Source: a virus
Taxonomy: Duplodnaviria > Caudoviricetes
DNA length: 51,194 bases
Virus record (IMG/VR): IMGVR_UViG_3300039210_000264
Coordinates: 1-51,194 of that record
Strand: one strand, 5' to 3'
The notes beneath the pieces are model-generated. The model worked only from the letters and a program-made list of their open reading frames with translations. It made no database searches and was not told the origin of the DNA. Made by a program: the position numbers and the translations under genes. Of this stretch, positions 1-51,194 are shown one piece after another. The number at the start of each line of letters is the position of its first letter. Position 1 is the first letter of the stretch.

Positions 1-98
1 CGTACCTGCCGCCAAAGGCTCGAACCGCACCTTTTGTCCCACACCAGTCGCGACAACCACCAACCCCACTAGCGTATATGGCGTGTTATCAGCCAGCA
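1..98. repeat. Terminal overlap, left copy (assembly circularisation)
   Basis: 1-98 is identical to 51096-51193. The next base differs (t99 vs c51194). A reading frame continues across the join. Confidence 0.95.
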
Positions 99-606
99 TA
101 GCGTTCGTAACGAGCGTCACTACGCCAGTGATGTCGGCGGGCCATGACCCGTCGCTTGTGTATTCCAACGCTTGGTTGTTGACAGCCAGCATGTCGTAGC
201 CCGCCCATATTTGCGTTTCTCCACTGAGAGTCACAGGCGAGTTTGTGACGATTACACCCGTGCTTACGCGCGTGAGAATTGTAGCTATGTCGGTCATACC
301 CCCGCTCGCACCATCAAACGGGTCGATGGGCACGATCACATACCGCCCGTCGAATGGATCGGCCAGCGCAGCCGAGGCGTGCAAGGCCAGCTCCCCCAGC
401 GTGCCCCTGTCCGTGGCGTTCCCGGCCAGCGCATACCAGCCGTTGCCCACCTCAGTCACAGCCCCCGCCGCTGCGCCAAAGGCCGCGCCCGACTTTGAGA
501 GGGTGACTGTTGGTGTGAGGCCGCTCTTCCCTGTTACGTGATCCGCCGAGTCAGTCAGGAAGAACAGCATCGGGAACGTAGTAGATGATTGCTTGCGTAG
601 TTCCAT
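1..606 (-). CDS. Virion/tail-associated protein, 5' part; spans the origin and continues in 50976-51095 (~241 aa total)
   Basis: Not in the ORF track. ATG at 606 gives an open frame MELRKQSSTTFPMLFFLTDSADHVTGKSGLTPTVTLSKSGAAF...EVGNGWY... that joins MLADNTPYTLVG...RAKPG*. Ig/BppU-like beta-rich composition. Confidence 0.8.
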   Translation of the reverse strand, partial: MELRKQSSTTFPMLFFLTDSADHVTGKSGLTPTVTLSKSGAAFGAAAGAVTEVGNGWYALAGNATDRGTLGELALHASAALADPFDGRYVIVPIDPFDGASGGMTDIATILTRVSTGVIVTNSPVTLSGETQIWAGYDMLAVNNQALEYTSDGSWPADITGVVTLVTNAMLADNTPYTLVGLVVVATGVGQKVRFEPLAAGT

Positions 607-612
607 CCGTTT

Positions 613-2409
613 CTATATGCCTCCTATAATGCGCGAGCGAGAGATGCCACCACCGCCCTGTACCGCTATTGCTGTCCACAGACTGCCCGTCGCGTTCTTA
701 CCCTCAACCCTCACAATCGCCTGCTGTGCCGTAGCTGATGTGTATGTCAGCGTCAGCGTTTGCCAGTTCGTGTCATCCACCATGACGACTTCGGAGAGAG
801 GCGTCGCGCCGTTTATGTCCGTCGCGGCAAGCAGTTGCGCCTTTGGTGTGGCCGTCATGCCGTTGGTGTCCTTTTTCACGTACACCTTCACCGTGTTTGT
901 GCCCGCCTTGAGCAACAGAGGCAAGTCCACCCACACAGGGCTGTTCACCGCCGACTCGAATATGTACTGCCAGGTGGTAGTTATTGTCGTGCCAGGGGGC
1001 AGCGTTACCGTGTCCGACACGATGCGCCCGCCGCCCATCCACGCCTTGAGTGCACCCGCTACCCCGCCAATGTCAAACAGCCACGCGCCCTGCTGACGGG
1101 TGCCGTTCGCGCCCAGCGCGTAGTTGACGACCTGGGTAGTGGATGAGAGGGACGCGCCGTAGCCGTATACGTTCCCACCATAACCCAAATACACATCAGC
1201 AACTGTATTGCCGGATTGTGTACCATGTAACGTCGCGTTCGTGCAACCGTTCAGGCCGTACGTGTTGCTGCAGGCCGCGTTGTTGTACACGTTCGCGTTA
1301 GTGCAACTGGCCAGGCCCTGGGAGTTGCCGGAGGCCGCGTTGTTGTACACGTTCGCGTTCGTGCAACCGTTCAGGCCGTACGTGTTGCCGCAGGCCGCGT
1401 TGTTGTACACGTTCGCGTTCGTGCAACTGGTCAGGCCGTACGTGTTGCCGCAGGCCGCGTTGTTGTACACGTTCGCGTTAGTGCAAGCGTTCAGGCCGTA
1501 GGTGTTGCCGGAGGCTGCGTTGTTGTACACGTTCGCGTTAGTGCAACCGACCAGGCCTTGGGTGTTGCCGCAGGCCGCGTTGTTGTACACGTTCGCGTTA
1601 GTGCAACTGGCCAGGCCTTGGGTGTTGCCGCAGGCCGCGTTGTTGTACACGTTCGCGTTCGTGCAAGCGCTCAGGCCGTAGGCGTTGCCCGACACCTCGG
1701 CCTGTATGTCATGCCGGAGTGCGGTATTTGTGTTCGTGCCTATGAACACATACCCGTTGACCGTGTTGCCGGACGAAAATCGCACGTTGCTAGTCTGGAG
1801 GAGGATGCGTGCCCCCACAGCCTTAGCCGTTGTGAGGCCCGCCGTGAGTGTGATCTGCGTAGCGGAAATAGCGGAAATAACCCGCGTCTCAGTCGCGCCC
1901 GAATATGGGTAGTTCCAGATGAGGACAGTGTCGCCCACAGCCCACAGGTCGGTAGTTACGTCCGCGTCCACCGTAAGCACAGTCGCCCCCACGCCTGCCA
2001 GTACAGTCGTATGCAGCACGGGCACTGCGGGCACAGCGCTCCACACCGACACCCAGAGGTTAGTAACATTAACGTGGAACGTTGAGTTGAGATTGAAGAA
2101 CGTTTTAGCGGCGTAGGGTATGGGCACAGCTTGCGTACCGGCCAGCAGTTGCGCCATAGCCCCCGTACCGGACGTGCTACCCTGTATGTCCGCGCTCGCT
2201 TTGAGTTGGTATACGCCTGGCGTCGTGCTGACCTGGAGCGTCCCGCCCTTCCAGATGGTGACAGCCACACCCGTTACAAAAGCTGATTGGTTTACGTCAA
2301 AGGTGACGGTGTGCGCGATGATTACCAAGTCCGTGTCAACAGGCACCCCTAAGTCCCAGGTGCCTGGCGCACTCCAGAGGCCGTTAGCTACTGATGTTTT
2401 AGTTGCCAC
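613..2409 (-). CDS. Tail spike/receptor-binding-like protein: G8-like N-terminus, parallel beta-helix repeats, CBM-like C-terminus
   Basis: N-terminal SVANGLWSAPGTW..VP..VIIAHTVTFD (G8-like); 20-aa repeats CTNANVYNNAACGNTYGL; located downstream of the tail tip gene. Confidence 0.7.
   Translation of the reverse strand: MATKTSVANGLWSAPGTWDLGVPVDTDLVIIAHTVTFDVNQSAFVTGVAVTIWKGGTLQVSTTPGVYQLKASADIQGSTSGTGAMAQLLAGTQAVPIPYAAKTFFNLNSTFHVNVTNLWVSVWSAVPAVPVLHTTVLAGVGATVLTVDADVTTDLWAVGDTVLIWNYPYSGATETRVISAISATQITLTAGLTTAKAVGARILLQTSNVRFSSGNTVNGYVFIGTNTNTALRHDIQAEVSGNAYGLSACTNANVYNNAACGNTQGLASCTNANVYNNAACGNTQGLVGCTNANVYNNAASGNTYGLNACTNANVYNNAACGNTYGLTSCTNANVYNNAACGNTYGLNGCTNANVYNNAASGNSQGLASCTNANVYNNAACSNTYGLNGCTNATLHGTQSGNTVADVYLGYGGNVYGYGASLSSTTQVVNYALGANGTRQQGAWLFDIGGVAGALKAWMGGGRIVSDTVTLPPGTTITTTWQYIFESAVNSPVWVDLPLLLKAGTNTVKVYVKKDTNGMTATPKAQLLAATDINGATPLSEVVMVDDTNWQTLTLTYTSATAQQAIVRVEGKNATGSLWTAIAVQGGGGISRSRIIGGI
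1232..1689. repeat. Coding 60-bp tandem repeat, ~7.6 units
   Basis: Lines 1261-1680 are near-identical 60-mers (gtgttgccgcaggccgcgttgttgtacacgttcgcgtt...). Confidence 0.97.
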
Positions 2410-2659
2410 GGAACACCTCCGTCATACCCAACAATCTGGCAAGCAGAGGTGAGTTGTCCAGCACCGCCCGCCTTTGCTCATCAGGCATGGTAGGCCACGC
2501 ATCCTGTAGCGGCGCAAGCCAGCCGTCTACCCTGTCCAGTGCTGCAAGCATGGCTGTGCGCTGTCCTGTATTCAGCTTGATTGTGCGGCGTTGCCTCTGG
2601 CGTGCGGGGCGTGTGCCCGCCCCAACCGCCTGAGCCTGCTTACTGGATGATTGTGCCAT
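2399..2659 (-). CDS. Hypothetical protein (tail region)
   Basis: 86-aa ORF overlapping both neighbours in operon fashion. Confidence 0.65.
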   Translation of the reverse strand: MAQSSSKQAQAVGAGTRPARQRQRRTIKLNTGQRTAMLAALDRVDGWLAPLQDAWPTMPDEQRRAVLDNSPLLARLLGMTEVFRGN

Positions 2660-2849
2660 TCTCGGCCTCCACTACCCACGCGCTGAGAAGGTTGTCAATG
2701 TAGTCCACCTCTAGCGCGTCCACAGCCGCCTGAGTGTCGTCCGGCTGGGAGAGGAAGTGCCAGATGTGCCTCTCCCCATGCGAATTGTTGAGGTCTGTCA
2801 CTACATCGTAGCCGTCACATGTTGTGCTCTCTTCTATGATCGTTGCCAT
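2640..2849 (-). CDS. Small acidic hypothetical protein (possible tail fibre chaperone)
   Basis: Start reassigned to MATIIEES behind a tandem AGGAG RBS (taggagtaggagtagg). Confidence 0.65.
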   Translation of the reverse strand: MATIIEESTTCDGYDVVTDLNNSHGERHIWHFLSQPDDTQAAVDALEVDYIDNLLSAWVVEAENGTIIQ

Positions 2850-2875
2850 TTTGCCTACTCCTACTCCTACCTCTG

Positions 2876-3370
2876 CTAAGGTTTTTGGTTGGCCGGAGTT
2901 GACAATCCGGACGTGCTCACAAAGATGTTGGGCGTAGCCACATGAGCCGTTGCTCCTGCTTCCTGTTGCAGCCACAGTTGCAGAGGAAAACCTATTGTGC
3001 CGCCCCCCACGCCCGTCAGCGTATGGATGCAGGCCCACGTATAGGTTGAGTAATGGAATGTCACAGGATCGCCCGCCTCTGGGTACGTCAACGCCCACAC
3101 CCCGTCCCCTATGAGATTGGCGCAAGCCATAAAGTCAACCTGGTTGCTCTGCTTGACGTACCTCAGATCAAGGATGGGCGCGCCCGAAGCGTCGTATACC
3201 TCGGTGCTGGTAGGCACGTATATAGGCACGTAGTTTGTGAACGTGCTAGGACTGTTTGCAGCCCCTACTGGATTGCTCAGAGCTATACCTCTCCCCAACA
3301 GAGCTATACCGGCCCCCAACAGAGCCACCAACACCCACCAGAACAGCAACAGTAAGAGTCTTATTTTCAA
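2876..3370 (-). CDS. Membrane-anchored/secreted hypothetical protein
   Basis: TTG start after GGAGG; N-terminal hydrophobic stretch KIRLLLLLFWWVLVALLGAGIALL. Confidence 0.6.
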   Translation of the reverse strand: MKIRLLLLLFWWVLVALLGAGIALLGRGIALSNPVGAANSPSTFTNYVPIYVPTSTEVYDASGAPILDLRYVKQSNQVDFMACANLIGDGVWALTYPEAGDPVTFHYSTYTWACIHTLTGVGGGTIGFPLQLWLQQEAGATAHVATPNIFVSTSGLSTPANQKP

Positions 3371-3387
3371 GTGAACCTCCATTTGTC

Positions 3388-6300
3388 TTAAGCATACACC
3401 AAACGCCCCCATATTACGGGAGTGCATCGTAGATTGCCTGGCGTACCTGTCTTGACTACCTGAAACTCTAATGCCAGGTCGGTTGTGGCAGGCTGCGCGT
3501 TGATGGTTGTTACCTCCGACCTTGTCCATGTAGTAGCCGCCCATGCCGCCGTTGTCTGAGGTGTGGTCTGGACGTTCACAAATCCTGGCAGCGTTCTTAT
3601 GACTAGCGTCCAATTTGACAGCGCATTATTGGTACCGTTCACATAACCTATAAAACTCATGCGGGTAATGAAGAACGGGTAGTCGGCTCGTAGGGCTGCG
3701 TACTGCACTTCCTGTGTAGCCGCGCTATCGAACACCGCGCCCACGTAGTACGACCAGGGCAGCGTGATTTCAGGCCCAAGCCAGCGCGTGCCGTCACTCT
3801 CCAAAATGAGGCCACTCTGTCCGATGATGTCCCAGCCCACGCCGTTGCTGATGATGATGACGGACTGGTACTTCTCTACTAGCGGGTAGGTCAACAACCC
3901 ATCTATAGTCTCGGATGCGTTTGCATCAATTGTTACTTTGCCTGTATTTAGCTGTTTGAACTCATAGACACGCCCAGGGCAGCCCGCTGCTGCTGGTAAA
4001 GTCGCTGTGAAGGCCGAGGCCGAGTTGCATCGGTACTCGAATATGGTGGCGTCTGCGGTGAACGCGCCTGTTATTGTGGAGATACCACTGGCCCTGATCG
4101 CGTTAGAGAGTGTGGTTTCGCCCGCAACTGACAAAACGCCACTCACAGCAGACGGCCCGTTGAGTGCGATGTTGCTGCCTGATGCTGGTGTAATGTTTAC
4201 TACGCCCGCAGAGAAGTCTATACTTCCGCCTGTGTCTCCTGTTCCACTGTTAGTAGAACCTTGAATGACGCGGGGAAATATAGTACCGCCAGCTTCGTCC
4301 ATGCGTATTACGTCAACTTGAAATGTGCCTACGCCAGACGCTACCACTAGCTTGAAGTATGGTGCTGTATACGCGGTATTTGCGGGGAACGCGCCGTCGT
4401 CTATGAACCCACGCTGTAGGAGTTGAGTACCAGCCACCCACGCTAGAGAGCCGCCACCAGGCTTCACGGCTACAACGTCTGAAATGTATGCGCGACTTCT
4501 GTCGTAGCACGCCACCCCGAACGTCGGTGTTAGACCAGTTAGTGTTGAAAGAAGGTATCGGAAAGACAGGTCTATTCCCACCCCCTTGCCTAACGCCCAC
4601 GGAACCAGTGGCCCCTGAAATCTATGAGTAGCTACAGTGCTCCCCAATTTGACGAAACACTTACCCTCTGTCCAACCGCTAGTTGTGTCGTAGACCAATA
4701 CTCCTAAATTGTTGTAGTCCCAAGCAGCAGGCATTGTCCCCGCGAGGTTGGGTATTTCGAGTGAGCCGTTTTCTGGCACGCCGCCGCCGTTGTCGATTGC
4801 TCCAGGCTTGATCGCCGCCAGTTGTATTGCAGCCGGGCCTACACTGGCAGCCGCGTACTGGTTGGTTTGTATCTGCCGCACAAAGTCTGGCCAAGCGAAC
4901 CACACCGTACCAGTTGTAATCCCACCGGCGGTTGCCGAGTAAATCAGGGAGAAGCGCATCGCCAGCGCGGGCATGGTGATCTTCGCGTCAAGCGCCCGGT
5001 CAGGGAATGTAGTAGCCGTTATGCCCGTGAATACAGGCAAGCGCGCACCCACAGCGGTCGTGCCGTCCTGCTGGTACGGCTGTATGTACATATTGCCGAC
5101 CCCGCCCGAAGCAATCTTGGCAGCGCCCAGCGCGTCAAGAACCTCGGTGGGCGAGCAGTAATACTGAGGCGACTCGATCTCTTTCACGCCGGAAGGCGGC
5201 ACAACCACTTTGAGAGACGACAGCCCTGAGAACGGCGGGACCGTAGCATCCACAGAGAAGTCGCCGATGACGGCGGGCGAGATTGGTGTCCAGCCAGCTA
5301 TCGTCAGGTTATCGTCCGAGTCGCTGTTATCGAAGCCGCCAGGCGATAAGTTGTAGGTGGGCTTCTTACCCATAGGGTGCGCGACGGTTGCGCAGTATGG
5401 CGACTCCTGACCGTATTGGTCTATCACCATCGCCGATACCATGTAGGTTTGGCCCATCATCACGTTGTCAACTACTATGGGTACGACGGTAGGCCAGGGC
5501 GAGCCGGGAGGTATCGGTATGGCTCTGATCGGCCCTATCGGCGGTTGCACTGCCACAAACCCACCCTGATTATTGGCTAAGGCCGCATGGCCGACGGGAA
5601 CCAGCATCCAGTAGCTCCCCGGCCCGTGTATACCGTCAGTAATCGTGCCGAGCGTTGGCTCTGCGGGTGTGGCAGGTCTTGCCGCCGCTGTGCCTGTTAT
5701 AGTAGCCGCCGCCCCGTCTATACCATAGCCATCAATCGCGTTGACATTCAGGGTGTATGCCACCCCAGGTGTCATAATGAGGTTGGCGGACAAGGCTAGA
5801 CCCACATGATAAGTGCTTTGTACCCCATCCTGCGTTTTTACTAATCTATATCCAGTGATCCCCAATGAGTTGGGGTCAGACGGAGCCACCCAACTAAACC
5901 CGACCACGGCGTAATTATTTCTCCAGTCGTATACGTTTCCGGTCTCGGTTAGAGAGGTCGGGGGGCCCAGTAAGGGTATGGCCGGCGTCGTGAACTGCAA
6001 CGCCGGAGATGTGTAGTCGGACTGGTTGCGGTTCCAGTCCTCCATCTTCGCTCGCACCAGGTACGCTGTCGCGGGCTCAAGCCCTCCTACGCTGCCCCGA
6101 CCGGTCTGTGCAGGCAGCCTGTATACGTTCCCAGGTGGCCCACCGACGAGTGAAATGAGCAGGTATATCCAGCGCGCGTCATCCCTCGGCGGATCCCACG
6201 AAAAGTTCTCCGAGACCGTATTCGCACCGTCCCGGCTCCCCGCGCTCGCAGCCAGGCCCGTCGGCTTCGCGGGTGCTGTCCGATCCTCTAGCTGAGGCTG

Positions 6301-9075
6301 GAGCAGCAGCCCTAGCGGTTCCTCGTCCCCCCACTCGATGTCCGCCTCCCCCAATTCGAGCGAGTACAAAACCGTCGTCGCCTTCAGCTTGCGCTGCATG
6401 GTAGCGATCACCAAACGCACGTTCTGCCAGCCCAGCTTATCGGAGTTGATGAGCGCGACCCGCCCGTTCGTATACTCTTGCAATGTATCGAGGCTCACCG
6501 TTTGGCGTGGCTGACCGTGCCTGCCCACTATCGCATCCCCCAGCGCCTGCCTCTTGACCCGCGTATCGAGGTCGTCCCGCTTCACCATGTCCTTATCAGG
6601 CTTCGGCCCCCACTTCGCCACGCTCGCGGCGGAGGTCACTATCGTGTACGATAGCAGCTTGATGGTCACATTCGAAAGCGTCGCCCCCTGGTTGTAGACC
6701 GCCCCCTGCGCGTAGAACGGCACGCTGGCCGAGGGAGAGGGGTGGCCGCTCGACAGGAACTTCTGCTGGTCGTTGATGAAGTACCGCACCTCGTACGTGA
6801 CCGTGCCATCGTGCGCGACCACCGGCCTCACGGCGACCTTGAACCTGTCCCCCTCCGCGTAGGAGTAAGCGCTGCCCACCAACGTGCCCAGCTCTACCGA
6901 TTGTACCTGACGTGGGGATGCGCTGATGAGCCAGCCGAACGCAATCTGGTTGTAGTGTGTGATCGTGTTCGCCGTGCCGGTGCCGAACGCCATATCCAAA
7001 TAGGTCTGCCACACCGAGAAATCGTCGAACCGGGGAGTGAGAGATGATGCCGTGCCGATGCCGTGCTTGGTGGCCGCCTGGTTGAATGCGTCCGTGACAG
7101 TAGCGAACGGCCCGCCCGCGTTCCTGTAGAACTTGATCACATTCGCCTCTAGCGACACCTTGATCACATCCCCGTTGGCAGGCGTGACCGAATAAGTCGC
7201 CATCAGCGTCTCGACGCCCGCCACCCGCTTGTAGATCTTGTAGGCCGTCAGCTGAGCCTCCACGTACCACAGGTTGTTCGCGTCGCTTATCCTGAACGCC
7301 AGCCTCGTGCCCACGCCCGCTATTATGGCGAACGTGGCCTGCACAATTGCAGTGGACACCCCCGAATCTATCAACGCATACGACGGCCCCGTGCCGCCCT
7401 GTGGCCCCGCCTGGTTGCTCGCCACGCCCCACACCGCGCCCGTGCCCAGGACAGCCCACGCCTGGCCCGACTCCGCGACCCCTAGCGTGCCCAGGTTATC
7501 GGGCCGGTTGTAGCCATCCTGCACCTTCCACACCTGCTCTGCGCTGGCCGTCACCGACCCGCCGTCCTCTGTGATCGCCTGCTTGCTCGTGGCTCCCGCG
7601 TCCCAGGCGTTCGTGGTCGCCGTCTTCGTCAGGTCGCCATCCGACCCCCCCGTCACTCCCGTCTCGTTCTGCCAGCCCACCGGTTGCGGTTCGCTCCCCG
7701 GCCCCGCTATCGTCACGATGTTGATCATCGCCGACCGATCCGTGCCCACCTTCAGTTTCCAGTACCGCGCGCCTACCGCCCACACCCCGAAGTCGTCCCA
7801 CTTCGCGCCCACAGCTGCGTTCGTCCCTATCCCGTGCAGCGTGGCCGCCTGGTTGAAGCTGTCAGTATACGTGCCCTTCAGCACCGAGTTTATGTAAACC
7901 TGAATAGTGCTACCCGCGAGCGTCACCTTGATTCTGTGCCCGTTTGCCGGTGTTATCAGGATGGTGCCCAGAGTGGTGTAGCTCCCGGCCTGGTACCTCC
8001 GCACAAGGTAATTCGTGCCGCCGTTGTTCTCGACGACGAACCCCTCCCACTTGTACCCGGTCGCCGGGAGTGAGCTGATCCTGAACGCCAGCCTCTGCCC
8101 GTTCGCTATCGTGTCGAACGTGGCGCTCACATCCCCATCGGCCACGTAGCCCGTTAGCACGGCTATATCCTCGCCCACATGAGCCGCCAGGTACGCGCGA
8201 TTACTGCCGTCTATGCCCCACGTGCCGAGCAGCGCGGCCCACACCTGCCCCGTGTCCGACGTGCCTATCGCGGTCGCGCTCGCCGCCCTTCCAAAGCCGT
8301 CGTAGGCGTAATAAGCGTGGCCGTCCGGCCTGTCTGTGAGGGGAATAGGCTCCTGTGCAGCCAGCAGCCCGGAGTAGTAGTGCAACACCCGGAGCATGGC
8401 CGCAGCGCCCCCCACGCCCGGATTGTAGGGGTCGTTCCACTCGCAGCTTACGAACCACCGCCTGGCGGTCACTTTGTACCCCACGTCTGAAGGTTGCCCT
8501 GGATCGGCTGCCAGATCGGCCAGGATGTAGCCTAGGCTCTTGAGGTCGTAGTCGTTATGCGACCCGGCTTCGTACGTGATGAAAGGCCCGCCCACCTGCG
8601 ACACGGTGTCCCACGTGCCACTCAAGCCGAACTGAGCCACAGCAGCATCCAGCAGTGCGGTCACTCGCGCCGAGTCGTTGCCTATAGTCGCCTGATAGAA
8701 CGCCATGTGCGGGATGATGAGGTTGAAATCCTCCTCCGGGCCGTCGCACTCCACCCTGGAGTGCTTGTTCTCCGGCACGGGAGAGGGGAACACGGCGCTG
8801 ATCCTACCACCGAAATAATATTTGTTGAGCAGTGGGTTGCCGGTGTTTTCGTCGAGGTAAAGCACCTCCATCCCTGGGCGTGGCTCTATCGGGATGGGTA
8901 AGCCGTCGCGCTCGCTCCACACCTCCGCCATGTCGAGGCGCTGCCACTGCCCGTAGGCGTGCGCCTTCTCGCTGACGGTCTCTTTCCCCTGCACCAGCTT
9001 GGGCACCCACCAACTGACGTTGTACCAGGCGGGCGATGGTTGGTTGATGTCGCCAAACCATATTTGCCGGCTCAT
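3388..9075 (-). CDS. Large tail tip/central fibre protein (Tal-like hub, two lectin-like inserts, FN3 domains, CBM-like domains, fibre-type C-terminus)
   Basis: 1895 aa directly after the tape measure gene. FN3 signatures (PAKPTGL..FSWDPP..GLEPATAYLVR..DWNRNQS); duplicated ~140-aa domain ending (W/F)DDF; C-terminal TATLPAAAG..GRVYEFK..VTIDANASETIDG. Confidence 0.85.
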   Translation of the reverse strand: MSRQIWFGDINQPSPAWYNVSWWVPKLVQGKETVSEKAHAYGQWQRLDMAEVWSERDGLPIPIEPRPGMEVLYLDENTGNPLLNKYYFGGRISAVFPSPVPENKHSRVECDGPEEDFNLIIPHMAFYQATIGNDSARVTALLDAAVAQFGLSGTWDTVSQVGGPFITYEAGSHNDYDLKSLGYILADLAADPGQPSDVGYKVTARRWFVSCEWNDPYNPGVGGAAAMLRVLHYYSGLLAAQEPIPLTDRPDGHAYYAYDGFGRAASATAIGTSDTGQVWAALLGTWGIDGSNRAYLAAHVGEDIAVLTGYVADGDVSATFDTIANGQRLAFRISSLPATGYKWEGFVVENNGGTNYLVRRYQAGSYTTLGTILITPANGHRIKVTLAGSTIQVYINSVLKGTYTDSFNQAATLHGIGTNAAVGAKWDDFGVWAVGARYWKLKVGTDRSAMINIVTIAGPGSEPQPVGWQNETGVTGGSDGDLTKTATTNAWDAGATSKQAITEDGGSVTASAEQVWKVQDGYNRPDNLGTLGVAESGQAWAVLGTGAVWGVASNQAGPQGGTGPSYALIDSGVSTAIVQATFAIIAGVGTRLAFRISDANNLWYVEAQLTAYKIYKRVAGVETLMATYSVTPANGDVIKVSLEANVIKFYRNAGGPFATVTDAFNQAATKHGIGTASSLTPRFDDFSVWQTYLDMAFGTGTANTITHYNQIAFGWLISASPRQVQSVELGTLVGSAYSYAEGDRFKVAVRPVVAHDGTVTYEVRYFINDQQKFLSSGHPSPSASVPFYAQGAVYNQGATLSNVTIKLLSYTIVTSAASVAKWGPKPDKDMVKRDDLDTRVKRQALGDAIVGRHGQPRQTVSLDTLQEYTNGRVALINSDKLGWQNVRLVIATMQRKLKATTVLYSLELGEADIEWGDEEPLGLLLQPQLEDRTAPAKPTGLAASAGSRDGANTVSENFSWDPPRDDARWIYLLISLVGGPPGNVYRLPAQTGRGSVGGLEPATAYLVRAKMEDWNRNQSDYTSPALQFTTPAIPLLGPPTSLTETGNVYDWRNNYAVVGFSWVAPSDPNSLGITGYRLVKTQDGVQSTYHVGLALSANLIMTPGVAYTLNVNAIDGYGIDGAAATITGTAAARPATPAEPTLGTITDGIHGPGSYWMLVPVGHAALANNQGGFVAVQPPIGPIRAIPIPPGSPWPTVVPIVVDNVMMGQTYMVSAMVIDQYGQESPYCATVAHPMGKKPTYNLSPGGFDNSDSDDNLTIAGWTPISPAVIGDFSVDATVPPFSGLSSLKVVVPPSGVKEIESPQYYCSPTEVLDALGAAKIASGGVGNMYIQPYQQDGTTAVGARLPVFTGITATTFPDRALDAKITMPALAMRFSLIYSATAGGITTGTVWFAWPDFVRQIQTNQYAAASVGPAAIQLAAIKPGAIDNGGGVPENGSLEIPNLAGTMPAAWDYNNLGVLVYDTTSGWTEGKCFVKLGSTVATHRFQGPLVPWALGKGVGIDLSFRYLLSTLTGLTPTFGVACYDRSRAYISDVVAVKPGGGSLAWVAGTQLLQRGFIDDGAFPANTAYTAPYFKLVVASGVGTFQVDVIRMDEAGGTIFPRVIQGSTNSGTGDTGGSIDFSAGVVNITPASGSNIALNGPSAVSGVLSVAGETTLSNAIRASGISTITGAFTADATIFEYRCNSASAFTATLPAAAGCPGRVYEFKQLNTGKVTIDANASETIDGLLTYPLVEKYQSVIIISNGVGWDIIGQSGLILESDGTRWLGPEITLPWSYYVGAVFDSAATQEVQYAALRADYPFFITRMSFIGYVNGTNNALSNWTLVIRTLPGFVNVQTTPQTTAAWAATTWTRSEVTTINAQPATTDLALEFQVVKTGTPGNLRCTPVIWGRLVYA

Positions 9076-12000
9076 GACCCCACCCCCGCCAGGCTCATCC
9101 CGCCGTTCTTGCGCCGCGCTCTACGGCCCAGCGACACCAGCAGAGCGTGCTCATCGGGCGTCGCATCTGCTTGCAAGCCGCCAATGAATATGGGGTTGTG
9201 CATCACAGTCGTACCCGTGCCCTCCCCGGAGCGCGACCCCATTGGCGGCAGTTGCATCCTCGATAGAGGTATGATCGCTTCCGGCTCTGTTTCTCCTACC
9301 CATGCCAGTGTTTTACTGGTGACTACGCCACCCGTTGCAAAACCGGGTATGTTGAGCGGGGGTGGTGGTGGTGCCCCTGGGGGCGGGGCGCCCGGCAACA
9401 AAGCCAATTCGGCTATGTAGTCCTTCACCGCTTGCGTCATAGCATCCCACGCGGTCACAACTACAGTCTTCAGCCCATCAGTAGCCTTACCAAAGTTGAC
9501 TATCCCGCTCGTCGCATCCCCGTTTATGTACCCTACAAGTCCCTGAGCCGAGGTGAGCGCAGTATCGAACCCCGACCCGATCGAGCCGCCGGTGTCGCCG
9601 CCTATGGATGTGGCAACGTCAAACCCCGACTTCACCGCCGAGAAGATAGCCGACACGGACGAGCCGAACTTGGCGGCCTCCGCCGCGAAACCCGCAGGCA
9701 TGCCCTTCATTACTATCCCGAACTGGGTGAGCATGGTATAGATGTTGGAGAACGCACCTTCGATGGCAGCGGGATCAACCTTTGCCGCATCCCCCACCTT
9801 GAGTAGCGGGTCTATAGCAGCACCGATCCCGCTCACGATTGCCCCTATATCGGATGCCAAGCTCACCATAATGGGTGACGCTTGCCCCTTGAAGTCAGCA
9901 GCGCGCGCCCCGAACTCGGTTATGAACGTAACCAGCGTATTGAAGAAGGCGTCTACTACCTCTTGCGGTGGCGATACGAACACGGCGAGGTGGATCAGCG
10001 GGTCTATCGCTGACAGGAGGCCCGTAACTAGCTTGCCTACGCCCTCGCCCACCAGCCCCGCGATATTGGCGGTCTCTGGTGTCCACTCGGTTAGAATGAC
10101 TTGCTTGAAAGCATCCACGATGCCCATGAGTGAATCGTGGAAAGCGGTTATGGCGTCCTGCCCGGGCGCCTTGAAGTTCATGAGGGCCGTCATGCCCGCT
10201 ACTGAGCCGAGCACGCCGGATGCGAACTTGCCTATGCCCGCCCCCACGTCACCCAATATGAGGGCAAGGGCGGGCGTCCACTCGGTTAGCACGGTGTTCT
10301 TGAACGCACCTACCAAATACAGCAGGCTATCCCTGAATGAGTTGATCGCGTCGTCTGCAGGCCTCTTAAAACCCACAAGCGAACTCAACCCCGCGATAGC
10401 ACTTCCAACCCCAGTAACGAACTTGCCCAACCCGTCACCAATCTTGCCTACCGCATCCGCTATTAGTGGCGTCCATTCAGTGAGCGCCCATTCTTTGAGG
10501 TTGCCTACAAGGTACTCAAGGCTGTCCGTGAAGGCGTTTATGGCATCATCGGCGGGCCTCTTGAACGTGACCAGATTACCCAGTATGACAATAGCCTGAC
10601 CAATACCGTTTACAAATGTGCCCACACTCGTGCCGAACGTGGCAAGCATCTCAAGCGTGCTCTTGCTCCACTTATCTATCACCCTACGCATCAGGTCGGT
10701 AAGGTAATCGAGCGCGTCCACGAAGGACTGCATCGCATTATCGGAAGGCTTCCTGAAGTCGCGCAGCTTGTCCATCGCGGCCACAGCCTTCACGACCATG
10801 TCCATCGCCTTGCCCGTCTGGTCCGCGAAGAAGCCCATGAGTGCGAGCGCGTCTATGGACCACTTACCCGCTATATCGCCCAACTTGTTAGTGACGTACT
10901 GCACGGCGTTCATGAACGCATCGACGCTGCCGGCAGCCGGCGCCGCGAAGTCCTTCAGTTTACCCAGCGCATCCACGCCCTTCGATACCAGGTCCATGCC
11001 TTTGATAGCGGTATCCGTAAAGAGGGTAGTATGAGCGAGGAAGTCAACTCCGAAGTTCTGAGCAACCGTGCCCAACTTCTGCATGACGGCCTGCACCCCA
11101 GTGCCAAACGCCTCAACGCCCGCCGTGAAACCACCGGGCAGTTTGAAGTCACCCAGTAAACCAATGGCCGCTATGCCCTTCGTCACGGCATCCGACGTCT
11201 TGTTTACAATATCTATGACTGCATTGGCTGCTTCCTGAGCCAGTTGAAGTGCAGACTTGGCGGCACTTGTACCACCACCCTTAGCCCCACCACCCTTAGC
11301 CCCACCGCCCCCGGCTTTCGCACCACTAGCCGCCGCCGTGCTAGTGGGGTGGGTAGTCGACCAAGCTAGGGGGTCCTTAGGGCCACCATACTGCTCAATG
11401 CTAGTGTTGCTCGAGTCTCTCTGCTGCGAGGTTGCCCAAACCTGGCCCAAAGTATCCGTGTATGTCACACCACGCTGCGACCCGTAGGGATCGGACATGC
11501 CTTCCCTGGCAGGCCCACCAGTCCAGGGCCCGGGGGATGTGGGGTGTTGCCTTGCGTATTCTGCTGCTTGCGCCTCAGTGGACATGTACCCGGTTACTAT
11601 CCCTGACGGCACGGACGTTCCTACCCAACTTTGGGAATTCTGCGCCTGGTTCTGCTCGTAGTTACCCGTTCCCGATCCACCGTACCCCGCAACATAAGCA
11701 GCAGCAGCCTGTATGTTGGGCGCAGCACCTTTCGCTTGCCCCGCTGCCCCTGACGCCATTGCTGATGCGAAGGCCACCCCACATTCGTACCCTATATCCA
11801 TAGCCGCTTGCACATGGTTTAGCCCATTCACTGCATGAGCACCCGCCGCGCTCACATTCAGCGCGTTATCTCTGATGCCGCCAGTTACGCCCCCCGGCCC
11901 CCCGGCCCACGCCGAACCTACTGTATGGCCGAGGGTGCCCGCCGGCCCCGTTATATTCATTGTGGTCTGGACACCGTTAACCTGATCCGTGATGTCGCCC

Positions 12001-13178
12001 TGCTCGTCGTATATCCCGTTGGCAAGGTTCACACCATACCCATCGCCCGTGTCCGTGCCCGTCTGCTGGATAACCGCGCCCGTATCGGAAAAGTTCGTCT
12101 GCATAGTGCCGAGCGCGTCGGAGGATGACGTGTTGGCAATGCCCATAGAGTCTGATACCTTCGTACCGAACCCGCCAAACAGACCACCAAGCCAGTCGAG
12201 TGCGCCGCCTACTGCGTTCACTACGAAGATGATCAAGTCAAATGCGGGCTTCAGCACCGTGAGAATGGCGCTGGCTACGTCTACAATGAGCGTAATCAGG
12301 GGCACTAACAGGGATATGAGGACATTCAGCAAAGGCGATAAGGCCGTCATGACCTTTGCCAAACCCTGCTCGAATGCATTGTGCAGCTTGTCCATCGCGC
12401 CCGCGGTCGAGTTGCCGTACTTCTCGGCCTGCCCTGCAAATGTGGACTGGATTTGGCCTAATGCCTCTGTGGCAGTTGATCCCTCTTTAACTACAATCCC
12501 GTACCGCTTGAGGATGGCGATGTTGCCGTCATGTACTTTGCCTACAAGGTTGACGGCTAAGGCCAGGTCGATGTTCTTGCCCCTGGCCAGGTCCATAGCT
12601 ATCGCGTTTAACTTCTCGGCCTCAGTGACGTTGTGCGTGGACAAGACAAGCCTGCCCAGGCTGTTCTCAACCTGTATATGGGAGAAGGCCAACTTGCCCT
12701 GTTCCGCTATATACGGCTCGATTGCTGCTACGCCACCGGTCCATCCCTTAGCAACATTATTGACAGTTACGGTCAGTCGGTCCGTGGCGGATTGCTCCTC
12801 TGCCGCCGCCTTGACCCCATCCATCATTACCTTGACAAGTTCCCCGCCGATCATGGCTGCGCCGCCGAACGCTACGCCCATCATCCCGATCTTGCCAACA
12901 CCCTCACTTATCCCTGAGAATAGGCCCGCACTCTTTTCTTTCGATACCGTTGCTTCATTACCGAATTGTTGAACCGACGTAGTGGCTTTTGTCGTGGCCG
13001 CCTGGACAGCGCCCATCGAGGCCGCGCCCTTCTCCCCGGCCTGCTGTAGGACGGTGCCTGAGCGCGCGCCTTCCGTGCTCAGCACCCCCAGCTTTTGGGC
13101 AGACGCTGCTATGGCCGCGTCATGCTGGCTCGTGTTGGCCGTAAGGATCGTCTGCAGACTCGCCACAGTCACGGACAC
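9072..13178 (-). CDS. Tape measure protein
   Basis: 1368 aa, Ala/Gly-rich and helical; follows the tail chaperones; C-terminal PGFATGGVV...VGETEPEAIIPL motif. Confidence 0.93.
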   Translation of the reverse strand: MSVTVASLQTILTANTSQHDAAIAASAQKLGVLSTEGARSGTVLQQAGEKGAASMGAVQAATTKATTSVQQFGNEATVSKEKSAGLFSGISEGVGKIGMMGVAFGGAAMIGGELVKVMMDGVKAAAEEQSATDRLTVTVNNVAKGWTGGVAAIEPYIAEQGKLAFSHIQVENSLGRLVLSTHNVTEAEKLNAIAMDLARGKNIDLALAVNLVGKVHDGNIAILKRYGIVVKEGSTATEALGQIQSTFAGQAEKYGNSTAGAMDKLHNAFEQGLAKVMTALSPLLNVLISLLVPLITLIVDVASAILTVLKPAFDLIIFVVNAVGGALDWLGGLFGGFGTKVSDSMGIANTSSSDALGTMQTNFSDTGAVIQQTGTDTGDGYGVNLANGIYDEQGDITDQVNGVQTTMNITGPAGTLGHTVGSAWAGGPGGVTGGIRDNALNVSAAGAHAVNGLNHVQAAMDIGYECGVAFASAMASGAAGQAKGAAPNIQAAAAYVAGYGGSGTGNYEQNQAQNSQSWVGTSVPSGIVTGYMSTEAQAAEYARQHPTSPGPWTGGPAREGMSDPYGSQRGVTYTDTLGQVWATSQQRDSSNTSIEQYGGPKDPLAWSTTHPTSTAAASGAKAGGGGAKGGGAKGGGTSAAKSALQLAQEAANAVIDIVNKTSDAVTKGIAAIGLLGDFKLPGGFTAGVEAFGTGVQAVMQKLGTVAQNFGVDFLAHTTLFTDTAIKGMDLVSKGVDALGKLKDFAAPAAGSVDAFMNAVQYVTNKLGDIAGKWSIDALALMGFFADQTGKAMDMVVKAVAAMDKLRDFRKPSDNAMQSFVDALDYLTDLMRRVIDKWSKSTLEMLATFGTSVGTFVNGIGQAIVILGNLVTFKRPADDAINAFTDSLEYLVGNLKEWALTEWTPLIADAVGKIGDGLGKFVTGVGSAIAGLSSLVGFKRPADDAINSFRDSLLYLVGAFKNTVLTEWTPALALILGDVGAGIGKFASGVLGSVAGMTALMNFKAPGQDAITAFHDSLMGIVDAFKQVILTEWTPETANIAGLVGEGVGKLVTGLLSAIDPLIHLAVFVSPPQEVVDAFFNTLVTFITEFGARAADFKGQASPIMVSLASDIGAIVSGIGAAIDPLLKVGDAAKVDPAAIEGAFSNIYTMLTQFGIVMKGMPAGFAAEAAKFGSSVSAIFSAVKSGFDVATSIGGDTGGSIGSGFDTALTSAQGLVGYINGDATSGIVNFGKATDGLKTVVVTAWDAMTQAVKDYIAELALLPGAPPPGAPPPPPLNIPGFATGGVVTSKTLAWVGETEPEAIIPLSRMQLPPMGSRSGEGTGTTVMHNPIFIGGLQADATPDEHALLVSLGRRARRKNGGMSLAGVGS

Positions 13179-13246
13179 GTTTGCACCTCGTTTACTTGAC
13201 GAAGGGCGTCCTTTTGGTTATGTAAAGGACGCCCCACGCTGGTCTG

Positions 13247-13495
13247 TCACCTGTTCCTCTGTTCAGCGAACCGGATCAACTCTTGCGCCTCCGCCTCTGC
13301 GCTAAGCGTTGCAAGCGCCCGTGTGACCCAGAACTGATAATCGAGATCGGGCAACGCCAAAAGCTCTACTACGCTCAGGCCAAGTACGGGCCCTACTTTG
13401 ATGTGAATGTACCAGTCGGGCTGGGCGATTTCTGACTCGGGTAGCTCGCCAAAGTAATGCGCCCCCAACAACGCGGCGAGCAGCCCCGCTACCTC
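13247..13495 (-). CDS. Tail assembly chaperone, -1 frameshift extension (gpGT-like)
   Basis: The -1 frame is open from the slippery site: KKEVAGLLAALLGAHYFGELP...; lies between chaperone and TMP. Confidence 0.8.
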   Translation of the reverse strand, partial: EVAGLLAALLGAHYFGELPESEIAQPDWYIHIKVGPVLGLSVVELLALPDLDYQFWVTRALATLSAEAEAQELIRFAEQRNR

Positions 13496-13857
13496 TTTTT
13501 TGAGGGCGCTACTGACCCCCTATCCTTCCCTATCGCGGTCAGGACATCCGTCAGGATGCTGGCCGGCACCTGCGTGCGTATGCTTTCCGGGTCCAACTCT
13601 ATCGGCTGGTTGTCCTCATCCAGCAGATCCCAACTCGCGAGGATGGCCGCCATGAACTCGGCGTTCGCCTTGCCGATGGCGTCGATGTCCTGGCTGTTGA
13701 TCGCGGCCTGCTTCTCGGCGTCCTTCTCCAGGTTCCAGTCGGGCGAGAGGAAGTATTCCGCGTTGAGCTTGCCCCAGAGGTCTTTCGAGGCCCCCAGGGA
13801 GCGGTACACGTCCACCGTGCGCGTTCGGTTTGTAAGGTCTTTTAGGGAAATCGGCAT
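13489..13857 (-). CDS. Tail assembly chaperone (gpG-like)
   Basis: Follows the tail tube gene; ILASWDLLDEDNQPIEL motif; ends on a slippery site. Confidence 0.85.
   Translation of the reverse strand: MPISLKDLTNRTRTVDVYRSLGASKDLWGKLNAEYFLSPDWNLEKDAEKQAAINSQDIDAIGKANAEFMAAILASWDLLDEDNQPIELDPESIRTQVPASILTDVLTAIGKDRGSVAPSKKR
13495..13501 (-). other. Programmed -1 ribosomal frameshift heptamer A AAA AAG
   Basis: Minus strand CCC TCA AAA AAG AGG TAG; a -1 shift enters the 13247 ORF. Confidence 0.88.
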
Positions 13858-13872
13858 TTGTCTCTCCTCCGT

Positions 13873-13922
13873 GAATGAATTAGTTGATGTTTACTCGGAA
13901 TGAATTAGTTGATGTTTACTCG
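13873..13922. repeat. Intergenic 25-bp perfect tandem duplication
   Basis: gaatgaattagttgatgtttactcg x2 plus a partial third copy. Confidence 0.95.
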
Positions 13923-13929
13923 GCATGAA

Positions 13930-13998
13930 GCCGGAGCAGGGGCGGGGTGGAGGAAAGACATAAACCTGTTCCCTACCCCTACCCCGGCGCTCCCTGGC
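13930..13998 (-). promoter_or_regulatory. Long G/C-run stem-loop between tail tube and chaperone genes
   Basis: Minus strand gccagggagcgccggggtaggggtagggaa...ttcctccaccccgcccctgctccggc; no U-tract. Confidence 0.55.
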
Positions 13999-14008
13999 TT
14001 TGTTAGGC

Positions 14009-15019
14009 TTAGGCGGTCTCGCAGATCGTCTGGAACTGGCCGGCAGCCTGCGCGACCTCGTCGATGAACAATCCGCACTCCCACTGCAAACCCACGAACT
14101 TGGCCTTGTCGATCTGGTTCATGTTGGGCACGTTCCGAGCACGAAGTACCAGGTCTACGATGAAGGTCTGTACGATGCCCGTCTCCAGCGTGACGCCCGT
14201 GGCCTTGAGCCGCAGGTACACGGGTGTACCGTTGCGCTTTGCCGACAGATTGAGCAGCCCCACGAAGTCCGTACCGGCTACGTCGAACGGCAGCGTCAAC
14301 AGCACCTTCGTGGCGGGCACTATACTGCCCAGCGAGTCCCAGGTGGGGGAGGCCGAGCCGATGAACGCTGCCTCGCCGAACGCAGGCCCGTATGTGTAGT
14401 CCAACCTGAATGCAGTGCTGATCAGCGTCGGCGCGGTCGACAGGAGGGCGTACGTGGTCGCGGAATAGAGATCGAACTGCATGTTCGAGATCGGGCTGGA
14501 CTTCAGGACGGTGGGCGACGGCGCCGTGAATGCGACGGCGGGCGTGACGAGCTGGCCGAACACATTCCCATCCATCATCGGCTTGTCGCGCTTCGAGATC
14601 ACGAAGTGGTGCGTGTTGAACACCACGTTCGCGTACTTGTTCACAGCGCCCGTGATACCGCGCTCCACCGAGTACGAGCGGTACACGATGGGCGTCTGGA
14701 TCGCGATGGGATAGGTGCGCGTCTGGGCTATGGTGAGCGGGCCAGGCACGGGCGTGGCTATTCCGTAGATCGAGTCGAGCATGAAGAAGCTCTCGTCGAA
14801 GGTTGGAGGGGCGTCCCACTTGCCATCCGACCATTCGAGGTTGTTCGTGTTGCTACTCGGTATGAGGTGGCCGTCTGCCATGTACTCCTCGTTAGGAGCG
14901 CCTGCGGGCATGATCAGGATTTTGGTGTTGGGTAACTGCTTGTTGGCAGTTACCGGCGTACCGTGTGTGGTCTCGCCCGCTAAATGTGTGACTTGTAGGT
15001 CGTCGGATCGCAACGTCAT
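14009..15019 (-). CDS. Major tail (tube) protein
   Basis: 336 aa; N-terminal AGETTHGTPV motif and SYSVERG; position between tail terminator and chaperone. Confidence 0.85.
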   Translation of the reverse strand: MTLRSDDLQVTHLAGETTHGTPVTANKQLPNTKILIMPAGAPNEEYMADGHLIPSSNTNNLEWSDGKWDAPPTFDESFFMLDSIYGIATPVPGPLTIAQTRTYPIAIQTPIVYRSYSVERGITGAVNKYANVVFNTHHFVISKRDKPMMDGNVFGQLVTPAVAFTAPSPTVLKSSPISNMQFDLYSATTYALLSTAPTLISTAFRLDYTYGPAFGEAAFIGSASPTWDSLGSIVPATKVLLTLPFDVAGTDFVGLLNLSAKRNGTPVYLRLKATGVTLETGIVQTFIVDLVLRARNVPNMNQIDKAKFVGLQWECGLFIDEVAQAAGQFQTICETA

Positions 15020-15118
15020 TTGTTTGTCCCTCCGTTTATCTTCTTCTTCTTCTTCTTCGTTGTTTCGCTACCAGCGTCTCAGTTCAGTTCAGTTCAGTGA
15101 CTGCCTATTTCTCGGCCT

Positions 15119-15400
15119 CTACTCTATGTTTGCCGGTGCCGGTTCGTCCCCCGCTCCCGCTTCCTCTTTCGCCTCTGTTTCTGTTTCTGTTGGTGCACCG
15201 TCCGGGTGCTTGACCCAGCCCGCCTTGATCTCCGCTGCGGTCGCCTTGCGGATCGAGCCTTCAGCGACCATCGCCGAAGCGTCCGACCCCAGCGCGCTCT
15301 CGCTTACTACGTCGCCCCGCGTCAGGTTGCCGACGAAGGGGAACAGCACCACGTACTGCTTCTCCTGCACAACCTGCTCTTCTTTCTTCTTGCTTGCCAT
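15119..15400 (-). CDS. Small virion-associated hypothetical protein
   Basis: GGAGG RBS; RGDVV...MVAEGSIR pattern seen in small head/tail accessory proteins. Confidence 0.7.
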   Translation of the reverse strand: MASKKKEEQVVQEKQYVVLFPFVGNLTRGDVVSESALGSDASAMVAEGSIRKATAAEIKAGWVKHPDGAPTETETEAKEEAGAGDEPAPANIE

Positions 15401-15427
15401 GTGACGCCTCCTACTACGCGATTGCGG

Positions 15428-15862
15428 CTAGGCCGCCTTTGCAACTACGTTCCACAGGATGTCCCAGCCGATATAGCTCACATCCCCTTCCTGCATATCG
15501 CGGGGTATGTCCTGCCCTCTAATGCAGCTGTACAACATCCCGCCGTCATAGCTCTCCAATACCGCGCCATCCAGCAGCACGTCTATCCTGGCCGCCACCT
15601 GCTCCACCAGGTCGTTACTGTTCTGGTGCCAGATCGACGTTCGCAGCACGAGAGCAGTCGCCGTGTGAGTGTTCGGCCCGGTCTTGATCGCGCCTTCTCT
15701 CTCCGATGTGCTCACCACCTCCACCACTACCACTGCCCCCGTCGTCCCACGGAGGGCCACCCGCCTGAAGACATTAGCGCCCCCCAGCAGCGTTACCAGG
15801 GTTGCGTCTCCTATGAGCTTAGTCCAGGCCCACCGCGCTGCATAGTTAGAGTCGAGAGCCAT
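15428..15862 (-). CDS. Tail terminator/completion protein (DUF3168-like)
   Basis: LIGDATLVTLLGGANVF...VAARIDVLLDG pattern; synteny. Confidence 0.8.
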   Translation of the reverse strand: MALDSNYAARWAWTKLIGDATLVTLLGGANVFRRVALRGTTGAVVVVEVVSTSEREGAIKTGPNTHTATALVLRTSIWHQNSNDLVEQVAARIDVLLDGAVLESYDGGMLYSCIRGQDIPRDMQEGDVSYIGWDILWNVVAKAA

Positions 15863-16212
15863 CAGAACCCTTGTGCTATTGTGCGCTGTATCGCGTGCTC
15901 AACGACCTCCGCCACTTGCGCCTCGGTCGCAAAGTGGTCAAATGCGGGAGTTAACGCTGGATGTCCTGGGCGATACATATTGCCCAATTCTTCATCCACT
16001 GCATAATCCACCCCGTAGCCCACGATTAGCTCGCCCTCCGCGCTGACTGCTATGAACAGAGAGCGTCGCATGTCCCCCGTGACGACGTGTGTGGCGGCGT
16101 ACGCCTGGTCGTAGATCAGCCCGCCCAGGTCTTCGAGGCCCACGTTGACCTCGCGCTGCAATCCGGCGTAGAGGCCCGTGAGGTGATTTTCTTTTGTGAT
16201 GACCTCTAACAT
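15862..16212 (-). CDS. HK97 gp10-like neck/tail completion protein
   Basis: HVVTGDMRRSL...YAVDEELG...HPALTPAF motif. Confidence 0.85.
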   Translation of the reverse strand: MLEVITKENHLTGLYAGLQREVNVGLEDLGGLIYDQAYAATHVVTGDMRRSLFIAVSAEGELIVGYGVDYAVDEELGNMYRPGHPALTPAFDHFATEAQVAEVVEHAIQRTIAQGF

Positions 16213-16258
16213 TTATTTCGACGCTCCTGTTCCCTACCTTCCCATTCCTCTTCTCAGC

Positions 16259-16639
16259 CTAAGATAGCAACAACTTGGTGAGCACTTGCCGGGAGAACTC
16301 CCGTGAGCGCCTGATGACGTGCAAGACCTCTAGCTCAAAACTCTCTGCCGTTTCGAGGTTCGTGACGACAACCACGTCTGTGCCCCTTACGTCCGTGTTG
16401 GCCCCAAATGTAACGGTGCTCTCCGCATCCTCGGCCAGTTGCTGCGCCCGTATTAGCTCCCTGCCCGTCAATGTGGCGTAGCGGCATGGCACGTCACTCG
16501 TTCGCACGGTCTGCGTCTCCGTGTATCCATTGGCCGTGTTGACGCGCGTGACCGTCTTGATGACCGCACTGTCCGGCAGGCCCCCGTCCATCTCCGCCCT
16601 GATGCTCGCGAGATCGGCGGTCGAGGCGTAGCCGCTCAT
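16259..16639 (-). CDS. Head closure/stopper protein (SPP1 gp16-like)
   Basis: NGYTET...VPCR...GRELIRAQQ...TDVRGTDVV pattern; synteny. Confidence 0.75.
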   Translation of the reverse strand: MSGYASTADLASIRAEMDGGLPDSAVIKTVTRVNTANGYTETQTVRTSDVPCRYATLTGRELIRAQQLAEDAESTVTFGANTDVRGTDVVVVTNLETAESFELEVLHVIRRSREFSRQVLTKLLLS

Positions 16640-17070
16640 GGCCGTCCCCTGAACTGGCGCCGCTGGAGAGCTATCGGGTCGCCCGTGTAGAACGTGTCAT
16701 TCGGGTCGGCAAACCAGCCATCCGGCGTCTCGAGAGGGAAGTTGGCCTCCATCTGCCCCACCGCGGGCTCGTTGCCCGGCGCCGAGGCTATGGCCAGCGC
16801 GAGCTCTTCCTGCGTGCTTTGCAGCATCGCCACCAGGTTGTCGAACTTCTGGTGCAGGTCGAGCCGCTGCCCATCCTCCGCCACGTTGAAGGCACCACGC
16901 AGCCGCCCCATGAGAGCCTTGATAGCGTCTATCTTGACGTAGACGTATTGCAGGACCGCGGGCTTATCGTCGTGCTTGGTCCATAGAAGCTGGATTATCG
17001 CGCCGACCGTGCCGTCATCGCCGACCTCGGCGAGAAGCAGCGTCTGGTATTGTGCGGGGGATAGGGGCAT
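16636..17070 (-). CDS. Head-tail adaptor
   Basis: LLAEVGD N-terminus; helical; position after the capsid gene. Confidence 0.65.
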   Translation of the reverse strand: MPLSPAQYQTLLLAEVGDDGTVGAIIQLLWTKHDDKPAVLQYVYVKIDAIKALMGRLRGAFNVAEDGQRLDLHQKFDNLVAMLQSTQEELALAIASAPGNEPAVGQMEANFPLETPDGWFADPNDTFYTGDPIALQRRQFRGRP

Positions 17071-17087
17071 AGGCTTTGCTTTGGGGC

Positions 17088-17477
17088 TTACTTCTTGTCG
17101 TTAGGATCGACCGGAGGCACAAGGGTTACGGTTGCGGGAGGCGTTATGAGTGGGGTGAGGGGAGGCGTTGTACCGCCCGTCGTAGGAGGCACGCCCTTAT
17201 TGCCCTTGTCTGTGCCCTTGCCTGTGCCCTTGCCTGTGCCCTTGCCTGTGCCCTTCTCGGCGGTCAGCCTGGCCAGGTCGGCCTGCAACTGGTCGATCTT
17301 GGCCTGGAGGTCACTCGCCACAGCCGCTTCGGCCTCCGGGTCGCCGTCGGCGAGATCGGCTGCGGTGGGCAGGAACTCTGGGCGGGTGATAACGACGCCG
17401 TTGTGGATCACGCCCTCTCCTCGAGCGAGGATCTCTTCCATCTGGCCGCGGGTCAGTTTGTGCGGATTTACTGCCAT
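17088..17477 (-). CDS. Hypothetical protein with coiled coil and GKGT repeats
   Basis: AGGAG RBS; 12-bp tandem repeats at ~17210-17255 encode (KGTG)n. Confidence 0.75.
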   Translation of the reverse strand: MAVNPHKLTRGQMEEILARGEGVIHNGVVITRPEFLPTAADLADGDPEAEAAVASDLQAKIDQLQADLARLTAEKGTGKGTGKGTGKGTDKGNKGVPPTTGGTTPPLTPLITPPATVTLVPPVDPNDKK

Positions 17478-17498
17478 TGCTTTCTTGCTCCTATTCTG

Positions 17499-17540
17499 AA
17501 AAAAGAGAGCCGCCTGTTCATCGTAGAGACGGCTCTCTTT
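17499..17540 (-). terminator. Intrinsic terminator after the major capsid gene
   Basis: Minus strand aaagagagccgtct-loop-aggcggctctctttttt. Confidence 0.8.
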
Positions 17541-17583
17541 GCTATGCGCTCATTCGCCGGTGCCCGGCACTCTCCTAACCTAA

Positions 17584-18717
17584 TTAGAAGGGCGCGCTGG
17601 GTGCGATGGTGTCAGGGACGTAGCCTACGCGCAAGCAGGCGTTGGCCTGCAAGAGGTGCTTGCGGGGGAACCCACGCTGCACGCCCCAGTAGGTGATGTT
17701 CGGGGGGTTCCAGTTCTCAGGCGCGGTCGCGTAAGCGATAGGTCCGAGAGAAGGCCCGCCCGCTATGGGCTCTCCCATCAGGGCGGCTACAACGGTCTCC
17801 GATACAACGCCGTTGGCGAAGTCCCAGATCGAGGTGTCGCCGTCGAAGGCCGAAACGCTCAGGCTCACCGCGTTGAGATCCCAGAAGGGGAGCAGCGTGG
17901 AGTTGCCGGCGGCATCCTGCGTCTGGTAGCGCGCATCGTTGAACTCGATGGTCATGCCCAGGATGTTCGAGGCGAGCGCCTTCTGCTGGTCGAGGTTGGC
18001 CAGCGCGAGGTTCACAAAGCTCACGTTGGGAGCCAGGAAGGTGCGTGCCTTAGCCTGGAACTCTAGCGTGTTTATAGCCAGGCGGAAGGCCGCGGTCGAC
18101 ATCGTCACGCGGTCGTACACAACGCCGTAGCGTATGCGACCCACGAGCTGCACGCCCAGGATGTCGTTGATGGGGGTGGCGTTCGTCGCATCGGTCCAGG
18201 CAACAGCAGTTGTCACCTTGAGGTCAGCGGGCATGCCCCACGTGGCGCCGGTGAGCTTGATGCCCAGCCGGTTATAGTTCATTGAGTCCATCATCATGCC
18301 GGCGATGAGGGCCTCTTTCCGGTATGCGACGCCCGTGCGCACGTTGGCGAGCAGCCGGGTCTCAGCGTTCTGGAACAGGCCCAGCTTGTCGTTGGTGATG
18401 CCGCCGTTCTGCTTGATAGCGAGCCACTGGTTGATCTGGCTCTGGAGCATCGCCTGGCCGACTTTGAGGTTCGGGATGTTCGTTTCCTCGAACTGGAACT
18501 TGCCGGACGAATAGACGGCGGCCTTCTGGTCGTCCGCCACCAGGTCGGCTATCTGTATGTAGCCGATGAAGCGTGCCATAATATCGCCGTCCTCGGCGGG
18601 CGACTCTTTCACGCGCTCCGAGAATAGGAGACGCTGGGGCAGCGTCCGGGGGTCGAGTAGGCCCTGAAACACACCGTTGATACGTGTGTTCTCTAAAACT
18701 GTCATGCCTGCTACCAT
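17584..18717 (-). CDS. Major capsid protein (lambda gpE-like)
   Basis: 377 aa; WTDATNATPINDI, VTMSTAAF motifs; follows decoration and protease genes. Confidence 0.9.
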   Translation of the reverse strand: MVAGMTVLENTRINGVFQGLLDPRTLPQRLLFSERVKESPAEDGDIMARFIGYIQIADLVADDQKAAVYSSGKFQFEETNIPNLKVGQAMLQSQINQWLAIKQNGGITNDKLGLFQNAETRLLANVRTGVAYRKEALIAGMMMDSMNYNRLGIKLTGATWGMPADLKVTTAVAWTDATNATPINDILGVQLVGRIRYGVVYDRVTMSTAAFRLAINTLEFQAKARTFLAPNVSFVNLALANLDQQKALASNILGMTIEFNDARYQTQDAAGNSTLLPFWDLNAVSLSVSAFDGDTSIWDFANGVVSETVVAALMGEPIAGGPSLGPIAYATAPENWNPPNITYWGVQRGFPRKHLLQANACLRVGYVPDTIAPSAPF

Positions 18718-18764
18718 GATCGTGATCTCCTTCCGGTTGCTGCCCGGTATTGTGTGCTGGTTGT

Positions 18765-18806
18765 GGGCGCTGCGCTCGCCGCTTATTCGTTTAGAGCGCA
18801 GCGCCC
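18765..18806. promoter_or_regulatory. Perfect 13-bp inverted repeat upstream of the capsid gene (mRNA stem-loop)
   Basis: gggcgctgcgctc-N16-gagcgcagcgccc. Confidence 0.7.
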
Positions 18807-18821
18807 GCCGCTAGTTGAGAG

Positions 18822-19631
18822 CTAGGATACGTACTGCATCCTGGCGAACGCCGCGATGAACTCGGTCACTGTCGGCCCGTTGGCCAGGGAGTGAGTGCCG
18901 GTGGTCATGAGCAGGCGGGGCTTCCAGGCCTTGCCGCCGTCGAACACGGCGGGGTTGTCGCTGTTGGGAGCGCCAAAGCCGAACAGGGGCAGCTCGGTAA
19001 CTGTCTCATTCAGCACGAAGCACTCGCCGGGGGTCAGCGTCTGCCGGCCATCGGTGGCCGCGGAGTCGTACGGGCCGTACTTGCCGTAGCTGGCACCGCC
19101 TACCACAACAGCGATGACTACCGTCGGTGTAGTGCCACCTGTGAGGCTATTGTTAGCCAGCACGATGGTGGACACTGTCACCTCGAAGGTGGGGAAGGCC
19201 ACCGTCCACGGCCCGCCCGCCGAGCCTGTCACAGTCACGTTACCTACACCGTAGATCGCTTCGAGCGCGGTCTGCACGGCGGCTGCTGTGGCGGCCTGCG
19301 CAATCGCGGTGGTTGTGGCCGTGAACCCGTTGTCCGGGCGTGTGCCCGTCACGGTGAACGTGCCGCCTGTAGGTATGCCGGTCTCAGTGAGGGTCTGGCT
19401 CGGCCTGTTGGTGATGCGGCAGAGTACCTGGCCGTAGCGCAGGTACTTTGCGCCTATGGGGATGACGTTGCCGTCGATGAGCGTGACAGCAGCGCCGGAG
19501 ACAGCGGTAACTGTGCCCGGCCAATCTACTGTGACGCCTGCTAGCTTCCAATCCGCTTCCGAGGGGTCAGATGCAAGCACGAACAGCGGATTGCCCGTGT
19601 TGCCTAAAGTCTGTCTTCCGAATCCTGGCAT
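18822..19631 (-). CDS. Head decoration protein with inserted surface domain
   Basis: LRYGQVL...GKYGPYDSAATDGRQT gpD-like motif, interrupted by a GGTFTVT..TTAIAQAATAAAVQTALEAI..GGPWTVAF module. Confidence 0.8.
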   Translation of the reverse strand: MPGFGRQTLGNTGNPLFVLASDPSEADWKLAGVTVDWPGTVTAVSGAAVTLIDGNVIPIGAKYLRYGQVLCRITNRPSQTLTETGIPTGGTFTVTGTRPDNGFTATTTAIAQAATAAAVQTALEAIYGVGNVTVTGSAGGPWTVAFPTFEVTVSTIVLANNSLTGGTTPTVVIAVVVGGASYGKYGPYDSAATDGRQTLTPGECFVLNETVTELPLFGFGAPNSDNPAVFDGGKAWKPRLLMTTGTHSLANGPTVTEFIAAFARMQYVS

Positions 19632-19729
19632 GGTTTTCTCCTATTGTGTTGAGTTGCGTCTAGCCCCCACGGGCGCTAATTCGCCGCTATGCTTTGCTTG
19701 CTGTCTGTCTACGCTCTACTCTTTACGCT

Positions 19730-21331
19730 CTACTTCTCTTCTTTCTTGTCCGGGTAATTCTCCTGGGCGAACTTCTTGCCCTGCTCGAGGCCCTGCTGGT
19801 ATGCATCCAGAGGCTCCGTGGCCGTAGCCTTCAGCACCATTGCACCTTCGGGCAGGGTCGCAATGGGGTGGTCCCGGAGGAGGTCATGCTGAGGCATGAG
19901 CGAAAGCACGGTGCGCGCAAGCTCGGCTCGCGAGAGGGACACCTGCCTGCCGTCCGCCTTCTTGAAGGTTAAAGTGGCGGGGGCCAACTCGTCGTCCAGC
20001 ATCGCCTGGTTGAGGTATGCCACGGCCTCGGGTCGAAGGCCGGGCAATAGCCTCTGGTCCTGCACGAGGCCGTTGATGAAGAGGCGAGCAGACTGCTCCC
20101 GCTCTTTGGCTGTGAGCTGCTCGACCTTGGCCTCCAGCTCTTGGACGCGCGGATCGGTGGGCTGGGAGAGGGAAGAGGCTGCGGCATGGGATAGCGTCTC
20201 GCTCGGCTTCGGCACTTCAGGAGCCTGGTCGCCATCCGCCTCCGCAGCCTCTCCTTCCTCCACGCTCCCCTCTTCGTCTTCCCCTTCGATTAGCTCTTCC
20301 TCGTCTTCGATGTCGCGCTCCCCTTCCCCCTCCTCCGGGGGCACCACGGAAAACACCTGACGGAACTTCTGCACAACTTTGTCGGCGAAGCTGTCTGCGT
20401 GCTGCTCAATAATGTCGTCGTACATTGCAAAGTCTCCTTTGTTCGCCAGCCGCGAATACGAGCTTCTGGCCTGAGCCAGCGCGCCCGGCGGCAGCTTGTG
20501 ATGGCGTGCGGCCTGCACAGCCTTAGAGAATCCGGCCCCCGGCACCGCGCCGTCATACACCCCCGACACCTCTGCCGGCTTGCCGTCGTACAAGGTGTAG
20601 GTGGCTGTGCCGTCTGGTACCCCGCGCGCTTTCTGCGCGTCCTGCTGCTCCTGGCTCATGCCGAATGTCGTCCCGGCGTAGTGCGGGCAATCGGAGGAGT
20701 CGAAGTCCGCGCCGCAAATGTCGCACAGGCAATAGCCGCCATAGAGCCCCATCGACACGTCGAACAGCGTCCCCGCCTGGATGCTCTTGTAGAGCGTGTC
20801 AGTGGACGGCCCCGACTGCCCGTTGGGGTATACCCCCCGGAGCATGTACATCTGGAGCATCACGCGCTCATAGGGGGCAGGGCTGCCGTCCTGGGCAGGG
20901 TAGCGCTCAAACCTGCCGGCGAACACGACCCCGAAGGGAAGTTCGGAGGGGGTGGAGAGAGAACCCGTGCGGTGCGAGTTCATGAAGGCGAACCGGTTGG
21001 CGGCCATCACCTGGATGTTCTTCAGGGTCGAGGTGTGCAAGAACATCGAGCGGTCTTCGATGTAGCTGGAGTTGGCGGCTTCGAGGGGCACGATGTAGAT
21101 CTGCTCAAGCGTCAGCGGCGTAGCGTTGGGCGGCAGGCCCGCATTGATCATGGCGAGCGCATCCTGGTCTGACTTGGGCAAGTGCCCGCGCACATGATCG
21201 GGACCGCCCGGCTCTCCATAGGCCGGCATCTGCTTGGCGAGGTGGATAGCCGCGGCATTCACGCCGTACTTGAGAGCATCCAGTCGATTCCTCTGAGCAC
21301 ATTTCTGAGGATCAAGTCCTGTAATCGGCAT
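19730..21331 (-). CDS. Prohead protease/scaffold with Zn-binding insert
   Basis: MNSH, DVSMG, CDICG...CPH, EVSGVYDGAVPGA; acidic/coiled-coil C-terminal scaffold. Confidence 0.85.
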   Translation of the reverse strand: MPITGLDPQKCAQRNRLDALKYGVNAAAIHLAKQMPAYGEPGGPDHVRGHLPKSDQDALAMINAGLPPNATPLTLEQIYIVPLEAANSSYIEDRSMFLHTSTLKNIQVMAANRFAFMNSHRTGSLSTPSELPFGVVFAGRFERYPAQDGSPAPYERVMLQMYMLRGVYPNGQSGPSTDTLYKSIQAGTLFDVSMGLYGGYCLCDICGADFDSSDCPHYAGTTFGMSQEQQDAQKARGVPDGTATYTLYDGKPAEVSGVYDGAVPGAGFSKAVQAARHHKLPPGALAQARSSYSRLANKGDFAMYDDIIEQHADSFADKVVQKFRQVFSVVPPEEGEGERDIEDEEELIEGEDEEGSVEEGEAAEADGDQAPEVPKPSETLSHAAASSLSQPTDPRVQELEAKVEQLTAKEREQSARLFINGLVQDQRLLPGLRPEAVAYLNQAMLDDELAPATLTFKKADGRQVSLSRAELARTVLSLMPQHDLLRDHPIATLPEGAMVLKATATEPLDAYQQGLEQGKKFAQENYPDKKEEK

Positions 21332-21334
21332 GGG

Positions 21335-21553
21335 TTATAGCTCCTCGCTCTTGATGCGCATCATGTTGCCAACTACCACTTTGATGGCCTGGGTCGCTTG
21401 CTTTAGCGACTCTTCCAAGGCCGTAATGTCGGCAGGCACCGTAAAGCTAACCTCGACATAGCGCTTGGATGGGCGGCGCTGTAAACGCTTGCCAGATGCT
21501 TTAGCTTTAGCGTCCCGCTCGTTTGGCTCGTTTGTTCTGATTTCTTTGTTCAT
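21335..21553 (-). CDS. Hypothetical protein, first gene of the head operon
   Basis: MNKEIRTNEP... ORF abutting the protease start; weak RBS. Confidence 0.5.
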   Translation of the reverse strand: MNKEIRTNEPNERDAKAKASGKRLQRRPSKRYVEVSFTVPADITALEESLKQATQAIKVVVGNMMRIKSEEL

Positions 21554-21567
21554 AGGTTTTGGGCAAC

Positions 21568-21615
21568 AAAAAAGGCCTTCCGAAGAAGACCACATGAAGC
21601 GGTACTCAGAAGGCC
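21568..21615 (-). terminator. Terminator-like hairpin inside the head-operon leader
   Basis: Minus strand ggccttctgag...ttcggaaggcc followed by tttttt. Confidence 0.7.
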
Positions 21616-21759
21616 AGATAAACCGGCACGATATATTAGGTTATGAGAGGCTTACTAAGTGCCCATCAGCAACAAACACACGGTTCTGTCGCCTTCACCC
21701 TACTCGCATACACGGTTGCTTTTGGGAGAGCAAGGTTTCGGCCTCACACTTATACACAT

Positions 21760-21788
21760 AGACTAACATAGGAGGGTGCAAAAGTCAA
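21760..21788 (-). promoter_or_regulatory. Sigma70-type promoter for the head operon
   Basis: TTGACT-17 bp-TAGTCT with extended TGn. Confidence 0.65.
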
Positions 21789-22327
21789 GGGGTATGTTTG
21801 CGTCTATTTAGAGCTTGCATGCGTTTGGTCGCCCAGCGGCAATTCTCAGGCGTATAGTTACCGTCGGGGTCGATCCTATCTATTGAGTGCTGAGGGCTGG
21901 ACTTTGGCCCCATATCTTCAAGGAAGTTGTGAAAGCTTTCAAGCCAGCGCTCGCAGACACGGATGCCTCTAGCGCCATAATAGGAATAGTTACCAGCACT
22001 GGGGCTATTGCAGCGAACTTTCATGCAGACCCAGGATCGATGTTCAGCGCTTGAATTGATGGGGTCTTTCGGTCTGCGTGGCCCAATACCTAGTGAGCGA
22101 CGCCGCTGCTTCTCGTGTTCGCGCATCCTTTGATTGTAGGCGCGGTCATTATTTCGGCGGCTCGTTTGGGTATTATTGTGGCATTGCTTACAGATAAGCA
22201 TGCGCGCAAGCCTTGACGGTTTGTGCACAGGAAACTCGGTTAGGAGCTTTTCCGTCTGGCACTTCTTGCATACGCGCTTACCTGATAACGCCTCTTGATC
22301 TAATAGAAGGTGTGGTATACTTCTCAC
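21785..22327 (-). CDS. Free-standing HNH homing endonuclease
   Basis: CKKC/CKQC Zn finger; YGARGIRVCERW..F.NFLEDMG...SIDRIDPDGNYTPENCRWAT..Q..NRR. Confidence 0.92.
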   Translation of the reverse strand: MRSIPHLLLDQEALSGKRVCKKCQTEKLLTEFPVHKPSRLARMLICKQCHNNTQTSRRNNDRAYNQRMREHEKQRRRSLGIGPRRPKDPINSSAEHRSWVCMKVRCNSPSAGNYSYYGARGIRVCERWLESFHNFLEDMGPKSSPQHSIDRIDPDGNYTPENCRWATKRMQALNRRKHTP

Positions 22328-22431
22328 GTCAGTGGTCTCCTTTCAAGACGGCTGATCAACCCCCGGCAGATCGAACTGCGCGGGGTTTTCCTCTTTTAGT
22401 ATAACACGAATATTCTGCTTTTGCCGAGTAG

Positions 22432-22638
22432 TCAGTGTCTCGGAAAACGGTTGCGATGGCCGCACCTCTCACCGTTCTGCTTGTTGTGGCACTGGATGAA
22501 CACAGGGTTCTCGTAGGGCCCTTTGGGCATCGTACCCCGCGTGATGGGCGCGCCGCACACCTCGCAGCGCTCGTACTCGAGACGGTCGTACTCGGACTTC
22601 GGGCGCTGGTCCGTTTGTGCTGGCCTCTGATCACTCAT
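22432..22638 (-). CDS. Com-like (Mu) zinc-ribbon regulator
   Basis: ERCEVCGAPI.RG...IQC......RCGHRN matches the Com CxxC...IxC..C...N pattern; start uncertain. Confidence 0.6.
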   Translation of the reverse strand: MSDQRPAQTDQRPKSEYDRLEYERCEVCGAPITRGTMPKGPYENPVFIQCHNKQNGERCGHRNRFPRH

Positions 22639-22657
22639 GGTCATCACCATCGCCCTG

Positions 22658-24265
22658 CTATGCCCCCTGCTGCTGGTCCGAGCCATCCGAGTTATCGCCG
22701 CTCTGAGTATCGCCGTTGCCGGCGTCTCCCTCGTTGGCGTCCGGGTTCTGGTCCGCGTTGCTCTCGGTGGGAGTGGGCTGACCCTGCGCGGCTATCGCTT
22801 TAGCAGCATCCGCCTTCGCCTGCTTGCGGTCGGCCAGCTCCCCTGCCCAGGCCTCCGGGTCGCGCACGGGCACGCCCATCATCTCGTCCATGGCACCGAA
22901 CTGATCCTGGGCGAAATAGCCCGCCGCCGTCAGCCGTGCCACAGCCGCCATCATCGCGGCCTGATCCTGCGCCTCTGTGTCTCCCAGCGACACAAGCGGC
23001 ACGAGGTGCATTGCGTCCTCTCCGAAGTTGTATCGCACCAGGGGGCCGAACACCTCTTCTCTCAAGGTCCATTCTATTATCCCGCGCAGGTAGGCTATCA
23101 GGATGCCGAACACGTCCTGGTGGGTCTGGGAGGCCGCCCTCGCCATGTGCTTGCCCTCTTCCGTGGTCAGCGTTTGCATCAAGAGGCCCTTCGCGATGTC
23201 GTCGTTCATCGCCTTGTGCTCCTCGAAATAGACGCCCCCCTCGTGCGCCGACTCGACCAGGGAAAGCGTGCTTCCGTAGCGAGCCGTCTTGACGCCACCT
23301 GCCCGCAGTTGGGACAGGGCATTGGTGTTCTTCGCGAGCATGCCACTTACGACGCCGGTTTTCGAGTCCTGTACGGTTGCATTGGCGTCGGGGGGCAGGG
23401 TCTCATACAGGATGCCCTGAGCAAAGCGGGACATGAACTGCATCCGCGCCACGTTCATCTGCTGCTTCTCCCACCACGGGCCGTACACCTTGCCCACGTG
23501 CGTCGTGCCGCGGGGGTCGCCGTTCTTAGGCTTGTGTGTTGGTATCACGAACTTGGAGCGCGGGATCATGCGATCCTTCAGCTCATTCTCGCCCATCGCG
23601 CCCGCTCCCACCACGGGCAGCCCCTCATTCGGCCTATAGTAGATGAGGCCCAGCACGGTGTTGTAGAGGTCCACCGTGAAGGCCGTCGCTTCGTGCGGGC
23701 GGCATTTGAGGTCCGAGAGCACCAGCTGTTCCCCATCCTCCGGCGTTACGGTGCGCAGGGCGTAGATCTGCTCCGCCACCTTGTGCCCCATCTTGAGCAT
23801 GCCGTCTATCAACTCGTACAGCACGGCCATCGCGGGCCGGTTGAGATGCTCGATGCAGTAGGCGCAGAAGTCGCGCGCCTTCACTGAAGCGTCGTACACA
23901 GGATCCACCACGCCCGTATCAGGCGGCTTCACGCTCGCCAGTAACTGCAACCCCTCGGCCAGCACAGCCATTACCAGGATAGACTGCGTTGAGTAGACCT
24001 GCGGGTCGCGATCCATGTCCACTTCGTACAGCTTCGACCCGAAGGCCGCCGTCAGCTCATCCGCAGGGGAGGGGAGGGCACGCAGCCACCGCTCCGCCGA
24101 TACCCACGCCCACGCATTCCACTGCGCCGACGGTACGATCTCTTCGGTGAGGTCGGCGCGCGCCTCAATAGGCGTTGCGCCCTGCGCTTCCTCTATGGCC
24201 GGTGGAGTATATACCTCCACTATCTCGGTGCCGCTCGGTCCTGTTTGCTCGATTGTTGTGCTCAT
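22658..24265 (-). CDS. Portal protein (DUF935/Mu gp29-like)
   Basis: DRDPQV, GHKVAEQIY, IAKGLLMQTLTT, SQTHQDV, PLVRYNFG motifs; follows TerL. Confidence 0.9.
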   Translation of the reverse strand: MSTTIEQTGPSGTEIVEVYTPPAIEEAQGATPIEARADLTEEIVPSAQWNAWAWVSAERWLRALPSPADELTAAFGSKLYEVDMDRDPQVYSTQSILVMAVLAEGLQLLASVKPPDTGVVDPVYDASVKARDFCAYCIEHLNRPAMAVLYELIDGMLKMGHKVAEQIYALRTVTPEDGEQLVLSDLKCRPHEATAFTVDLYNTVLGLIYYRPNEGLPVVGAGAMGENELKDRMIPRSKFVIPTHKPKNGDPRGTTHVGKVYGPWWEKQQMNVARMQFMSRFAQGILYETLPPDANATVQDSKTGVVSGMLAKNTNALSQLRAGGVKTARYGSTLSLVESAHEGGVYFEEHKAMNDDIAKGLLMQTLTTEEGKHMARAASQTHQDVFGILIAYLRGIIEWTLREEVFGPLVRYNFGEDAMHLVPLVSLGDTEAQDQAAMMAAVARLTAAGYFAQDQFGAMDEMMGVPVRDPEAWAGELADRKQAKADAAKAIAAQGQPTPTESNADQNPDANEGDAGNGDTQSGDNSDGSDQQQGA

Positions 24266-24290
24266 TTTGAAGCCCCTTCCCTTTGCGTAC

Positions 24291-25877
24291 CTATCTGTAG
24301 CCATATGGACTTGGCAGCCCCACCGCTGTGCTGTTCCCGTAATAGTTGTGTTCCAGGTCGTCCTCGTAGTCTCCGACGCCCAGTGCTGACGGCTCGTAAT
24401 CCAGGCCGCCCAGCCCGCAGGCCTGTAGCGCCAGCACGAAGGAAATAGCTCTGTCGTCGTGCTGGTTCCTGGGAGCCCGGAGGGTCGCGCCCTCGATGCT
24501 GGTCAGCTGGGTGTAAGTGGTGAAGTTGTGGAGGATAGCTCCGCGCTCCCTGAAGGTAACAGTCGCGTCGTCATACAGCTTGACCTTGGACGGGTGCACA
24601 GTCACCCAGCCCGGCTTCTGGTCCCCCGGATAGCACAGCAGCATAACGTCAGGGTAGTCGCGCTGGAGAGTGAGAATGACCGTGCCGCCGTGATTGTTGC
24701 GCTCAACGAGCACGGGCGCATGGTTATAGTAGAGGGAGAGGGTAGCGGCGTAGGCGGCTGTGACGTCCGGCTCATACTTGCCGGCGAGGGAGGCCACTTC
24801 CTCCCCCGAGAGCTGCTCGACCACTGAGATCGACGAGTCGTCCGATGTGGGATTGCCCTCGGCTGGATCCACGCCCACGCGGTATGACAGGCCCTCGACC
24901 GGCTCACGGTAGATCTCCAGTTGAGTGAGCGCGGGGCCATGGTGCTTGGTCAGCACGGGCATGTCGACCCAGCAGCGGAGCAGCCAGGGGGCGGGGATGC
25001 GCTTGTCCTGCGAGCGAGGGGAGAGGGCCTGCGCGTCGTTCGCGGGGTATGATTCGTACACGTCATCGAGCGCGCCCGTGCGAATCATACTGTCTTGCAC
25101 CTGCTCCTGGTACCACTCGGGCGTACGGCTTGGCCTCACGTTCCACGGCAAGAAGAGGCACCGCCACGGCCCCTCCCCGCGCTTGGCCGCACGGTAAATC
25201 CTCTTGAACTCGCTCTCCGGGTTCGACTTGTCCGACTTCGATAGCAGCAGCATCTTGCCGCCGCCGTCTATAGTTGGCTTCACCGCGCGTATCAGACTAC
25301 CCTGGTCTTCCACCAGGTCGAACTCGTCGGCCAGGGCGAATGTAGTCGTATAAGCGTCGCCCGCGCTGGTAGGAAAGGCGCGAGCAACAGACCCGTTCGA
25401 GAGTTGCCAGTGTCGGTTGTTGTCCACCAGCACCTTGAACTGCATCCAGATAGGCAGCCTGTAGAACATCCCTTTGAGACGCTCCATGCCCAGCAGGTAA
25501 TCGGCCTCTTCCTGCCGACGTGAGAATATGGAGATGCTGGCGACCGGCTTGAAGAGCATAAGCCAGAGGATGTATGCGAGAGCTAGCCACGACAAACCAA
25601 GCTGCCTGGCCTTGAGTATTACGGTGAGCGGGTGAGCATGGATGAAGTTCAGCGCGTGGATCTGTGCCGGCCATAGGTGAAAAGGCGACCACGTCTTCTC
25701 AGTTGCATCATAATAGTTGGCATAATTGTCAGCAAAATACGTAGCCGACATTGAGCACTTTAGCCATTCTTGCTTTTTGTTTAGACCATTTTCTGAGATC
25801 GAGCGCGATGGATGCGCCCCCATAGGTAGCATACGCTGGGGGTTGGGCGCTAGTACGCGGTCAAACGTGCCGGGCAT
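24291..25877 (-). CDS. terL: Terminase large subunit
   Basis: Walker A ILKARQLGLSW, Walker B FALADE, nuclease GVDPAEG...DDS, VERNNHG, HDDRAIS. Confidence 0.96.
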   Translation of the reverse strand: MPGTFDRVLAPNPQRMLPMGAHPSRSISENGLNKKQEWLKCSMSATYFADNYANYYDATEKTWSPFHLWPAQIHALNFIHAHPLTVILKARQLGLSWLALAYILWLMLFKPVASISIFSRRQEEADYLLGMERLKGMFYRLPIWMQFKVLVDNNRHWQLSNGSVARAFPTSAGDAYTTTFALADEFDLVEDQGSLIRAVKPTIDGGGKMLLLSKSDKSNPESEFKRIYRAAKRGEGPWRCLFLPWNVRPSRTPEWYQEQVQDSMIRTGALDDVYESYPANDAQALSPRSQDKRIPAPWLLRCWVDMPVLTKHHGPALTQLEIYREPVEGLSYRVGVDPAEGNPTSDDSSISVVEQLSGEEVASLAGKYEPDVTAAYAATLSLYYNHAPVLVERNNHGGTVILTLQRDYPDVMLLCYPGDQKPGWVTVHPSKVKLYDDATVTFRERGAILHNFTTYTQLTSIEGATLRAPRNQHDDRAISFVLALQACGLGGLDYEPSALGVGDYEDDLEHNYYGNSTAVGLPSPYGYR

Positions 25878-26585
25878 TTATTCCCCGTCCTCGTCTTCAT
25901 CCGGCTCGCGGTCTTCCTGTTCGTCGAACGAGGGCATGGATGGCATAAGAGGTGCGTGCTTCTTTTCCCACTGGTCGAGAGCGCTTTGGGCAGACGATAG
26001 GTCTTCCGCGCTGATGTTGACGGCTATGCTCGAACTCTCTACGCGCAGCTTACGCTCGCCTTTCTCACTGGCTACATCCGAAAGCACCCCCCGAATCTGC
26101 TCAACCAGGGCGGCGTTGAAGCGCACAATATCTACCCGCTCCGCATCCTCCCCACTACCGATCTGCTTTACGTCGGGCAGCCACAGCTTCGTGCGGTCCC
26201 CCTTATCGTCCTCAAAGAAATATTGGGCATACAGGTCGGCTTCGATTGCCTTCAGCCGTGCAACGCGCTTGAAGTCGAGGCCGATCCCCTCCTCCATCAC
26301 CAGGCGGCGCTCCTCGGCCATCCGCGCGTTCTTCTCGTATTCTATGGCCCCGTCGTATTCCTCTGCCCTCCCCGGCCACCCATACTTCACGCTCCACGTG
26401 CGGAGCGTGCCGTGCTTGGTAGTGGGCGAGCCCGGAGTGCGCTGGTACTGCTCGGCCAGCTTCTTCATGTCGCGACCCGGCCCCCAGCGCAGCCAGTCGT
26501 TGCAGGCCACTATCACCTTGTGTGATTCACCGAGGGCGGGCACGCCTGCCAGTAGTTCTGTTTTGCGTGGTGCTTTATTTGGCAT
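25878..26585 (-). CDS. terS: Terminase small subunit
   Basis: GESHK...GPGRDM..LA...WSVKYGWPGRAEEYD HTH pattern; immediately upstream of terL. Confidence 0.8.
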   Translation of the reverse strand: MPNKAPRKTELLAGVPALGESHKVIVACNDWLRWGPGRDMKKLAEQYQRTPGSPTTKHGTLRTWSVKYGWPGRAEEYDGAIEYEKNARMAEERRLVMEEGIGLDFKRVARLKAIEADLYAQYFFEDDKGDRTKLWLPDVKQIGSGEDAERVDIVRFNAALVEQIRGVLSDVASEKGERKLRVESSSIAVNISAEDLSSAQSALDQWEKKHAPLMPSMPSFDEQEDREPDEDEDGE

Positions 26586-26600
26586 AGTTCTTTAGGCAAT

Positions 26601-26654
26601 AAAAAAGACGACTACCATTCGAGGACGTGGTGCGTCCCTCTGAAAGTAATCGCC
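26601..26654 (-). terminator. Terminator-like hairpin directly before terS
   Basis: Minus strand ggcgattac..gagggacg-cac-cacgtcctc..gtagtcgtc followed by tttttt. Confidence 0.7.
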
Positions 26655-26693
26655 TGCGCGGTAAGCTCGTGACGTGAGCGCCTGCGCGGTAAG
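26651..26693 (-). repeat. 15-bp direct repeat pair CTTACCGCGCAGGCG in the terS leader
   Basis: cgcctgcgcggtaag at 26651-26665 and 26679-26693. Confidence 0.92.
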
Positions 26694-26716
26694 AAACTAT
26701 TTTGATTTATGTAAAG

Positions 26717-26965
26717 CTAAGTTAGTTTTACCTGCGGCCCGCCCCGGACGTGGCCTGTCTGAAGATTGACCTGTATGCGACCTGTCCAGCTCTGCTCTTC
26801 AGCGAGAGCCAGCCGCTCGGCCACCTCCACCAGCACTTCGGCCAGGTGAGGGTGTAAGGCCAGCAGACCGGCAATACGGGCGTACTGCTCGACCGGCCCC
26901 TGCGTCTCCAGTTGGGAGTCGGGGCCTATGGGTACTATATTAGCACGTGGTTTACTTGCCGTCAA
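26717..26965 (-). CDS. Small protein with DUF2292/YezD-like C-terminus
   Basis: WTGRIQVNLQTGHVRG resembles the DUF2292 (F/Y)GxVxIxxxxGxI pattern; TTG start after GAGG. Confidence 0.5.
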   Translation of the reverse strand: MTASKPRANIVPIGPDSQLETQGPVEQYARIAGLLALHPHLAEVLVEVAERLALAEEQSWTGRIQVNLQTGHVRGGPQVKLT

Positions 26966-27326
26966 GAGCCTCAGCCTTTTGCGTAGTGGCATTCGGGTCG
27001 CGTGCCTCCTCTTTTATGGGCCAAGCTGCGGTGGCCAACTTTAGCAGTTCCCTGCCTTGCGCTAAGGCCACTATTTTTTCCCCCAGTGTGAGTGGGCGCT
27101 GTATCGCATCAACCAAAGCTCCGTTTAGCACCATCGCCACCTCTAATGCCTGGTCACGCTGCAATTCAAGTACAGGGATGCGGTTATGCTCTGCCTCTAT
27201 CTGCTTACAATCCTTTGCCTTTTGACACGTAGCCACAATTCTCATGTTGTAGCCTACCACCCAGTAAGCGTCCGGTGTCCCAGGGCCGCTCGCGTTCCAC
27301 TGTGACCAGTGTTCTTGCTCACTCAT
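26952..27326 (-). CDS. Hypothetical protein
   Basis: ORF with AGGAG RBS in a tightly packed operon. Confidence 0.7.
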   Translation of the reverse strand: MSEQEHWSQWNASGPGTPDAYWVVGYNMRIVATCQKAKDCKQIEAEHNRIPVLELQRDQALEVAMVLNGALVDAIQRPLTLGEKIVALAQGRELLKLATAAWPIKEEARDPNATTQKAEALDGK

Positions 27327-27328
27327 TT

Positions 27329-27664
27329 CTATGTCTCCTTTTTACCCGTGACTTGGACAATCCCCTGCATGCCGCTCAGCACACGGTAACCTCGCGGCAG
27401 GGTATGCAGAAAGCGCATGTTATAGGCACTATACTGCCCCTCCATCTCCCTCAGCATGTACCACTCCGGCAGCCGACGGGCAGGCCATAAGCGGCACGCA
27501 TAATCAATCACACCCTCTCCAAACTCCCCCAGCAATCGCACCTGTGCGGCTGCCAGATGTGGGTGGTATTTATCACGCCACCGCGCATACCGCAATGTGC
27601 CCGCTCGTAGTCTTTGCAAGCGGCTGACACGCAATCTTAGCAGGCGGCGGCGGCGGCTATACAT
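27329..27664 (-). CDS. Hypothetical basic protein
   Basis: GGAGG RBS; operon packing. Confidence 0.6.
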   Translation of the reverse strand: MYSRRRRLLRLRVSRLQRLRAGTLRYARWRDKYHPHLAAAQVRLLGEFGEGVIDYACRLWPARRLPEWYMLREMEGQYSAYNMRFLHTLPRGYRVLSGMQGIVQVTGKKET

Positions 27665-27677
27665 GCTCTTCTCCCTC

Positions 27678-27947
27678 CTACCTCGCAGGCAAGGGTGTCA
27701 GTCGATCCTCCGGCACCCCGGCTGCTCGCTCTCTCCATCTCTGAGTGTATATAGTGCACTTGTACGTCGCTCGCTCGCGCCTGGGCCGAAGACGATCTCT
27801 GCGCTGATACTGTTGGCGACTAGTGGCTTTAGGTATGCGCCTGTGGTCTATGCTCCCCATGCAGGCAATACACCACCCGCCCGAAGACGAGATAAACCAA
27901 ACGTCCGGCTCACCCCTGCCGCAATTGGTGCATTTGCGCTCACTCAT
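27678..27947 (-). CDS. Hypothetical Zn-finger protein
   Basis: CTNC...CIAC. Confidence 0.65.
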   Translation of the reverse strand: MSERKCTNCGRGEPDVWFISSSGGWCIACMGSIDHRRIPKATSRQQYQRRDRLRPRRERATYKCTIYTQRWRERAAGVPEDRLTPLPAR

Positions 27948-28179
27948 GCTCTTGCTGTGCTCCTTCTCCCGTACCCAGTCCTACCAACTGGAAGATATGT
28001 GTAACCCTCTCCGCCTCAAACCTCCAGAATGCGGGGTCCAGCTGAGCAATCGGGTGAGGCTCTTCCCCGCTCGGCATTGGTCCCTTCCCGCTTAGGAAGA
28101 CCGGCCTGTACTCGGTTGGCGCGATACGCGCTCGCACATAGTTCGGCGATTGTCTCAGCCTGCGCTCAAAGTTACTCAC
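27940..28179 (-). CDS. Hypothetical protein
   Basis: GTG start after AAGGGGG; operon packing. Confidence 0.6.
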   Translation of the reverse strand: MSNFERRLRQSPNYVRARIAPTEYRPVFLSGKGPMPSGEEPHPIAQLDPAFWRFEAERVTHIFQLVGLGTGEGAQQEHE

Positions 28180-28191
28180 CGCTTGCCCCCC

Positions 28192-28461
28192 TTACCACAT
28201 CTCGGGCGGTGCTATTCGATACTCACCGGCCTGATCAAGACGAACTCTCCACTCTTCTTGCGCGGCGTAAAACTCGCCTTCAATGCCAGGCGCGATGATA
28301 GCAGACCACTTCTTGCGCGTTGGCACGCCCGTGCCTACGTAGCAATCCGGGCACGGCCCCAGGAATGCTACGTTCATAAAAGCATCCATACCGACCCGAA
28401 CCTTCCCCTTGCCGCCGCAGGTCTCACATACTGGGTACAACTCATAATCAAGCCCAATCAC
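28192..28461 (-). CDS. Small DnaJ-type Zn-finger protein
   Basis: CETCGGKG...CPDCYVGTG. Confidence 0.7.
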   Translation of the reverse strand: MIGLDYELYPVCETCGGKGKVRVGMDAFMNVAFLGPCPDCYVGTGVPTRKKWSAIIAPGIEGEFYAAQEEWRVRLDQAGEYRIAPPEMW

Positions 28462-28766
28462 GTCTTACCCCTCACTTTCAGCACCCGACGCCGACCGAGC
28501 GTCGGGCTGCCAACAAAGACCTCGCCTTTCTCTTGCAGTACCAGCACCTCATCAGGCGTAAGCTCTACCACTACACCCAACTGGTCCAGGAACCATAACG
28601 GAGATCGTCGCGCACGCCAGCAGTCCCCGCAGATAGGCGCGGATGTCTCGGGCAGATATATCGGCAACCAATGAACCAGGTCGTGGCCACACATGGTACA
28701 AGGCTCCAAATCTCGTGGTGCAGTTACAGTTTCTGTCCACGCGCCCGCCTCACTCACCTGTTCCAC
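28458..28766 (-). CDS. Hypothetical Zn-finger protein
   Basis: CTMC...CGDC; start uncertain. Confidence 0.6.
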   Translation of the reverse strand: MEQVSEAGAWTETVTAPRDLEPCTMCGHDLVHWLPIYLPETSAPICGDCWRARRSPLWFLDQLGVVVELTPDEVLVLQEKGEVFVGSPTLGRRRVLKVRGKT

Positions 28767-28885
28767 GTACGTTCACATCGCTGGCATGCGCATACCTGCC
28801 TTTGCCTGCACGGATGTCTACGATCTACCTTGAAATAGCAGGACCAATGTGCCCGATGAAATAGTCTGCACCATAGTTCTTTCAC
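28754..28885 (-). CDS. Small DUF1660-like prophage protein (43 aa)
   Basis: Below the ORF-track cutoff: MKELWCRLFHRAHW...CQRC; GTGA overlap with the upstream gene. Confidence 0.55.
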   Translation of the reverse strand: MKELWCRLFHRAHWSCYFKVDRRHPCRQRQVCACQRCERTWNR

Positions 28886-29280
28886 GCTTTCACCCCCTCA
28901 TAGCTCACGCTTACAGTCACCCACACCGCCGGCAACTGGTGTGCATCGTAGGCAGGCTGAAGAGTTGAGAACGCGAAGTGCCTATCGTTGATGCCCGTCC
29001 CCTCCTCGACCGCATCGTTCACCAGCTCGGCCAGGTTATGCAGGTCAACGGCATGGTTGGCGTCGAGGAAGCGCGCGCTAATCTGAACGCTTACGGGAGG
29101 GCCAGGCGAGAGGATGCCGTCTATGAACAGCACCATGCGCACGCTATTCGCGAGGTCGCTCTTCCACTGCTTGGCCTCATCGTTCATGCCGTAGCGCCGA
29201 TTGCCCCCTTTCCAAAGGTGGTTCTTACTCAGGGACATGCCCGGATAATCCATGCCGATAGTGAAGGTATGCTCTCTCAC
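28882..29280 (-). CDS. rusA: RusA-like Holliday junction resolvase
   Basis: SLSKNHLW...WK...VDLHNLAELVNDAVEEGTGINDR; the conserved DxDNxxK is degenerate (DLHNLAE). Confidence 0.7.
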   Translation of the reverse strand: MREHTFTIGMDYPGMSLSKNHLWKGGNRRYGMNDEAKQWKSDLANSVRMVLFIDGILSPGPPVSVQISARFLDANHAVDLHNLAELVNDAVEEGTGINDRHFAFSTLQPAYDAHQLPAVWVTVSVSYEGVKA

Positions 29281-29768
29281 TCTTCCCACCCCGGCCCGAA
29301 GAACCACCCCATCGAGCCTGTATGGTAAAAGTCCACCAGCTGCTTGGACAGAGCAGGCGCAGGCGTCCACAGGCGAAGCGTACCCTTGACAGGGATAGGC
29401 TCAGGCAGCACTCGCACTTTCTCAAATGCCCACGCCCAGCGCCCATATGAGAAATCGCCAAACGCTTTTTCCTCATCGCTAAGTGGGTTCAGGATGTAAT
29501 GAGCTAGACGGCAATCCACCAGCTCCCCCACGGCCAGTATTACACCGAGCGGGAGTTCATGAACGCTGTAGTAGCCTGCATTTATAAGGGTGTCCCTGAA
29601 GCGCGCGTCATTGGCCGTAAGCTCTCGCGCCCACTTCGGATACCCCTTCGCTGCGTGTATCGCTACCAAGCCTCTATACTCTGTCCGCCAGGAGCGCGTT
29701 TCGAAACGCTTCGCGCCTATCGAAAGGAGAGTTGCCCACGGTTGCGTCAACGACAAGGCCTTGATCAT
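29277..29768 (-). CDS. ASCH domain protein
   Basis: KALSLTQPWA..GAKRFETRSWRT.YRG.VAIHA...PIPVKGTLRLW. Confidence 0.92.
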   Translation of the reverse strand: MIKALSLTQPWATLLSIGAKRFETRSWRTEYRGLVAIHAAKGYPKWARELTANDARFRDTLINAGYYSVHELPLGVILAVGELVDCRLAHYILNPLSDEEKAFGDFSYGRWAWAFEKVRVLPEPIPVKGTLRLWTPAPALSKQLVDFYHTGSMGWFFGPGWEE

Positions 29769-29998
29769 TGCTTGCCACCACCTTCCAGCGCTGCATCGCC
29801 CCACGCTATCGCACCCTGCACGCGCTTGATGCACTCCTCGCACAGACGCGCATGGAAGCTCTCCTCCGGCACGAGCTTCGGCACGCCCAGCACTGGTTGG
29901 CTGAGGTCGATCTTATTTATGACCATGTAGTACGCCGGCACGTTGAGGGGATGCATGCTACCGCACCGCTCGCACTGCCAGAACGATTTCTTCACCAT
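29765..29998 (-). CDS. Small Zn-finger hypothetical protein
   Basis: CERC...LCEEC. Confidence 0.7.
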   Translation of the reverse strand: MVKKSFWQCERCGSMHPLNVPAYYMVINKIDLSQPVLGVPKLVPEESFHARLCEECIKRVQGAIAWGDAALEGGGKQ

Positions 29999-30444
29999 TA
30001 CTCTTTCTCAGGAGGTGCAGGTACGGCCTCCATCTTCACAGTGAAGACTGTATTCATGGCCACATACCGCTTTGTCAAGAACTGGCCTTTGACCTTGATT
30101 GAGCTGCTGGCTGCCGCTTCCAGCCCGCTTGTGCCGAACTGATCCGCCATGTTCTCGATGTGCTCTACGAGCAAGGCGATAATCTGATCGGCGTTCCTGA
30201 AAGCACCCGGTATGATCGCCTGTTTGTGGTCCGTACCACGCACCGCGACCGCAGCCGGGTTTGCCTCTTGCAGGAAGTCCTCTACGATCTGCCTAAACTC
30301 TCCGTTCTCGTCAACTTCACTATTTGCTGGCATGATGCCCTCCTTCTCCATCTCATCTTTCAGTGCCGCCTCAAACTCCGGCGAGACTAAACTGTCTCCG
30401 CTGCCCTTGTGGTCGATGTGGTAGGTTGTCTTTACTCCGCTCAT
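29998..30444 (-). CDS. Hypothetical acidic protein
   Basis: Start MSGVKTT after AAGGGAG. Confidence 0.7.
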   Translation of the reverse strand: MSGVKTTYHIDHKGSGDSLVSPEFEAALKDEMEKEGIMPANSEVDENGEFRQIVEDFLQEANPAAVAVRGTDHKQAIIPGAFRNADQIIALLVEHIENMADQFGTSGLEAAASSSIKVKGQFLTKRYVAMNTVFTVKMEAVPAPPEKE

Positions 30445-30496
30445 GGTTCTATTGCTCCCTTCAAGTGGCAACTTCTGCCAGATAGCGCCTAAGCGC

Positions 30497-30739
30497 CTAT
30501 GCGTCTACAGCCTCCACGAACTGCTCGTGGAACCTGGTCGAGCCGCACAAGCACACTACCTTGGGTCTGCTTGCTGTTATGCCGGCGGCGTCCTCCAGGT
30601 CCGCGCCCAATTGGTTGAGTACGGCAGCACTAGCCTTGTAGCGCCGGTTCTGGCTCTCCTTCAGTTGGCGCGCAATGTCGGTGAGCGAACGCTGGATGCC
30701 TGTCATTTTAGTTATGTCTACCCTCGTCGTTACTTGCAT
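30497..30739 (-). CDS. Hypothetical protein ending in a truncated DUF4406/NDT-like motif
   Basis: PKVVCLCGSTRF is normally the start of a flavodoxin-like domain; here a TAG follows 11 residues later. Confidence 0.5.
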   Translation of the reverse strand: MQVTTRVDITKMTGIQRSLTDIARQLKESQNRRYKASAAVLNQLGADLEDAAGITASRPKVVCLCGSTRFHEQFVEAVDA

Positions 30740-30774
30740 TTGCTTTGCTCCTTTGGCGGCACGATGGCCGCTCG

Positions 30775-31083
30775 TTAGTTGTTGTTGCGGTACGGGACGA
30801 TCCACCCGTGGAAGTAAGAACGTAGCACCCGCCCCTCTTCGCAAGTGAGATCTAGCAACGCCTCGCGCTCCTGCCTGGTCATGGCCCTGCACGGCACCCC
30901 CTCGATTACCTCCTCGCCCACGACCAGGATGAAGTACACATCCACCAGGTGTTTGGGTGGCGTGCCTGCCCACTCCGGGGCTACATCGTAGTGCAGCTTC
31001 TCGCTCAGCCGGGTGCCTCCTCTTCCTCGTTTTGTGTCGATTCGTGTCTCTGCTTGTTGCTGGGCACGCTCAATGGGCCTCAC
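30775..31083 (-). CDS. Hypothetical protein
   Basis: ORF overlapping the upstream stop. Confidence 0.6.
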   Translation of the reverse strand: MRPIERAQQQAETRIDTKRGRGGTRLSEKLHYDVAPEWAGTPPKHLVDVYFILVVGEEVIEGVPCRAMTRQEREALLDLTCEEGRVLRSYFHGWIVPYRNNN

Positions 31084-31648
31084 CGTCTTCAGCCTCCACG
31101 AGCTTGGGCCGGTACTCCGGCTTCAGTGTGGAGTGAAAGTACGGCCCGATCTGCTCCCCGTGCACGATGCAGTAGCGAGAGAGGCATAACAGCGTGCAGT
31201 CCGGGTACTCGCAGAGCGTGCCGGGTGTGGGCAGACCCTTCGTGCCGGCGGCGACCCTTTTCCAGCCGAGCAGCTTGCGTTGCTCCTGATCGCTCAGTTT
31301 GGCCTGCGTGTACTCGAGCGCCTCACTGCGGTTCTTCTCGGCCACAATGTCGAGCGCATTTACAGCATAGCCGTTGGTTCTCACTCTGGATGCGCGCTGG
31401 TAGTATTCGTCGATCTCTTCCAACTCCAGGTCTGCCAACACTTCGGCCCACGCCCCGATCATGAGCAGCTTGTCCACTCCCACGGGGAGGGGCTGATCAG
31501 TCGCTCGTCTTGCCTTCAAGATTATGTTCGCGAGCATGTCTACCAGCGCGCCACTCCATCTCTTCTCTAACGCTAGCCTCATTTTGCCGAGATCTAGCTG
31601 TTCCGGCTCCTGCTGGCTTGCTCTCTCGATGTCCATTGGTTGTACCAT
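31070..31648 (-). CDS. Putative helicase loader/inhibitor-like protein
   Basis: Follows the initiator; AWAEVLADL motif like G39P-type proteins. Start uncertain because it overlaps the initiator 3' end. Confidence 0.5.
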   Translation of the reverse strand: MVQPMDIERASQQEPEQLDLGKMRLALEKRWSGALVDMLANIILKARRATDQPLPVGVDKLLMIGAWAEVLADLELEEIDEYYQRASRVRTNGYAVNALDIVAEKNRSEALEYTQAKLSDQEQRKLLGWKRVAAGTKGLPTPGTLCEYPDCTLLCLSRYCIVHGEQIGPYFHSTLKPEYRPKLVEAEDGEAH

Positions 31649-32438
31649 TCTTGCTACCGCCCCTTTCCTTCTGCCACTTGTCTGCTTTGCGCATGGCAGC
31701 GAACCATGTTTGTGTCCAGTCCGTATAGCGATACTTTTGCCGGTTGGACTGCATACTGGCCTTCCATTCCTCGGTGGCCTCTCCAATGTCCAACTCGGGC
31801 AGGTTGCGGGAGGCCCAGGCCTCCATTTCAGCAGTCATCTTGAACATGGGCGGGAAAGACGTAGCTGGAGAAGAATCTGACGATGAAGAGGAGGAGGATG
31901 TGCTTTCAGGGGGTGTGGGTTGCGCGCTTGCGCGCTCCTCCCCCTCTATGGGATCATCCACTCTCTGGGTATTAGATTCTCTTTCTTGTTCTATATCTAC
32001 ATCTATACGCGTTACATTTGGTGTGTAACGCGTTACACCGCGTTTCACCTGTTCATCGGGCGGCTGTAACGCGTTTCTTTTGTTCTGTCTGTGACGTGTA
32101 ACGCGCTCCCTGATAGCCTCCGGCTCATCTGATGGCTTGGGTGCTTGGCGCTTGGCAAAGTTGATAAATGTCGTCTTGTTGCCCTCATCCTCAGACCATG
32201 CTACGATACGAAGCTTCACCAGTCGGGTAAGGGTCTGGCGCAATAGGTCAGTGTCGCCGCGCGACACCTCAACGGCCAGGAGGTCGAGGTCTTCATAGCC
32301 GGTTATAGTGCCCCGCTCGGTCTGCTCAGACGAAAAGCAAATAAGGCGATACCATACGCGATGCTGGGCGTCTGTTAGAGACTCCAACTTGGGGTCGTTG
32401 CGCGACTCGTTGTAAATCTTAAACCAGGGCCAGCTCAT
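31497..32438 (-). CDS. Replication initiator (replisome organiser)
   Basis: WFKIYNE..NDPKL..L...VWYRLIC...INFAKRQ...ERVTRHR; C-terminal YTDWTQTW; internal iterons. Confidence 0.88.
   Translation of the reverse strand: MSWPWFKIYNESRNDPKLESLTDAQHRVWYRLICFSSEQTERGTITGYEDLDLLAVEVSRGDTDLLRQTLTRLVKLRIVAWSEDEGNKTTFINFAKRQAPKPSDEPEAIRERVTRHRQNKRNALQPPDEQVKRGVTRYTPNVTRIDVDIEQERESNTQRVDDPIEGEERASAQPTPPESTSSSSSSSDSSPATSFPPMFKMTAEMEAWASRNLPELDIGEATEEWKASMQSNRQKYRYTDWTQTWFAAMRKADKWQKERGGSKNGTTNGHRESKPAGAGTARSRQNEASVREEMEWRAGRHAREHNLEGKTSD
31975..32107. other. Putative replication origin (iterons plus AT-rich tract)
   Basis: Perfect palindrome gtgtaacgcgttacac at 32023-32038, further TGTAACGCG copies near 32066 and 32097, acgcgttaca at 32007, adjacent tctatatctacatctata. 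Confidence 0.75.
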
Positions 32439-32932
32439 CGCAGCCGCCTTTCGTGGGCTGCTTCATGGCACGCCACGCAAAGTGTTTTAGCGTTGTTGGG
32501 ATCTGTGCGGCCCGGCGGGTAAGTTGCGAACGGGCGGATGTGGTGTACGTGCACCTCGATGCTATTGTCCCCACACCCCACGCACGTATAGTCATCACGC
32601 TCCAAAACCGCCAGCTTGAACTTCTCGTACTCTCGCGTGTGGCGCAGGTCTTGAGTACCTGGATCAGCTACAACCCAGTTCGGTTGCCAGCCGACAATCT
32701 GATAGCCATCGTCCACCTTGTCCCACAACCCCACGTGACACAGCTTCTTGACAAGCTCCTGCGTGTTAGCAACGTCGGCCAGTCTGCATATCTGCTCCAT
32801 AGGGATGAAGCCATCTGTCAGGTACTGGCCGCAATAGGCCAGCCCGCACACAAACAGCCACCCCGCGAGCGGCCCCGCCTTCACCACCTTCGGGTGGTTC
32901 GGGAATTGATCGTCGATCTTGAGCCAGCTCAT
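32435..32932 (-). CDS. Initiator-like N-terminal domain fused to HNH nuclease
   Basis: MSWLKIDDQFPNHPKV...LAYCGQYLTDGFIP plus VLERDDYTCVGCG...HVHHI...NAKTLCVACH..H. Confidence 0.82.
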   Translation of the reverse strand: MSWLKIDDQFPNHPKVVKAGPLAGWLFVCGLAYCGQYLTDGFIPMEQICRLADVANTQELVKKLCHVGLWDKVDDGYQIVGWQPNWVVADPGTQDLRHTREYEKFKLAVLERDDYTCVGCGDNSIEVHVHHIRPFATYPPGRTDPNNAKTLCVACHEAAHERRLR

Positions 32933-32933
32933 G

Positions 32934-33977
32934 CTATGCCGCCAACCCACTAAGCTCTCTGCCGACCGCGTAGATCTCTGCCCGCATATCCGCTACCGTA
33001 ACCTCCAGGTCCTTTATCTCCGATTCCGCCTCTGCCAGCTCCACCTGAAGCCTCCAGTACCTTGTCGTCATGCGAGCAACGTCAAGCTCTGCCCGCGTCT
33101 TCTCGAGCGCTTCCTGGAGGCCAACGATGATGGCCTCCAGGAAAAGAGGCGGCTGCGGGACGTTGGCCCGTAGATGGGCGTACATACTTGCCCACGGCTC
33201 GGGCAGAAGCGTTCCTGTCACCCAGTTCACCGGCTGCTCGTCTCCGGGATCCCCATCGCTCTCAAGCAATACATCGCCGACTACCTCGCTCCCCGGCTCG
33301 TCGATGACCTCCAACTCCTCGTGGGTAACTTCTATCTTCTGCGGGAGTGGGACGTCGGGGCCGGGCGCGGCGGCAGGCTGATGCCCGGAGGCGATCATGC
33401 GGTTGGGGTACTGGAAATCGTCCGTGCTGGGGATGATCACAACAGATACGCCTTTGTCCCATGGGTACTTTGGCCGGATCTGTTCCGCATATCCGCAGTC
33501 CATGCACACCTGCCACTCTGCCGGGTGTTTGCTCGGAGCATGCGCGCCGTCCAGGAAGAAGTGAGGGTACTTCTCTTCGATAACAGCGTCCGTTCCCGTC
33601 CACCAGTTCGTATGCTTCCCTACCTGACATGCAGCCTGTATGGACGCGGGTGGTGCAGTCTCCTGCTCACCCCCCTTTTCCTCCGCTCCATCCTCGCCGG
33701 CCTGGGGCAGGCTATGGCTATATCTCGGCGGCTGGGCGTCCTGTGCTATTAGCCCGTCTCGCTTGAGCCGGTAGATTCTGTAACCTATGGACCCTGTGGG
33801 CACACCGGTTGCCCTGCACAGGGCTAACTGCGTTTCCTTCTCGTAGTGATCGGCTATGTACTTGTCCTGCTCTTCCTTGCTCATGCCGGCCCCTGCCTCT
33901 TTCGTTGCTAACACCTTGCTATCTCCTCCGCGTACCACTCTAGGGCCGCGCTTGCTTGAAATCGAATAGGTATCCAT
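32934..33977 (-). CDS. Hypothetical protein with HTH-like N-terminal region and coiled-coil C-terminus
   Basis: TQLALCRATGVPTGSIGYRIYRLKRDGLI; start after AAGGGAG. Confidence 0.65.
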   Translation of the reverse strand: MDTYSISSKRGPRVVRGGDSKVLATKEAGAGMSKEEQDKYIADHYEKETQLALCRATGVPTGSIGYRIYRLKRDGLIAQDAQPPRYSHSLPQAGEDGAEEKGGEQETAPPASIQAACQVGKHTNWWTGTDAVIEEKYPHFFLDGAHAPSKHPAEWQVCMDCGYAEQIRPKYPWDKGVSVVIIPSTDDFQYPNRMIASGHQPAAAPGPDVPLPQKIEVTHEELEVIDEPGSEVVGDVLLESDGDPGDEQPVNWVTGTLLPEPWASMYAHLRANVPQPPLFLEAIIVGLQEALEKTRAELDVARMTTRYWRLQVELAEAESEIKDLEVTVADMRAEIYAVGRELSGLAA

Positions 33978-33991
33978 CCGTCTCGCTCCCT

Positions 33992-34156
33992 TCAGTCCAC
34001 ACCAAATAACAAACACACCAACAAAACAGCGCCCACCAGGGCGAACACTGCCGCCGTAAGAGCCACGCCCACCACAAAGCCCGCTGCCATACCCGCCCAG
34101 TCAATCAGGCGGGCGACCAACTTCAGAACCCGGAGGAGCCTATAGGTTCGCTTCAT
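33992..34156 (-). CDS. Small membrane peptide (54 aa)
   Basis: MKRTYRLLRVLKLVARLIDWAGMAAGFVVGVALTAAVFALVGAVLLVCLLFGVD fills the gap after parB. Confidence 0.55.
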   Translation of the reverse strand: MKRTYRLLRVLKLVARLIDWAGMAAGFVVGVALTAAVFALVGAVLLVCLLFGVD

Positions 34157-34158
34157 GA

Positions 34159-35445
34159 TTAGAGGTTGCCCTTCTCGGCTCGGCTAGCCAGTGTGTCCTC
34201 GTCGAGTGCTGCCAGCGCCACTGTGGCCGCGTTCTGTACGCCCCAGGCTTCCTCCGCGCGCCGCAATATCTCCACACGATCCGAATACACCCTCGACGTC
34301 GTGCCTACGCTCTTGCCGTCGTATTCCACTTCTAAGACCTGGGGCATCGCCAGCCGCGCGCAATAGACCATCAGATCGTTTTCGTACTCACAGGCCAGGA
34401 TGAGCGCGTCCATTTCATCGTGCATGGGCAGTCCCCAGGCCCGGCGCACGTCGGCCATGATATAGCCCTTATTGAGCGCGAGCGCCATCATGCGCACGTG
34501 CTCCATGTCGGCCAGTGGCATGGATACGCCGGCGATCACGTCTTGATCTCCATACACGCGCACAGCCTCGACCAACGCCGCCTGTACAACCTTCACGCGC
34601 TTGGTGCGCGCTTTGCCCTCGGCCATCCCCGCGCGCTTCTCATCCTTGCGCTTGGCCTCCAATTCCTCAACCGGGATGCCTGCCCGCGCTGCCTCCATTT
34701 CGGCATTCTGCTGGGCATACTTCTTCGCATCTTCTTGGTGCTGACGGTACCACTTCTGAACAGACTGGATGCCCTGTATGTCGGTCTCTGCGACGCGCAC
34801 CGACGACTCTTTTCCGACCCATTGTGCCGCTTGGTCGGCTTGCCAGTCGGCGATCGGCGTTTCCTTACCGAAGTCGTCAATCGGCGGCTCCTCGACTCTC
34901 AGGAGCGCCATGCCGTGCCCCGCGGACAGCCGCCCGTCGGCGATGTAGTCGAGCACCTTATCGGGCAGTCTCAACAGCCTCAGCAGGTTCGCCAGCGCCG
35001 GCTGCGACATCCCCAGCTTCGAAGCCAGCGTAGCCTGTGTCAGCTCCGGGTGCGCCTCCCTCAATCGCTTGCACGTCACGGCTAGGGCGACCGGGTTGAT
35101 GTCCTTGCGCTGGATGTTGCTCACCAACCTCTGTATCTCACCCTGCAACTGGCCGGGGGCCTCCACGACCACACAAGGCACGCTCCCCAGCCCCGCCAGC
35201 AGCGCCGCCGCCGCTCGCCTATGCCCTGAGTTGATGTATGTGTGGCCGTGCTTCCTGTAGACCCTCAGAGGCTCCAGGATGCCCACCTGCCGGATGCTCT
35301 CCACCAACCCCGCGAGGTCGGCGTCGCTCTCCGGCGTGATCTCCCCGTGCTCGTTATTCGGGTCGTTCTTCAACACGGCAGGGTCAATCCACGCCACCGC
35401 CATGCCCCCCTCAGTCGCCGCCGGGTGTTCTAAAGTGTTTGTCAT
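34159..35445 (-). CDS. parB: ParB/Spo0J/Noc-family protein (CTP-binding domain plus HTH), no partner ParA
   Basis: LVESIRQVGILEPLRV..SGHRR..SNIQRKDINPV; HTH TQATLASKLGMSQPALANLLRLLRLP...GRLSAGHG. Start placed at the ATGA overlap. Confidence 0.92.
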   Translation of the reverse strand: MTNTLEHPAATEGGMAVAWIDPAVLKNDPNNEHGEITPESDADLAGLVESIRQVGILEPLRVYRKHGHTYINSGHRRAAAALLAGLGSVPCVVVEAPGQLQGEIQRLVSNIQRKDINPVALAVTCKRLREAHPELTQATLASKLGMSQPALANLLRLLRLPDKVLDYIADGRLSAGHGMALLRVEEPPIDDFGKETPIADWQADQAAQWVGKESSVRVAETDIQGIQSVQKWYRQHQEDAKKYAQQNAEMEAARAGIPVEELEAKRKDEKRAGMAEGKARTKRVKVVQAALVEAVRVYGDQDVIAGVSMPLADMEHVRMMALALNKGYIMADVRRAWGLPMHDEMDALILACEYENDLMVYCARLAMPQVLEVEYDGKSVGTTSRVYSDRVEILRRAEEAWGVQNAATVALAALDEDTLASRAEKGNL

Positions 35446-35729
35446 TTTTCTTCCTCTCGTCGAGCAGCGCCGTCTGTCTCCACCGTGAATGCAGCGTCTG
35501 TGATCAGCGGTTGCAGATATCCGCTGGGGTTCTTTGGTTTTGGGGGCGCGCTCAGTTCCTCTGAATAATGACTGCCCCGGCGGATGAGCTTCATCTCGGC
35601 CCCCGGCGCGGCATATTTCAGCATGCACGCCCTACATAAGCGCGCTCCCGTGCCGGGCACCGTCAGCTCCCTCTCTGTGTCGCCCAACACACGCTGGCAC
35701 AGATCGCATCTCTTCGGTAGTGGTAGCAT
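35442..35729 (-). CDS. Small Zn-finger (ClpX-ZBD-like) protein, translationally coupled to parB
   Basis: RCDLC...LTVPGTGARLCRAC; AGGGAGG RBS. Confidence 0.7.
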   Translation of the reverse strand: MLPLPKRCDLCQRVLGDTERELTVPGTGARLCRACMLKYAAPGAEMKLIRRGSHYSEELSAPPKPKNPSGYLQPLITDAAFTVETDGAARREEEK

Positions 35730-35741
35730 CTCGATCCTCCC

Positions 35742-35757
35742 TATTTGACGTGAAATA
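35742..35757. promoter_or_regulatory. parS/NBS-hybrid site 1
   Basis: tatttgacgtgaaata, 15/16 to TATTTCACGTGAAATA; abuts the RBS of the gene upstream of parB. Confidence 0.7.
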
Positions 35758-35760
35758 ACT

Positions 35761-35834
35761 CGTTGGGGTTGGCGCCGCCAGTGGGTTCGACCAACGCCGT
35801 GATAGCGGGCAGACTATCGCACGACTGACGGCGG
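35761..35834 (-). ncRNA. Putative structured intergenic RNA element
   Basis: 10-bp closing stem cgccgtcagt/actggcggcg (one G-U), inner hairpin cgtg.gatag/ctatcacg, possible gttgg/ccaac pseudoknot. Confidence 0.4.
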
Positions 35835-35849
35835 ATAATTGGCTCTGTT

Positions 35850-36227
35850 CTACGAACTCTTCCGCTGCTTATTTGCCTGCCAGATCGTCCTGTACCCCAG
35901 CCACTCCGGCGGCTCGCACTCGTTCGAGGACAGCCACTGCTCCACCGTCAATGCCTGCGCGCTCTTGACCCCATCGAGGTGCGGCGCCGGCGGGCCTTCG
36001 TGCCACACCACCACCACAGGTACGGGCGCGCCTACTCTCACCCCTTGCGACCGTACCGCAGGCTCGATCTTATCCCGCGCCTGGGTAGCGGCGCGAGCGG
36101 CGTGCAAGCCTTCAACCCCCCGATGGGCCTGAGCGTCAGCGCGCTTGATCCACAGACCGCATGCCGCCAGCATGGCGATCACCAGCAGCACCACGTCGAC
36201 CCCCGATAGATTACGTATCACATCCAT
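35850..36227 (-). CDS. Membrane-anchored hypothetical protein
   Basis: N-terminal VVLLVIAMLAACGLW; GGGGGAG RBS. Confidence 0.65.
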   Translation of the reverse strand: MDVIRNLSGVDVVLLVIAMLAACGLWIKRADAQAHRGVEGLHAARAATQARDKIEPAVRSQGVRVGAPVPVVVVWHEGPPAPHLDGVKSAQALTVEQWLSSNECEPPEWLGYRTIWQANKQRKSS

Positions 36228-36254
36228 CTCACTCCCCCCACTCTCTATAGCGCC

Positions 36255-37256
36255 CTAAAAATCAACCTCTGCGGCGTTTGCCCCGTCCACACCCTCAGCG
36301 ACCACCGACGATGGCTCCGCCTCTAGTTTCTCGACTATATTCCGCAGGTGCTTCACCACCTGCATCTTGTCCGTCAGGTTCAACTCGGCGAACTTGGTGG
36401 ATGCCCCGCCCAGCGCCGCCTTGTATTGCGCGATCAGCTGCGCCGTTGTCCACCCGTGAGACCGCAGCGTCTTCCAGTGCTCATGGTATTCGTCCATCAT
36501 GCCCAGGTCGCGTTCGGGCTGCAGGCCCCCCAAGCCCACCAGGCGCGAGGGTTCGACGAAGACGATCTCCCCGGTCACTACGTCCACCGGCTCGCCCGAC
36601 GACGTGCGCTTGCGTGCCGGAGGCGTTACATCCCTCACCGCGCGCTGCTGGTTGTCCGCCTGCTCCATCTCCTCCGTCGTATATAGGCCGCTCGTCTCCG
36701 CCGGAAACGCCTTGCGCAAGGCGGCGCTTTCTCCACACTTTCCAAGCATGACGTGTGGCTTCGAGGCCCACATATGCGTCGGGCTGCCATCTCGCTTGCG
36801 CGCCACGTATTCCGAGTACATCACTGTGCAGGCTACCTCGTGCCACTCCCCCCGAACCCACTTCATGACGTACGCCGTCGCGCTCACCAGTTGCCCCCCC
36901 TCGTCGTACTTAAAGAGCGTGTCCGCCCCCGGCGCATAGTCCCCGGTGCGATCCGCCACCAGTCGCAAGCCGTGGATCGAGACCTGGATTTTCATCACCT
37001 CAGTCTTGCTATCCGCGTCCCACCGCTTTATGGCGTATATCTGGTCAGCAAAAGGATCGAGGCCCGTCTGGTTGCATCTGCTCACGAACAGCACAAGCTC
37101 GTCGTCGGTCGCTCCCTTCGCAATCGTCCGTTTGATAAGCTCTATCCGCTCCGCGCTCAGACCACTGCCACCTGACTGCTGCTCCGTTTGCAGCGCTGTA
37201 ATTGATGTCACGTTGTCTTTCATCCTGCTTACCCCTTTCAGGTCTATGACCTGCAT
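36255..37256 (-). CDS. bet: Single-strand annealing recombinase (Bet/RecT family)
   Basis: GATDDEL.LF...GLDPF..QIYAIKR..QVSIHGLR..A.RTG...W...PHVMLGKC.ES.ALRKAFP..SGLYT.EEM. Confidence 0.93.
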   Translation of the reverse strand: MQVIDLKGVSRMKDNVTSITALQTEQQSGGSGLSAERIELIKRTIAKGATDDELVLFVSRCNQTGLDPFADQIYAIKRWDADSKTEVMKIQVSIHGLRLVADRTGDYAPGADTLFKYDEGGQLVSATAYVMKWVRGEWHEVACTVMYSEYVARKRDGSPTHMWASKPHVMLGKCGESAALRKAFPAETSGLYTTEEMEQADNQQRAVRDVTPPARKRTSSGEPVDVVTGEIVFVEPSRLVGLGGLQPERDLGMMDEYHEHWKTLRSHGWTTAQLIAQYKAALGGASTKFAELNLTDKMQVVKHLRNIVEKLEAEPSSVVAEGVDGANAAEVDF

Positions 37257-37267
37257 ATCTGCGTCGT

Positions 37268-37687
37268 TTATGCTTGCGCTTCGAGAAGAAGGTTCTCTTC
37301 GTTCGCTTCGATCAGCTTGCGGATCACGTTCTTCTGGCCCCGAACGATCTTCTCCAGCCGCGCCTTCTCCCCTGTCAGGTCTTCCACATCGCGTTGGAGC
37401 TTCCGGTAACGCAACTGGCTGATCTGCACCGTGCTGCCGTGTGCCAGCCTTATCTCCCCTTCTCCCGGTAGCTCCTCAAGCGTCGGACGATGCACCCGAA
37501 TATCCCTGGCCTCGTACTGCTTCGTGAACGCGCTCCACGCGCCCTTAGCCAGCCTGTAGCCCGCGCCCACTTTCAGGTCGAGCACGATCTCGGCTTCCTG
37601 CACGGTGATCCACTCTTTGCGGCGGATGCCTTCCAGCACCTGTCGCATATTGGCCCCCTCACTTCTCAGCTTCTCGCTCCATCTCAT
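37268..37687 (-). CDS. Excisionase-like HTH protein with coiled coil
   Basis: WITVQEAEIVLDLKVGAGYRLA...IRVHRPTLE. Confidence 0.55.
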   Translation of the reverse strand: MRWSEKLRSEGANMRQVLEGIRRKEWITVQEAEIVLDLKVGAGYRLAKGAWSAFTKQYEARDIRVHRPTLEELPGEGEIRLAHGSTVQISQLRYRKLQRDVEDLTGEKARLEKIVRGQKNVIRKLIEANEENLLLEAQA

Positions 37688-37831
37688 CGCATCGTCCTCC
37701 GTGGAAAACTTGTACTGCTCGTCCCAACTGTGCTACTCTTAGCGGGACGTATCAGGTTTGCTCACAACGCAGCCGAAGCCGTCACGTGAGGGGGTTGCGG
37801 TATGGACGCAGCTCCCTCTCCTCATACCCAC

Positions 37832-38155
37832 CTAAGCCGCCAGGTCGTCGCTGTCTCCCCCATCCTCTTGCACAGCGCGCCTGCTCTCCACGTACCCACG
37901 CACGGAGTAAATGAGGTGGTGGTTCAGCGCCACCTTCACCCCGCGCCGCCTGATCTGCCCGCACGCCTGGTCTATCAGCACGCAGTGATAGGTCTTGTCC
38001 ACAGCTTCCTGCGCCGCCCCCAAAACCCCCTGGTACTCCCCGTCGGTAACGAGCGCCCCGCCCGGACTGCTCACGCGCCCGGCCTGCACCAGCTTCGCCA
38101 CAACCTCCAACGCCGCGCCTTCCGCGATCTCGCTCTGAAACTCTCCTAAAGCCAT
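37832..38155 (-). CDS. Hypothetical protein
   Basis: ORF with RBS in the early operon. Confidence 0.6.
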   Translation of the reverse strand: MALGEFQSEIAEGAALEVVAKLVQAGRVSSPGGALVTDGEYQGVLGAAQEAVDKTYHCVLIDQACGQIRRRGVKVALNHHLIYSVRGYVESRRAVQEDGGDSDDLAA

Positions 38156-38213
38156 CCTCTTTGACCCCCTTTCTTTGTGAAGTGACGTGACCGTCTTTAC
38201 CAGCGCCGGATGA

Positions 38214-38729
38214 CTACCCCAACGAACTGGCCGCTACTACCTCACCCGCTTCTTCGTCTTCGTCTTCGTCTTCGTCCAAATCCCAATCGTTGGGATACGT
38301 TACGAACGCCCCCAGGTTGGCCGCCTTCGCCCACTGAATAGCCTCTTTGTCGTGGACTTCCGGGTGCTCACTCTGACCGGCCAGCGCTACCTGCAACCGG
38401 ACGACCGCCTCCGCCACGCAGTACGCGATCCAAACCTGGTTGAAAGGTGAGACCTTGCCCGTCACCATCTTTGGCTCCGTGGTAAGTGTCCGGCGCACCA
38501 TCTCGAACGCTTTCCGTGTGCGTATCACAACGCCCGTGATGTCGAGCCACAGCAGGCCGCCATGAAACGGCTCGTCAACGTAGCGCACCACCATCTCGAA
38601 GCCCTCAGCTATACGCCCGTCGTCCGGGCACCACTTGTCCCACCAGCGCAGGGAATTGCCCACGATCCGCTTCGCGTTCTCCCACGTCGGCTCTTCCAGG
38701 CTCCGTATCATCTCGTCAATCTCGCTCAT
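38214..38729 (-). CDS. Hypothetical protein with acidic tail
   Basis: Start MSEIDEM at an ATGA overlap with the HNH stop. Confidence 0.7.
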   Translation of the reverse strand: MSEIDEMIRSLEEPTWENAKRIVGNSLRWWDKWCPDDGRIAEGFEMVVRYVDEPFHGGLLWLDITGVVIRTRKAFEMVRRTLTTEPKMVTGKVSPFNQVWIAYCVAEAVVRLQVALAGQSEHPEVHDKEAIQWAKAANLGAFVTYPNDWDLDEDEDEDEEAGEVVAASSLG

Positions 38730-39229
38730 TGCGTTTCCTCTGCCGGTATATGCTTCCAAAGTCGCCCGGCAATTACCTTGCTTATGCAGCTCGCATTCAC
38801 CCCATATTCTGAGGCGAGCGCGGCGCCCGTAGCCCCGTGCTTGTGCCCGGCACGTATACCGAGCACCTTCTCGACAGTAAGTTTCGCCCTCGGATGGGCC
38901 TCGCCGCGTACCGCCCGTCCTTTCTCTGCCATATCTCGCATATTGTCCGCTTGCGTGCCCAAAAACAGGTGGCTCGGTCGCACACACGCGGGGCTATCGC
39001 ATAAGTGAAGGACCCCCAGCCCGTCAGGGATGGCTCCGTTCACCGATTCATACGAAAAGCGGTGTGCCCTACCAGGGGCCCATTTGGTGCCTTCCTTCGT
39101 GTTGAACTGCCCGTAGCCATTCCAGGATTTACCAGCGGTCCAAAGCCAGCAACTCTCTGTCTTGTTCACCTTGTCCCAAAACCGTCTGCCCAGTTCCATG
39201 TCATTGGCCTCAGATTTCGATGGATCCAT
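38726..39229 (-). CDS. Free-standing HNH endonuclease with C-terminal HTH
   Basis: RFWDKV..CWLW..GYG..RAHRFSY..VLHLCD.PACVRPSHL.LGT.ADNMRDM..KGR..AKLT. Confidence 0.93.
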   Translation of the reverse strand: MDPSKSEANDMELGRRFWDKVNKTESCWLWTAGKSWNGYGQFNTKEGTKWAPGRAHRFSYESVNGAIPDGLGVLHLCDSPACVRPSHLFLGTQADNMRDMAEKGRAVRGEAHPRAKLTVEKVLGIRAGHKHGATGAALASEYGVNASCISKVIAGRLWKHIPAEETQ

Positions 39230-39279
39230 TGATGGAAAAGCCTCCGCACCACTGTATAGTGGTGTTGGAGGTCGTCATT

Positions 39280-39840
39280 CTATGCAACTAACGCCGCTAA
39301 CTCATAATCTTCCAGGTCCAGCTCCATAGCGCTCAGAAAGCTCGACATGGGCGTTGCTGAGCATACCTGGCATACCTGTGCGTCTGGGTCGTTTTGGCAA
39401 CCACAGCGCCCGCAGATAAGCGGCAACTCGGCAAGCGATATAATCTCGCCCGTCTCTGCATCAACCCTTCTGTGCATGGAAGCACGCCTCGTGCTGTCAG
39501 CTATACGTCGGGCCGCTGCTCTCGATGCCTTCGCCGCGTGGTCGCATGGCTTGCCGTTGAGGGCGGCCATACACTCACAGGTGGCCCACAGGCCCTTGAC
39601 GTAGGAGTGGCCACCATGTAGTAGGCTCTTGTAAACGTACTGGTGGTAGCCGTGCTGTATCCCGCTGGTGCTCTTTACGTAGAAGACCAGCGCGCCCGTG
39701 CGAGGGTTCTGTCCGACCCATTGTGCATAGTGCTCACGGCGGGTGGCGCGCTCAAGTGCTGTCTCGATGCGAGCCTCCAGCGTATAAGCGGGGCGGGTGG
39801 ATTTCATTGCTTGTTTGCGGAATGTTGCTGTTGCGGTCAT
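39280..39840 (-). CDS. SWIM zinc-finger protein with C-terminal zinc ribbon
   Basis: TCECMA....PCDH (SWIM) and CGRCG..N....CQVC. Confidence 0.75.
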   Translation of the reverse strand: MTATATFRKQAMKSTRPAYTLEARIETALERATRREHYAQWVGQNPRTGALVFYVKSTSGIQHGYHQYVYKSLLHGGHSYVKGLWATCECMAALNGKPCDHAAKASRAAARRIADSTRRASMHRRVDAETGEIISLAELPLICGRCGCQNDPDAQVCQVCSATPMSSFLSAMELDLEDYELAALVA

Positions 39841-39895
39841 GTTTGGCTCCTTTGCTTGGTATGGACTTGAAAGGATGTGTTTGTTGATTGGTGTT

Positions 39896-40099
39896 TTAGC
39901 CGACGCTGCTGAGGACGCGCTCTTGACGTGTGCGGAGTTCCATAATTTGGCGACGAAGCACCTCGGCCAGGGTGATCCCCGCCAGGGTCGCAGCGCTATC
40001 AACAATGCTGTAAAGCTCCGGCGATACCCACACCTGCATCAGGATCGTATTAGGGTTCGCTACCTTGCGGCTTGGTTTGCGTGTTTTCGTCCCTGCCAT
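39896..40099 (-). CDS. Ribbon-helix-helix regulator (Cro/Arc-like role)
   Basis: MQVWVSPELYSIVDSAATLAGITLAEVLRR; divergent from the repressor. Confidence 0.75.
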   Translation of the reverse strand: MAGTKTRKPSRKVANPNTILMQVWVSPELYSIVDSAATLAGITLAEVLRRQIMELRTRQERVLSSVG

Positions 40100-40103
40100 T
40101 GTC

Positions 40104-40313
40104 TTATCTCCTACCAGCCAGGTTGTGCCTGGCTTTCATGTACGCCGGGTAAGTCGCGTCCCAATACTTGTCGGTTGCCAACTGCTTGACCGGCTTCGGC
40201 TCTAGGCCAGCTGCTTTGTCCGCTTCTCGCTGTGCCAGTACGCGGCAGATAAACAGTTGGCATGAAGGGCCGTGCTTGCAGTTGCTTGTGGTTTCGGTTG
40301 GGGTGCTCGTCAT
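40104..40313 (-). CDS. Hypothetical protein, first gene of the early lytic operon
   Basis: GGAG RBS downstream of a consensus promoter. Confidence 0.6.
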   Translation of the reverse strand: MTSTPTETTSNCKHGPSCQLFICRVLAQREADKAAGLEPKPVKQLATDKYWDATYPAYMKARHNLAGRR

Positions 40314-40357
40314 TGTGAACTCCGATATTTCCTCTATTCGTTCTGCTGTCTATGACC

Positions 40358-40386
40358 ATTATATCAGATATATATGCAGTTGTCAA
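40358..40386 (-). promoter_or_regulatory. Early lytic promoter (perfect sigma70 consensus)
   Basis: TTGACA-17 bp-TATAAT with TGn. Confidence 0.9.
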
Positions 40387-40425
40387 TAGGTAAATCGAGA
40401 TTGGTATAGGGAATAACGAAAATGG

Positions 40426-40454
40426 TTACACTATATAGCGCACATAGATATAAT
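40426..40454 (+). promoter_or_regulatory. Repressor promoter, probably leaderless transcript
   Basis: TTACAC-17 bp-TATAAT; ATG begins 6 nt after the -10 with no SD. Confidence 0.75.
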
Positions 40455-40460
40455 GAATAT

Positions 40461-40928
40461 ATGGCTGTTACGGAGGATAGGGTGCTCCCCTTTGGCGCGG
40501 CGTTGCGATTTTGGCGTAAGCTCCGCGGTTTCAAGCAAGGCGCCCTGGCGCAGGCTTTGGGCATTACGCAGAGCACGTATTCAGGTTGGGAACGCCAGTC
40601 AGAGCCGCCACGGAACACGTTGGCAGTTGCGCAGTTGGCTGTCCTGCTGGGTGTAGAATATGAAGCGTTGAAGGAAGGGCGGATTGAGATGCCCGCGATA
40701 GCTGCGATTCAAGTATCAGAGCAGGACATGATCGAGACTATCGCTCGCCAGCGTGGTATCAGTCCTGAATTACTAAGGGACTGGATTATCGCGCTCATTG
40801 TTATGCCAGCAGAAACCCAGGAGATCGAGGTGGAAGGCGCACGTCTAAAGACACGTCTGTGGCAAAAGCAGCATAAACGCCTGAACGAGGCAAACGCTGA
40901 ATACAACGCTGAGATTGAAGAAGGCTAG
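40461..40928 (+). CDS. Immunity repressor (XRE-family HTH)
   Basis: FGAALRFWRKLRGFKQGALAQALGITQSTYSGWERQSEPP...LAVLLGV; no S24 peptidase domain. Confidence 0.88.
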   Translation: MAVTEDRVLPFGAALRFWRKLRGFKQGALAQALGITQSTYSGWERQSEPPRNTLAVAQLAVLLGVEYEALKEGRIEMPAIAAIQVSEQDMIETIARQRGISPELLRDWIIALIVMPAETQEIEVEGARLKTRLWQKQHKRLNEANAEYNAEIEEG

Positions 40929-40931
40929 AAC

Positions 40932-41246
40932 ATGGAGAAGCTACCACGCAAATACCTGCTACTGCATCCGGCAGTAGTGCCCGCCAAGTGGCTGGAGCTT
41001 GCCGACATTCTGACAGACATGGACACGGCGGCAGCGCACGAAGTAGTAGAGGGCGCACAGGCCCGGGCCTGGTGGGCAGGGTGGAGTGACGTGCGCCCGC
41101 CGAACACGTATGTAAGGGTGCTAGGTAGCCCACCACCAGCCGACTTCGACGCGCTGTGCATTGACGACACCCTACACCGCGCTTATAATCGTGGCACTGA
41201 CACCCACCAATCGACACCTTCGCGCCATAGCCATACAGTCGTATAG
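40932..41246 (+). CDS. Hypothetical protein in the lysogeny operon
   Basis: Starts 3 nt after the repressor stop. Confidence 0.55.
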   Translation: MEKLPRKYLLLHPAVVPAKWLELADILTDMDTAAAHEVVEGAQARAWWAGWSDVRPPNTYVRVLGSPPPADFDALCIDDTLHRAYNRGTDTHQSTPSRHSHTVV

Positions 41247-41362
41247 GGAGGAACACATGTACAAACAACCAAACCAACCTCAGCAGGCGCCAACAGCAGC
41301 GCTGGTCGAGCAAATAGCCAGCGCCACTAAGTGTGCTAATATAGGGCAGTAGGGAACAACCA

Positions 41363-41752
41363 ATGCAAATAGTACAATCTGCTATCGGCTTCTTGCGTGT
41401 GATAGGCTGGTTCGTGCTGGTGGGTGCACTCATATTCAGCGCCGTCTATCTATTCAGTGGGCTGGGTAATGTGACGGATGCCTATAAAGGGCTTTACCTG
41501 CTTCTAGCCGTGAGCATCCTGTTAGGTGGAATATTCGTGTGGGCGGTCTGCATTACGCTGGCGGCCATTACGGAGAACTCTATTGTCAGCCGCGACATAC
41601 TACAGCATGCAGGGCTGCGGTGGCTACGCGAGCGTGCGCACGCCGAGCTACCCCTACGCTATCAGATATACGATAACCACGCAGACCCCGTTGTAAAGCC
41701 TGCCTATCGTGATACGCGCGTAACCCGCCACGCTTTAAGTAAAATCACGTAG
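41363..41752 (+). CDS. Two-TM membrane protein (possible superinfection exclusion)
   Basis: Two hydrophobic helices; located between repressor and integrase. Confidence 0.65.
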   Translation: MQIVQSAIGFLRVIGWFVLVGALIFSAVYLFSGLGNVTDAYKGLYLLLAVSILLGGIFVWAVCITLAAITENSIVSRDILQHAGLRWLRERAHAELPLRYQIYDNHADPVVKPAYRDTRVTRHALSKIT

Positions 41753-41764
41753 GGGTACACAGCC

Positions 41765-42925
41765 ATGCCAAGAACCAGGAAACGTCGGCACAGGGCCAGT
41801 GGCGAAGGCACGATCTTTCAGCGCAAGGATGCCCGTTGGGTCGCCCAGACAGCGCCCCTGCCCCATCTCAATGGCGAGCGCAAAGCCTTCTACGGCAAGA
41901 CCTCGCAGGAGGCCCGCGAGAAACGCGCTGCGTACCTGGCAACCCTCCCCCGGCAGGCCAACCTCTCCTCGCAAAACTGGACGCTCGACGAGTGGATGGA
42001 CTACTGGCTCGAAAACGTAGTGCGCCGGAATCGCCGCGCCATCACACATCGAAATTATGAAGTCGTTATCACCAACCACATCGTCCCCCTCCTGGGCCAC
42101 CTCCGCCTACGCGAGCTTACCCTGCCCCACATAGAGAATTGGCTTGCCGAACTCCATACGGCACACCACCTGTCGAGCCAGTCAATACGCAACGTTTACG
42201 CCGTGCTCAGGGCTGCTCTCAACCATGCAGTCAAATCCGACCTCGTAATTCGCAACGTCGCTACCCTGGCCGATATGCCCAGGAGCGATACCCACAAGGC
42301 CCGACACCTTACCCCAGTTGAGTCCCGCGCGCTCCTGCGGGCCGTAAAGGGCGACCGCCTCGAAGCCCTGTTCGTCTTGTGCCTCTCCCTGGGCTTGCGT
42401 CGTGGCGAGGTGCTGGGCCTCACCTGGGACGACGTAGACCTCGACAAGGGCATCGTTCATATTCAGCACACCCGCTATCCCGTCAGAGGCGCCGACATAA
42501 TCGAAAACCCGAAGACCAGGGCCTCGCAGAGACACCAGGGCCTACCCAGCGTCACCCGCCAGTCGCTCCGGACGCACCGTGCCCGCCAGCAGCAAGAGCG
42601 CCTAAGACTGGGCGCCAAATGGCGGGGGCAGAACTATGTGTTCACCAATATCCGGGGCGCGCCCATGTCCACCAACATGTTCCGCTACCACCTCGACAAG
42701 GCTGTGAAGCGAGCGGGCATCGAGTCGTTGCACATCCACGGTCTGCGTCACACCGCCGTCTCGCTCATGATCAGGCAAAAGGTGGACATCAAAGTGATCT
42801 CCGAGGCTATAGGCCACACCAACATCGCCACTACGCTCGACATCTACGGTCACGTTTACGATGAGCAGCGCCGAGAAATGGCCGAGGCAATGGACGCGAT
42901 CCTGACCGACGAAAACATAATTTAG
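41765..42925 (+). CDS. int: Tyrosine integrase (ICEBs1/Tn916-like with arm-binding domain)
   Basis: GEGTIFQRKDARW arm domain; catalytic GLRRGE, PKT, HGLRH, GH, IY. Confidence 0.96.
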   Translation: MPRTRKRRHRASGEGTIFQRKDARWVAQTAPLPHLNGERKAFYGKTSQEAREKRAAYLATLPRQANLSSQNWTLDEWMDYWLENVVRRNRRAITHRNYEVVITNHIVPLLGHLRLRELTLPHIENWLAELHTAHHLSSQSIRNVYAVLRAALNHAVKSDLVIRNVATLADMPRSDTHKARHLTPVESRALLRAVKGDRLEALFVLCLSLGLRRGEVLGLTWDDVDLDKGIVHIQHTRYPVRGADIIENPKTRASQRHQGLPSVTRQSLRTHRARQQQERLRLGAKWRGQNYVFTNIRGAPMSTNMFRYHLDKAVKRAGIESLHIHGLRHTAVSLMIRQKVDIKVISEAIGHTNIATTLDIYGHVYDEQRREMAEAMDAILTDENII

Positions 42926-43004
42926 GGGCGTGTTGCTGTCAGGTCGCTGTCAATTCGTTGTTCCAAACCTACCCACCCACCCCAGAGAGGCCGAAATCAG
43001 GCAC

Positions 43005-43034
43005 AAAAATAGCGCCCAGCAGTGGAGCGCTATT
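43005..43034 (-). terminator. Intrinsic terminator
   Basis: Minus strand aatagcgctcca-ctgc-tgggcgctattttt. Confidence 0.75.
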
Positions 43035-43068
43035 CAGTTAGGGTACATTCTACTATATTACGCGACGA

Positions 43069-43162
43069 TTCCTTCGAGGGCAACTTAACTAAGCCTGGTG
43101 CATGGGAGTTGCACTATTTGGGGGTGCAGCCCCTCCAAAGGCCGGGCTAATTAACCGAGGAA
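43069..43162 (+). ncRNA. Putative structured RNA (three-way junction) inside attP
   Basis: Nested pairing ttccttcg/cgaggaa, ttaactaagcctgg/ccgggctaattaa, hairpins gtgca/tgcac and tttggggg/ccctccaaa; TATATT at 43054-43059. Confidence 0.5.
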
Positions 43163-43223
43163 CAGAGGGCTACGCTGTCAAGATGCTGTCATCCGGCACT
43201 GTCGTCAACGGTTGCCAGATACA

Positions 43224-43433
43224 TCAACGAGCCGCATACTCGTTCAGCCGCCGCAGAGCCTCACGTACACCACGCGACAAGTAGCCGCCGCCTAGCTCGC
43301 GGAGCTGGTCGGCGTCCTCGGCTGTCATGGTGAGCGTGTGCTTTGTCATCCGAGGCACACCCGTTTCTTCCGCGCTCTTCCGGCCAGCGCCGGGTCGCTT
43401 GCCTCCGTGTCTAATGTTGATAGTCTTCGTCAA
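43224..43433 (-). CDS. Small DNA-binding protein (GGKRPGAGRK motif plus RHH)
   Basis: HGGKRPGAGRK...KHTLTMTAEDADQLRELGGGYLSRGVREAL. Confidence 0.75.
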   Translation of the reverse strand: MTKTINIRHGGKRPGAGRKSAEETGVPRMTKHTLTMTAEDADQLRELGGGYLSRGVREALRRLNEYAAR

Positions 43434-43656
43434 TTTGCGGCCCCCCTTTTCTCCCCTCTATTATACGCTCATGGGCCGCCTCGCACTCTTCGCAGAAATA
43501 GTAGAAGGAGATGCCCTTCACCCCGCCGGCGTTCCAACGCACACTATTGCAAACCACAGCGCGCGCTTCGCAAATGACGCCCTATTGGTACCCCTGGCAT
43601 TTGATCCTCGGTTGATCCTCCACCTGGAGGGTGCGGCGTTCCGTAATACTTGCCAT
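43411..43656 (-). pseudogene. Small Cys-rich gene with internal TAG at codon 25
   Basis: AAAGGGGGG RBS; MASITERRTLQVEDQPRIKCQGYQ*GVICEAR...YFCEECEAAH...; stop at 43582-43584. Confidence 0.6.
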
Positions 43657-43674
43657 TGCCCCCCCTTTCGAGTT

Positions 43675-43699
43675 GGGCGCGATCGTGGTGGCCGCGCCC
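43675..43699. repeat. Intergenic GC hairpin repeat, copy 1
   Basis: gggcgcgatcgtggtggccgcgccc; 22/25 identical to 44100-44124. Confidence 0.85.
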
Positions 43700-43709
43700 T
43701 GGCTTTTGT

Positions 43710-44078
43710 CTAAGCACACAGCCGGCAGTGGTGATCCTGCCAATCATCGCACTTGACCACGAACGGCGTGCTGACCCACACCGGATGCTCTATGCACTTG
43801 ACTATGGCGGCCGGTATGCGCTCCGGCTCGACCCAGCATATCGTCAACGACTCCAACTGCTCGACCATGTATAGGCCCTCGCCCCCGGCCAGCACCCTGC
43901 AAATCGCCAGCTCCGACCCGCTGCCATCGAACGCATCGTTGAGCAGCAGGTACGTCGTCCCCTCGTGTTCGACCCTGTAGCTGTTGCAAGCCACCCAGGA
44001 AGCCGTACGCTCGAAGTCCGCCTTGATCTCTTCCAGCGTGGCCGGCTTCACACTAAACCGCCGTATCTTGTGTATCAT
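43710..44078 (-). CDS. Hypothetical accessory protein
   Basis: AGGAG RBS; YLLLNDAFDG...EQLESLT motif; C-terminal HCRLCA. Confidence 0.8.
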   Translation of the reverse strand: MIHKIRRFSVKPATLEEIKADFERTASWVACNSYRVEHEGTTYLLLNDAFDGSGSELAICRVLAGGEGLYMVEQLESLTICWVEPERIPAAIVKCIEHPVWVSTPFVVKCDDWQDHHCRLCA

Positions 44079-44099
44079 CGTCTTTCTCCTATGGATGTG

Positions 44100-44124
44100 G
44101 GGCGCGGTCGCGGGGGCCGCGCCC
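44100..44124. repeat. Intergenic GC hairpin repeat, copy 2
   Basis: gggcgcggtcgcgggggccgcgccc. Confidence 0.85.
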
Positions 44125-44132
44125 TGCTACTG

Positions 44133-44849
44133 CTATCTAAACGCGACCCAGAGATCGCATCCCAGTCCTACCACAGCCCGCGTACCCGCCGTGCCGATGC
44201 CCATGCGATTGGTTTTACGGACGGGCGATCCCTCTTTTAGAAGAGGCCACAATTCGTTGATGTAATCTGTCCAGTCATCATGCCGACTCTTTGTGAAGTC
44301 TGTATTGAGGAAAAACAGCCGCCCCATTCCGTCAACAGCATCCGGCGACTCCGTCCCGTAATACTCCCCGGCAAACCGACCCTCGAAGAAATACCGCGCC
44401 AGGTTGTCAACGTGTTCTACCGCGCAAGGTTTGGATGTCATGAGCGCCAGCCCGTACCCGTCGCTCTCGAAACTCTTGTAATCGTACCAACTGTGCTCCC
44501 CATCCGGGCACACGTCCGGGTTCTGGTCCAGCCACCCCGCGAAACTGACCTCATCTCGAAACCACGCCGGCAGCTTCTCGCCTATCAAAAAGCGCTGTAC
44601 CTCTACGATCTCGCCACACTCGAACGCCGACTCGAAGAACACTCGGAACGAATAGGCATCCTGCCTATCGACCTGGACTTGTAGGAGCGCTAGCGCCCGC
44701 TCGGTGCAACGGTACGCCATACCGTCTATAGCAAACGTGCATTCCCGCCCGCAACTGTGAGCGAGGGGAGGCATCAAGGCTGTGCCACACGCAGGGCAGT
44801 GAATTACAACCGCCTTGCTTTTCGTTGATTCTCTTGATATAATCTTCAT
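44133..44849 (-). CDS. Hypothetical acidic/aromatic accessory protein with N-terminal CPAC..H.C
   Basis: Start MKIISRES after AAAGGAG. Confidence 0.8.
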   Translation of the reverse strand: MKIISRESTKSKAVVIHCPACGTALMPPLAHSCGRECTFAIDGMAYRCTERALALLQVQVDRQDAYSFRVFFESAFECGEIVEVQRFLIGEKLPAWFRDEVSFAGWLDQNPDVCPDGEHSWYDYKSFESDGYGLALMTSKPCAVEHVDNLARYFFEGRFAGEYYGTESPDAVDGMGRLFFLNTDFTKSRHDDWTDYINELWPLLKEGSPVRKTNRMGIGTAGTRAVVGLGCDLWVAFR

Positions 44850-44934
44850 TGCAATCTCCTTTACCGGGGTTGTGTGCGGACGGTGTGGCCTCAAGAACTA
44901 AACCGTCCGCTTTTCTTATTGTTTCTACCTTATA

Positions 44935-44963
44935 AGTATATCATACTTTTATCAAGATTGCAA
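44935..44963 (-). promoter_or_regulatory. Strong sigma70 promoter of the accessory operon, with overlapping inverted repeat
   Basis: TTGCAA-17 bp-TATACT with TGn; AAGTAT-gat-ATACTT overlaps the -10. Confidence 0.82.
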
Positions 44964-45134
44964 GGGTTTTAGGCACGAATATCCGATATTCGTTTGCTTG
45001 CCGTGCCTGTTTTGGGCAGCAAAAAGCCCGCCTTGCCAGCCGGCCCGCCAGAGCGTAAAATGAAGACCACCGCACCGGCCCACATAGAGCCGGTCATTCT
45101 TCGCTATTGCACTGCACCAGGAGGCCCCCACGCC

Positions 45135-46649
45135 ATGCCGGAACAAGAACCCGCACAAGTAGCCAATACCCTATACTACGGCGACAACCTGCCTATCCTG
45201 AAAGAGCATATACGCACCGAGTCTGTAGACCTCGTATATCTCGACCCGCCCTTCAACTCGAACCGCAACTACAACGTCCTCTTCCGCGACGAGAGGGGCA
45301 CCGAGTCGGAGGCGCAGATCACAGCCTTCGAGGACACCTGGCACTGGGGAGAAGACGCCGAGCGCACCTACCACGACCTCGTGACCGGCGCGCCCGACCG
45401 CGTGTCAAAGATGATAGCCGCCCTGCGAGACTTCGTAGGCACTAATCAGATGATGGCCTACCTCGTGATGATGGCCGCCCGCCTGGTCGAGCTTCACCGC
45501 GTCCTAAAGCCTACGGGGAGCCTGTACCTCCACTGCGATCCCACGGCAAGCCACTACCTGAAGATAATGTTGGACGCGTTATTTGAGCCGATGAACTTTA
45601 GGAATGAAATCATTTGGAGCTATAAAAGGTACACAGCGAGCAGCAATAGGTTTCAGCGTCTCCATGACGACATCCTACTTTACGGCAAAGGTCAGCAGGT
45701 TACTTTCAATGACATTAGAGAAGAATATGGTGAGAAATCGGGCGTTGCTGACTCTCACTATAAGCAAGATGAAGATGGTCGTTGGTATCGTTGGCAGAAG
45801 CGACGGGGTCAGGAAGCGTATAAGGTTTATCTGTCAGAAGGCCGTCGTTTGGGTGACGTATGGGAGATACCAATCATCAATGCATCAGCGAAGGAACGAC
45901 TCGGCTACCCCACCCAAAAACCTCTCGCCCTCCTGGAGCGCATCATCGAGGCGAGCAGCAACCCCGGCGACGTCGTGCTCGACCCCTTCGCCGGGTGCGG
46001 AACGACCGTAGCCGCCGCTCAGAAGCTCGGCAGGCGCTGGATAGGCATAGACATCACCCATCTCTCCATCGCCCTCCTCAAATACCGTCTGGTGGCGATG
46101 TACCCCGGCATTACGTTCAAGGTGGTGGGTGAGCCGCCAGACATCGGTGCAGCTCGTCAGCTTGCGCAGGATGACCGCTACCAGTTCCAGTGGTGGGCGC
46201 TCTCACTCGTGCACGCCAAGCCCCTGGGCGGCCAGGAGGGGAGCAAAGAGGGCAAGAAGGGGTCTGACCGTGGCATAGACGGCGTGATCAACTTCTTCGA
46301 CGACAACACGGGCAAGCCCAGGCGCGTGCTGGTGCAGGTCAAGAGCGGGCACGTCAAGTCAGGCGATGTGCGCGACCTCCGGGGCACAGTCGAGCGAGAG
46401 GGCGCAGCTATGGGCGTCTTCATCACCCTCGAAGCCTTCACCAGCGAGATGAGCAGGGAGGCAGTCAGCACCGGCTACTACACGTCCGAGGGCTGGGGGA
46501 AAGACTACCCGCGCATCCAAATCCTCTCCATCGCCGACCTGCTCCGTGGTGCCGAGGTCAAGATGCCGCCCGCGTTCGGCACATTCAAGGAAGCGCAGCG
46601 TGTCAAGGCGCAGGGCCAGCAGTTGGGGTTCGGCGAACTGGACGATTAG
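45135..46649 (+). CDS. Beta-class N6A/N4C DNA methyltransferase fused to an Mrr-like PD-(D/E)xK domain
   Basis: YLDPPF, YPTQKP, LDPFAGCGTT; C-terminal DRGIDG...VQVKSG; AGGAGG RBS. Confidence 0.93.
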   Translation: MPEQEPAQVANTLYYGDNLPILKEHIRTESVDLVYLDPPFNSNRNYNVLFRDERGTESEAQITAFEDTWHWGEDAERTYHDLVTGAPDRVSKMIAALRDFVGTNQMMAYLVMMAARLVELHRVLKPTGSLYLHCDPTASHYLKIMLDALFEPMNFRNEIIWSYKRYTASSNRFQRLHDDILLYGKGQQVTFNDIREEYGEKSGVADSHYKQDEDGRWYRWQKRRGQEAYKVYLSEGRRLGDVWEIPIINASAKERLGYPTQKPLALLERIIEASSNPGDVVLDPFAGCGTTVAAAQKLGRRWIGIDITHLSIALLKYRLVAMYPGITFKVVGEPPDIGAARQLAQDDRYQFQWWALSLVHAKPLGGQEGSKEGKKGSDRGIDGVINFFDDNTGKPRRVLVQVKSGHVKSGDVRDLRGTVEREGAAMGVFITLEAFTSEMSREAVSTGYYTSEGWGKDYPRIQILSIADLLRGAEVKMPPAFGTFKEAQRVKAQGQQLGFGELDD

Positions 46650-46676
46650 AGGGGTACGCTAATATACTTGGCGCAC

Positions 46677-47579
46677 CTACGAAGCCAGCCAGGCCCCCAG
46701 CTCCACGTAACATTGCGGATCGCGCATAATCATGTTCGACCAACTTTGATCCACCCGGCCATTGCTCACGAACGGGCAGAAGCTCTTGATAGGCCCTGAC
46801 CACGGCTGAGCGGCCAGTAGGTCATACATCCGCATGACGGCCAGCATCCTCTGCACGTCTGTGAGCACCATTGACTTGACCGAGATCTCGTTTATCCACG
46901 CCTCCCCTTGTATGCGCTCCAATTCAATCCCCACGCGCCACAGGAGGCGGTTCTCGTCTTCGGGACTGGTATAGCTGTGGCAGTAAGCGTGCATACCGGC
47001 AGGCCCGCCGTTGTACACCTCGCCGCACGCTCTTGCCCAACTCTGCCGGCCAGGCTCCGGCGCGTCCCTCGGGGTCAGCCTTCGGTGCGACCAGCCAGGC
47101 GCGACCGTCACGATGCCCATCGGTGTGAGCAGTTTGCGCATCTCGCCGACCGCGTACTGGTGCAGCCACAAGCGCCCCTGCGGGAAGTTGGCCTCCGGTG
47201 CGTTCCCCCATTCGTGCCCATCGCCCCGCGTCAGGTCGTACTCTATCTCCGGCTCATTCCCCGCTATTGCAGCCTCGACCACCAACCCCGGCACATCCTG
47301 CCGGATCTCGCTGAGTTGCCGGGCGATCCGCGCGCGACCGTCTGCCGTGTAGTACGAGCCGTTCACATCTTGCTGGTTGCCCCGCGACGGCTCCTCGATG
47401 CGGAATATGACCGACACGCCCTCAGCAGCCAGCCGGTGCAACTGCTCCCGCCGGTTGTAACCGACCCCCAGGAACAACTGCACGCGATGGATGCCGCTTA
47501 CAGCACGATTGTTGTGGTCCTGTTCGGCCATTTCGTCAGGGAAGAAAAGACACCACGTACCCGATTTCTTTTGCACCAA
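46677..47579 (-). CDS. Glycoside hydrolase-like protein (clan GH-A TIM barrel)
   Basis: AGNEP (acid/base), GMHAY, WINE (nucleophile). Confidence 0.7.
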   Translation of the reverse strand: MVQKKSGTWCLFFPDEMAEQDHNNRAVSGIHRVQLFLGVGYNRREQLHRLAAEGVSVIFRIEEPSRGNQQDVNGSYYTADGRARIARQLSEIRQDVPGLVVEAAIAGNEPEIEYDLTRGDGHEWGNAPEANFPQGRLWLHQYAVGEMRKLLTPMGIVTVAPGWSHRRLTPRDAPEPGRQSWARACGEVYNGGPAGMHAYCHSYTSPEDENRLLWRVGIELERIQGEAWINEISVKSMVLTDVQRMLAVMRMYDLLAAQPWSGPIKSFCPFVSNGRVDQSWSNMIMRDPQCYVELGAWLAS

Positions 47580-47588
47580 AACACCCCT

Positions 47589-47604
47589 TATTCCACGTGA
47601 AATA
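47589..47604. promoter_or_regulatory. parS/NBS-hybrid site 2
   Basis: tattccacgtgaaata, 15/16; abuts the RBS of the glycoside hydrolase gene. Confidence 0.75.
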
Positions 47605-47608
47605 CGAA

Positions 47609-47986
47609 CTATGCCGCCCGCAGCTTGCCCTCAGCCTCGATAGCCACCGCCACGCGTCCCAGGTAAGCCGACGCGAGCGCGACCGCGGCCCGTTCCATCG
47701 AGGGCCACGCCTGCAATGAGAACGCGCCGAACGTGACCCAGCCATCAGCAACCTGACGGACAGATCCCACGTGCCGGTCAAACTCGCCGTCCGCTATGCC
47801 CACCAGGTAGAGCCGAGGATCGCCGCTGCGATACAGCACGATCTCGGTCCCTACCAGGTAGAGCCTGTGGTGAACGCATATCTTCACAGGCTCCTGCCAG
47901 GCCACTTCCAGCATGTGCCGCATGCCCAGCTGGCCTTTGTGCGGGAGTTTGGTTTTGCTCATTGCGGCGGTCAGCTTGTCCATCAC
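47609..47986 (-). CDS. Hypothetical protein
   Basis: GTGA overlap with the upstream gene. Confidence 0.65.
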   Translation of the reverse strand: MMDKLTAAMSKTKLPHKGQLGMRHMLEVAWQEPVKICVHHRLYLVGTEIVLYRSGDPRLYLVGIADGEFDRHVGSVRQVADGWVTFGAFSLQAWPSMERAAVALASAYLGRVAVAIEAEGKLRAA

Positions 47987-48222
47987 GCCGCCATTCCGGT
48001 CAACGCGATCCAGGTTGCCGCATCAAGCGATAGCAGCCACACCAGAAGCCGCGCGCGCTGGGGGCCTATGCCGTTAATTGGCGTGAGGTCTTTGGGTTGT
48101 ATGCCCTTGTCGTATCGCGCCACGAGCTCAGCGCGCGACGTGATATGCAAGATAGAGATGATGATCGGTATCTGCCAGGCGTGCTGGCCGGGCGGTAAAG
48201 TCGTTGAATTGGTTGTGTTCAT
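47983..48222 (-). CDS. Small helix-hairpin-helix protein
   Basis: DLTPINGIGPQRARLL; GGAGG RBS before MNTT. Confidence 0.65.
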   Translation of the reverse strand: MNTTNSTTLPPGQHAWQIPIIISILHITSRAELVARYDKGIQPKDLTPINGIGPQRARLLVWLLSLDAATWIALTGMAA

Positions 48223-48233
48223 TTCAGCCTCCA

Positions 48234-48249
48234 TATTTCACGTGAAATA
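48234..48249. promoter_or_regulatory. parS/NBS-hybrid site 3 (perfect palindrome)
   Basis: TATTTCACGTGAAATA within the 18-bp palindrome 48233-48250; overlapped by a second inverted repeat aaatatcaat-tg-attgatattt (48245-48266). Confidence 0.8.
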
Positions 48250-48293
48250 TCAATTGATTGATATTTAGCCATCTGGCAACCGTTGGCACTTGT

Positions 48294-48641
48294 TTAGCCC
48301 ATCAGAGGTTTCCACACCTTCAGGTAGAGGAATTGACTGCCGATCAGCACCTGTAGAGCAGCAAAGACTTTTTCGTACAGTGTCTCCCAGTCCCAGGCCG
48401 CGGCCCCGAGCGTGGCCTGTATTGCGTACACACCGATGATGATCACGAACGGCAGGGAATAGGCCAGCACCGTCTTCGCGAAGTCACCCAGCTCGACGTG
48501 CTTCCATCTCTGCCAGCCCCAGATGACCAGCCCGATGATGAACGCGGTAGCTGCTGACCAGCCCGCTTCGGTTGCCAGCCATGCCAGCAGCCCTAAGAAC
48601 GTCGAGGGGTCCGGATTTGCTAGTTGTTGAATTAGTCCCAT
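48294..48641 (-). CDS. Holin-like membrane protein
   Basis: 115 aa, about three TM segments, directly after the endolysin. Confidence 0.75.
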   Translation of the reverse strand: MGLIQQLANPDPSTFLGLLAWLATEAGWSAATAFIIGLVIWGWQRWKHVELGDFAKTVLAYSLPFVIIIGVYAIQATLGAAAWDWETLYEKVFAALQVLIGSQFLYLKVWKPLMG

Positions 48642-48704
48642 TGTCTTCTCTTGCCTCCTATTGGTATTTACTATTGGTAGTGGTTATTGGCCGATCCTGT
48701 AGAG

Positions 48705-49607
48705 CTACTTCGCCGCGCAATCGCATGTATGCCCGGCATCCGCCTTGTAAGCCTGTAACTCAGCGCCCACCAGTCCCCACATGACTACGGGCGTGCCCAA
48801 CTCGGTGTGATATTCCATTCGTGCGCGTTCAAAGTATTGTGTGGTGCCGGTCCAACTTCCCAGCGTCTCCTGCATTTCCGGCGTGATTGGATAGCCCACG
48901 TGCAACATGGCCATGTTGCTCCCGTCGAGCGGGATCTGCTCAAGCCTCTCCCACGCGCCCTTGAAGGCGTTGGAGATGTACTGCCCTGTTTCCTTGAAGA
49001 ACCGGTTGTTGGGCTGGGGATCCGGCAGCACCGCGCCCTTTCTGTAGAGCTGGGTGAAGTCCAGCATCTTGCCCGGGCAGGGGGTGTTGTTGCCGAAGTC
49101 CGGCCCGCCGCCGTAGATCTCGCCGCACTCTCCATGTCCGAAGACGTGCTCAGCCTTAGCCGGAATGTCGTACCTCGACGTGAGCCAGTCCAGCATAGCG
49201 GTCGAGCTGGCCAGCATCTCCGCCGTGGGCTGCTCCCCGTCGCCCAGCACGTGCACCACCGCGAGGCCATAGGGGTTGCCGTTGGTGGTGTTCCACAACA
49301 GCCGGTCCTCGTCGTTACACTGGTAGATCCGCCCGCTCTGGAAGATGGCGTAGGTGTACATAAGGGCGTACCCGTAGATGGGGTTGCCCTGGCTGTCGGT
49401 GCCCCAAACCTTGTTGATGTGGAAGTTCGCGTCGGCCACCAGGTGCGCGATCTCCTGCTCCTCTGTGGCCGAGGCCGCGAGCCGATCGGCACTGTAATGC
49501 ACGAAGATATAGAAGACGTGCGCAAGCGCGCGGAACATGGTGGCCAGTTGTGCGGTATGCGGCAGCTTCGCTCTCACGTCTATGATGTTAGGTCTCGATT
49601 TGCTCAT
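48705..49607 (-). CDS. Endolysin: Amidase_2 domain plus Chloroflexota-type wall-binding domain
   Basis: Zn ligands VHYS, FGH, TPCPG; C-terminal FFKETGQ.I..AFK..W...GYPIT.E...QYFERARMEYH. Confidence 0.9.
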   Translation of the reverse strand: MSKSRPNIIDVRAKLPHTAQLATMFRALAHVFYIFVHYSADRLAASATEEQEIAHLVADANFHINKVWGTDSQGNPIYGYALMYTYAIFQSGRIYQCNDEDRLLWNTTNGNPYGLAVVHVLGDGEQPTAEMLASSTAMLDWLTSRYDIPAKAEHVFGHGECGEIYGGGPDFGNNTPCPGKMLDFTQLYRKGAVLPDPQPNNRFFKETGQYISNAFKGAWERLEQIPLDGSNMAMLHVGYPITPEMQETLGSWTGTTQYFERARMEYHTELGTPVVMWGLVGAELQAYKADAGHTCDCAAK

Positions 49608-49948
49608 GGCTTTGGCCCTCCGTTCTGCGCGTCTGTTATTCTCTGTACACCCAACGCAGCCACGCTCCTCTGGTACTTGTTGACCGACCTCAATATTGGT
49701 TTGCTGGCTAGCATAGCCTCAATCGCGCTGTGAACGTTTTCGTGCGCATTAGAGCATAGGGCTTGTGTGCGATTGTCCAGCACGGCTCCCCATATCCTGT
49801 TTTGATATTGTTTCGGAAATATGTGGTGAAGTTCACATATTACAGGCGTCGGGCAGTGTCGCTTTACGCAAATACACGGGTGCGTCTTGAACGGTATCTC
49901 CGGCCCGACCCCAAGTTCTATTCCTATGTCTTTTATCGGAACTGTCAC
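49604..49948 (-). CDS. Small HNH-like protein
   Basis: ELHHIFP...NRTQALCSNAHENVH. Confidence 0.7.
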   Translation of the reverse strand: MTVPIKDIGIELGVGPEIPFKTHPCICVKRHCPTPVICELHHIFPKQYQNRIWGAVLDNRTQALCSNAHENVHSAIEAMLASKPILRSVNKYQRSVAALGVQRITDAQNGGPKP

Positions 49949-49949
49949 C

Positions 49950-50375
49950 TTATTTCTCCTCCCATGCTCGCGCTTGTGTCCGGCCTTCTCCCACGAAATG
50001 CGCCGCTACTGCTGTTTCGTATCCCACTTCGATTAGCTTTTCTGCCTCGTGGCGTTGGCGATCAACGCTCTGGCTGCAATCCACCTGCAGCATCCTCACA
50101 GGCTTCATCCACGCGCGTTCCACAGGGTCGTAGAGGGACACGAGTGCCCTATGCCCGATAGTGGCGCAATAGGGTGCTGAGTAGTACCCCACAACGCCCC
50201 GTAGATCGTCCTGCGTGATTAGCCCTTGCCTCAAGCGCACCTCTATCACTCTCTGCATGAGGCCGTCCGAATAATAGAGCGCCCGATGTATTGTGTAGCC
50301 CTGAGTAGACATGGGCAGTGGCGTTGGCGTTGGCAGTAAGGCCACGATTAGACTGAGCAGGACGAACGGGTTCAT
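49950..50375 (-). CDS. Secreted RlpA/3D-like double-psi beta-barrel protein (putative lytic transglycosylase)
   Basis: Signal-like N-terminus, PTPTP linker, ALYY..G...IGHRALV...QVDC...IEVGYETA. Confidence 0.6.
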   Translation of the reverse strand: MNPFVLLSLIVALLPTPTPLPMSTQGYTIHRALYYSDGLMQRVIEVRLRQGLITQDDLRGVVGYYSAPYCATIGHRALVSLYDPVERAWMKPVRMLQVDCSQSVDRQRHEAEKLIEVGYETAVAAHFVGEGRTQARAWEEK

Positions 50376-50923
50376 CTTGTTTTCCCTTCACCAGCCTCGG
50401 ACCCGCCAGTTCCTGTGTCGCTTGAAAACGCAACGTGTTCATGCACTTCATGTTCTGGCGGAGGGGCGACGGGTGAGGAAGTGGTTACAGTCGTTACCGT
50501 TTGCGTATCAGATGATGCCGCAAGCGCGTCATCCCTTCCTTGCTGGATAGCCATCTGAGCAAGTTTCCCTCTCTGCTCAGAGTCACTCCGCGTCAGGTCT
50601 ACCATCTCGGTCATGCGCCCATCAATCTGCTTCTTTATTTCCGCCACCTTCACCGTTGCTTCGGTCGCTTGCGCCGTCGCCTCAATCGCGTGGTCGGAAG
50701 CCTGCCCCGCCTTTCTCGCGGCTTCCAACGCTGCGAGTTGGGTGAAGAATTGTGGAACGATTAGCCCCAACGCCGCAAAAAGGATCGGGATAATAAGCAC
50801 AGCATCCTTACTGTCCCATATGGCAATTGCTACCGCAGCCGCTGCGAAGAACACCACAATCCCCGTAACCGATAGCACGATAGTGTTCATTCCATTCTTG
50901 TTGCCGTTAGTCCCATTAGCCAT
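50372..50923 (-). CDS. Two-TM plus coiled-coil membrane protein (second holin/antiholin candidate)
   Basis: Two hydrophobic helices then ..IKKQIDGRM; first gene of the lysis region. Confidence 0.65.
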   Translation of the reverse strand: MANGTNGNKNGMNTIVLSVTGIVVFFAAAAVAIAIWDSKDAVLIIPILFAALGLIVPQFFTQLAALEAARKAGQASDHAIEATAQATEATVKVAEIKKQIDGRMTEMVDLTRSDSEQRGKLAQMAIQQGRDDALAASSDTQTVTTVTTSSPVAPPPEHEVHEHVAFSSDTGTGGSEAGEGKTR

Positions 50924-50975
50924 TTCATACTCCTTTTGTGTACCTCTACTTCTTATTGCCCACAGCCACGCCGTC

Positions 50976-51194
50976 CTAGCCTGGTTTGGCCCGCACGACG
51001 AGCTGCCCGCCCTTCCCGATAGCCATTGGCTGTGTATCGCCCGTCTTGACGAGCGAGATGTCGTACCGCCCCGTGTAGGGCGCTCTCAGTGTGGCCGTAC
51101 CTGCCGCCAAAGGCTCGAACCGCACCTTTTGTCCCACACCAGTCGCGACAACCACCAACCCCACTAGCGTATATGGCGTGTTATCAGCCAGCAC
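50976..51194 (-). CDS. 3' part of the origin-spanning gene that starts at 606
   Basis: Same frame as 606->1 through the 98-bp overlap. Confidence 0.8.
   Translation of the reverse strand: MLADNTPYTLVGLVVVATGVGQKVRFEPLAAGTATLRAPYTGRYDISLVKTGDTQPMAIGKGGQLVVRAKPG
51096..51193. repeat. Terminal overlap, right copy
   Basis: Identical to 1-98. Confidence 0.95.

Follow-up and report, generated by a model that had tools for sequence, protein, structure and literature searches.

A phage ParB-like protein with a Q173 recognition residue and three palindromes as its probable docking sites

The residues at positions 173, 179, 184 and 201 through which ParB and Noc read their sites, and the sequences of parS (TGTTTCACGTGAAACA) and of the Noc site NBS (TATTTCCCGGGAAATA), are set out in the available text of Jalal 2020 (PMC7383237), according to which A is favoured at variable position 1 by variants with Q173 and C at position 6 by those with R201, and the engineered variants QKAG, QTKG and QKKG are switched to a site mixing parS and NBS features. 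ParB-like CTP clamps that regulate genes are known from mobile elements as KorB (plasmid RK2), BisD (ICEclc) and VirB (Shigella), to the extent of the descriptions available. A PNAS 2025 survey (PMC12704722), in its available portion, defines the ParA-binding motif as [LFI]G[KR]G[LFI] and describes orphan prophage ParB homologues. For B. subtilis, the accessible part of PMC8494293 states that the E78Q and E111Q proteins bind CTP, close the clamp, do not hydrolyse and spread further, and that CTP hydrolysis is required for ParABS-driven segregation.

The window, by which we mean the whole 51,194-base stretch of DNA that was analysed, is an entire IMG/VR virus record (CheckV, 100% complete) from a temperate phage, and its genes include an integrase and a CI-like repressor. 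An earlier note on this DNA, made from the sequence alone, had described an orphan ParB with a ParB/Noc hybrid recognition code and three matching sites, a reading that is partly supported by the analysis given here. ParA was searched for in six frames using PF13614 and PF01656, giving no match in the window at E ≤ 1, with 14/14 control genomes matched by the same searches, and no KGGxGK[ST] motif was present in the six frames, in line with the earlier statement that the genome has no ParA. Coordinates of the features discussed are collected in the table.

Table. Positions of the ParB-like gene, the palindromic sites and the adjoining genes in the window.
Feature	Position	Strand	Mismatches	Remarks
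ParB-like protein, 428 aa	34159..35445	-		ORF 34159-35628 (-), likely start ATG 35445
orf95, small CxxC...CxxC zinc-ribbon protein	35442..35729	-		stop overlaps parB start (ATGA)
Palindrome, minus strand TATTTCACGTCAAATA	35742-35757		1	pattern search
orf300	46677..47579	-		gene past site 47589-47604; no Pfam, PHROG or PADLOC match
Palindrome, minus strand TATTTCACGTGGAATA	47589-47604		1	pattern search
orf125	47609..47986	-		second gene of unit past exact site; no family match
orf79	47983..48222	-		first gene past exact site; no family match
Exact 16-bp palindrome TATTTCACGTGAAATA	48234-48249		0	pattern search

A pattern search of the window for the TATTTCACGTGAAATA-type palindrome (≤2 mismatches) returned exactly three matches, and the same three remained the only ones with 3 mismatches permitted (0.06 expected). 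Base composition predicts 1.2e-4 copies with ≤1 mismatch in 51,194 bases, against three observed, and 100 dinucleotide shuffles of the window, searched with the same ≤2-mismatch pattern, gave zero matches; the three copies first seen by eye are thereby confirmed, and all are intergenic, lying in the ORF-map gaps 35730-35849, 47580-47608 and 48223-48293. For each of the three, an SD sequence adjoins the site on the coding strand, and a start codon follows 9–12 nt past its end. At the exact site, the minus (coding) strand continues with 1 nt, then GGAGG, and the orf79 ATG lies 11 nt past the palindrome. The second site occupies most of a 29-nt gap, with the orf300 start 9 nt (TTG) or 12 nt (GTG) downstream, and its one-mismatch variant is seen again inside chromosomal Q-type parB genes. 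The third precedes by 12 nt the ATG of orf95, with which an orf95-parB unit opens. The three sites are dispersed across 12.5 kb.

The third site is also the one near the ParB-like gene, 297 nt upstream of the likely ATG with the 95-aa ORF in between, as the earlier figure of about 300 bp had it; the database call for this gene is a 414-aa form starting at 35403. Membership of the ParB family is given by Pfam matches to HTH_ParB (PF17762, 1.4e-16, 60.9 bits vs a cut-off of 22.6) and ParB_N (PF02195, 1.1e-7, 32.2 bits vs a cut-off of 26.3), and the best PDB sequence match is B. subtilis Spo0J (1.5e-25). The HTH peptide aligns ungapped to Spo0J (PDB 6sdk), and with residue numbering anchored on Q162, G170, S172 and N178 from the Jalal 2020 list, the reading residues are Q173, L179, R184 and G201. 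Among the conserved DNA contacts, the four anchoring residues are kept, and K171 and R204, which ParB and Noc both conserve, are each M. The alignment bears out the ungapped HTH, the four reading residues and M204 of the earlier note, and adds M171; the parS and NBS sequences and residue roles given there agree with the available text of PMC7383237.

A GHRR box in the phage protein aligns to GERR of Spo0J, the arginine-rich nucleotide-binding box GxRR; its G, H, R and R, together with Q173, are invariant in a 25-sequence alignment of relatives, and nearly all of the closest relatives (27 clusters, P0018-P0044) combine Q173 with G201. The residues aligned to E78 and E111 of B. subtilis ParB are H and S in the phage protein, whose clamps would thus be expected to hydrolyse CTP slowly or not at all and to persist. 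The ParA-binding motif was not found in the phage protein, nor was the C-terminal dimerisation domain of canonical ParB, and past residue 204 there was no Pfam match of any kind. In a structure model (pLDDT 89.8), residues 1-210 resemble known structures of ParB, Noc and KorB, KorB 8qa9 among them, with the N-terminal part matching the N-terminal domains of all three proteins, and the C-terminal half, a long hairpin of helices plus a helical domain, is unmatched in the PDB. The protein may nonetheless dimerise through this C-terminal domain.

With chromosomal ParB/Spo0J the phage protein has in common the N-terminal nucleotide-binding fold and the HTH, and parS and the phage site are both 16-bp palindromes with the core TTTCACGTGAAA. 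The phage site differs from parS in having A/T, not G/C, at bases 2 and 15, and the protein differs from ParB/Spo0J in having Q, not R, at 173, GHRR in place of GERR and S for the E of ENLQR, in lacking K171, R204, a ParA and the ParA-binding motif, and in a larger and different C-terminal half. It resembles Noc in Q173, in A at base 2 of its site and in having no dedicated ParA, and its DNA-binding domain superposes on the Noc-NBS structure 6y93 (target TM-score 0.86), whereas Noc itself combines Q173 with R201 and K at 179/184, where the phage protein has G201, L179 and R184, and the phage site, unlike NBS, retains the CAC/GTG core. NBS was not found in the window, since any copy would fall within 2 mismatches of the TATTTCACGTGAAATA pattern, and the ≤2-mismatch search returned just the three CAC-core sites.

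Similar in recognition residues, going by the available text on them, are PtoN5 (QKAG), PtoN6 (QTKG) and PtoN11 (QKKG), in which, as in the phage protein, Q173 and G201 go together with a basic 179 or 184; these are Caulobacter ParB mutants, whereas natural Q-type ParBs mostly have no such basic residue. In the descriptions available, KorB, BisD and VirB resemble the phage protein as ParB-fold proteins of mobile elements with no partition role and with palindromes near the genes that they control, but their recognition sequences differ from the phage site. The orphan homologues of PMC12704722 likewise have a ParB-CTPase fold, lie outside parAB and are without the ParA-binding motif; in its available portion that survey assigns them neither a DNA site nor a function, whereas here there are a candidate site and a reading residue.

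For comparison with other viruses, IMG/VR contigs with the exact 16-mer were collected (54, of which 48 were searchable). HTH_ParB scored above the Pfam cut-off in 9/48, and all nine of these proteins have Q173 with G, S or T, never R, at 201. In seven of the nine contigs one or more exact copies lie elsewhere than in parB, and eight have a copy with 0-2 mismatches within the HTH-coding region of parB. At the locus L200, where the ParB is 38% identical but its HTH divergent, 20 kb of sequence contain no copy of the site. In the multi-copy contigs, an SD with a start codon follows within 35 nt for 13/22 of the sites not in parB, vs 324/2560 random positions, a baseline that is not one of random intergenic positions; much of the enrichment may come only from the sites being intergenic. 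ParB_N and HTH_ParB were both absent from five contigs with 2-5 sites (G001, G003, G004, G008 and G009). The earlier note had held that the motif in related phages lacking the gene would speak against its reading, and with these contigs that is partly the case, G003 being rated 100% complete; for G008, whose site flanks are identical to those of ParB-positive G010, the lack of ParB may mean only that the contig is a fragment.

In one bacterial phylum, the best 30 ParB loci from 94 genomes were picked regardless of site. The variant site lies within the gene in 24/24 Q173 parB genes and an exact canonical parS in 5/5 R173 genes, and the one P173 gene has no in-gene site. Genome-wide, five genomes of the phylum each have 1 variant site, adjoining parA, and 0 canonical sites. 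This covariation may be a single inherited clade switch, not many independent events. Of 120 bacterial loci with the exact site, nine have an R173 ParB nearby, and in eight of these nine the locus contains canonical parS as well; a Noc-like Q..R protein occurs at one locus, and residue 173 is V, D or E at three, exceptions by which the Q173/site rule is not exclusive. Comparison of these sequences indicates that the rule holds in nature: the sites of Q173 proteins have A at base 2, and the CAC core is kept where residue 201 is not R. Taken with the 9/9 viral contigs, the 24/24 and 5/5 counts lend good support to the residue code proposed for the phage protein and its site, and the two have the look of a matched pair, although this co-occurrence comes from two ParB clades other than the GHRR clade of the window.

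Two parts of the earlier reading did not hold. Q173/G201, taken there for a natural ParB-Noc intermediate, is no isolated case but the usual state within the clade of the phage protein, within a second phage clade and among parAB operons of chromosomes; and a permissive basic residue at 179/184 is dispensable in nature, as most natural Q-type ParBs read QTAG, QANG and similar. The Q173 ParB with its variant site is a widespread natural ParB/parS variant class, spanning phages and the chromosomes of one phylum. In some bacteria the variant site is their own chromosomal parS, which bears on the earlier suggestion of a system private to the phage and orthogonal to host parS.

We consider it probable, on sequence grounds, that the three palindromes are parS-type docking sites of the phage's own ParB-like protein, which would act as a ParA-independent regulator or DNA organiser. 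Binding of the protein to the three sites is itself predicted with good confidence; that gene regulation is its main output is plausible, at somewhat short of even confidence. A ParB dimer would nucleate on the palindrome, and the nucleotide-bound protein would then close round the DNA as a clamp and slide into flanking DNA, where it could control the site-adjoining units, including autoregulation of parB, or organise phage DNA locally. The integrase, the lack of ParA and of a ParA-binding motif, and the position of the sites against the RBS of the units together point to regulation or local organisation as the likeliest role, one closer to that of KorB, BisD or VirB than to plasmid-style partition. 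Weighing against this reading are the M residues at 171 and 204, the multi-site contigs without ParB, and the lack of any promoter located at the three sites. Only tentatively do we suggest that the ParB/parS pair has been repeatedly re-coded by one swap of residue and base, R173->Q with G->A at base 2, and that temperate phages use it to run a ParA-free, non-hydrolysing clamp, which loads at operon starts and governs their genes while leaving the host centromere aside; in a bacterial clade as a whole, the same swap would have become the centromere of the chromosome.

An unlikely alternative, though the best of those considered, is that the sites are host-type parS, on which a Q-type ParB of the host loads, so that the phage plugs into or interferes with host ParABS/SMC and its own ParB is a competitor or helper. 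The variant is the sole parS-like site in genomes of the phylum above, in parB adjoining parA, and a Chloroflexi MAG also has it in a parB next to parA. Viruses with clustered canonical parS and no ParB are common (HTH_ParB in 0/17 control contigs with several canonical copies), which suggests that some viruses do borrow the ParB of their host, and the five ParB-less contigs with the variant site would fit it. However, the phage portal is unmatched in the 94 genomes of the phylum above and has one weak match (32% identity) among 401 Chloroflexota genomes; in the Chloroflexota sample, among the matches listed (646 further), all sites are canonical except those of G165; in a Pelotomaculum genome the main contig carries canonical parS, the variant being confined to a small contig; and the matching ParB is encoded by the phage itself.

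Slightly less likely again is an operator or promoter role for the palindrome, with another phage or host factor, such as a small DNA-binding protein, as its reader; that the palindrome fits the ParB code would then be a coincidence in this phage. The spacing of 9-12 nt to a start codon at all three sites would suit such an element, as would the five multi-copy contigs without ParB, the small ORFs without family downstream of sites, and the sites of other phages, which often have a terminator hairpin on one side and an SD on the other. There the site is also often extended by AT to TGAAATAAT, which resembles the extended -10 consensus, but the three sites of the window are without this extension, no sigma-70-like promoter call was located at them, and a -10 within the motif would put the transcript start so as to lose the SD. 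The CI-like repressor control region (40290-40440) has no copy of the palindrome, and the exact 16-mer tracks Q173 ParBs in unrelated lineages, within their genes, which tells against another reader.

It is improbable that the sites form a true partition centromere of a plasmid-like phage, with site-bound ParB moved by host ParA or another motor. Plasmid prophages with a ParB and dispersed centromere sites do exist (e.g., N15), and the spread of the sites here is of that kind, but against it are the integrase and the CI-like repressor, the lack of a ParA, and a ParB without the ParA-binding motif. Both catalytic glutamates are missing from this ParB, whereas segregation in B. subtilis depends on CTP hydrolysis, according to the accessible part of PMC8494293. 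That the palindrome acts in RNA, as an SD-adjoining hairpin serving as translational operator, is already disfavoured and very improbable. The SD abuts the site on the coding strand in all three cases, but the folds are weak (z-scores -1.2, -1.05 and +1.24), the mismatch of site 35742 breaks the stem uncompensated, and the full symmetry of the palindrome centre points to a dimeric protein on duplex DNA.

Among the genes next to the putative docking sites, orf95 encodes a candidate partner of the ParB. A glycoside hydrolase identity for orf300 is a lead only. In orf79, a helix-hairpin-helix-like stretch was seen, as judged by eye.

The three palindromic sites of the window and its ParB very probably form a matched pair, and on sequence comparison the pair appears to represent a natural, widespread ParB/parS variant class, not a unique hybrid. 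The palindrome, TATTTCACGTGAAATA, is canonical parS with A/T in place of G/C at bases 2 and 15. One copy is exact and two carry one mismatch each; no further site was found in the window at up to three mismatches. The three-site claim of the earlier note was confirmed by pattern scan and enrichment, with zero matches in shuffled sequences and a chance expectation from base composition of 1.2e-4 copies with at most one mismatch. Read along the coding strand, the three sites share one layout, in which the palindrome and a GGAGG-like Shine-Dalgarno sequence are separated by 1 nt and a start codon follows. The palindrome-to-start gaps are 12 nt, 12 nt (9 nt with a TTG start) and 11 nt, and the transcription units behind them are orf95-parB, orf300 and orf79-orf125, respectively. 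The latter two units directly follow the lysis genes and likely lie near the prophage end. No promoter was found at the three sites, and orf79, orf95, orf125 and orf300 had no match in Pfam, PHROG or PADLOC.

Features of the window, with positions, strand and basis of assignment
Feature	Positions	Strand	Remarks
Site, exact	48234-48249		TATTTCACGTGAAATA
Site, second	47589-47604		one mismatch
Site, third	35742-35757		one mismatch
ParB-family gene	34159-35445	-	Pfam ParB_N and HTH_ParB; PHROG matches 'ParB-like partition protein'
orf95	35442-35729	-	CxxC...CxxC zinc ribbon; stop overlaps parB ATG as ATGA
orf300	46677-47579	-	GNEPE and NE motifs by eye
Integrase	41765-42925	+	assigned gene
CI-like repressor	40422-40928	+	assigned gene
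RecT	36255-37256	-	assigned gene
DNA methyltransferase	44994-46649	+	assigned gene
Endolysin	48705-49607	-	assigned gene
Small and large terminase subunits, Mu-type (DUF935) portal, major head protein			assigned genes
171-aa protein	32435-32950	-	replication-initiator family N-terminal part and HNH endonuclease domain
1895-aa ORF	3388-9075	-	tail region; without PHROG match
1368-aa ORF	9072-13178	-	tail region; without PHROG match
115-aa ORF	48294-48641	-	after endolysin; many hydrophobic stretches, holin-like by eye
TTGACA-17-TATAAT promoter	40358-40386	-	perfect, upstream TG; points away from CI-like repressor gene

Six-frame searches of the window for ParA with PF13614 and PF01656, both of which match 14 of 14 control genomes, were empty, and a deviant Walker A motif was absent from its six frames; together with the Pfam and PHROG matches, these results bear out the claim of a ParB gene without ParA. 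The HTH aligned without gaps to that of B. subtilis Spo0J, upholding the earlier assignment of Q173, L179, R184, G201 and M204 (Caulobacter ParB numbering) and adding M171, so that M replaces both K171 and R204, a loss that counts against the pairing of protein and site. The same alignment placed a GHRR box against GERR and SNIQR against ENLQR, with the changes falling at B. subtilis E78 and E111, whose Q mutants are described in PMC8494293 as binding CTP and closing the clamp, with no CTP hydrolysis and with wider spreading. A ParA-binding motif was not found in the protein, and its structure model (pLDDT 89.8) matched ParB, Noc and KorB structures over residues 1-210 only, residues 202-280 forming a long helical hairpin and 300-410 a helical domain, neither with a PDB match. 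The window ParB no longer has the two hydrolysis glutamates, a link to ParA or a C-terminal domain of the usual kind. The orf95 and parB genes are predicted to be translationally coupled. CxxC...CxxC zinc-ribbon modules also adjoin or are fused to other phage Q-type ParBs (loci L014 and L069, proteins P0003 and P0023), with sequence similarity that is weak (E=0.017, one comparison), and a KorA-like role for orf95 as a putative ParB partner is only a lead. L014 has four copies of the site, three of them with small zinc-ribbon ORFs behind.

The facts on parS, the Noc site NBS and the residue roles given in the earlier note proved correct against PMC7383237 (Jalal 2020, on engineered ParB-to-Noc specificity variants), in which Q173 variants favour A at variable position 1, R201 variants favour C at position 6, and the variants QKAG, QTKG and QKKG (residues 173/179/184/201) are reported to have switched to a site combining parS and NBS features. 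The half-site predicted for Q173 with G201, TATTTCAC, agrees with that source and is borne out by natural co-occurrence; the preferred site of these switched variants would then be exactly TATTTCACGTGAAATA. The permissive basic residue at 179 or 184, also part of the proposed code, did not hold up: most natural Q-type ParBs have no basic residue at either position, so it is not R184 that enables the code. QTAG is common among them, a combination reported as non-functional in the Caulobacter scaffold.

Exact TATTTCACGTGAAATA was present on 54 IMG/VR contigs (64 loci), 10 of them with at least two exact copies. After searching these 10 and 38 single-copy contigs for HTH_ParB at the Pfam cut-off, matches were obtained on 5 of the 10 and 4 of the 38, respectively. 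All nine proteins have Q173, a GERR box, and G, S or T at 201 (never R). Eight of the nine parB genes hold a site copy (0-2 mismatches) within the HTH-coding part, encoding I-S-R-E-I or a close variant, and exact copies also occur elsewhere in seven of the nine contigs. HTH_ParB was found in 0 of 17 control viral contigs, each bearing 2-5 exact copies of canonical parS, and viruses with such clusters therefore presumably use host ParB. Numerous viral contigs of only 6-18 kb bear canonical-parS clusters (2-5 exact copies), and inverted terminal repeats occur on some of them; loci of this type include L086, L093, L100, L101, L140, L144, L150 and L152. Neither ParB_N nor HTH_ParB was found on five contigs bearing 2-5 variant-site copies; one of these, G003, carries three exact copies and is rated complete. 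ParB-less contig G008 and ParB-positive G010 have identical site flanks, and G008 may be a fragment. The suggested co-occurrence of motif and Q-type ParB in other phages stands in so far as all nine ParBs, from other clades, have Q173, and fails for the five multi-copy contigs without ParB.

In bacteria, an exact-site scan of species-representative genomes gave at least 120 loci, 120 of which were scanned for ParB HTHs in two batches with slightly different score thresholds. In the locus sequences examined, of up to 8 kb each, a ParB HTH was found at 25 of these 120 listed loci, comprising 12 Q..G, one Noc-like Q..R and nine R..G proteins, eight of the nine with canonical parS in the same locus, and three proteins in which residue 173 is V, D or E. 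The Q..G loci fall mostly in one phylum (Armatimonadetes, CSP1-3, Ca. Fervidifonticultor), whose Q..G ParB is ordinary, about 300 aa, and adjoins ParA; here the variant site is in-gene, about 100 bp 3′ of the HTH, and encodes I-S-R-E-I. Five Q..G genomes have one variant site each and zero canonical parS genome-wide. Across 94 genomes of the phylum (G066-G159), the exact variant site was found in 24 (including unpublished G084 and G090) and exact canonical parS in 20, with both types in one genome and mixed half-site forms in none. A site-blind test on the phylum's 30 top-ranking HTH_ParB loci, to which unpublished genomes contribute none, gave a variant-type in-gene site in 24 of 24 Q173 genes (exact in 7), exact canonical parS encoding V-S-R-E-T in 5 of 5 R173 genes, and no site in the single P173 gene. 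TATTTCACGTGGAATA, the variant that also forms the window's second site, recurs among the in-gene variants.

The phylum (loci L220-L276 and L326-L361) is split into an R173/canonical/VSRET block and a Q173/TATTTCACGTGAAATA/ISREI block at the same in-gene place, and centromere and reader appear to have been re-coded together. The covariation of residue and site is clean, though a single switch or a small number of them, passed on by descent, probably accounts for it; these data show that the Q173/variant-site pairing exists and is stable, and do not imply multiple origins. At L219, L299 and L309, GKS[VDE]SYIRN-type HTHs lie a few kb from exact variant sites, of which L309 has two, and these loci point to a possible third reader type for TATTTCACGTGAAATA. 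The genome-scan matches also include many Bacteroidota-type records. In Bacillaceae origin regions (L256, L258, L277 and L284; Cerasibacillus, Ornithinibacillus), a variant site lies between two canonical parS; in L256 a Noc-like (Q..R) gene is about 0.8 kb away, and the variant site may be a remnant of an in-gene noc site.

The closest relatives of the window ParB, 27 clusters (P0018-P0044) from a library of 1.84 billion proteins, nearly all have Q173 and mostly G at 201, with an invariant GHRR box, and the description of the window protein as a lone ParB-Noc intermediate was accordingly abandoned. One relative comes from a Chloroflexia MAG. With the window ParB as query, the best tblastn match reached 43% identity and covered 35% of the protein, and a single-protein locus search returned no related locus. 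Query A4 gave three weak loci in viral contigs, and query A5 three in metagenomes and none in genomes. The only informative locus, L203, combines a gene for an R173 ParB and two copies of exact canonical parS; L200, a divergent relative, has neither such a site nor repeated palindromes.

The proposed orthogonality to host parS, no more than a possibility for the phage of the window, looks right for Firmicutes-type phages. In a Pelotomaculum genome, canonical parS is on the main contig and the variant site only on a small contig. An exact site was found in 164 of 401 Chloroflexota genomes (a tally including unpublished G509 and G310), and among the matches listed, which leave out 646 further ones, every site is canonical save that of genome G165.

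As to function, outside parB 13 of 22 sites on multi-copy contigs of other phages have a Shine-Dalgarno sequence and start codon within 35 nt (ORFs of at least 60 aa), as do 12 of 40 on single-copy contigs and 324 of 2560 random positions used as baseline, an enrichment that may largely reflect intergenic placement. Several of these sites precede genes resembling, by eye, a small terminase subunit, an integrase or a replication protein. Site position suggests control of gene expression, or clamp loading at the heads of transcription units, and a ParA-free, regulator-like role of the window ParB is tentatively favoured. Classical partition is argued against by the integrase, by the lack of ParA and of any ParA-binding motif, and by the loss of the residues that hydrolyse CTP, a reaction important to ParABS-driven segregation in B. 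subtilis (PMC8494293). A CI/Cro operator was rejected, the divergent control region (40290-40440) having no site copy and holding the perfect sigma-70 promoter instead, as was an RNA hairpin or translational operator, since its folds were weak and the stem is interrupted by one mismatch. The ParB described as the activator of a phage thymine dioxygenase has no DNA-binding domain (PMC13229309) and is therefore a different case from the window ParB, which has one and whose neighbouring ORFs have no family match.

The 16-mer TATTTCACGTGAAATA was not found in searchable literature text, figures and supplements aside, and among the matches listed for the 11-base half-site strings all were unrelated; a natural Q-type ParB or TATTTCACGTGAAATA could appear in published figures or supplements. 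The ParB-parS pair is usually regarded as almost invariant across bacteria, and rules for altering its specificity have come from engineered proteins. The predicted mixed site and its putative reading residue co-occur naturally in several phage lineages and in one bacterial clade, where the site is the chromosomal centromere; such pairs test the recognition code directly in nature and would provide ready-made orthogonal ParB/parS sets for DNA labelling. Orphan ParBs are common on prophages according to a 2025 survey (PMC12704722), the excerpted text of which gives neither DNA site nor function for them; if the window ParB regulates genes as a long-lived clamp, orphan prophage ParBs would gain both.

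The IMG/VR record in the window is linear, 51,194 bases, with a CheckV completeness of 100%, and is a temperate tailed phage with nearly all genes on the minus strand. No tRNA genes were found in the window, and an INPHARED search with the phage gave no DNA match. Portal relatives amounted to a single 11-kb fragment, and a portal search for the host matched 0 of 94 genomes of the phylum and 1 of 401 Chloroflexota genomes. For orf300, which may be a second wall-degrading enzyme, the Atlas gave a weak lead to a glycoside-hydrolase family, present in 25% of one cluster; its Chloroflexota link is, as a host clue, only a lead. The promoter beside the CI-like repressor gene is likely the early promoter for the lytic minus-strand genes.

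Follow-up and report, generated by a model that had tools for sequence, protein, structure and literature searches.

The complete soil phage record IMGVR_UViG_3300039210_000264 (51 kb), which in its full length of 51,194 nucleotides is the window analyzed here, carries three copies of a 16-bp parS-like sequence, each placed against the Shine-Dalgarno (SD) sequence of a minus-strand gene. From the match between these sequences and the specificity residues of the phage's own ParB, we infer that the three 16-mers almost certainly serve as its cognate binding or nucleation sites, and that ParB binding would lower expression of the cistrons downstream. The best reading of the arrangement, one that we put forward tentatively and as somewhat short of probable, is local, stoperator-like control exerted at the heads of cistrons.

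Hybrid sites and the ParB predicted to bind them

Read on the minus strand, site 1 (positions 35742 to 35757; TATTTCACGTCAAATA) and site 2 (47589 to 47604; TATTTCACGTGGAATA), the latter lying 4 nt past the stop codon of a 125-aa gene, each have one mismatch to the palindrome, and site 3 (48234 to 48249) is the perfect 16-bp form, TATTTCACGTGAAATA. Exactly these three 16-mers in the window have zero or one mismatch to that sequence, the next best having five, and the exact half-site TATTTCACGT occurs four times against 0.04 expected (the perfect site being counted on both strands), a count reached in none of 100 shuffles. As the first-pass annotation had stated, the perfect half-site is the upstream half in both imperfect sites, and sites 2 and 3 are spaced 645 bp apart. 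Of its 16 positions, 14 are as in canonical parS, the only differences being the second and fifteenth bases; its inner variable position is adenine, in contrast to the cytosine of NBS. A second palindrome, unique in the phage (AATATCAAT CA ATTGATATT; 48246 to 48265), shares 4 nt with the upstream end of site 3, and no second operator-type motif common to all three site regions was found.

The parB gene (minus strand, 34159 to 35445) encodes an orphan protein of 428 aa from the ATG at 35445, or of 414 aa in the database gene call, which begins 14 codons later. The protein combines an N-terminal domain of the ParB CTPase fold (PF02195; 31.9 bits against a cutoff of 26.3, and 35 bits in a six-frame search) with a ParB-type helix-turn-helix (HTH) (PF17762; 60.7 bits, E = 1.7e-16; modeled with pLDDT of 84 to 95), and its best sequence matches were 6sdk (1.8e-25) and Noc (7ng0; 2e-14), a KorB chain (8qa8; E = 2e-9) matching as well. 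Unlike chromosomal ParB and Noc, the protein has a long, unrelated C-terminal half; no Pfam match to the C-terminal dimerization domain PF23552 was found, and the C-terminal 150 residues are modeled with pLDDT below 50.

The specificity residues of the phage ParB are Q173, L179, R184, and G201. According to the available text of a study of ParB and Noc specificity, the outer variable base preferred by Q173 variants is adenine, R201 specifies cytosine at the inner position, and a basic residue at position 179 or 184 is permissive (PMC7383237). With its Noc-like Q173 and ParB-like G201, the protein suits a site that resembles NBS at the outer variable base and parS at the inner one. Of the six conserved DNA-contact residues given in that text, two are altered in the phage protein (K171M and R204M). 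Identity with Noc itself was considered and rejected: Noc has Q173, K179, K184, and R201 and an inner cytosine in its site, whereas the phage ParB reads Q, L, R, and G and goes with an inner adenine.

[quoted passage not shown] The sites are transcribed and lie beside SD sequences, as such a role would have it, but the RNA folds of the three regions were no more stable than those of shuffled sequences (z = +1.9, +1.0, and -0.3), no structure common to the three was found, and an Rfam search of the regions returned no match. Coincidence is ruled out by the site statistics given above, and both the extent of the parS match and the covariation of Q173 with the site, which holds for all 10 HTH-ParBs that were found, in phages or prophages, next to hybrid sites, argue for ParB as the binder. 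A precedent for RBS-linked repeats exists in the start-associated sequences (SAS) of Cluster K phages, described in the available account as a short repeated motif of unknown function near the start codons of many genes, conserved before unrelated genes in related phages (PMC3203893). SAS, however, are asymmetric, contain the SD core, and lie 3 to 7 bp from the start, whereas the phage palindrome is located 5' of a separate SD.

Placement of the sites within transcription units

All three sites abut an SD, as had been noticed at first reading, with 0 to 1 nt to the SD and 9 to 12 nt to the minus-strand start. Site 1 is followed directly, on the minus strand, by GGGAGG, 6 nt, and the ATG of orf95 at 35729, so that only 12 nt of its 120-nt gap lie on the downstream side, compared with 92 nt upstream. 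Similarly, a single nucleotide separates site 3 from GGAGG, which precedes the ATG at 48222, with 11 nt downstream and 44 nt upstream in a gap of 71 nt. Site 2 runs directly into AGGGG, with a start at either TTG 47579 (9 nt) or GTG 47576 (12 nt), although here the adjacency is forced because the gap is only 29 nt. If sites are taken to fall uniformly within their gaps, the three placements together have a p value of 0.011. The RBS-flush placement hints at gene control and is not proof of it.

Site 1 occupies an autoregulatory position, heading the orf95-parB operon. The description of this operon as leading into parB was correct: orf95 (minus strand, 35442 to 35729; 95 aa, zinc-ribbon-like with CxxC...CxxC, weakly matching a GATA zinc finger at E = 0.055) is the first gene past the site, and its stop codon overlaps (ATGA) the possible parB start, the ATG at 35445. 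The replication module to which these two genes belong also contains a 360-aa gene, a replication-initiator/HNH gene, and a DnaD-like gene. Downstream of site 3 is a 79-aa gene (minus strand, 47983 to 48222) that had been called an HhH gene; the sole basis for that label is a GIGxxxA-like motif recognized by eye, and the gene has no family match. It is followed, between sites 3 and 2, by the 125-aa gene (minus strand, 47609 to 47986). The gene downstream of site 2 (minus strand, 46677 to 47579; 300 aa) has no Pfam or PHROG match to back its earlier label of glycoside hydrolase, but its (beta/alpha)8 fold, with an invariant GNEP and a second invariant Glu, supports assignment to clan GH-A. The proposed control of distal lysis genes finds less support: the N-acetylmuramoyl-L-alanine amidase, or endolysin (minus strand, 48705 to 49607), is transcribed ahead of sites 3 and 2, and only three post-lysis genes, one of them the GH-A hydrolase, could be controlled locally.

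No sigma-70-like promoter was found near any of the three sites in a search confined to the sigma-70 type, while consensus promoters can be recognized in other parts of the genome, at 40.4 and 41.2 kb. Upstream of site 1, the closest strong promoter (TTGACA-17-TATAAT with TG; minus strand, 40358 to 40386) faces an early operon that runs 4.6 kb to that site. All three sites are located inside transcription units, between cistrons and downstream of the only recognizable promoters, and since no promoter-like sequence lies near them, a roadblock fits better than promoter occlusion. Under local control, ParB would bind at the head of a cistron, perhaps spread a short way, and hinder RNA polymerase arriving from upstream; the expected outcome would be damping of orf95-parB, which would amount to autoregulation, and of the three post-lysis genes, for instance during the prophage state. 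A point against this reading is that ParB clamps loaded with CTP are dynamic and have no known capacity to halt RNA polymerase efficiently.

The main rival, which we regard as possible though rather doubtful, is that these are plain loading sites at which ParB nucleates and then spreads to organize phage DNA (condensing or segregating circles, recruiting host SMC, or coordinating with replication) with no role in expression; the RBS-flush position would then reflect tolerance in a compact genome together with recombination at shared sites. The residence of parB in a replication module, here and in phages G002 and G005, where it adjoins a helicase loader or primase gene, is consistent with this, as is the forced adjacency of site 2, but sites 1 and 3 hug the SD even in long gaps, and comparable cases occur in other phages. 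Also against plain loading, the phage has neither ParA nor a ParA-binding motif. As noted at the outset for this phage, an integrase gene is present (a tyrosine integrase; plus strand, 41765 to 42925, marking the phage as integrating and temperate), and no ParA-type ATPase was found in a six-frame search of the genome. Plasmid-style partition is not needed, because the phage integrates. Recruitment of host ParA, which had been offered as another use of the sites, is disfavored, since the ParA-binding motif LG[KR]GL (as defined in PMC12704722) is absent from the N terminus of the phage ParB.

Stoperators, KorB, and other ParB-family systems

The sites resemble the stoperators of mycobacteriophage L5 more than the operators of KorB. 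L5 stoperators are asymmetric, are oriented with transcription, number about 20 to 30 per genome, and have the immunity repressor as their binding protein; they probably act by blocking RNA polymerase during elongation. The likeness lies in the use of many copies of one binding site, set in short intergenic gaps inside operons and away from promoters, a pattern also seen for the hybrid site in other phages. Unlike stoperators, the sites of this phage are palindromic, parS-like, and only three in number, and their predicted binder is a ParB from the replication module, not an immunity repressor. The stoperators of L5, a Cluster A phage, are named as 13-bp transcription-regulating sites in the available text (PMC3203893).

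KorB of plasmid RK2 is, in the available text, an HTH-containing ParB-family protein that represses transcription from 12 palindromic operators on a mobile element; these OB sites are found upstream of promoters, at distances of 4 to 10 bp or 45 to >1000 bp, and the clamp is locked by KorA (PMC11790492). The phage ParB had been proposed to be a silencer of this kind, that is, a CTP clamp that loads at the sites, slides over kilobases to distant promoters, and is locked by a partner to give long-range silencing. The site positions and the autoregulatory site agree with the proposal, and the ParB_N fold, the GxRR core, the KorB chain match, and the orphan state of the protein are consistent with it. 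The Glu of GERRxR is replaced in the phage protein, and the same text describes KorB as lacking this residue and yet being a CTPase (PMC11790492). The phage ParB is an orphan without ParA, whereas KorB also partitions with IncC (a ParA). A possible partner is the small zinc-ribbon protein cotranscribed with parB. In P0003, G002, and G005, the other three long phage ParBs that were examined, a zinc ribbon is fused to ParB itself, although orf95 shows no significant similarity to the one in G005 (E = 0.13). The mechanism itself fares less well. The sites are downstream of promoters and flush with RBSs, not upstream of promoters as in KorB, with 4.6 kb separating site 1 from the nearest strong promoter. 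The CTP motifs (box I NEHG, box II GHRRAAAA, and box III SNIQR) deviate from the canonical QPR, GERRxRAA, and ENxQR in all three boxes, although RR in box II and N..R in box III are retained, so that nucleotide binding may persist, and identical deviations are found in P0003, the sole full-length relative; for this reason, "sliding clamp" is an assumption for the phage ParB. The undetected dimerization domain, the low pLDDT (<50) of the C-terminal third, and the lack of a second operator-type motif shared by the three regions likewise speak against long-range silencing, which we consider improbable. By position only, orf95 is a candidate for a KorA-like partner.

As in the chromosomal ParB-parS (Spo0J) and Noc-NBS systems, the site is a 16-bp palindrome, and the phage ParB combines the Q173 of Noc with the G201 of ParB. 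It differs from Spo0J and Noc in its hybrid specificity, its missing ParA motif, and its CTP boxes (GHRR, SNxQR, and NEHG), as well as in coming from an integrating phage whose sites are not clustered at the origin. BisD of ICEclc and VirB of Shigella are ParB-like CTP-binding proteins that control transcription on mobile elements; in the accounts available, they activate or antisilence from sites upstream of promoters, and RBS-flush sites are not described. A survey of ParB homologues reports that about 1% are prophage encoded and that orphan variants on mobile elements, which are without the ParA-binding motif, are uncharacterized; in its available portion, no sites, site placement, or hybrid specificity is given for orphan prophage ParBs (PMC12704722).

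ParB-family CTP switches act beyond DNA segregation, as in KorB, Noc, VirB, and BisD, and the orphan ParBs of prophages have been cataloged yet are unexplained; the phage described here offers a defined system with only three sites, in which the variant site is predicted by the specificity residues of the phage's own ParB. Modulation of the adjacent cistrons by ParB, if it occurs, would amount to a new form of ParB gene control, operating within operons instead of at promoters, and would in addition supply a third, naturally orthogonal pairing of ParB and site that could serve in DNA-labeling tools. If it does not control genes, the placement would still inform how phages tolerate protein-binding sites and exchange DNA at module joints.

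Hybrid sites and ParBs in other phages

The identical 16-mer occurs three to five times per contig in unrelated temperate-phage contigs, where 47 of 74 sites are intergenic, compared with 9.4% of windows (p = 4e-30). An SD and start lie within 30 nt of 24 of the 47 intergenic sites (51%) but of only 359 of 2,400 random intergenic windows (15%; odds ratio of 5.9, p = 1e-8); all of these cross-phage counts rest on rough ORF calls, and near-duplicate contigs, such as L041/L047 and L064/L070, are among those counted. The gap between site and SD is typically 0 to 5 nt, and terS, primase, and integrase genes are among those headed by sites. Conservation of site position had been named beforehand as a check, and RBS-adjacent placement does recur in other phages; its excess over random windows argues against plain loading. 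Some sites head no cistron, 3 of them lying between a stop codon and a terminator and about 9 lying inside parB, and both placements favor plain loading; chromosomal parB genes likewise carry an internal site. The joints of mosaic genomes coincide exactly with sites, which also suits plain loading, and the placement could reflect recombination history and tolerance instead of regulation.

The hybrid site may also be a shared address, such that the ParB of one prophage would bind the sites of other phages, including ParB-less ones, and exclude or control them; we think such trans-acting use quite unlikely. It would account for G004 (CheckV 100%), which has three perfect sites and in which neither ParB_N nor HTH_ParB was found, for four further site-bearing fragments from which ParB is absent, and for the identical terminator-plus-site modules present in different phages. 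A specificity predicted to be orthogonal to the ParB and Noc-like protein of a Firmicute host would also accord with it: in a Syntrophomonadaceae MAG, the host ParB has R173, the Noc-like protein reads QKRR, and the prophage ParB reads QRKG, with hybrid sites on the prophage contig. Against it, 10 of the 15 site-bearing records examined encode ParB, and only one of the ParB-less records is complete; moreover, the phage studied here has its own ParB, so that a trans-acting model is not needed. A broader proposal, which we also hold to be unlikely, is that a third orthogonal specificity of the ParB/Noc family (Q173 plus G201, recognizing TATTTCACGTGAAATA) is common to temperate phages from several host phyla and serves them as a stoperator-like address system, in which ParB would bind RBS-flush sites heading terS, replication, integrase, and post-lysis operons in its own and other phages, ParB-less ones included, and so confer cross-phage silencing or immunity in trans.

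In a Chloroflexia MAG, no Q173 ParB was found. A prophage there (locus L330) has amidase, 125-aa, and GH genes in common with this phage, the homologue of the 125-aa gene being weak, and it carries a degenerate site, TATTTCACGACAAATA, which directly abuts AGGAG, lies 11 nt ahead of an ATG, and is possibly coincidental, its chance by hand arithmetic being about 0.02.

Hybrid sites and the genes behind them

Three 16-mers of the phage match the palindrome TATTTCACGTGAAATA, in which the outer variable base is NBS-like and the inner one parS-like: site 1 (35742-35757, one mismatch), site 2 (47589-47604, one mismatch), and site 3 (48234-48249, no mismatches), lying in gaps of 120, 29, and 71 nt, respectively. 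The exact 10-nt half-site occurs four times in the window versus 0.04 expected, and no further 16-mer within four mismatches of the hybrid consensus was found genome-wide. On the minus strand, a Shine-Dalgarno (SD) sequence follows each site after 0 to 1 nt and a start codon after 9 to 12 nt, confirming the claim of the first-pass annotation that all three abut an SD; the 645-bp spacing of two sites and the upstream position of the perfect half-site were also as described there. SD adjacency is forced for site 2 in its 29-nt gap; sites 1 and 3 occupy the extreme RBS-proximal end of their long gaps, and the combined p for placement in the three gaps is 0.011 under a uniform-placement model. A search for a second motif common to the three site regions yielded only one 8-mer, in two of them. 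The upstream end of site 3 is overlapped by 4 nt by a second unique palindrome (48246-48265, 9-nt arms, 2-nt spacer), without further copies in the window, which could be the binding site of another protein.

Site 1 precedes a 95-aa open reading frame (orf95, 35442..35729, minus strand) with two CxxC pairs, whose TGA overlaps an ATG (ATGA) in the frame of parB (34159..35445, minus strand) within the replication module. In the database, the gene call for ParB begins 14 codons farther in and gives 414 aa; with either start, orf95 and parB are one unit, and site 1 is in an autoregulatory position. The idea that orf95 is a split-off zinc ribbon of the ParB of another site-bearing genome (G005) was dropped (E 0.13, not significant).

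The 300-aa protein encoded after site 2 (46677..47579, minus strand) had no Pfam or PHROG match. Its AlphaFold model (pLDDT 94, from a 23-sequence alignment) matches TIM-barrel glycoside hydrolases of clan GH-A (GH128 entry 6uax, E 2e-8; also PslG and GH5 entries), and a GNEP motif and a second Glu are both invariant; the label "glycoside hydrolase" is therefore supported. This gene is convergent with a plus-strand gene (44994-46649) for a DNA methyltransferase (N6/N4) fused to an Mrr-like/inactive restriction-endonuclease domain. Two genes follow site 3, the first encoding 79 aa and the second 125 aa; no family match was found for either, and the "HhH gene" label given to the former was not confirmed. 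As to the suggested control of distal lysis genes, the amidase endolysin gene is located upstream of both site 3 and site 2, and locally these two sites could act on the three postlysis genes only.

ParB specificity and its covariation with the site

The phage ParB combines ParB_N and HTH_ParB domains, and its sequence matches Bacillus subtilis Spo0J (6sdk, 1.8e-25), Noc (2e-14), and KorB (2e-9); AlphaFold modeled the N-terminal and HTH parts well, whereas the C-terminal third was too uncertain to search. Its specificity residues, in Caulobacter numbering, are Q173, L179, R184, and G201. According to the rules described by Jalal et al. (2020, PMC7383237), variants with Q173 favor an adenine as the outer variable base, cytosine as the inner base is selected by R201, and Lys or Arg at either 179 or 184 acts permissively. 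Under these rules, Q173 and G201 with a basic residue 184 predict an NBS-like outer and a parS-like inner base, exactly the site found. Against this, Met replaces two of the six conserved residues that contact DNA (K171M and R204M). The phage's own ParB is very likely the binder of the three sites.

The exact 16-mer was found in 64 stretches of IMG/VR, with three to five copies on each of several unrelated contigs (GC 45-56%). On site-bearing contigs, 10 of 10 HTH-type ParBs encoded by phages or prophages (the window phage, G002, G005, L031, L050, L026, L037, G168, G169, and a prophage in G009) combine Q173 with either G or S at 201, and 8 or 9 of the 10 genes contain an internal site, or a near-site with one or two mismatches, in the codons just before G201. 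Explanations that dispense with ParB seem highly improbable beside this covariation; a role at the RNA level is likewise unlikely, as the RNA folds of the site regions were no better than shuffles, had no structure in common, and gave no Rfam match. The shared specificity of ParBs from different phages would also suit action in trans, one phage's ParB acting at another's sites, but the window phage carries both partners itself, and we regard this reading as improbable.

Relatives of the 300-aa glycoside hydrolase in genomes were labeled Chloroflexia metagenome-assembled genomes (MAGs) in six of six cases (42-62% identity), and because of this, Chloroflexia is our best guess for the host. The integrase was uninformative in this respect (at most 34% identity, spread over many phyla). 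Four Chloroflexia MAGs with the hydrolase homolog have chromosomal ParBs with R173 and no Q173 ParB. An exact parS-class match was present in 57 of 151 sampled genomes from the phylum of one Chloroflexi-labeled MAG (one genome in this tally, G160, is unpublished, and no conclusion rests on it); among the matches listed from that sample, all were canonical except that MAG's own. The window ParB and its sites are thus probably orthogonal to the host ParB. A Syntrophomonadaceae MAG (G009) has R173 in its chromosomal ParB, QKRR in a Noc-like protein, and QRKG in a prophage ParB whose contig carries hybrid sites; judged from these residues, the specificity of the phage pair is the third in that genome and is orthogonal to those of the host ParB and the Noc-like protein.

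Twelve chromosomal-looking ParBs with Q173 and G201 (L132, L151, L114, L153, L102, L120, L158, L127, L154, L188, L193, and L117; MAG labels Armatimonadetes/Armatimonadota, Ca. Fervidifonticultor, Chloroflexi, or none) adjoin an exact hybrid 16-mer, and in five of five genomes checked from this group the hybrid is the sole parS-class site at one mismatch or fewer. This suggests that whole lineages use the hybrid 16-mer as their native parS. It conflicts with PMC7383237, according to which extant ParB orthologs show absolute conservation of R173. In Bacillaceae (Ornithinibacillus, Cerasibacillus, and relatives; L166, L138, L140, L159, and L173), the exact 16-mer lies in the origin region between a noc-like gene (QKKR) and parB (R..G), where both proteins might see a mixed-type site.

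The CTP boxes of the phage ParB all deviate (NEHG for QPR, GHRRAAAA for GERRxRAA, and SNIQR for ENxQR), but the GxRR core is intact, as is N..R in box III. Every one of these changes recurs in P0003, the one full-length relative in the protein database (35% identity), which marks them as a subfamily trait rather than decay. In KorB, too, the Glu of box II is missing, yet the protein hydrolyzes CTP (PMC11790492). A metagenome scan with the ParB/P0003 alignment returned 80 loci, 79 of which belong to a GH[RT]R/DSNIQRED family with an HTH unlike that of ParB/Noc and have no hybrid sites. This family (L208-L287) is large and comes mostly from gut metagenomes; the window ParB joins a GH[RT]R-type N-domain to a canonical ParB/Noc-type recognition helix. 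A literature search found no paper combining "GHRR" and ParB. The LG[KR]GL ParA-binding motif is absent from ParB, and a six-frame search of the window found no ParA-type ATPase, in agreement with the description of the phage as having an integrase (of the tyrosine type) and no ParA.

Site placement in other phages

By crude longest-ORF calls over all site-bearing viral loci and the window, intergenic positions account for 47 of 74 sites, compared with 9.4% of all sequence windows (p 4e-30), a count that near-duplicate contigs inflate and that is also a lower bound because the calls mislabel window sites 2 and 3 as inside genes. An SD and start codon lie within 30 nt of 24 of the 47 intergenic sites versus 359 of 2,400 intergenic windows drawn at random from these loci (odds ratio 5.9, p 1e-8), and in 14 of these 24 cases the site-to-SD gap, judged by eye, is 0 to 5 nt. 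The three sites of the window phage are real and specific and are placed nonrandomly at cistron heads. In other phages, sites head terS (G003, G004, G005, and L059), a primase gene (G001), and an integrase and a capsid-region gene (G002). A recurrent order is an intrinsic terminator, a T-run, the site, 3 to 5 nt, and the SD (G004, L044, L059, L016, L011, and L064); three sites have the opposite order of stop codon, site, and terminator.

Mosaic joints, from recombination or duplication, coincide exactly with the 16-mer, one flank being identical and the other unrelated. The sites at 5871 and 6328 of G001 (L076) are identical downstream and different upstream; those at G004 9306, L044 3957, and L059 2053 share terminator plus site and diverge right after it. 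Another such joint at the 16-mer is seen between G005 28435 and L059. The common 16-mer may form a module boundary for phage mosaicism. G004 (L082-L084; 39.9 kb, CheckV 100%), a complete phage that is temperate and encodes a serine integrase, has three perfect hybrid sites: one precedes terS, and the other two follow a minor head gene and the endolysin gene, respectively. The phage itself encodes no ParB domain.

Searches of viral and genome contigs with ParB and TerL found no close relatives of the window phage, and GenBank phages gave matches to the ParB core of at most 43% identity; conservation was therefore assessed through the hydrolase gene and the unrelated site-bearing phages. Two Chloroflexia contigs (L330 and L331) have, in order, an amidase homolog, a homolog of the 125-aa gene, a small membrane gene, and the hydrolase homolog. 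Both carry TATTTCACGACAAATA, with a perfect upstream half-site and two mismatches, followed directly by AGGAG, with the ATG of the membrane gene 11 nt from the site; by hand arithmetic, about 0.02 such matches would be expected across the 81 kb examined. No such site is present at the four remaining loci. The match lends modest support to conserved placement.

Possible mode of control and phage context

The promoter scan picked out two perfect or near-perfect sigma-70 promoters, one on the minus strand (40386-40358) and one on the plus strand (41161-41189), with no such promoter near the three sites and no terminator adjoining them. A promoter within or overlapping the 16-mer was rejected by eye against the -35/-10 consensus, in agreement with the scan. 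Site 1 lies inside an operon, 4.6 kb downstream of the early promoter. The first-pass annotation had proposed a KorB-like sliding-clamp silencer. KorB operators are described as lying 4-10 bp or 45 to >1000 bp upstream of promoters, with KorA as the clamp-locking partner (PMC11790492); the sites here, inside operons and away from the recognizable promoters, thus do not qualify as KorB-type operators, and despite the sequence match to KorB we consider such long-range silencing unlikely. In geometry, they resemble the stoperators of mycobacteriophage L5, many copies of which occupy short gaps inside operons (mentioned in PMC3203893), and we tentatively favor local, stoperator-like control. The sites might instead load ParB without affecting expression; the position at cistron heads speaks for local control, and we hold neutral loading to be somewhat less likely. 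Neither phage ParBs of hybrid specificity nor ParB sites flush with an RBS turned up in our literature searches, and a 2025 survey (PMC12704722) lists prophage orphan ParBs as uncharacterized.

The two consensus promoters point apart within a lower-GC stretch (40000-41750) whose ORFs of 84, 91, and 210 aa have no family matches and odd composition; this is probably a regulatory switch region, possibly with small or noncoding products.

The record is a complete virus (51,194 bp, CheckV estimate 100%, GC ~59%), and the phage is a temperate tailed one, with minus-strand terminase, portal, major head, and tape-measure genes, together with genes for the amidase endolysin, tyrosine integrase, RecT, HNH nucleases, a replication initiator/HNH protein, and a DnaD-like loader. 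No tRNA was found in the window when a lead to attP was sought. The public sequencing runs containing the phage are soil-metagenome DNA, with no RNA runs among those listed. At 31497-32950 (minus strand), the first 90 residues of a replication-initiator family are joined to an HNH nuclease (171 aa), followed by a separate 313-aa DnaD-like/initiator-like gene; the initiator gene looks interrupted or remodeled by an HNH element.
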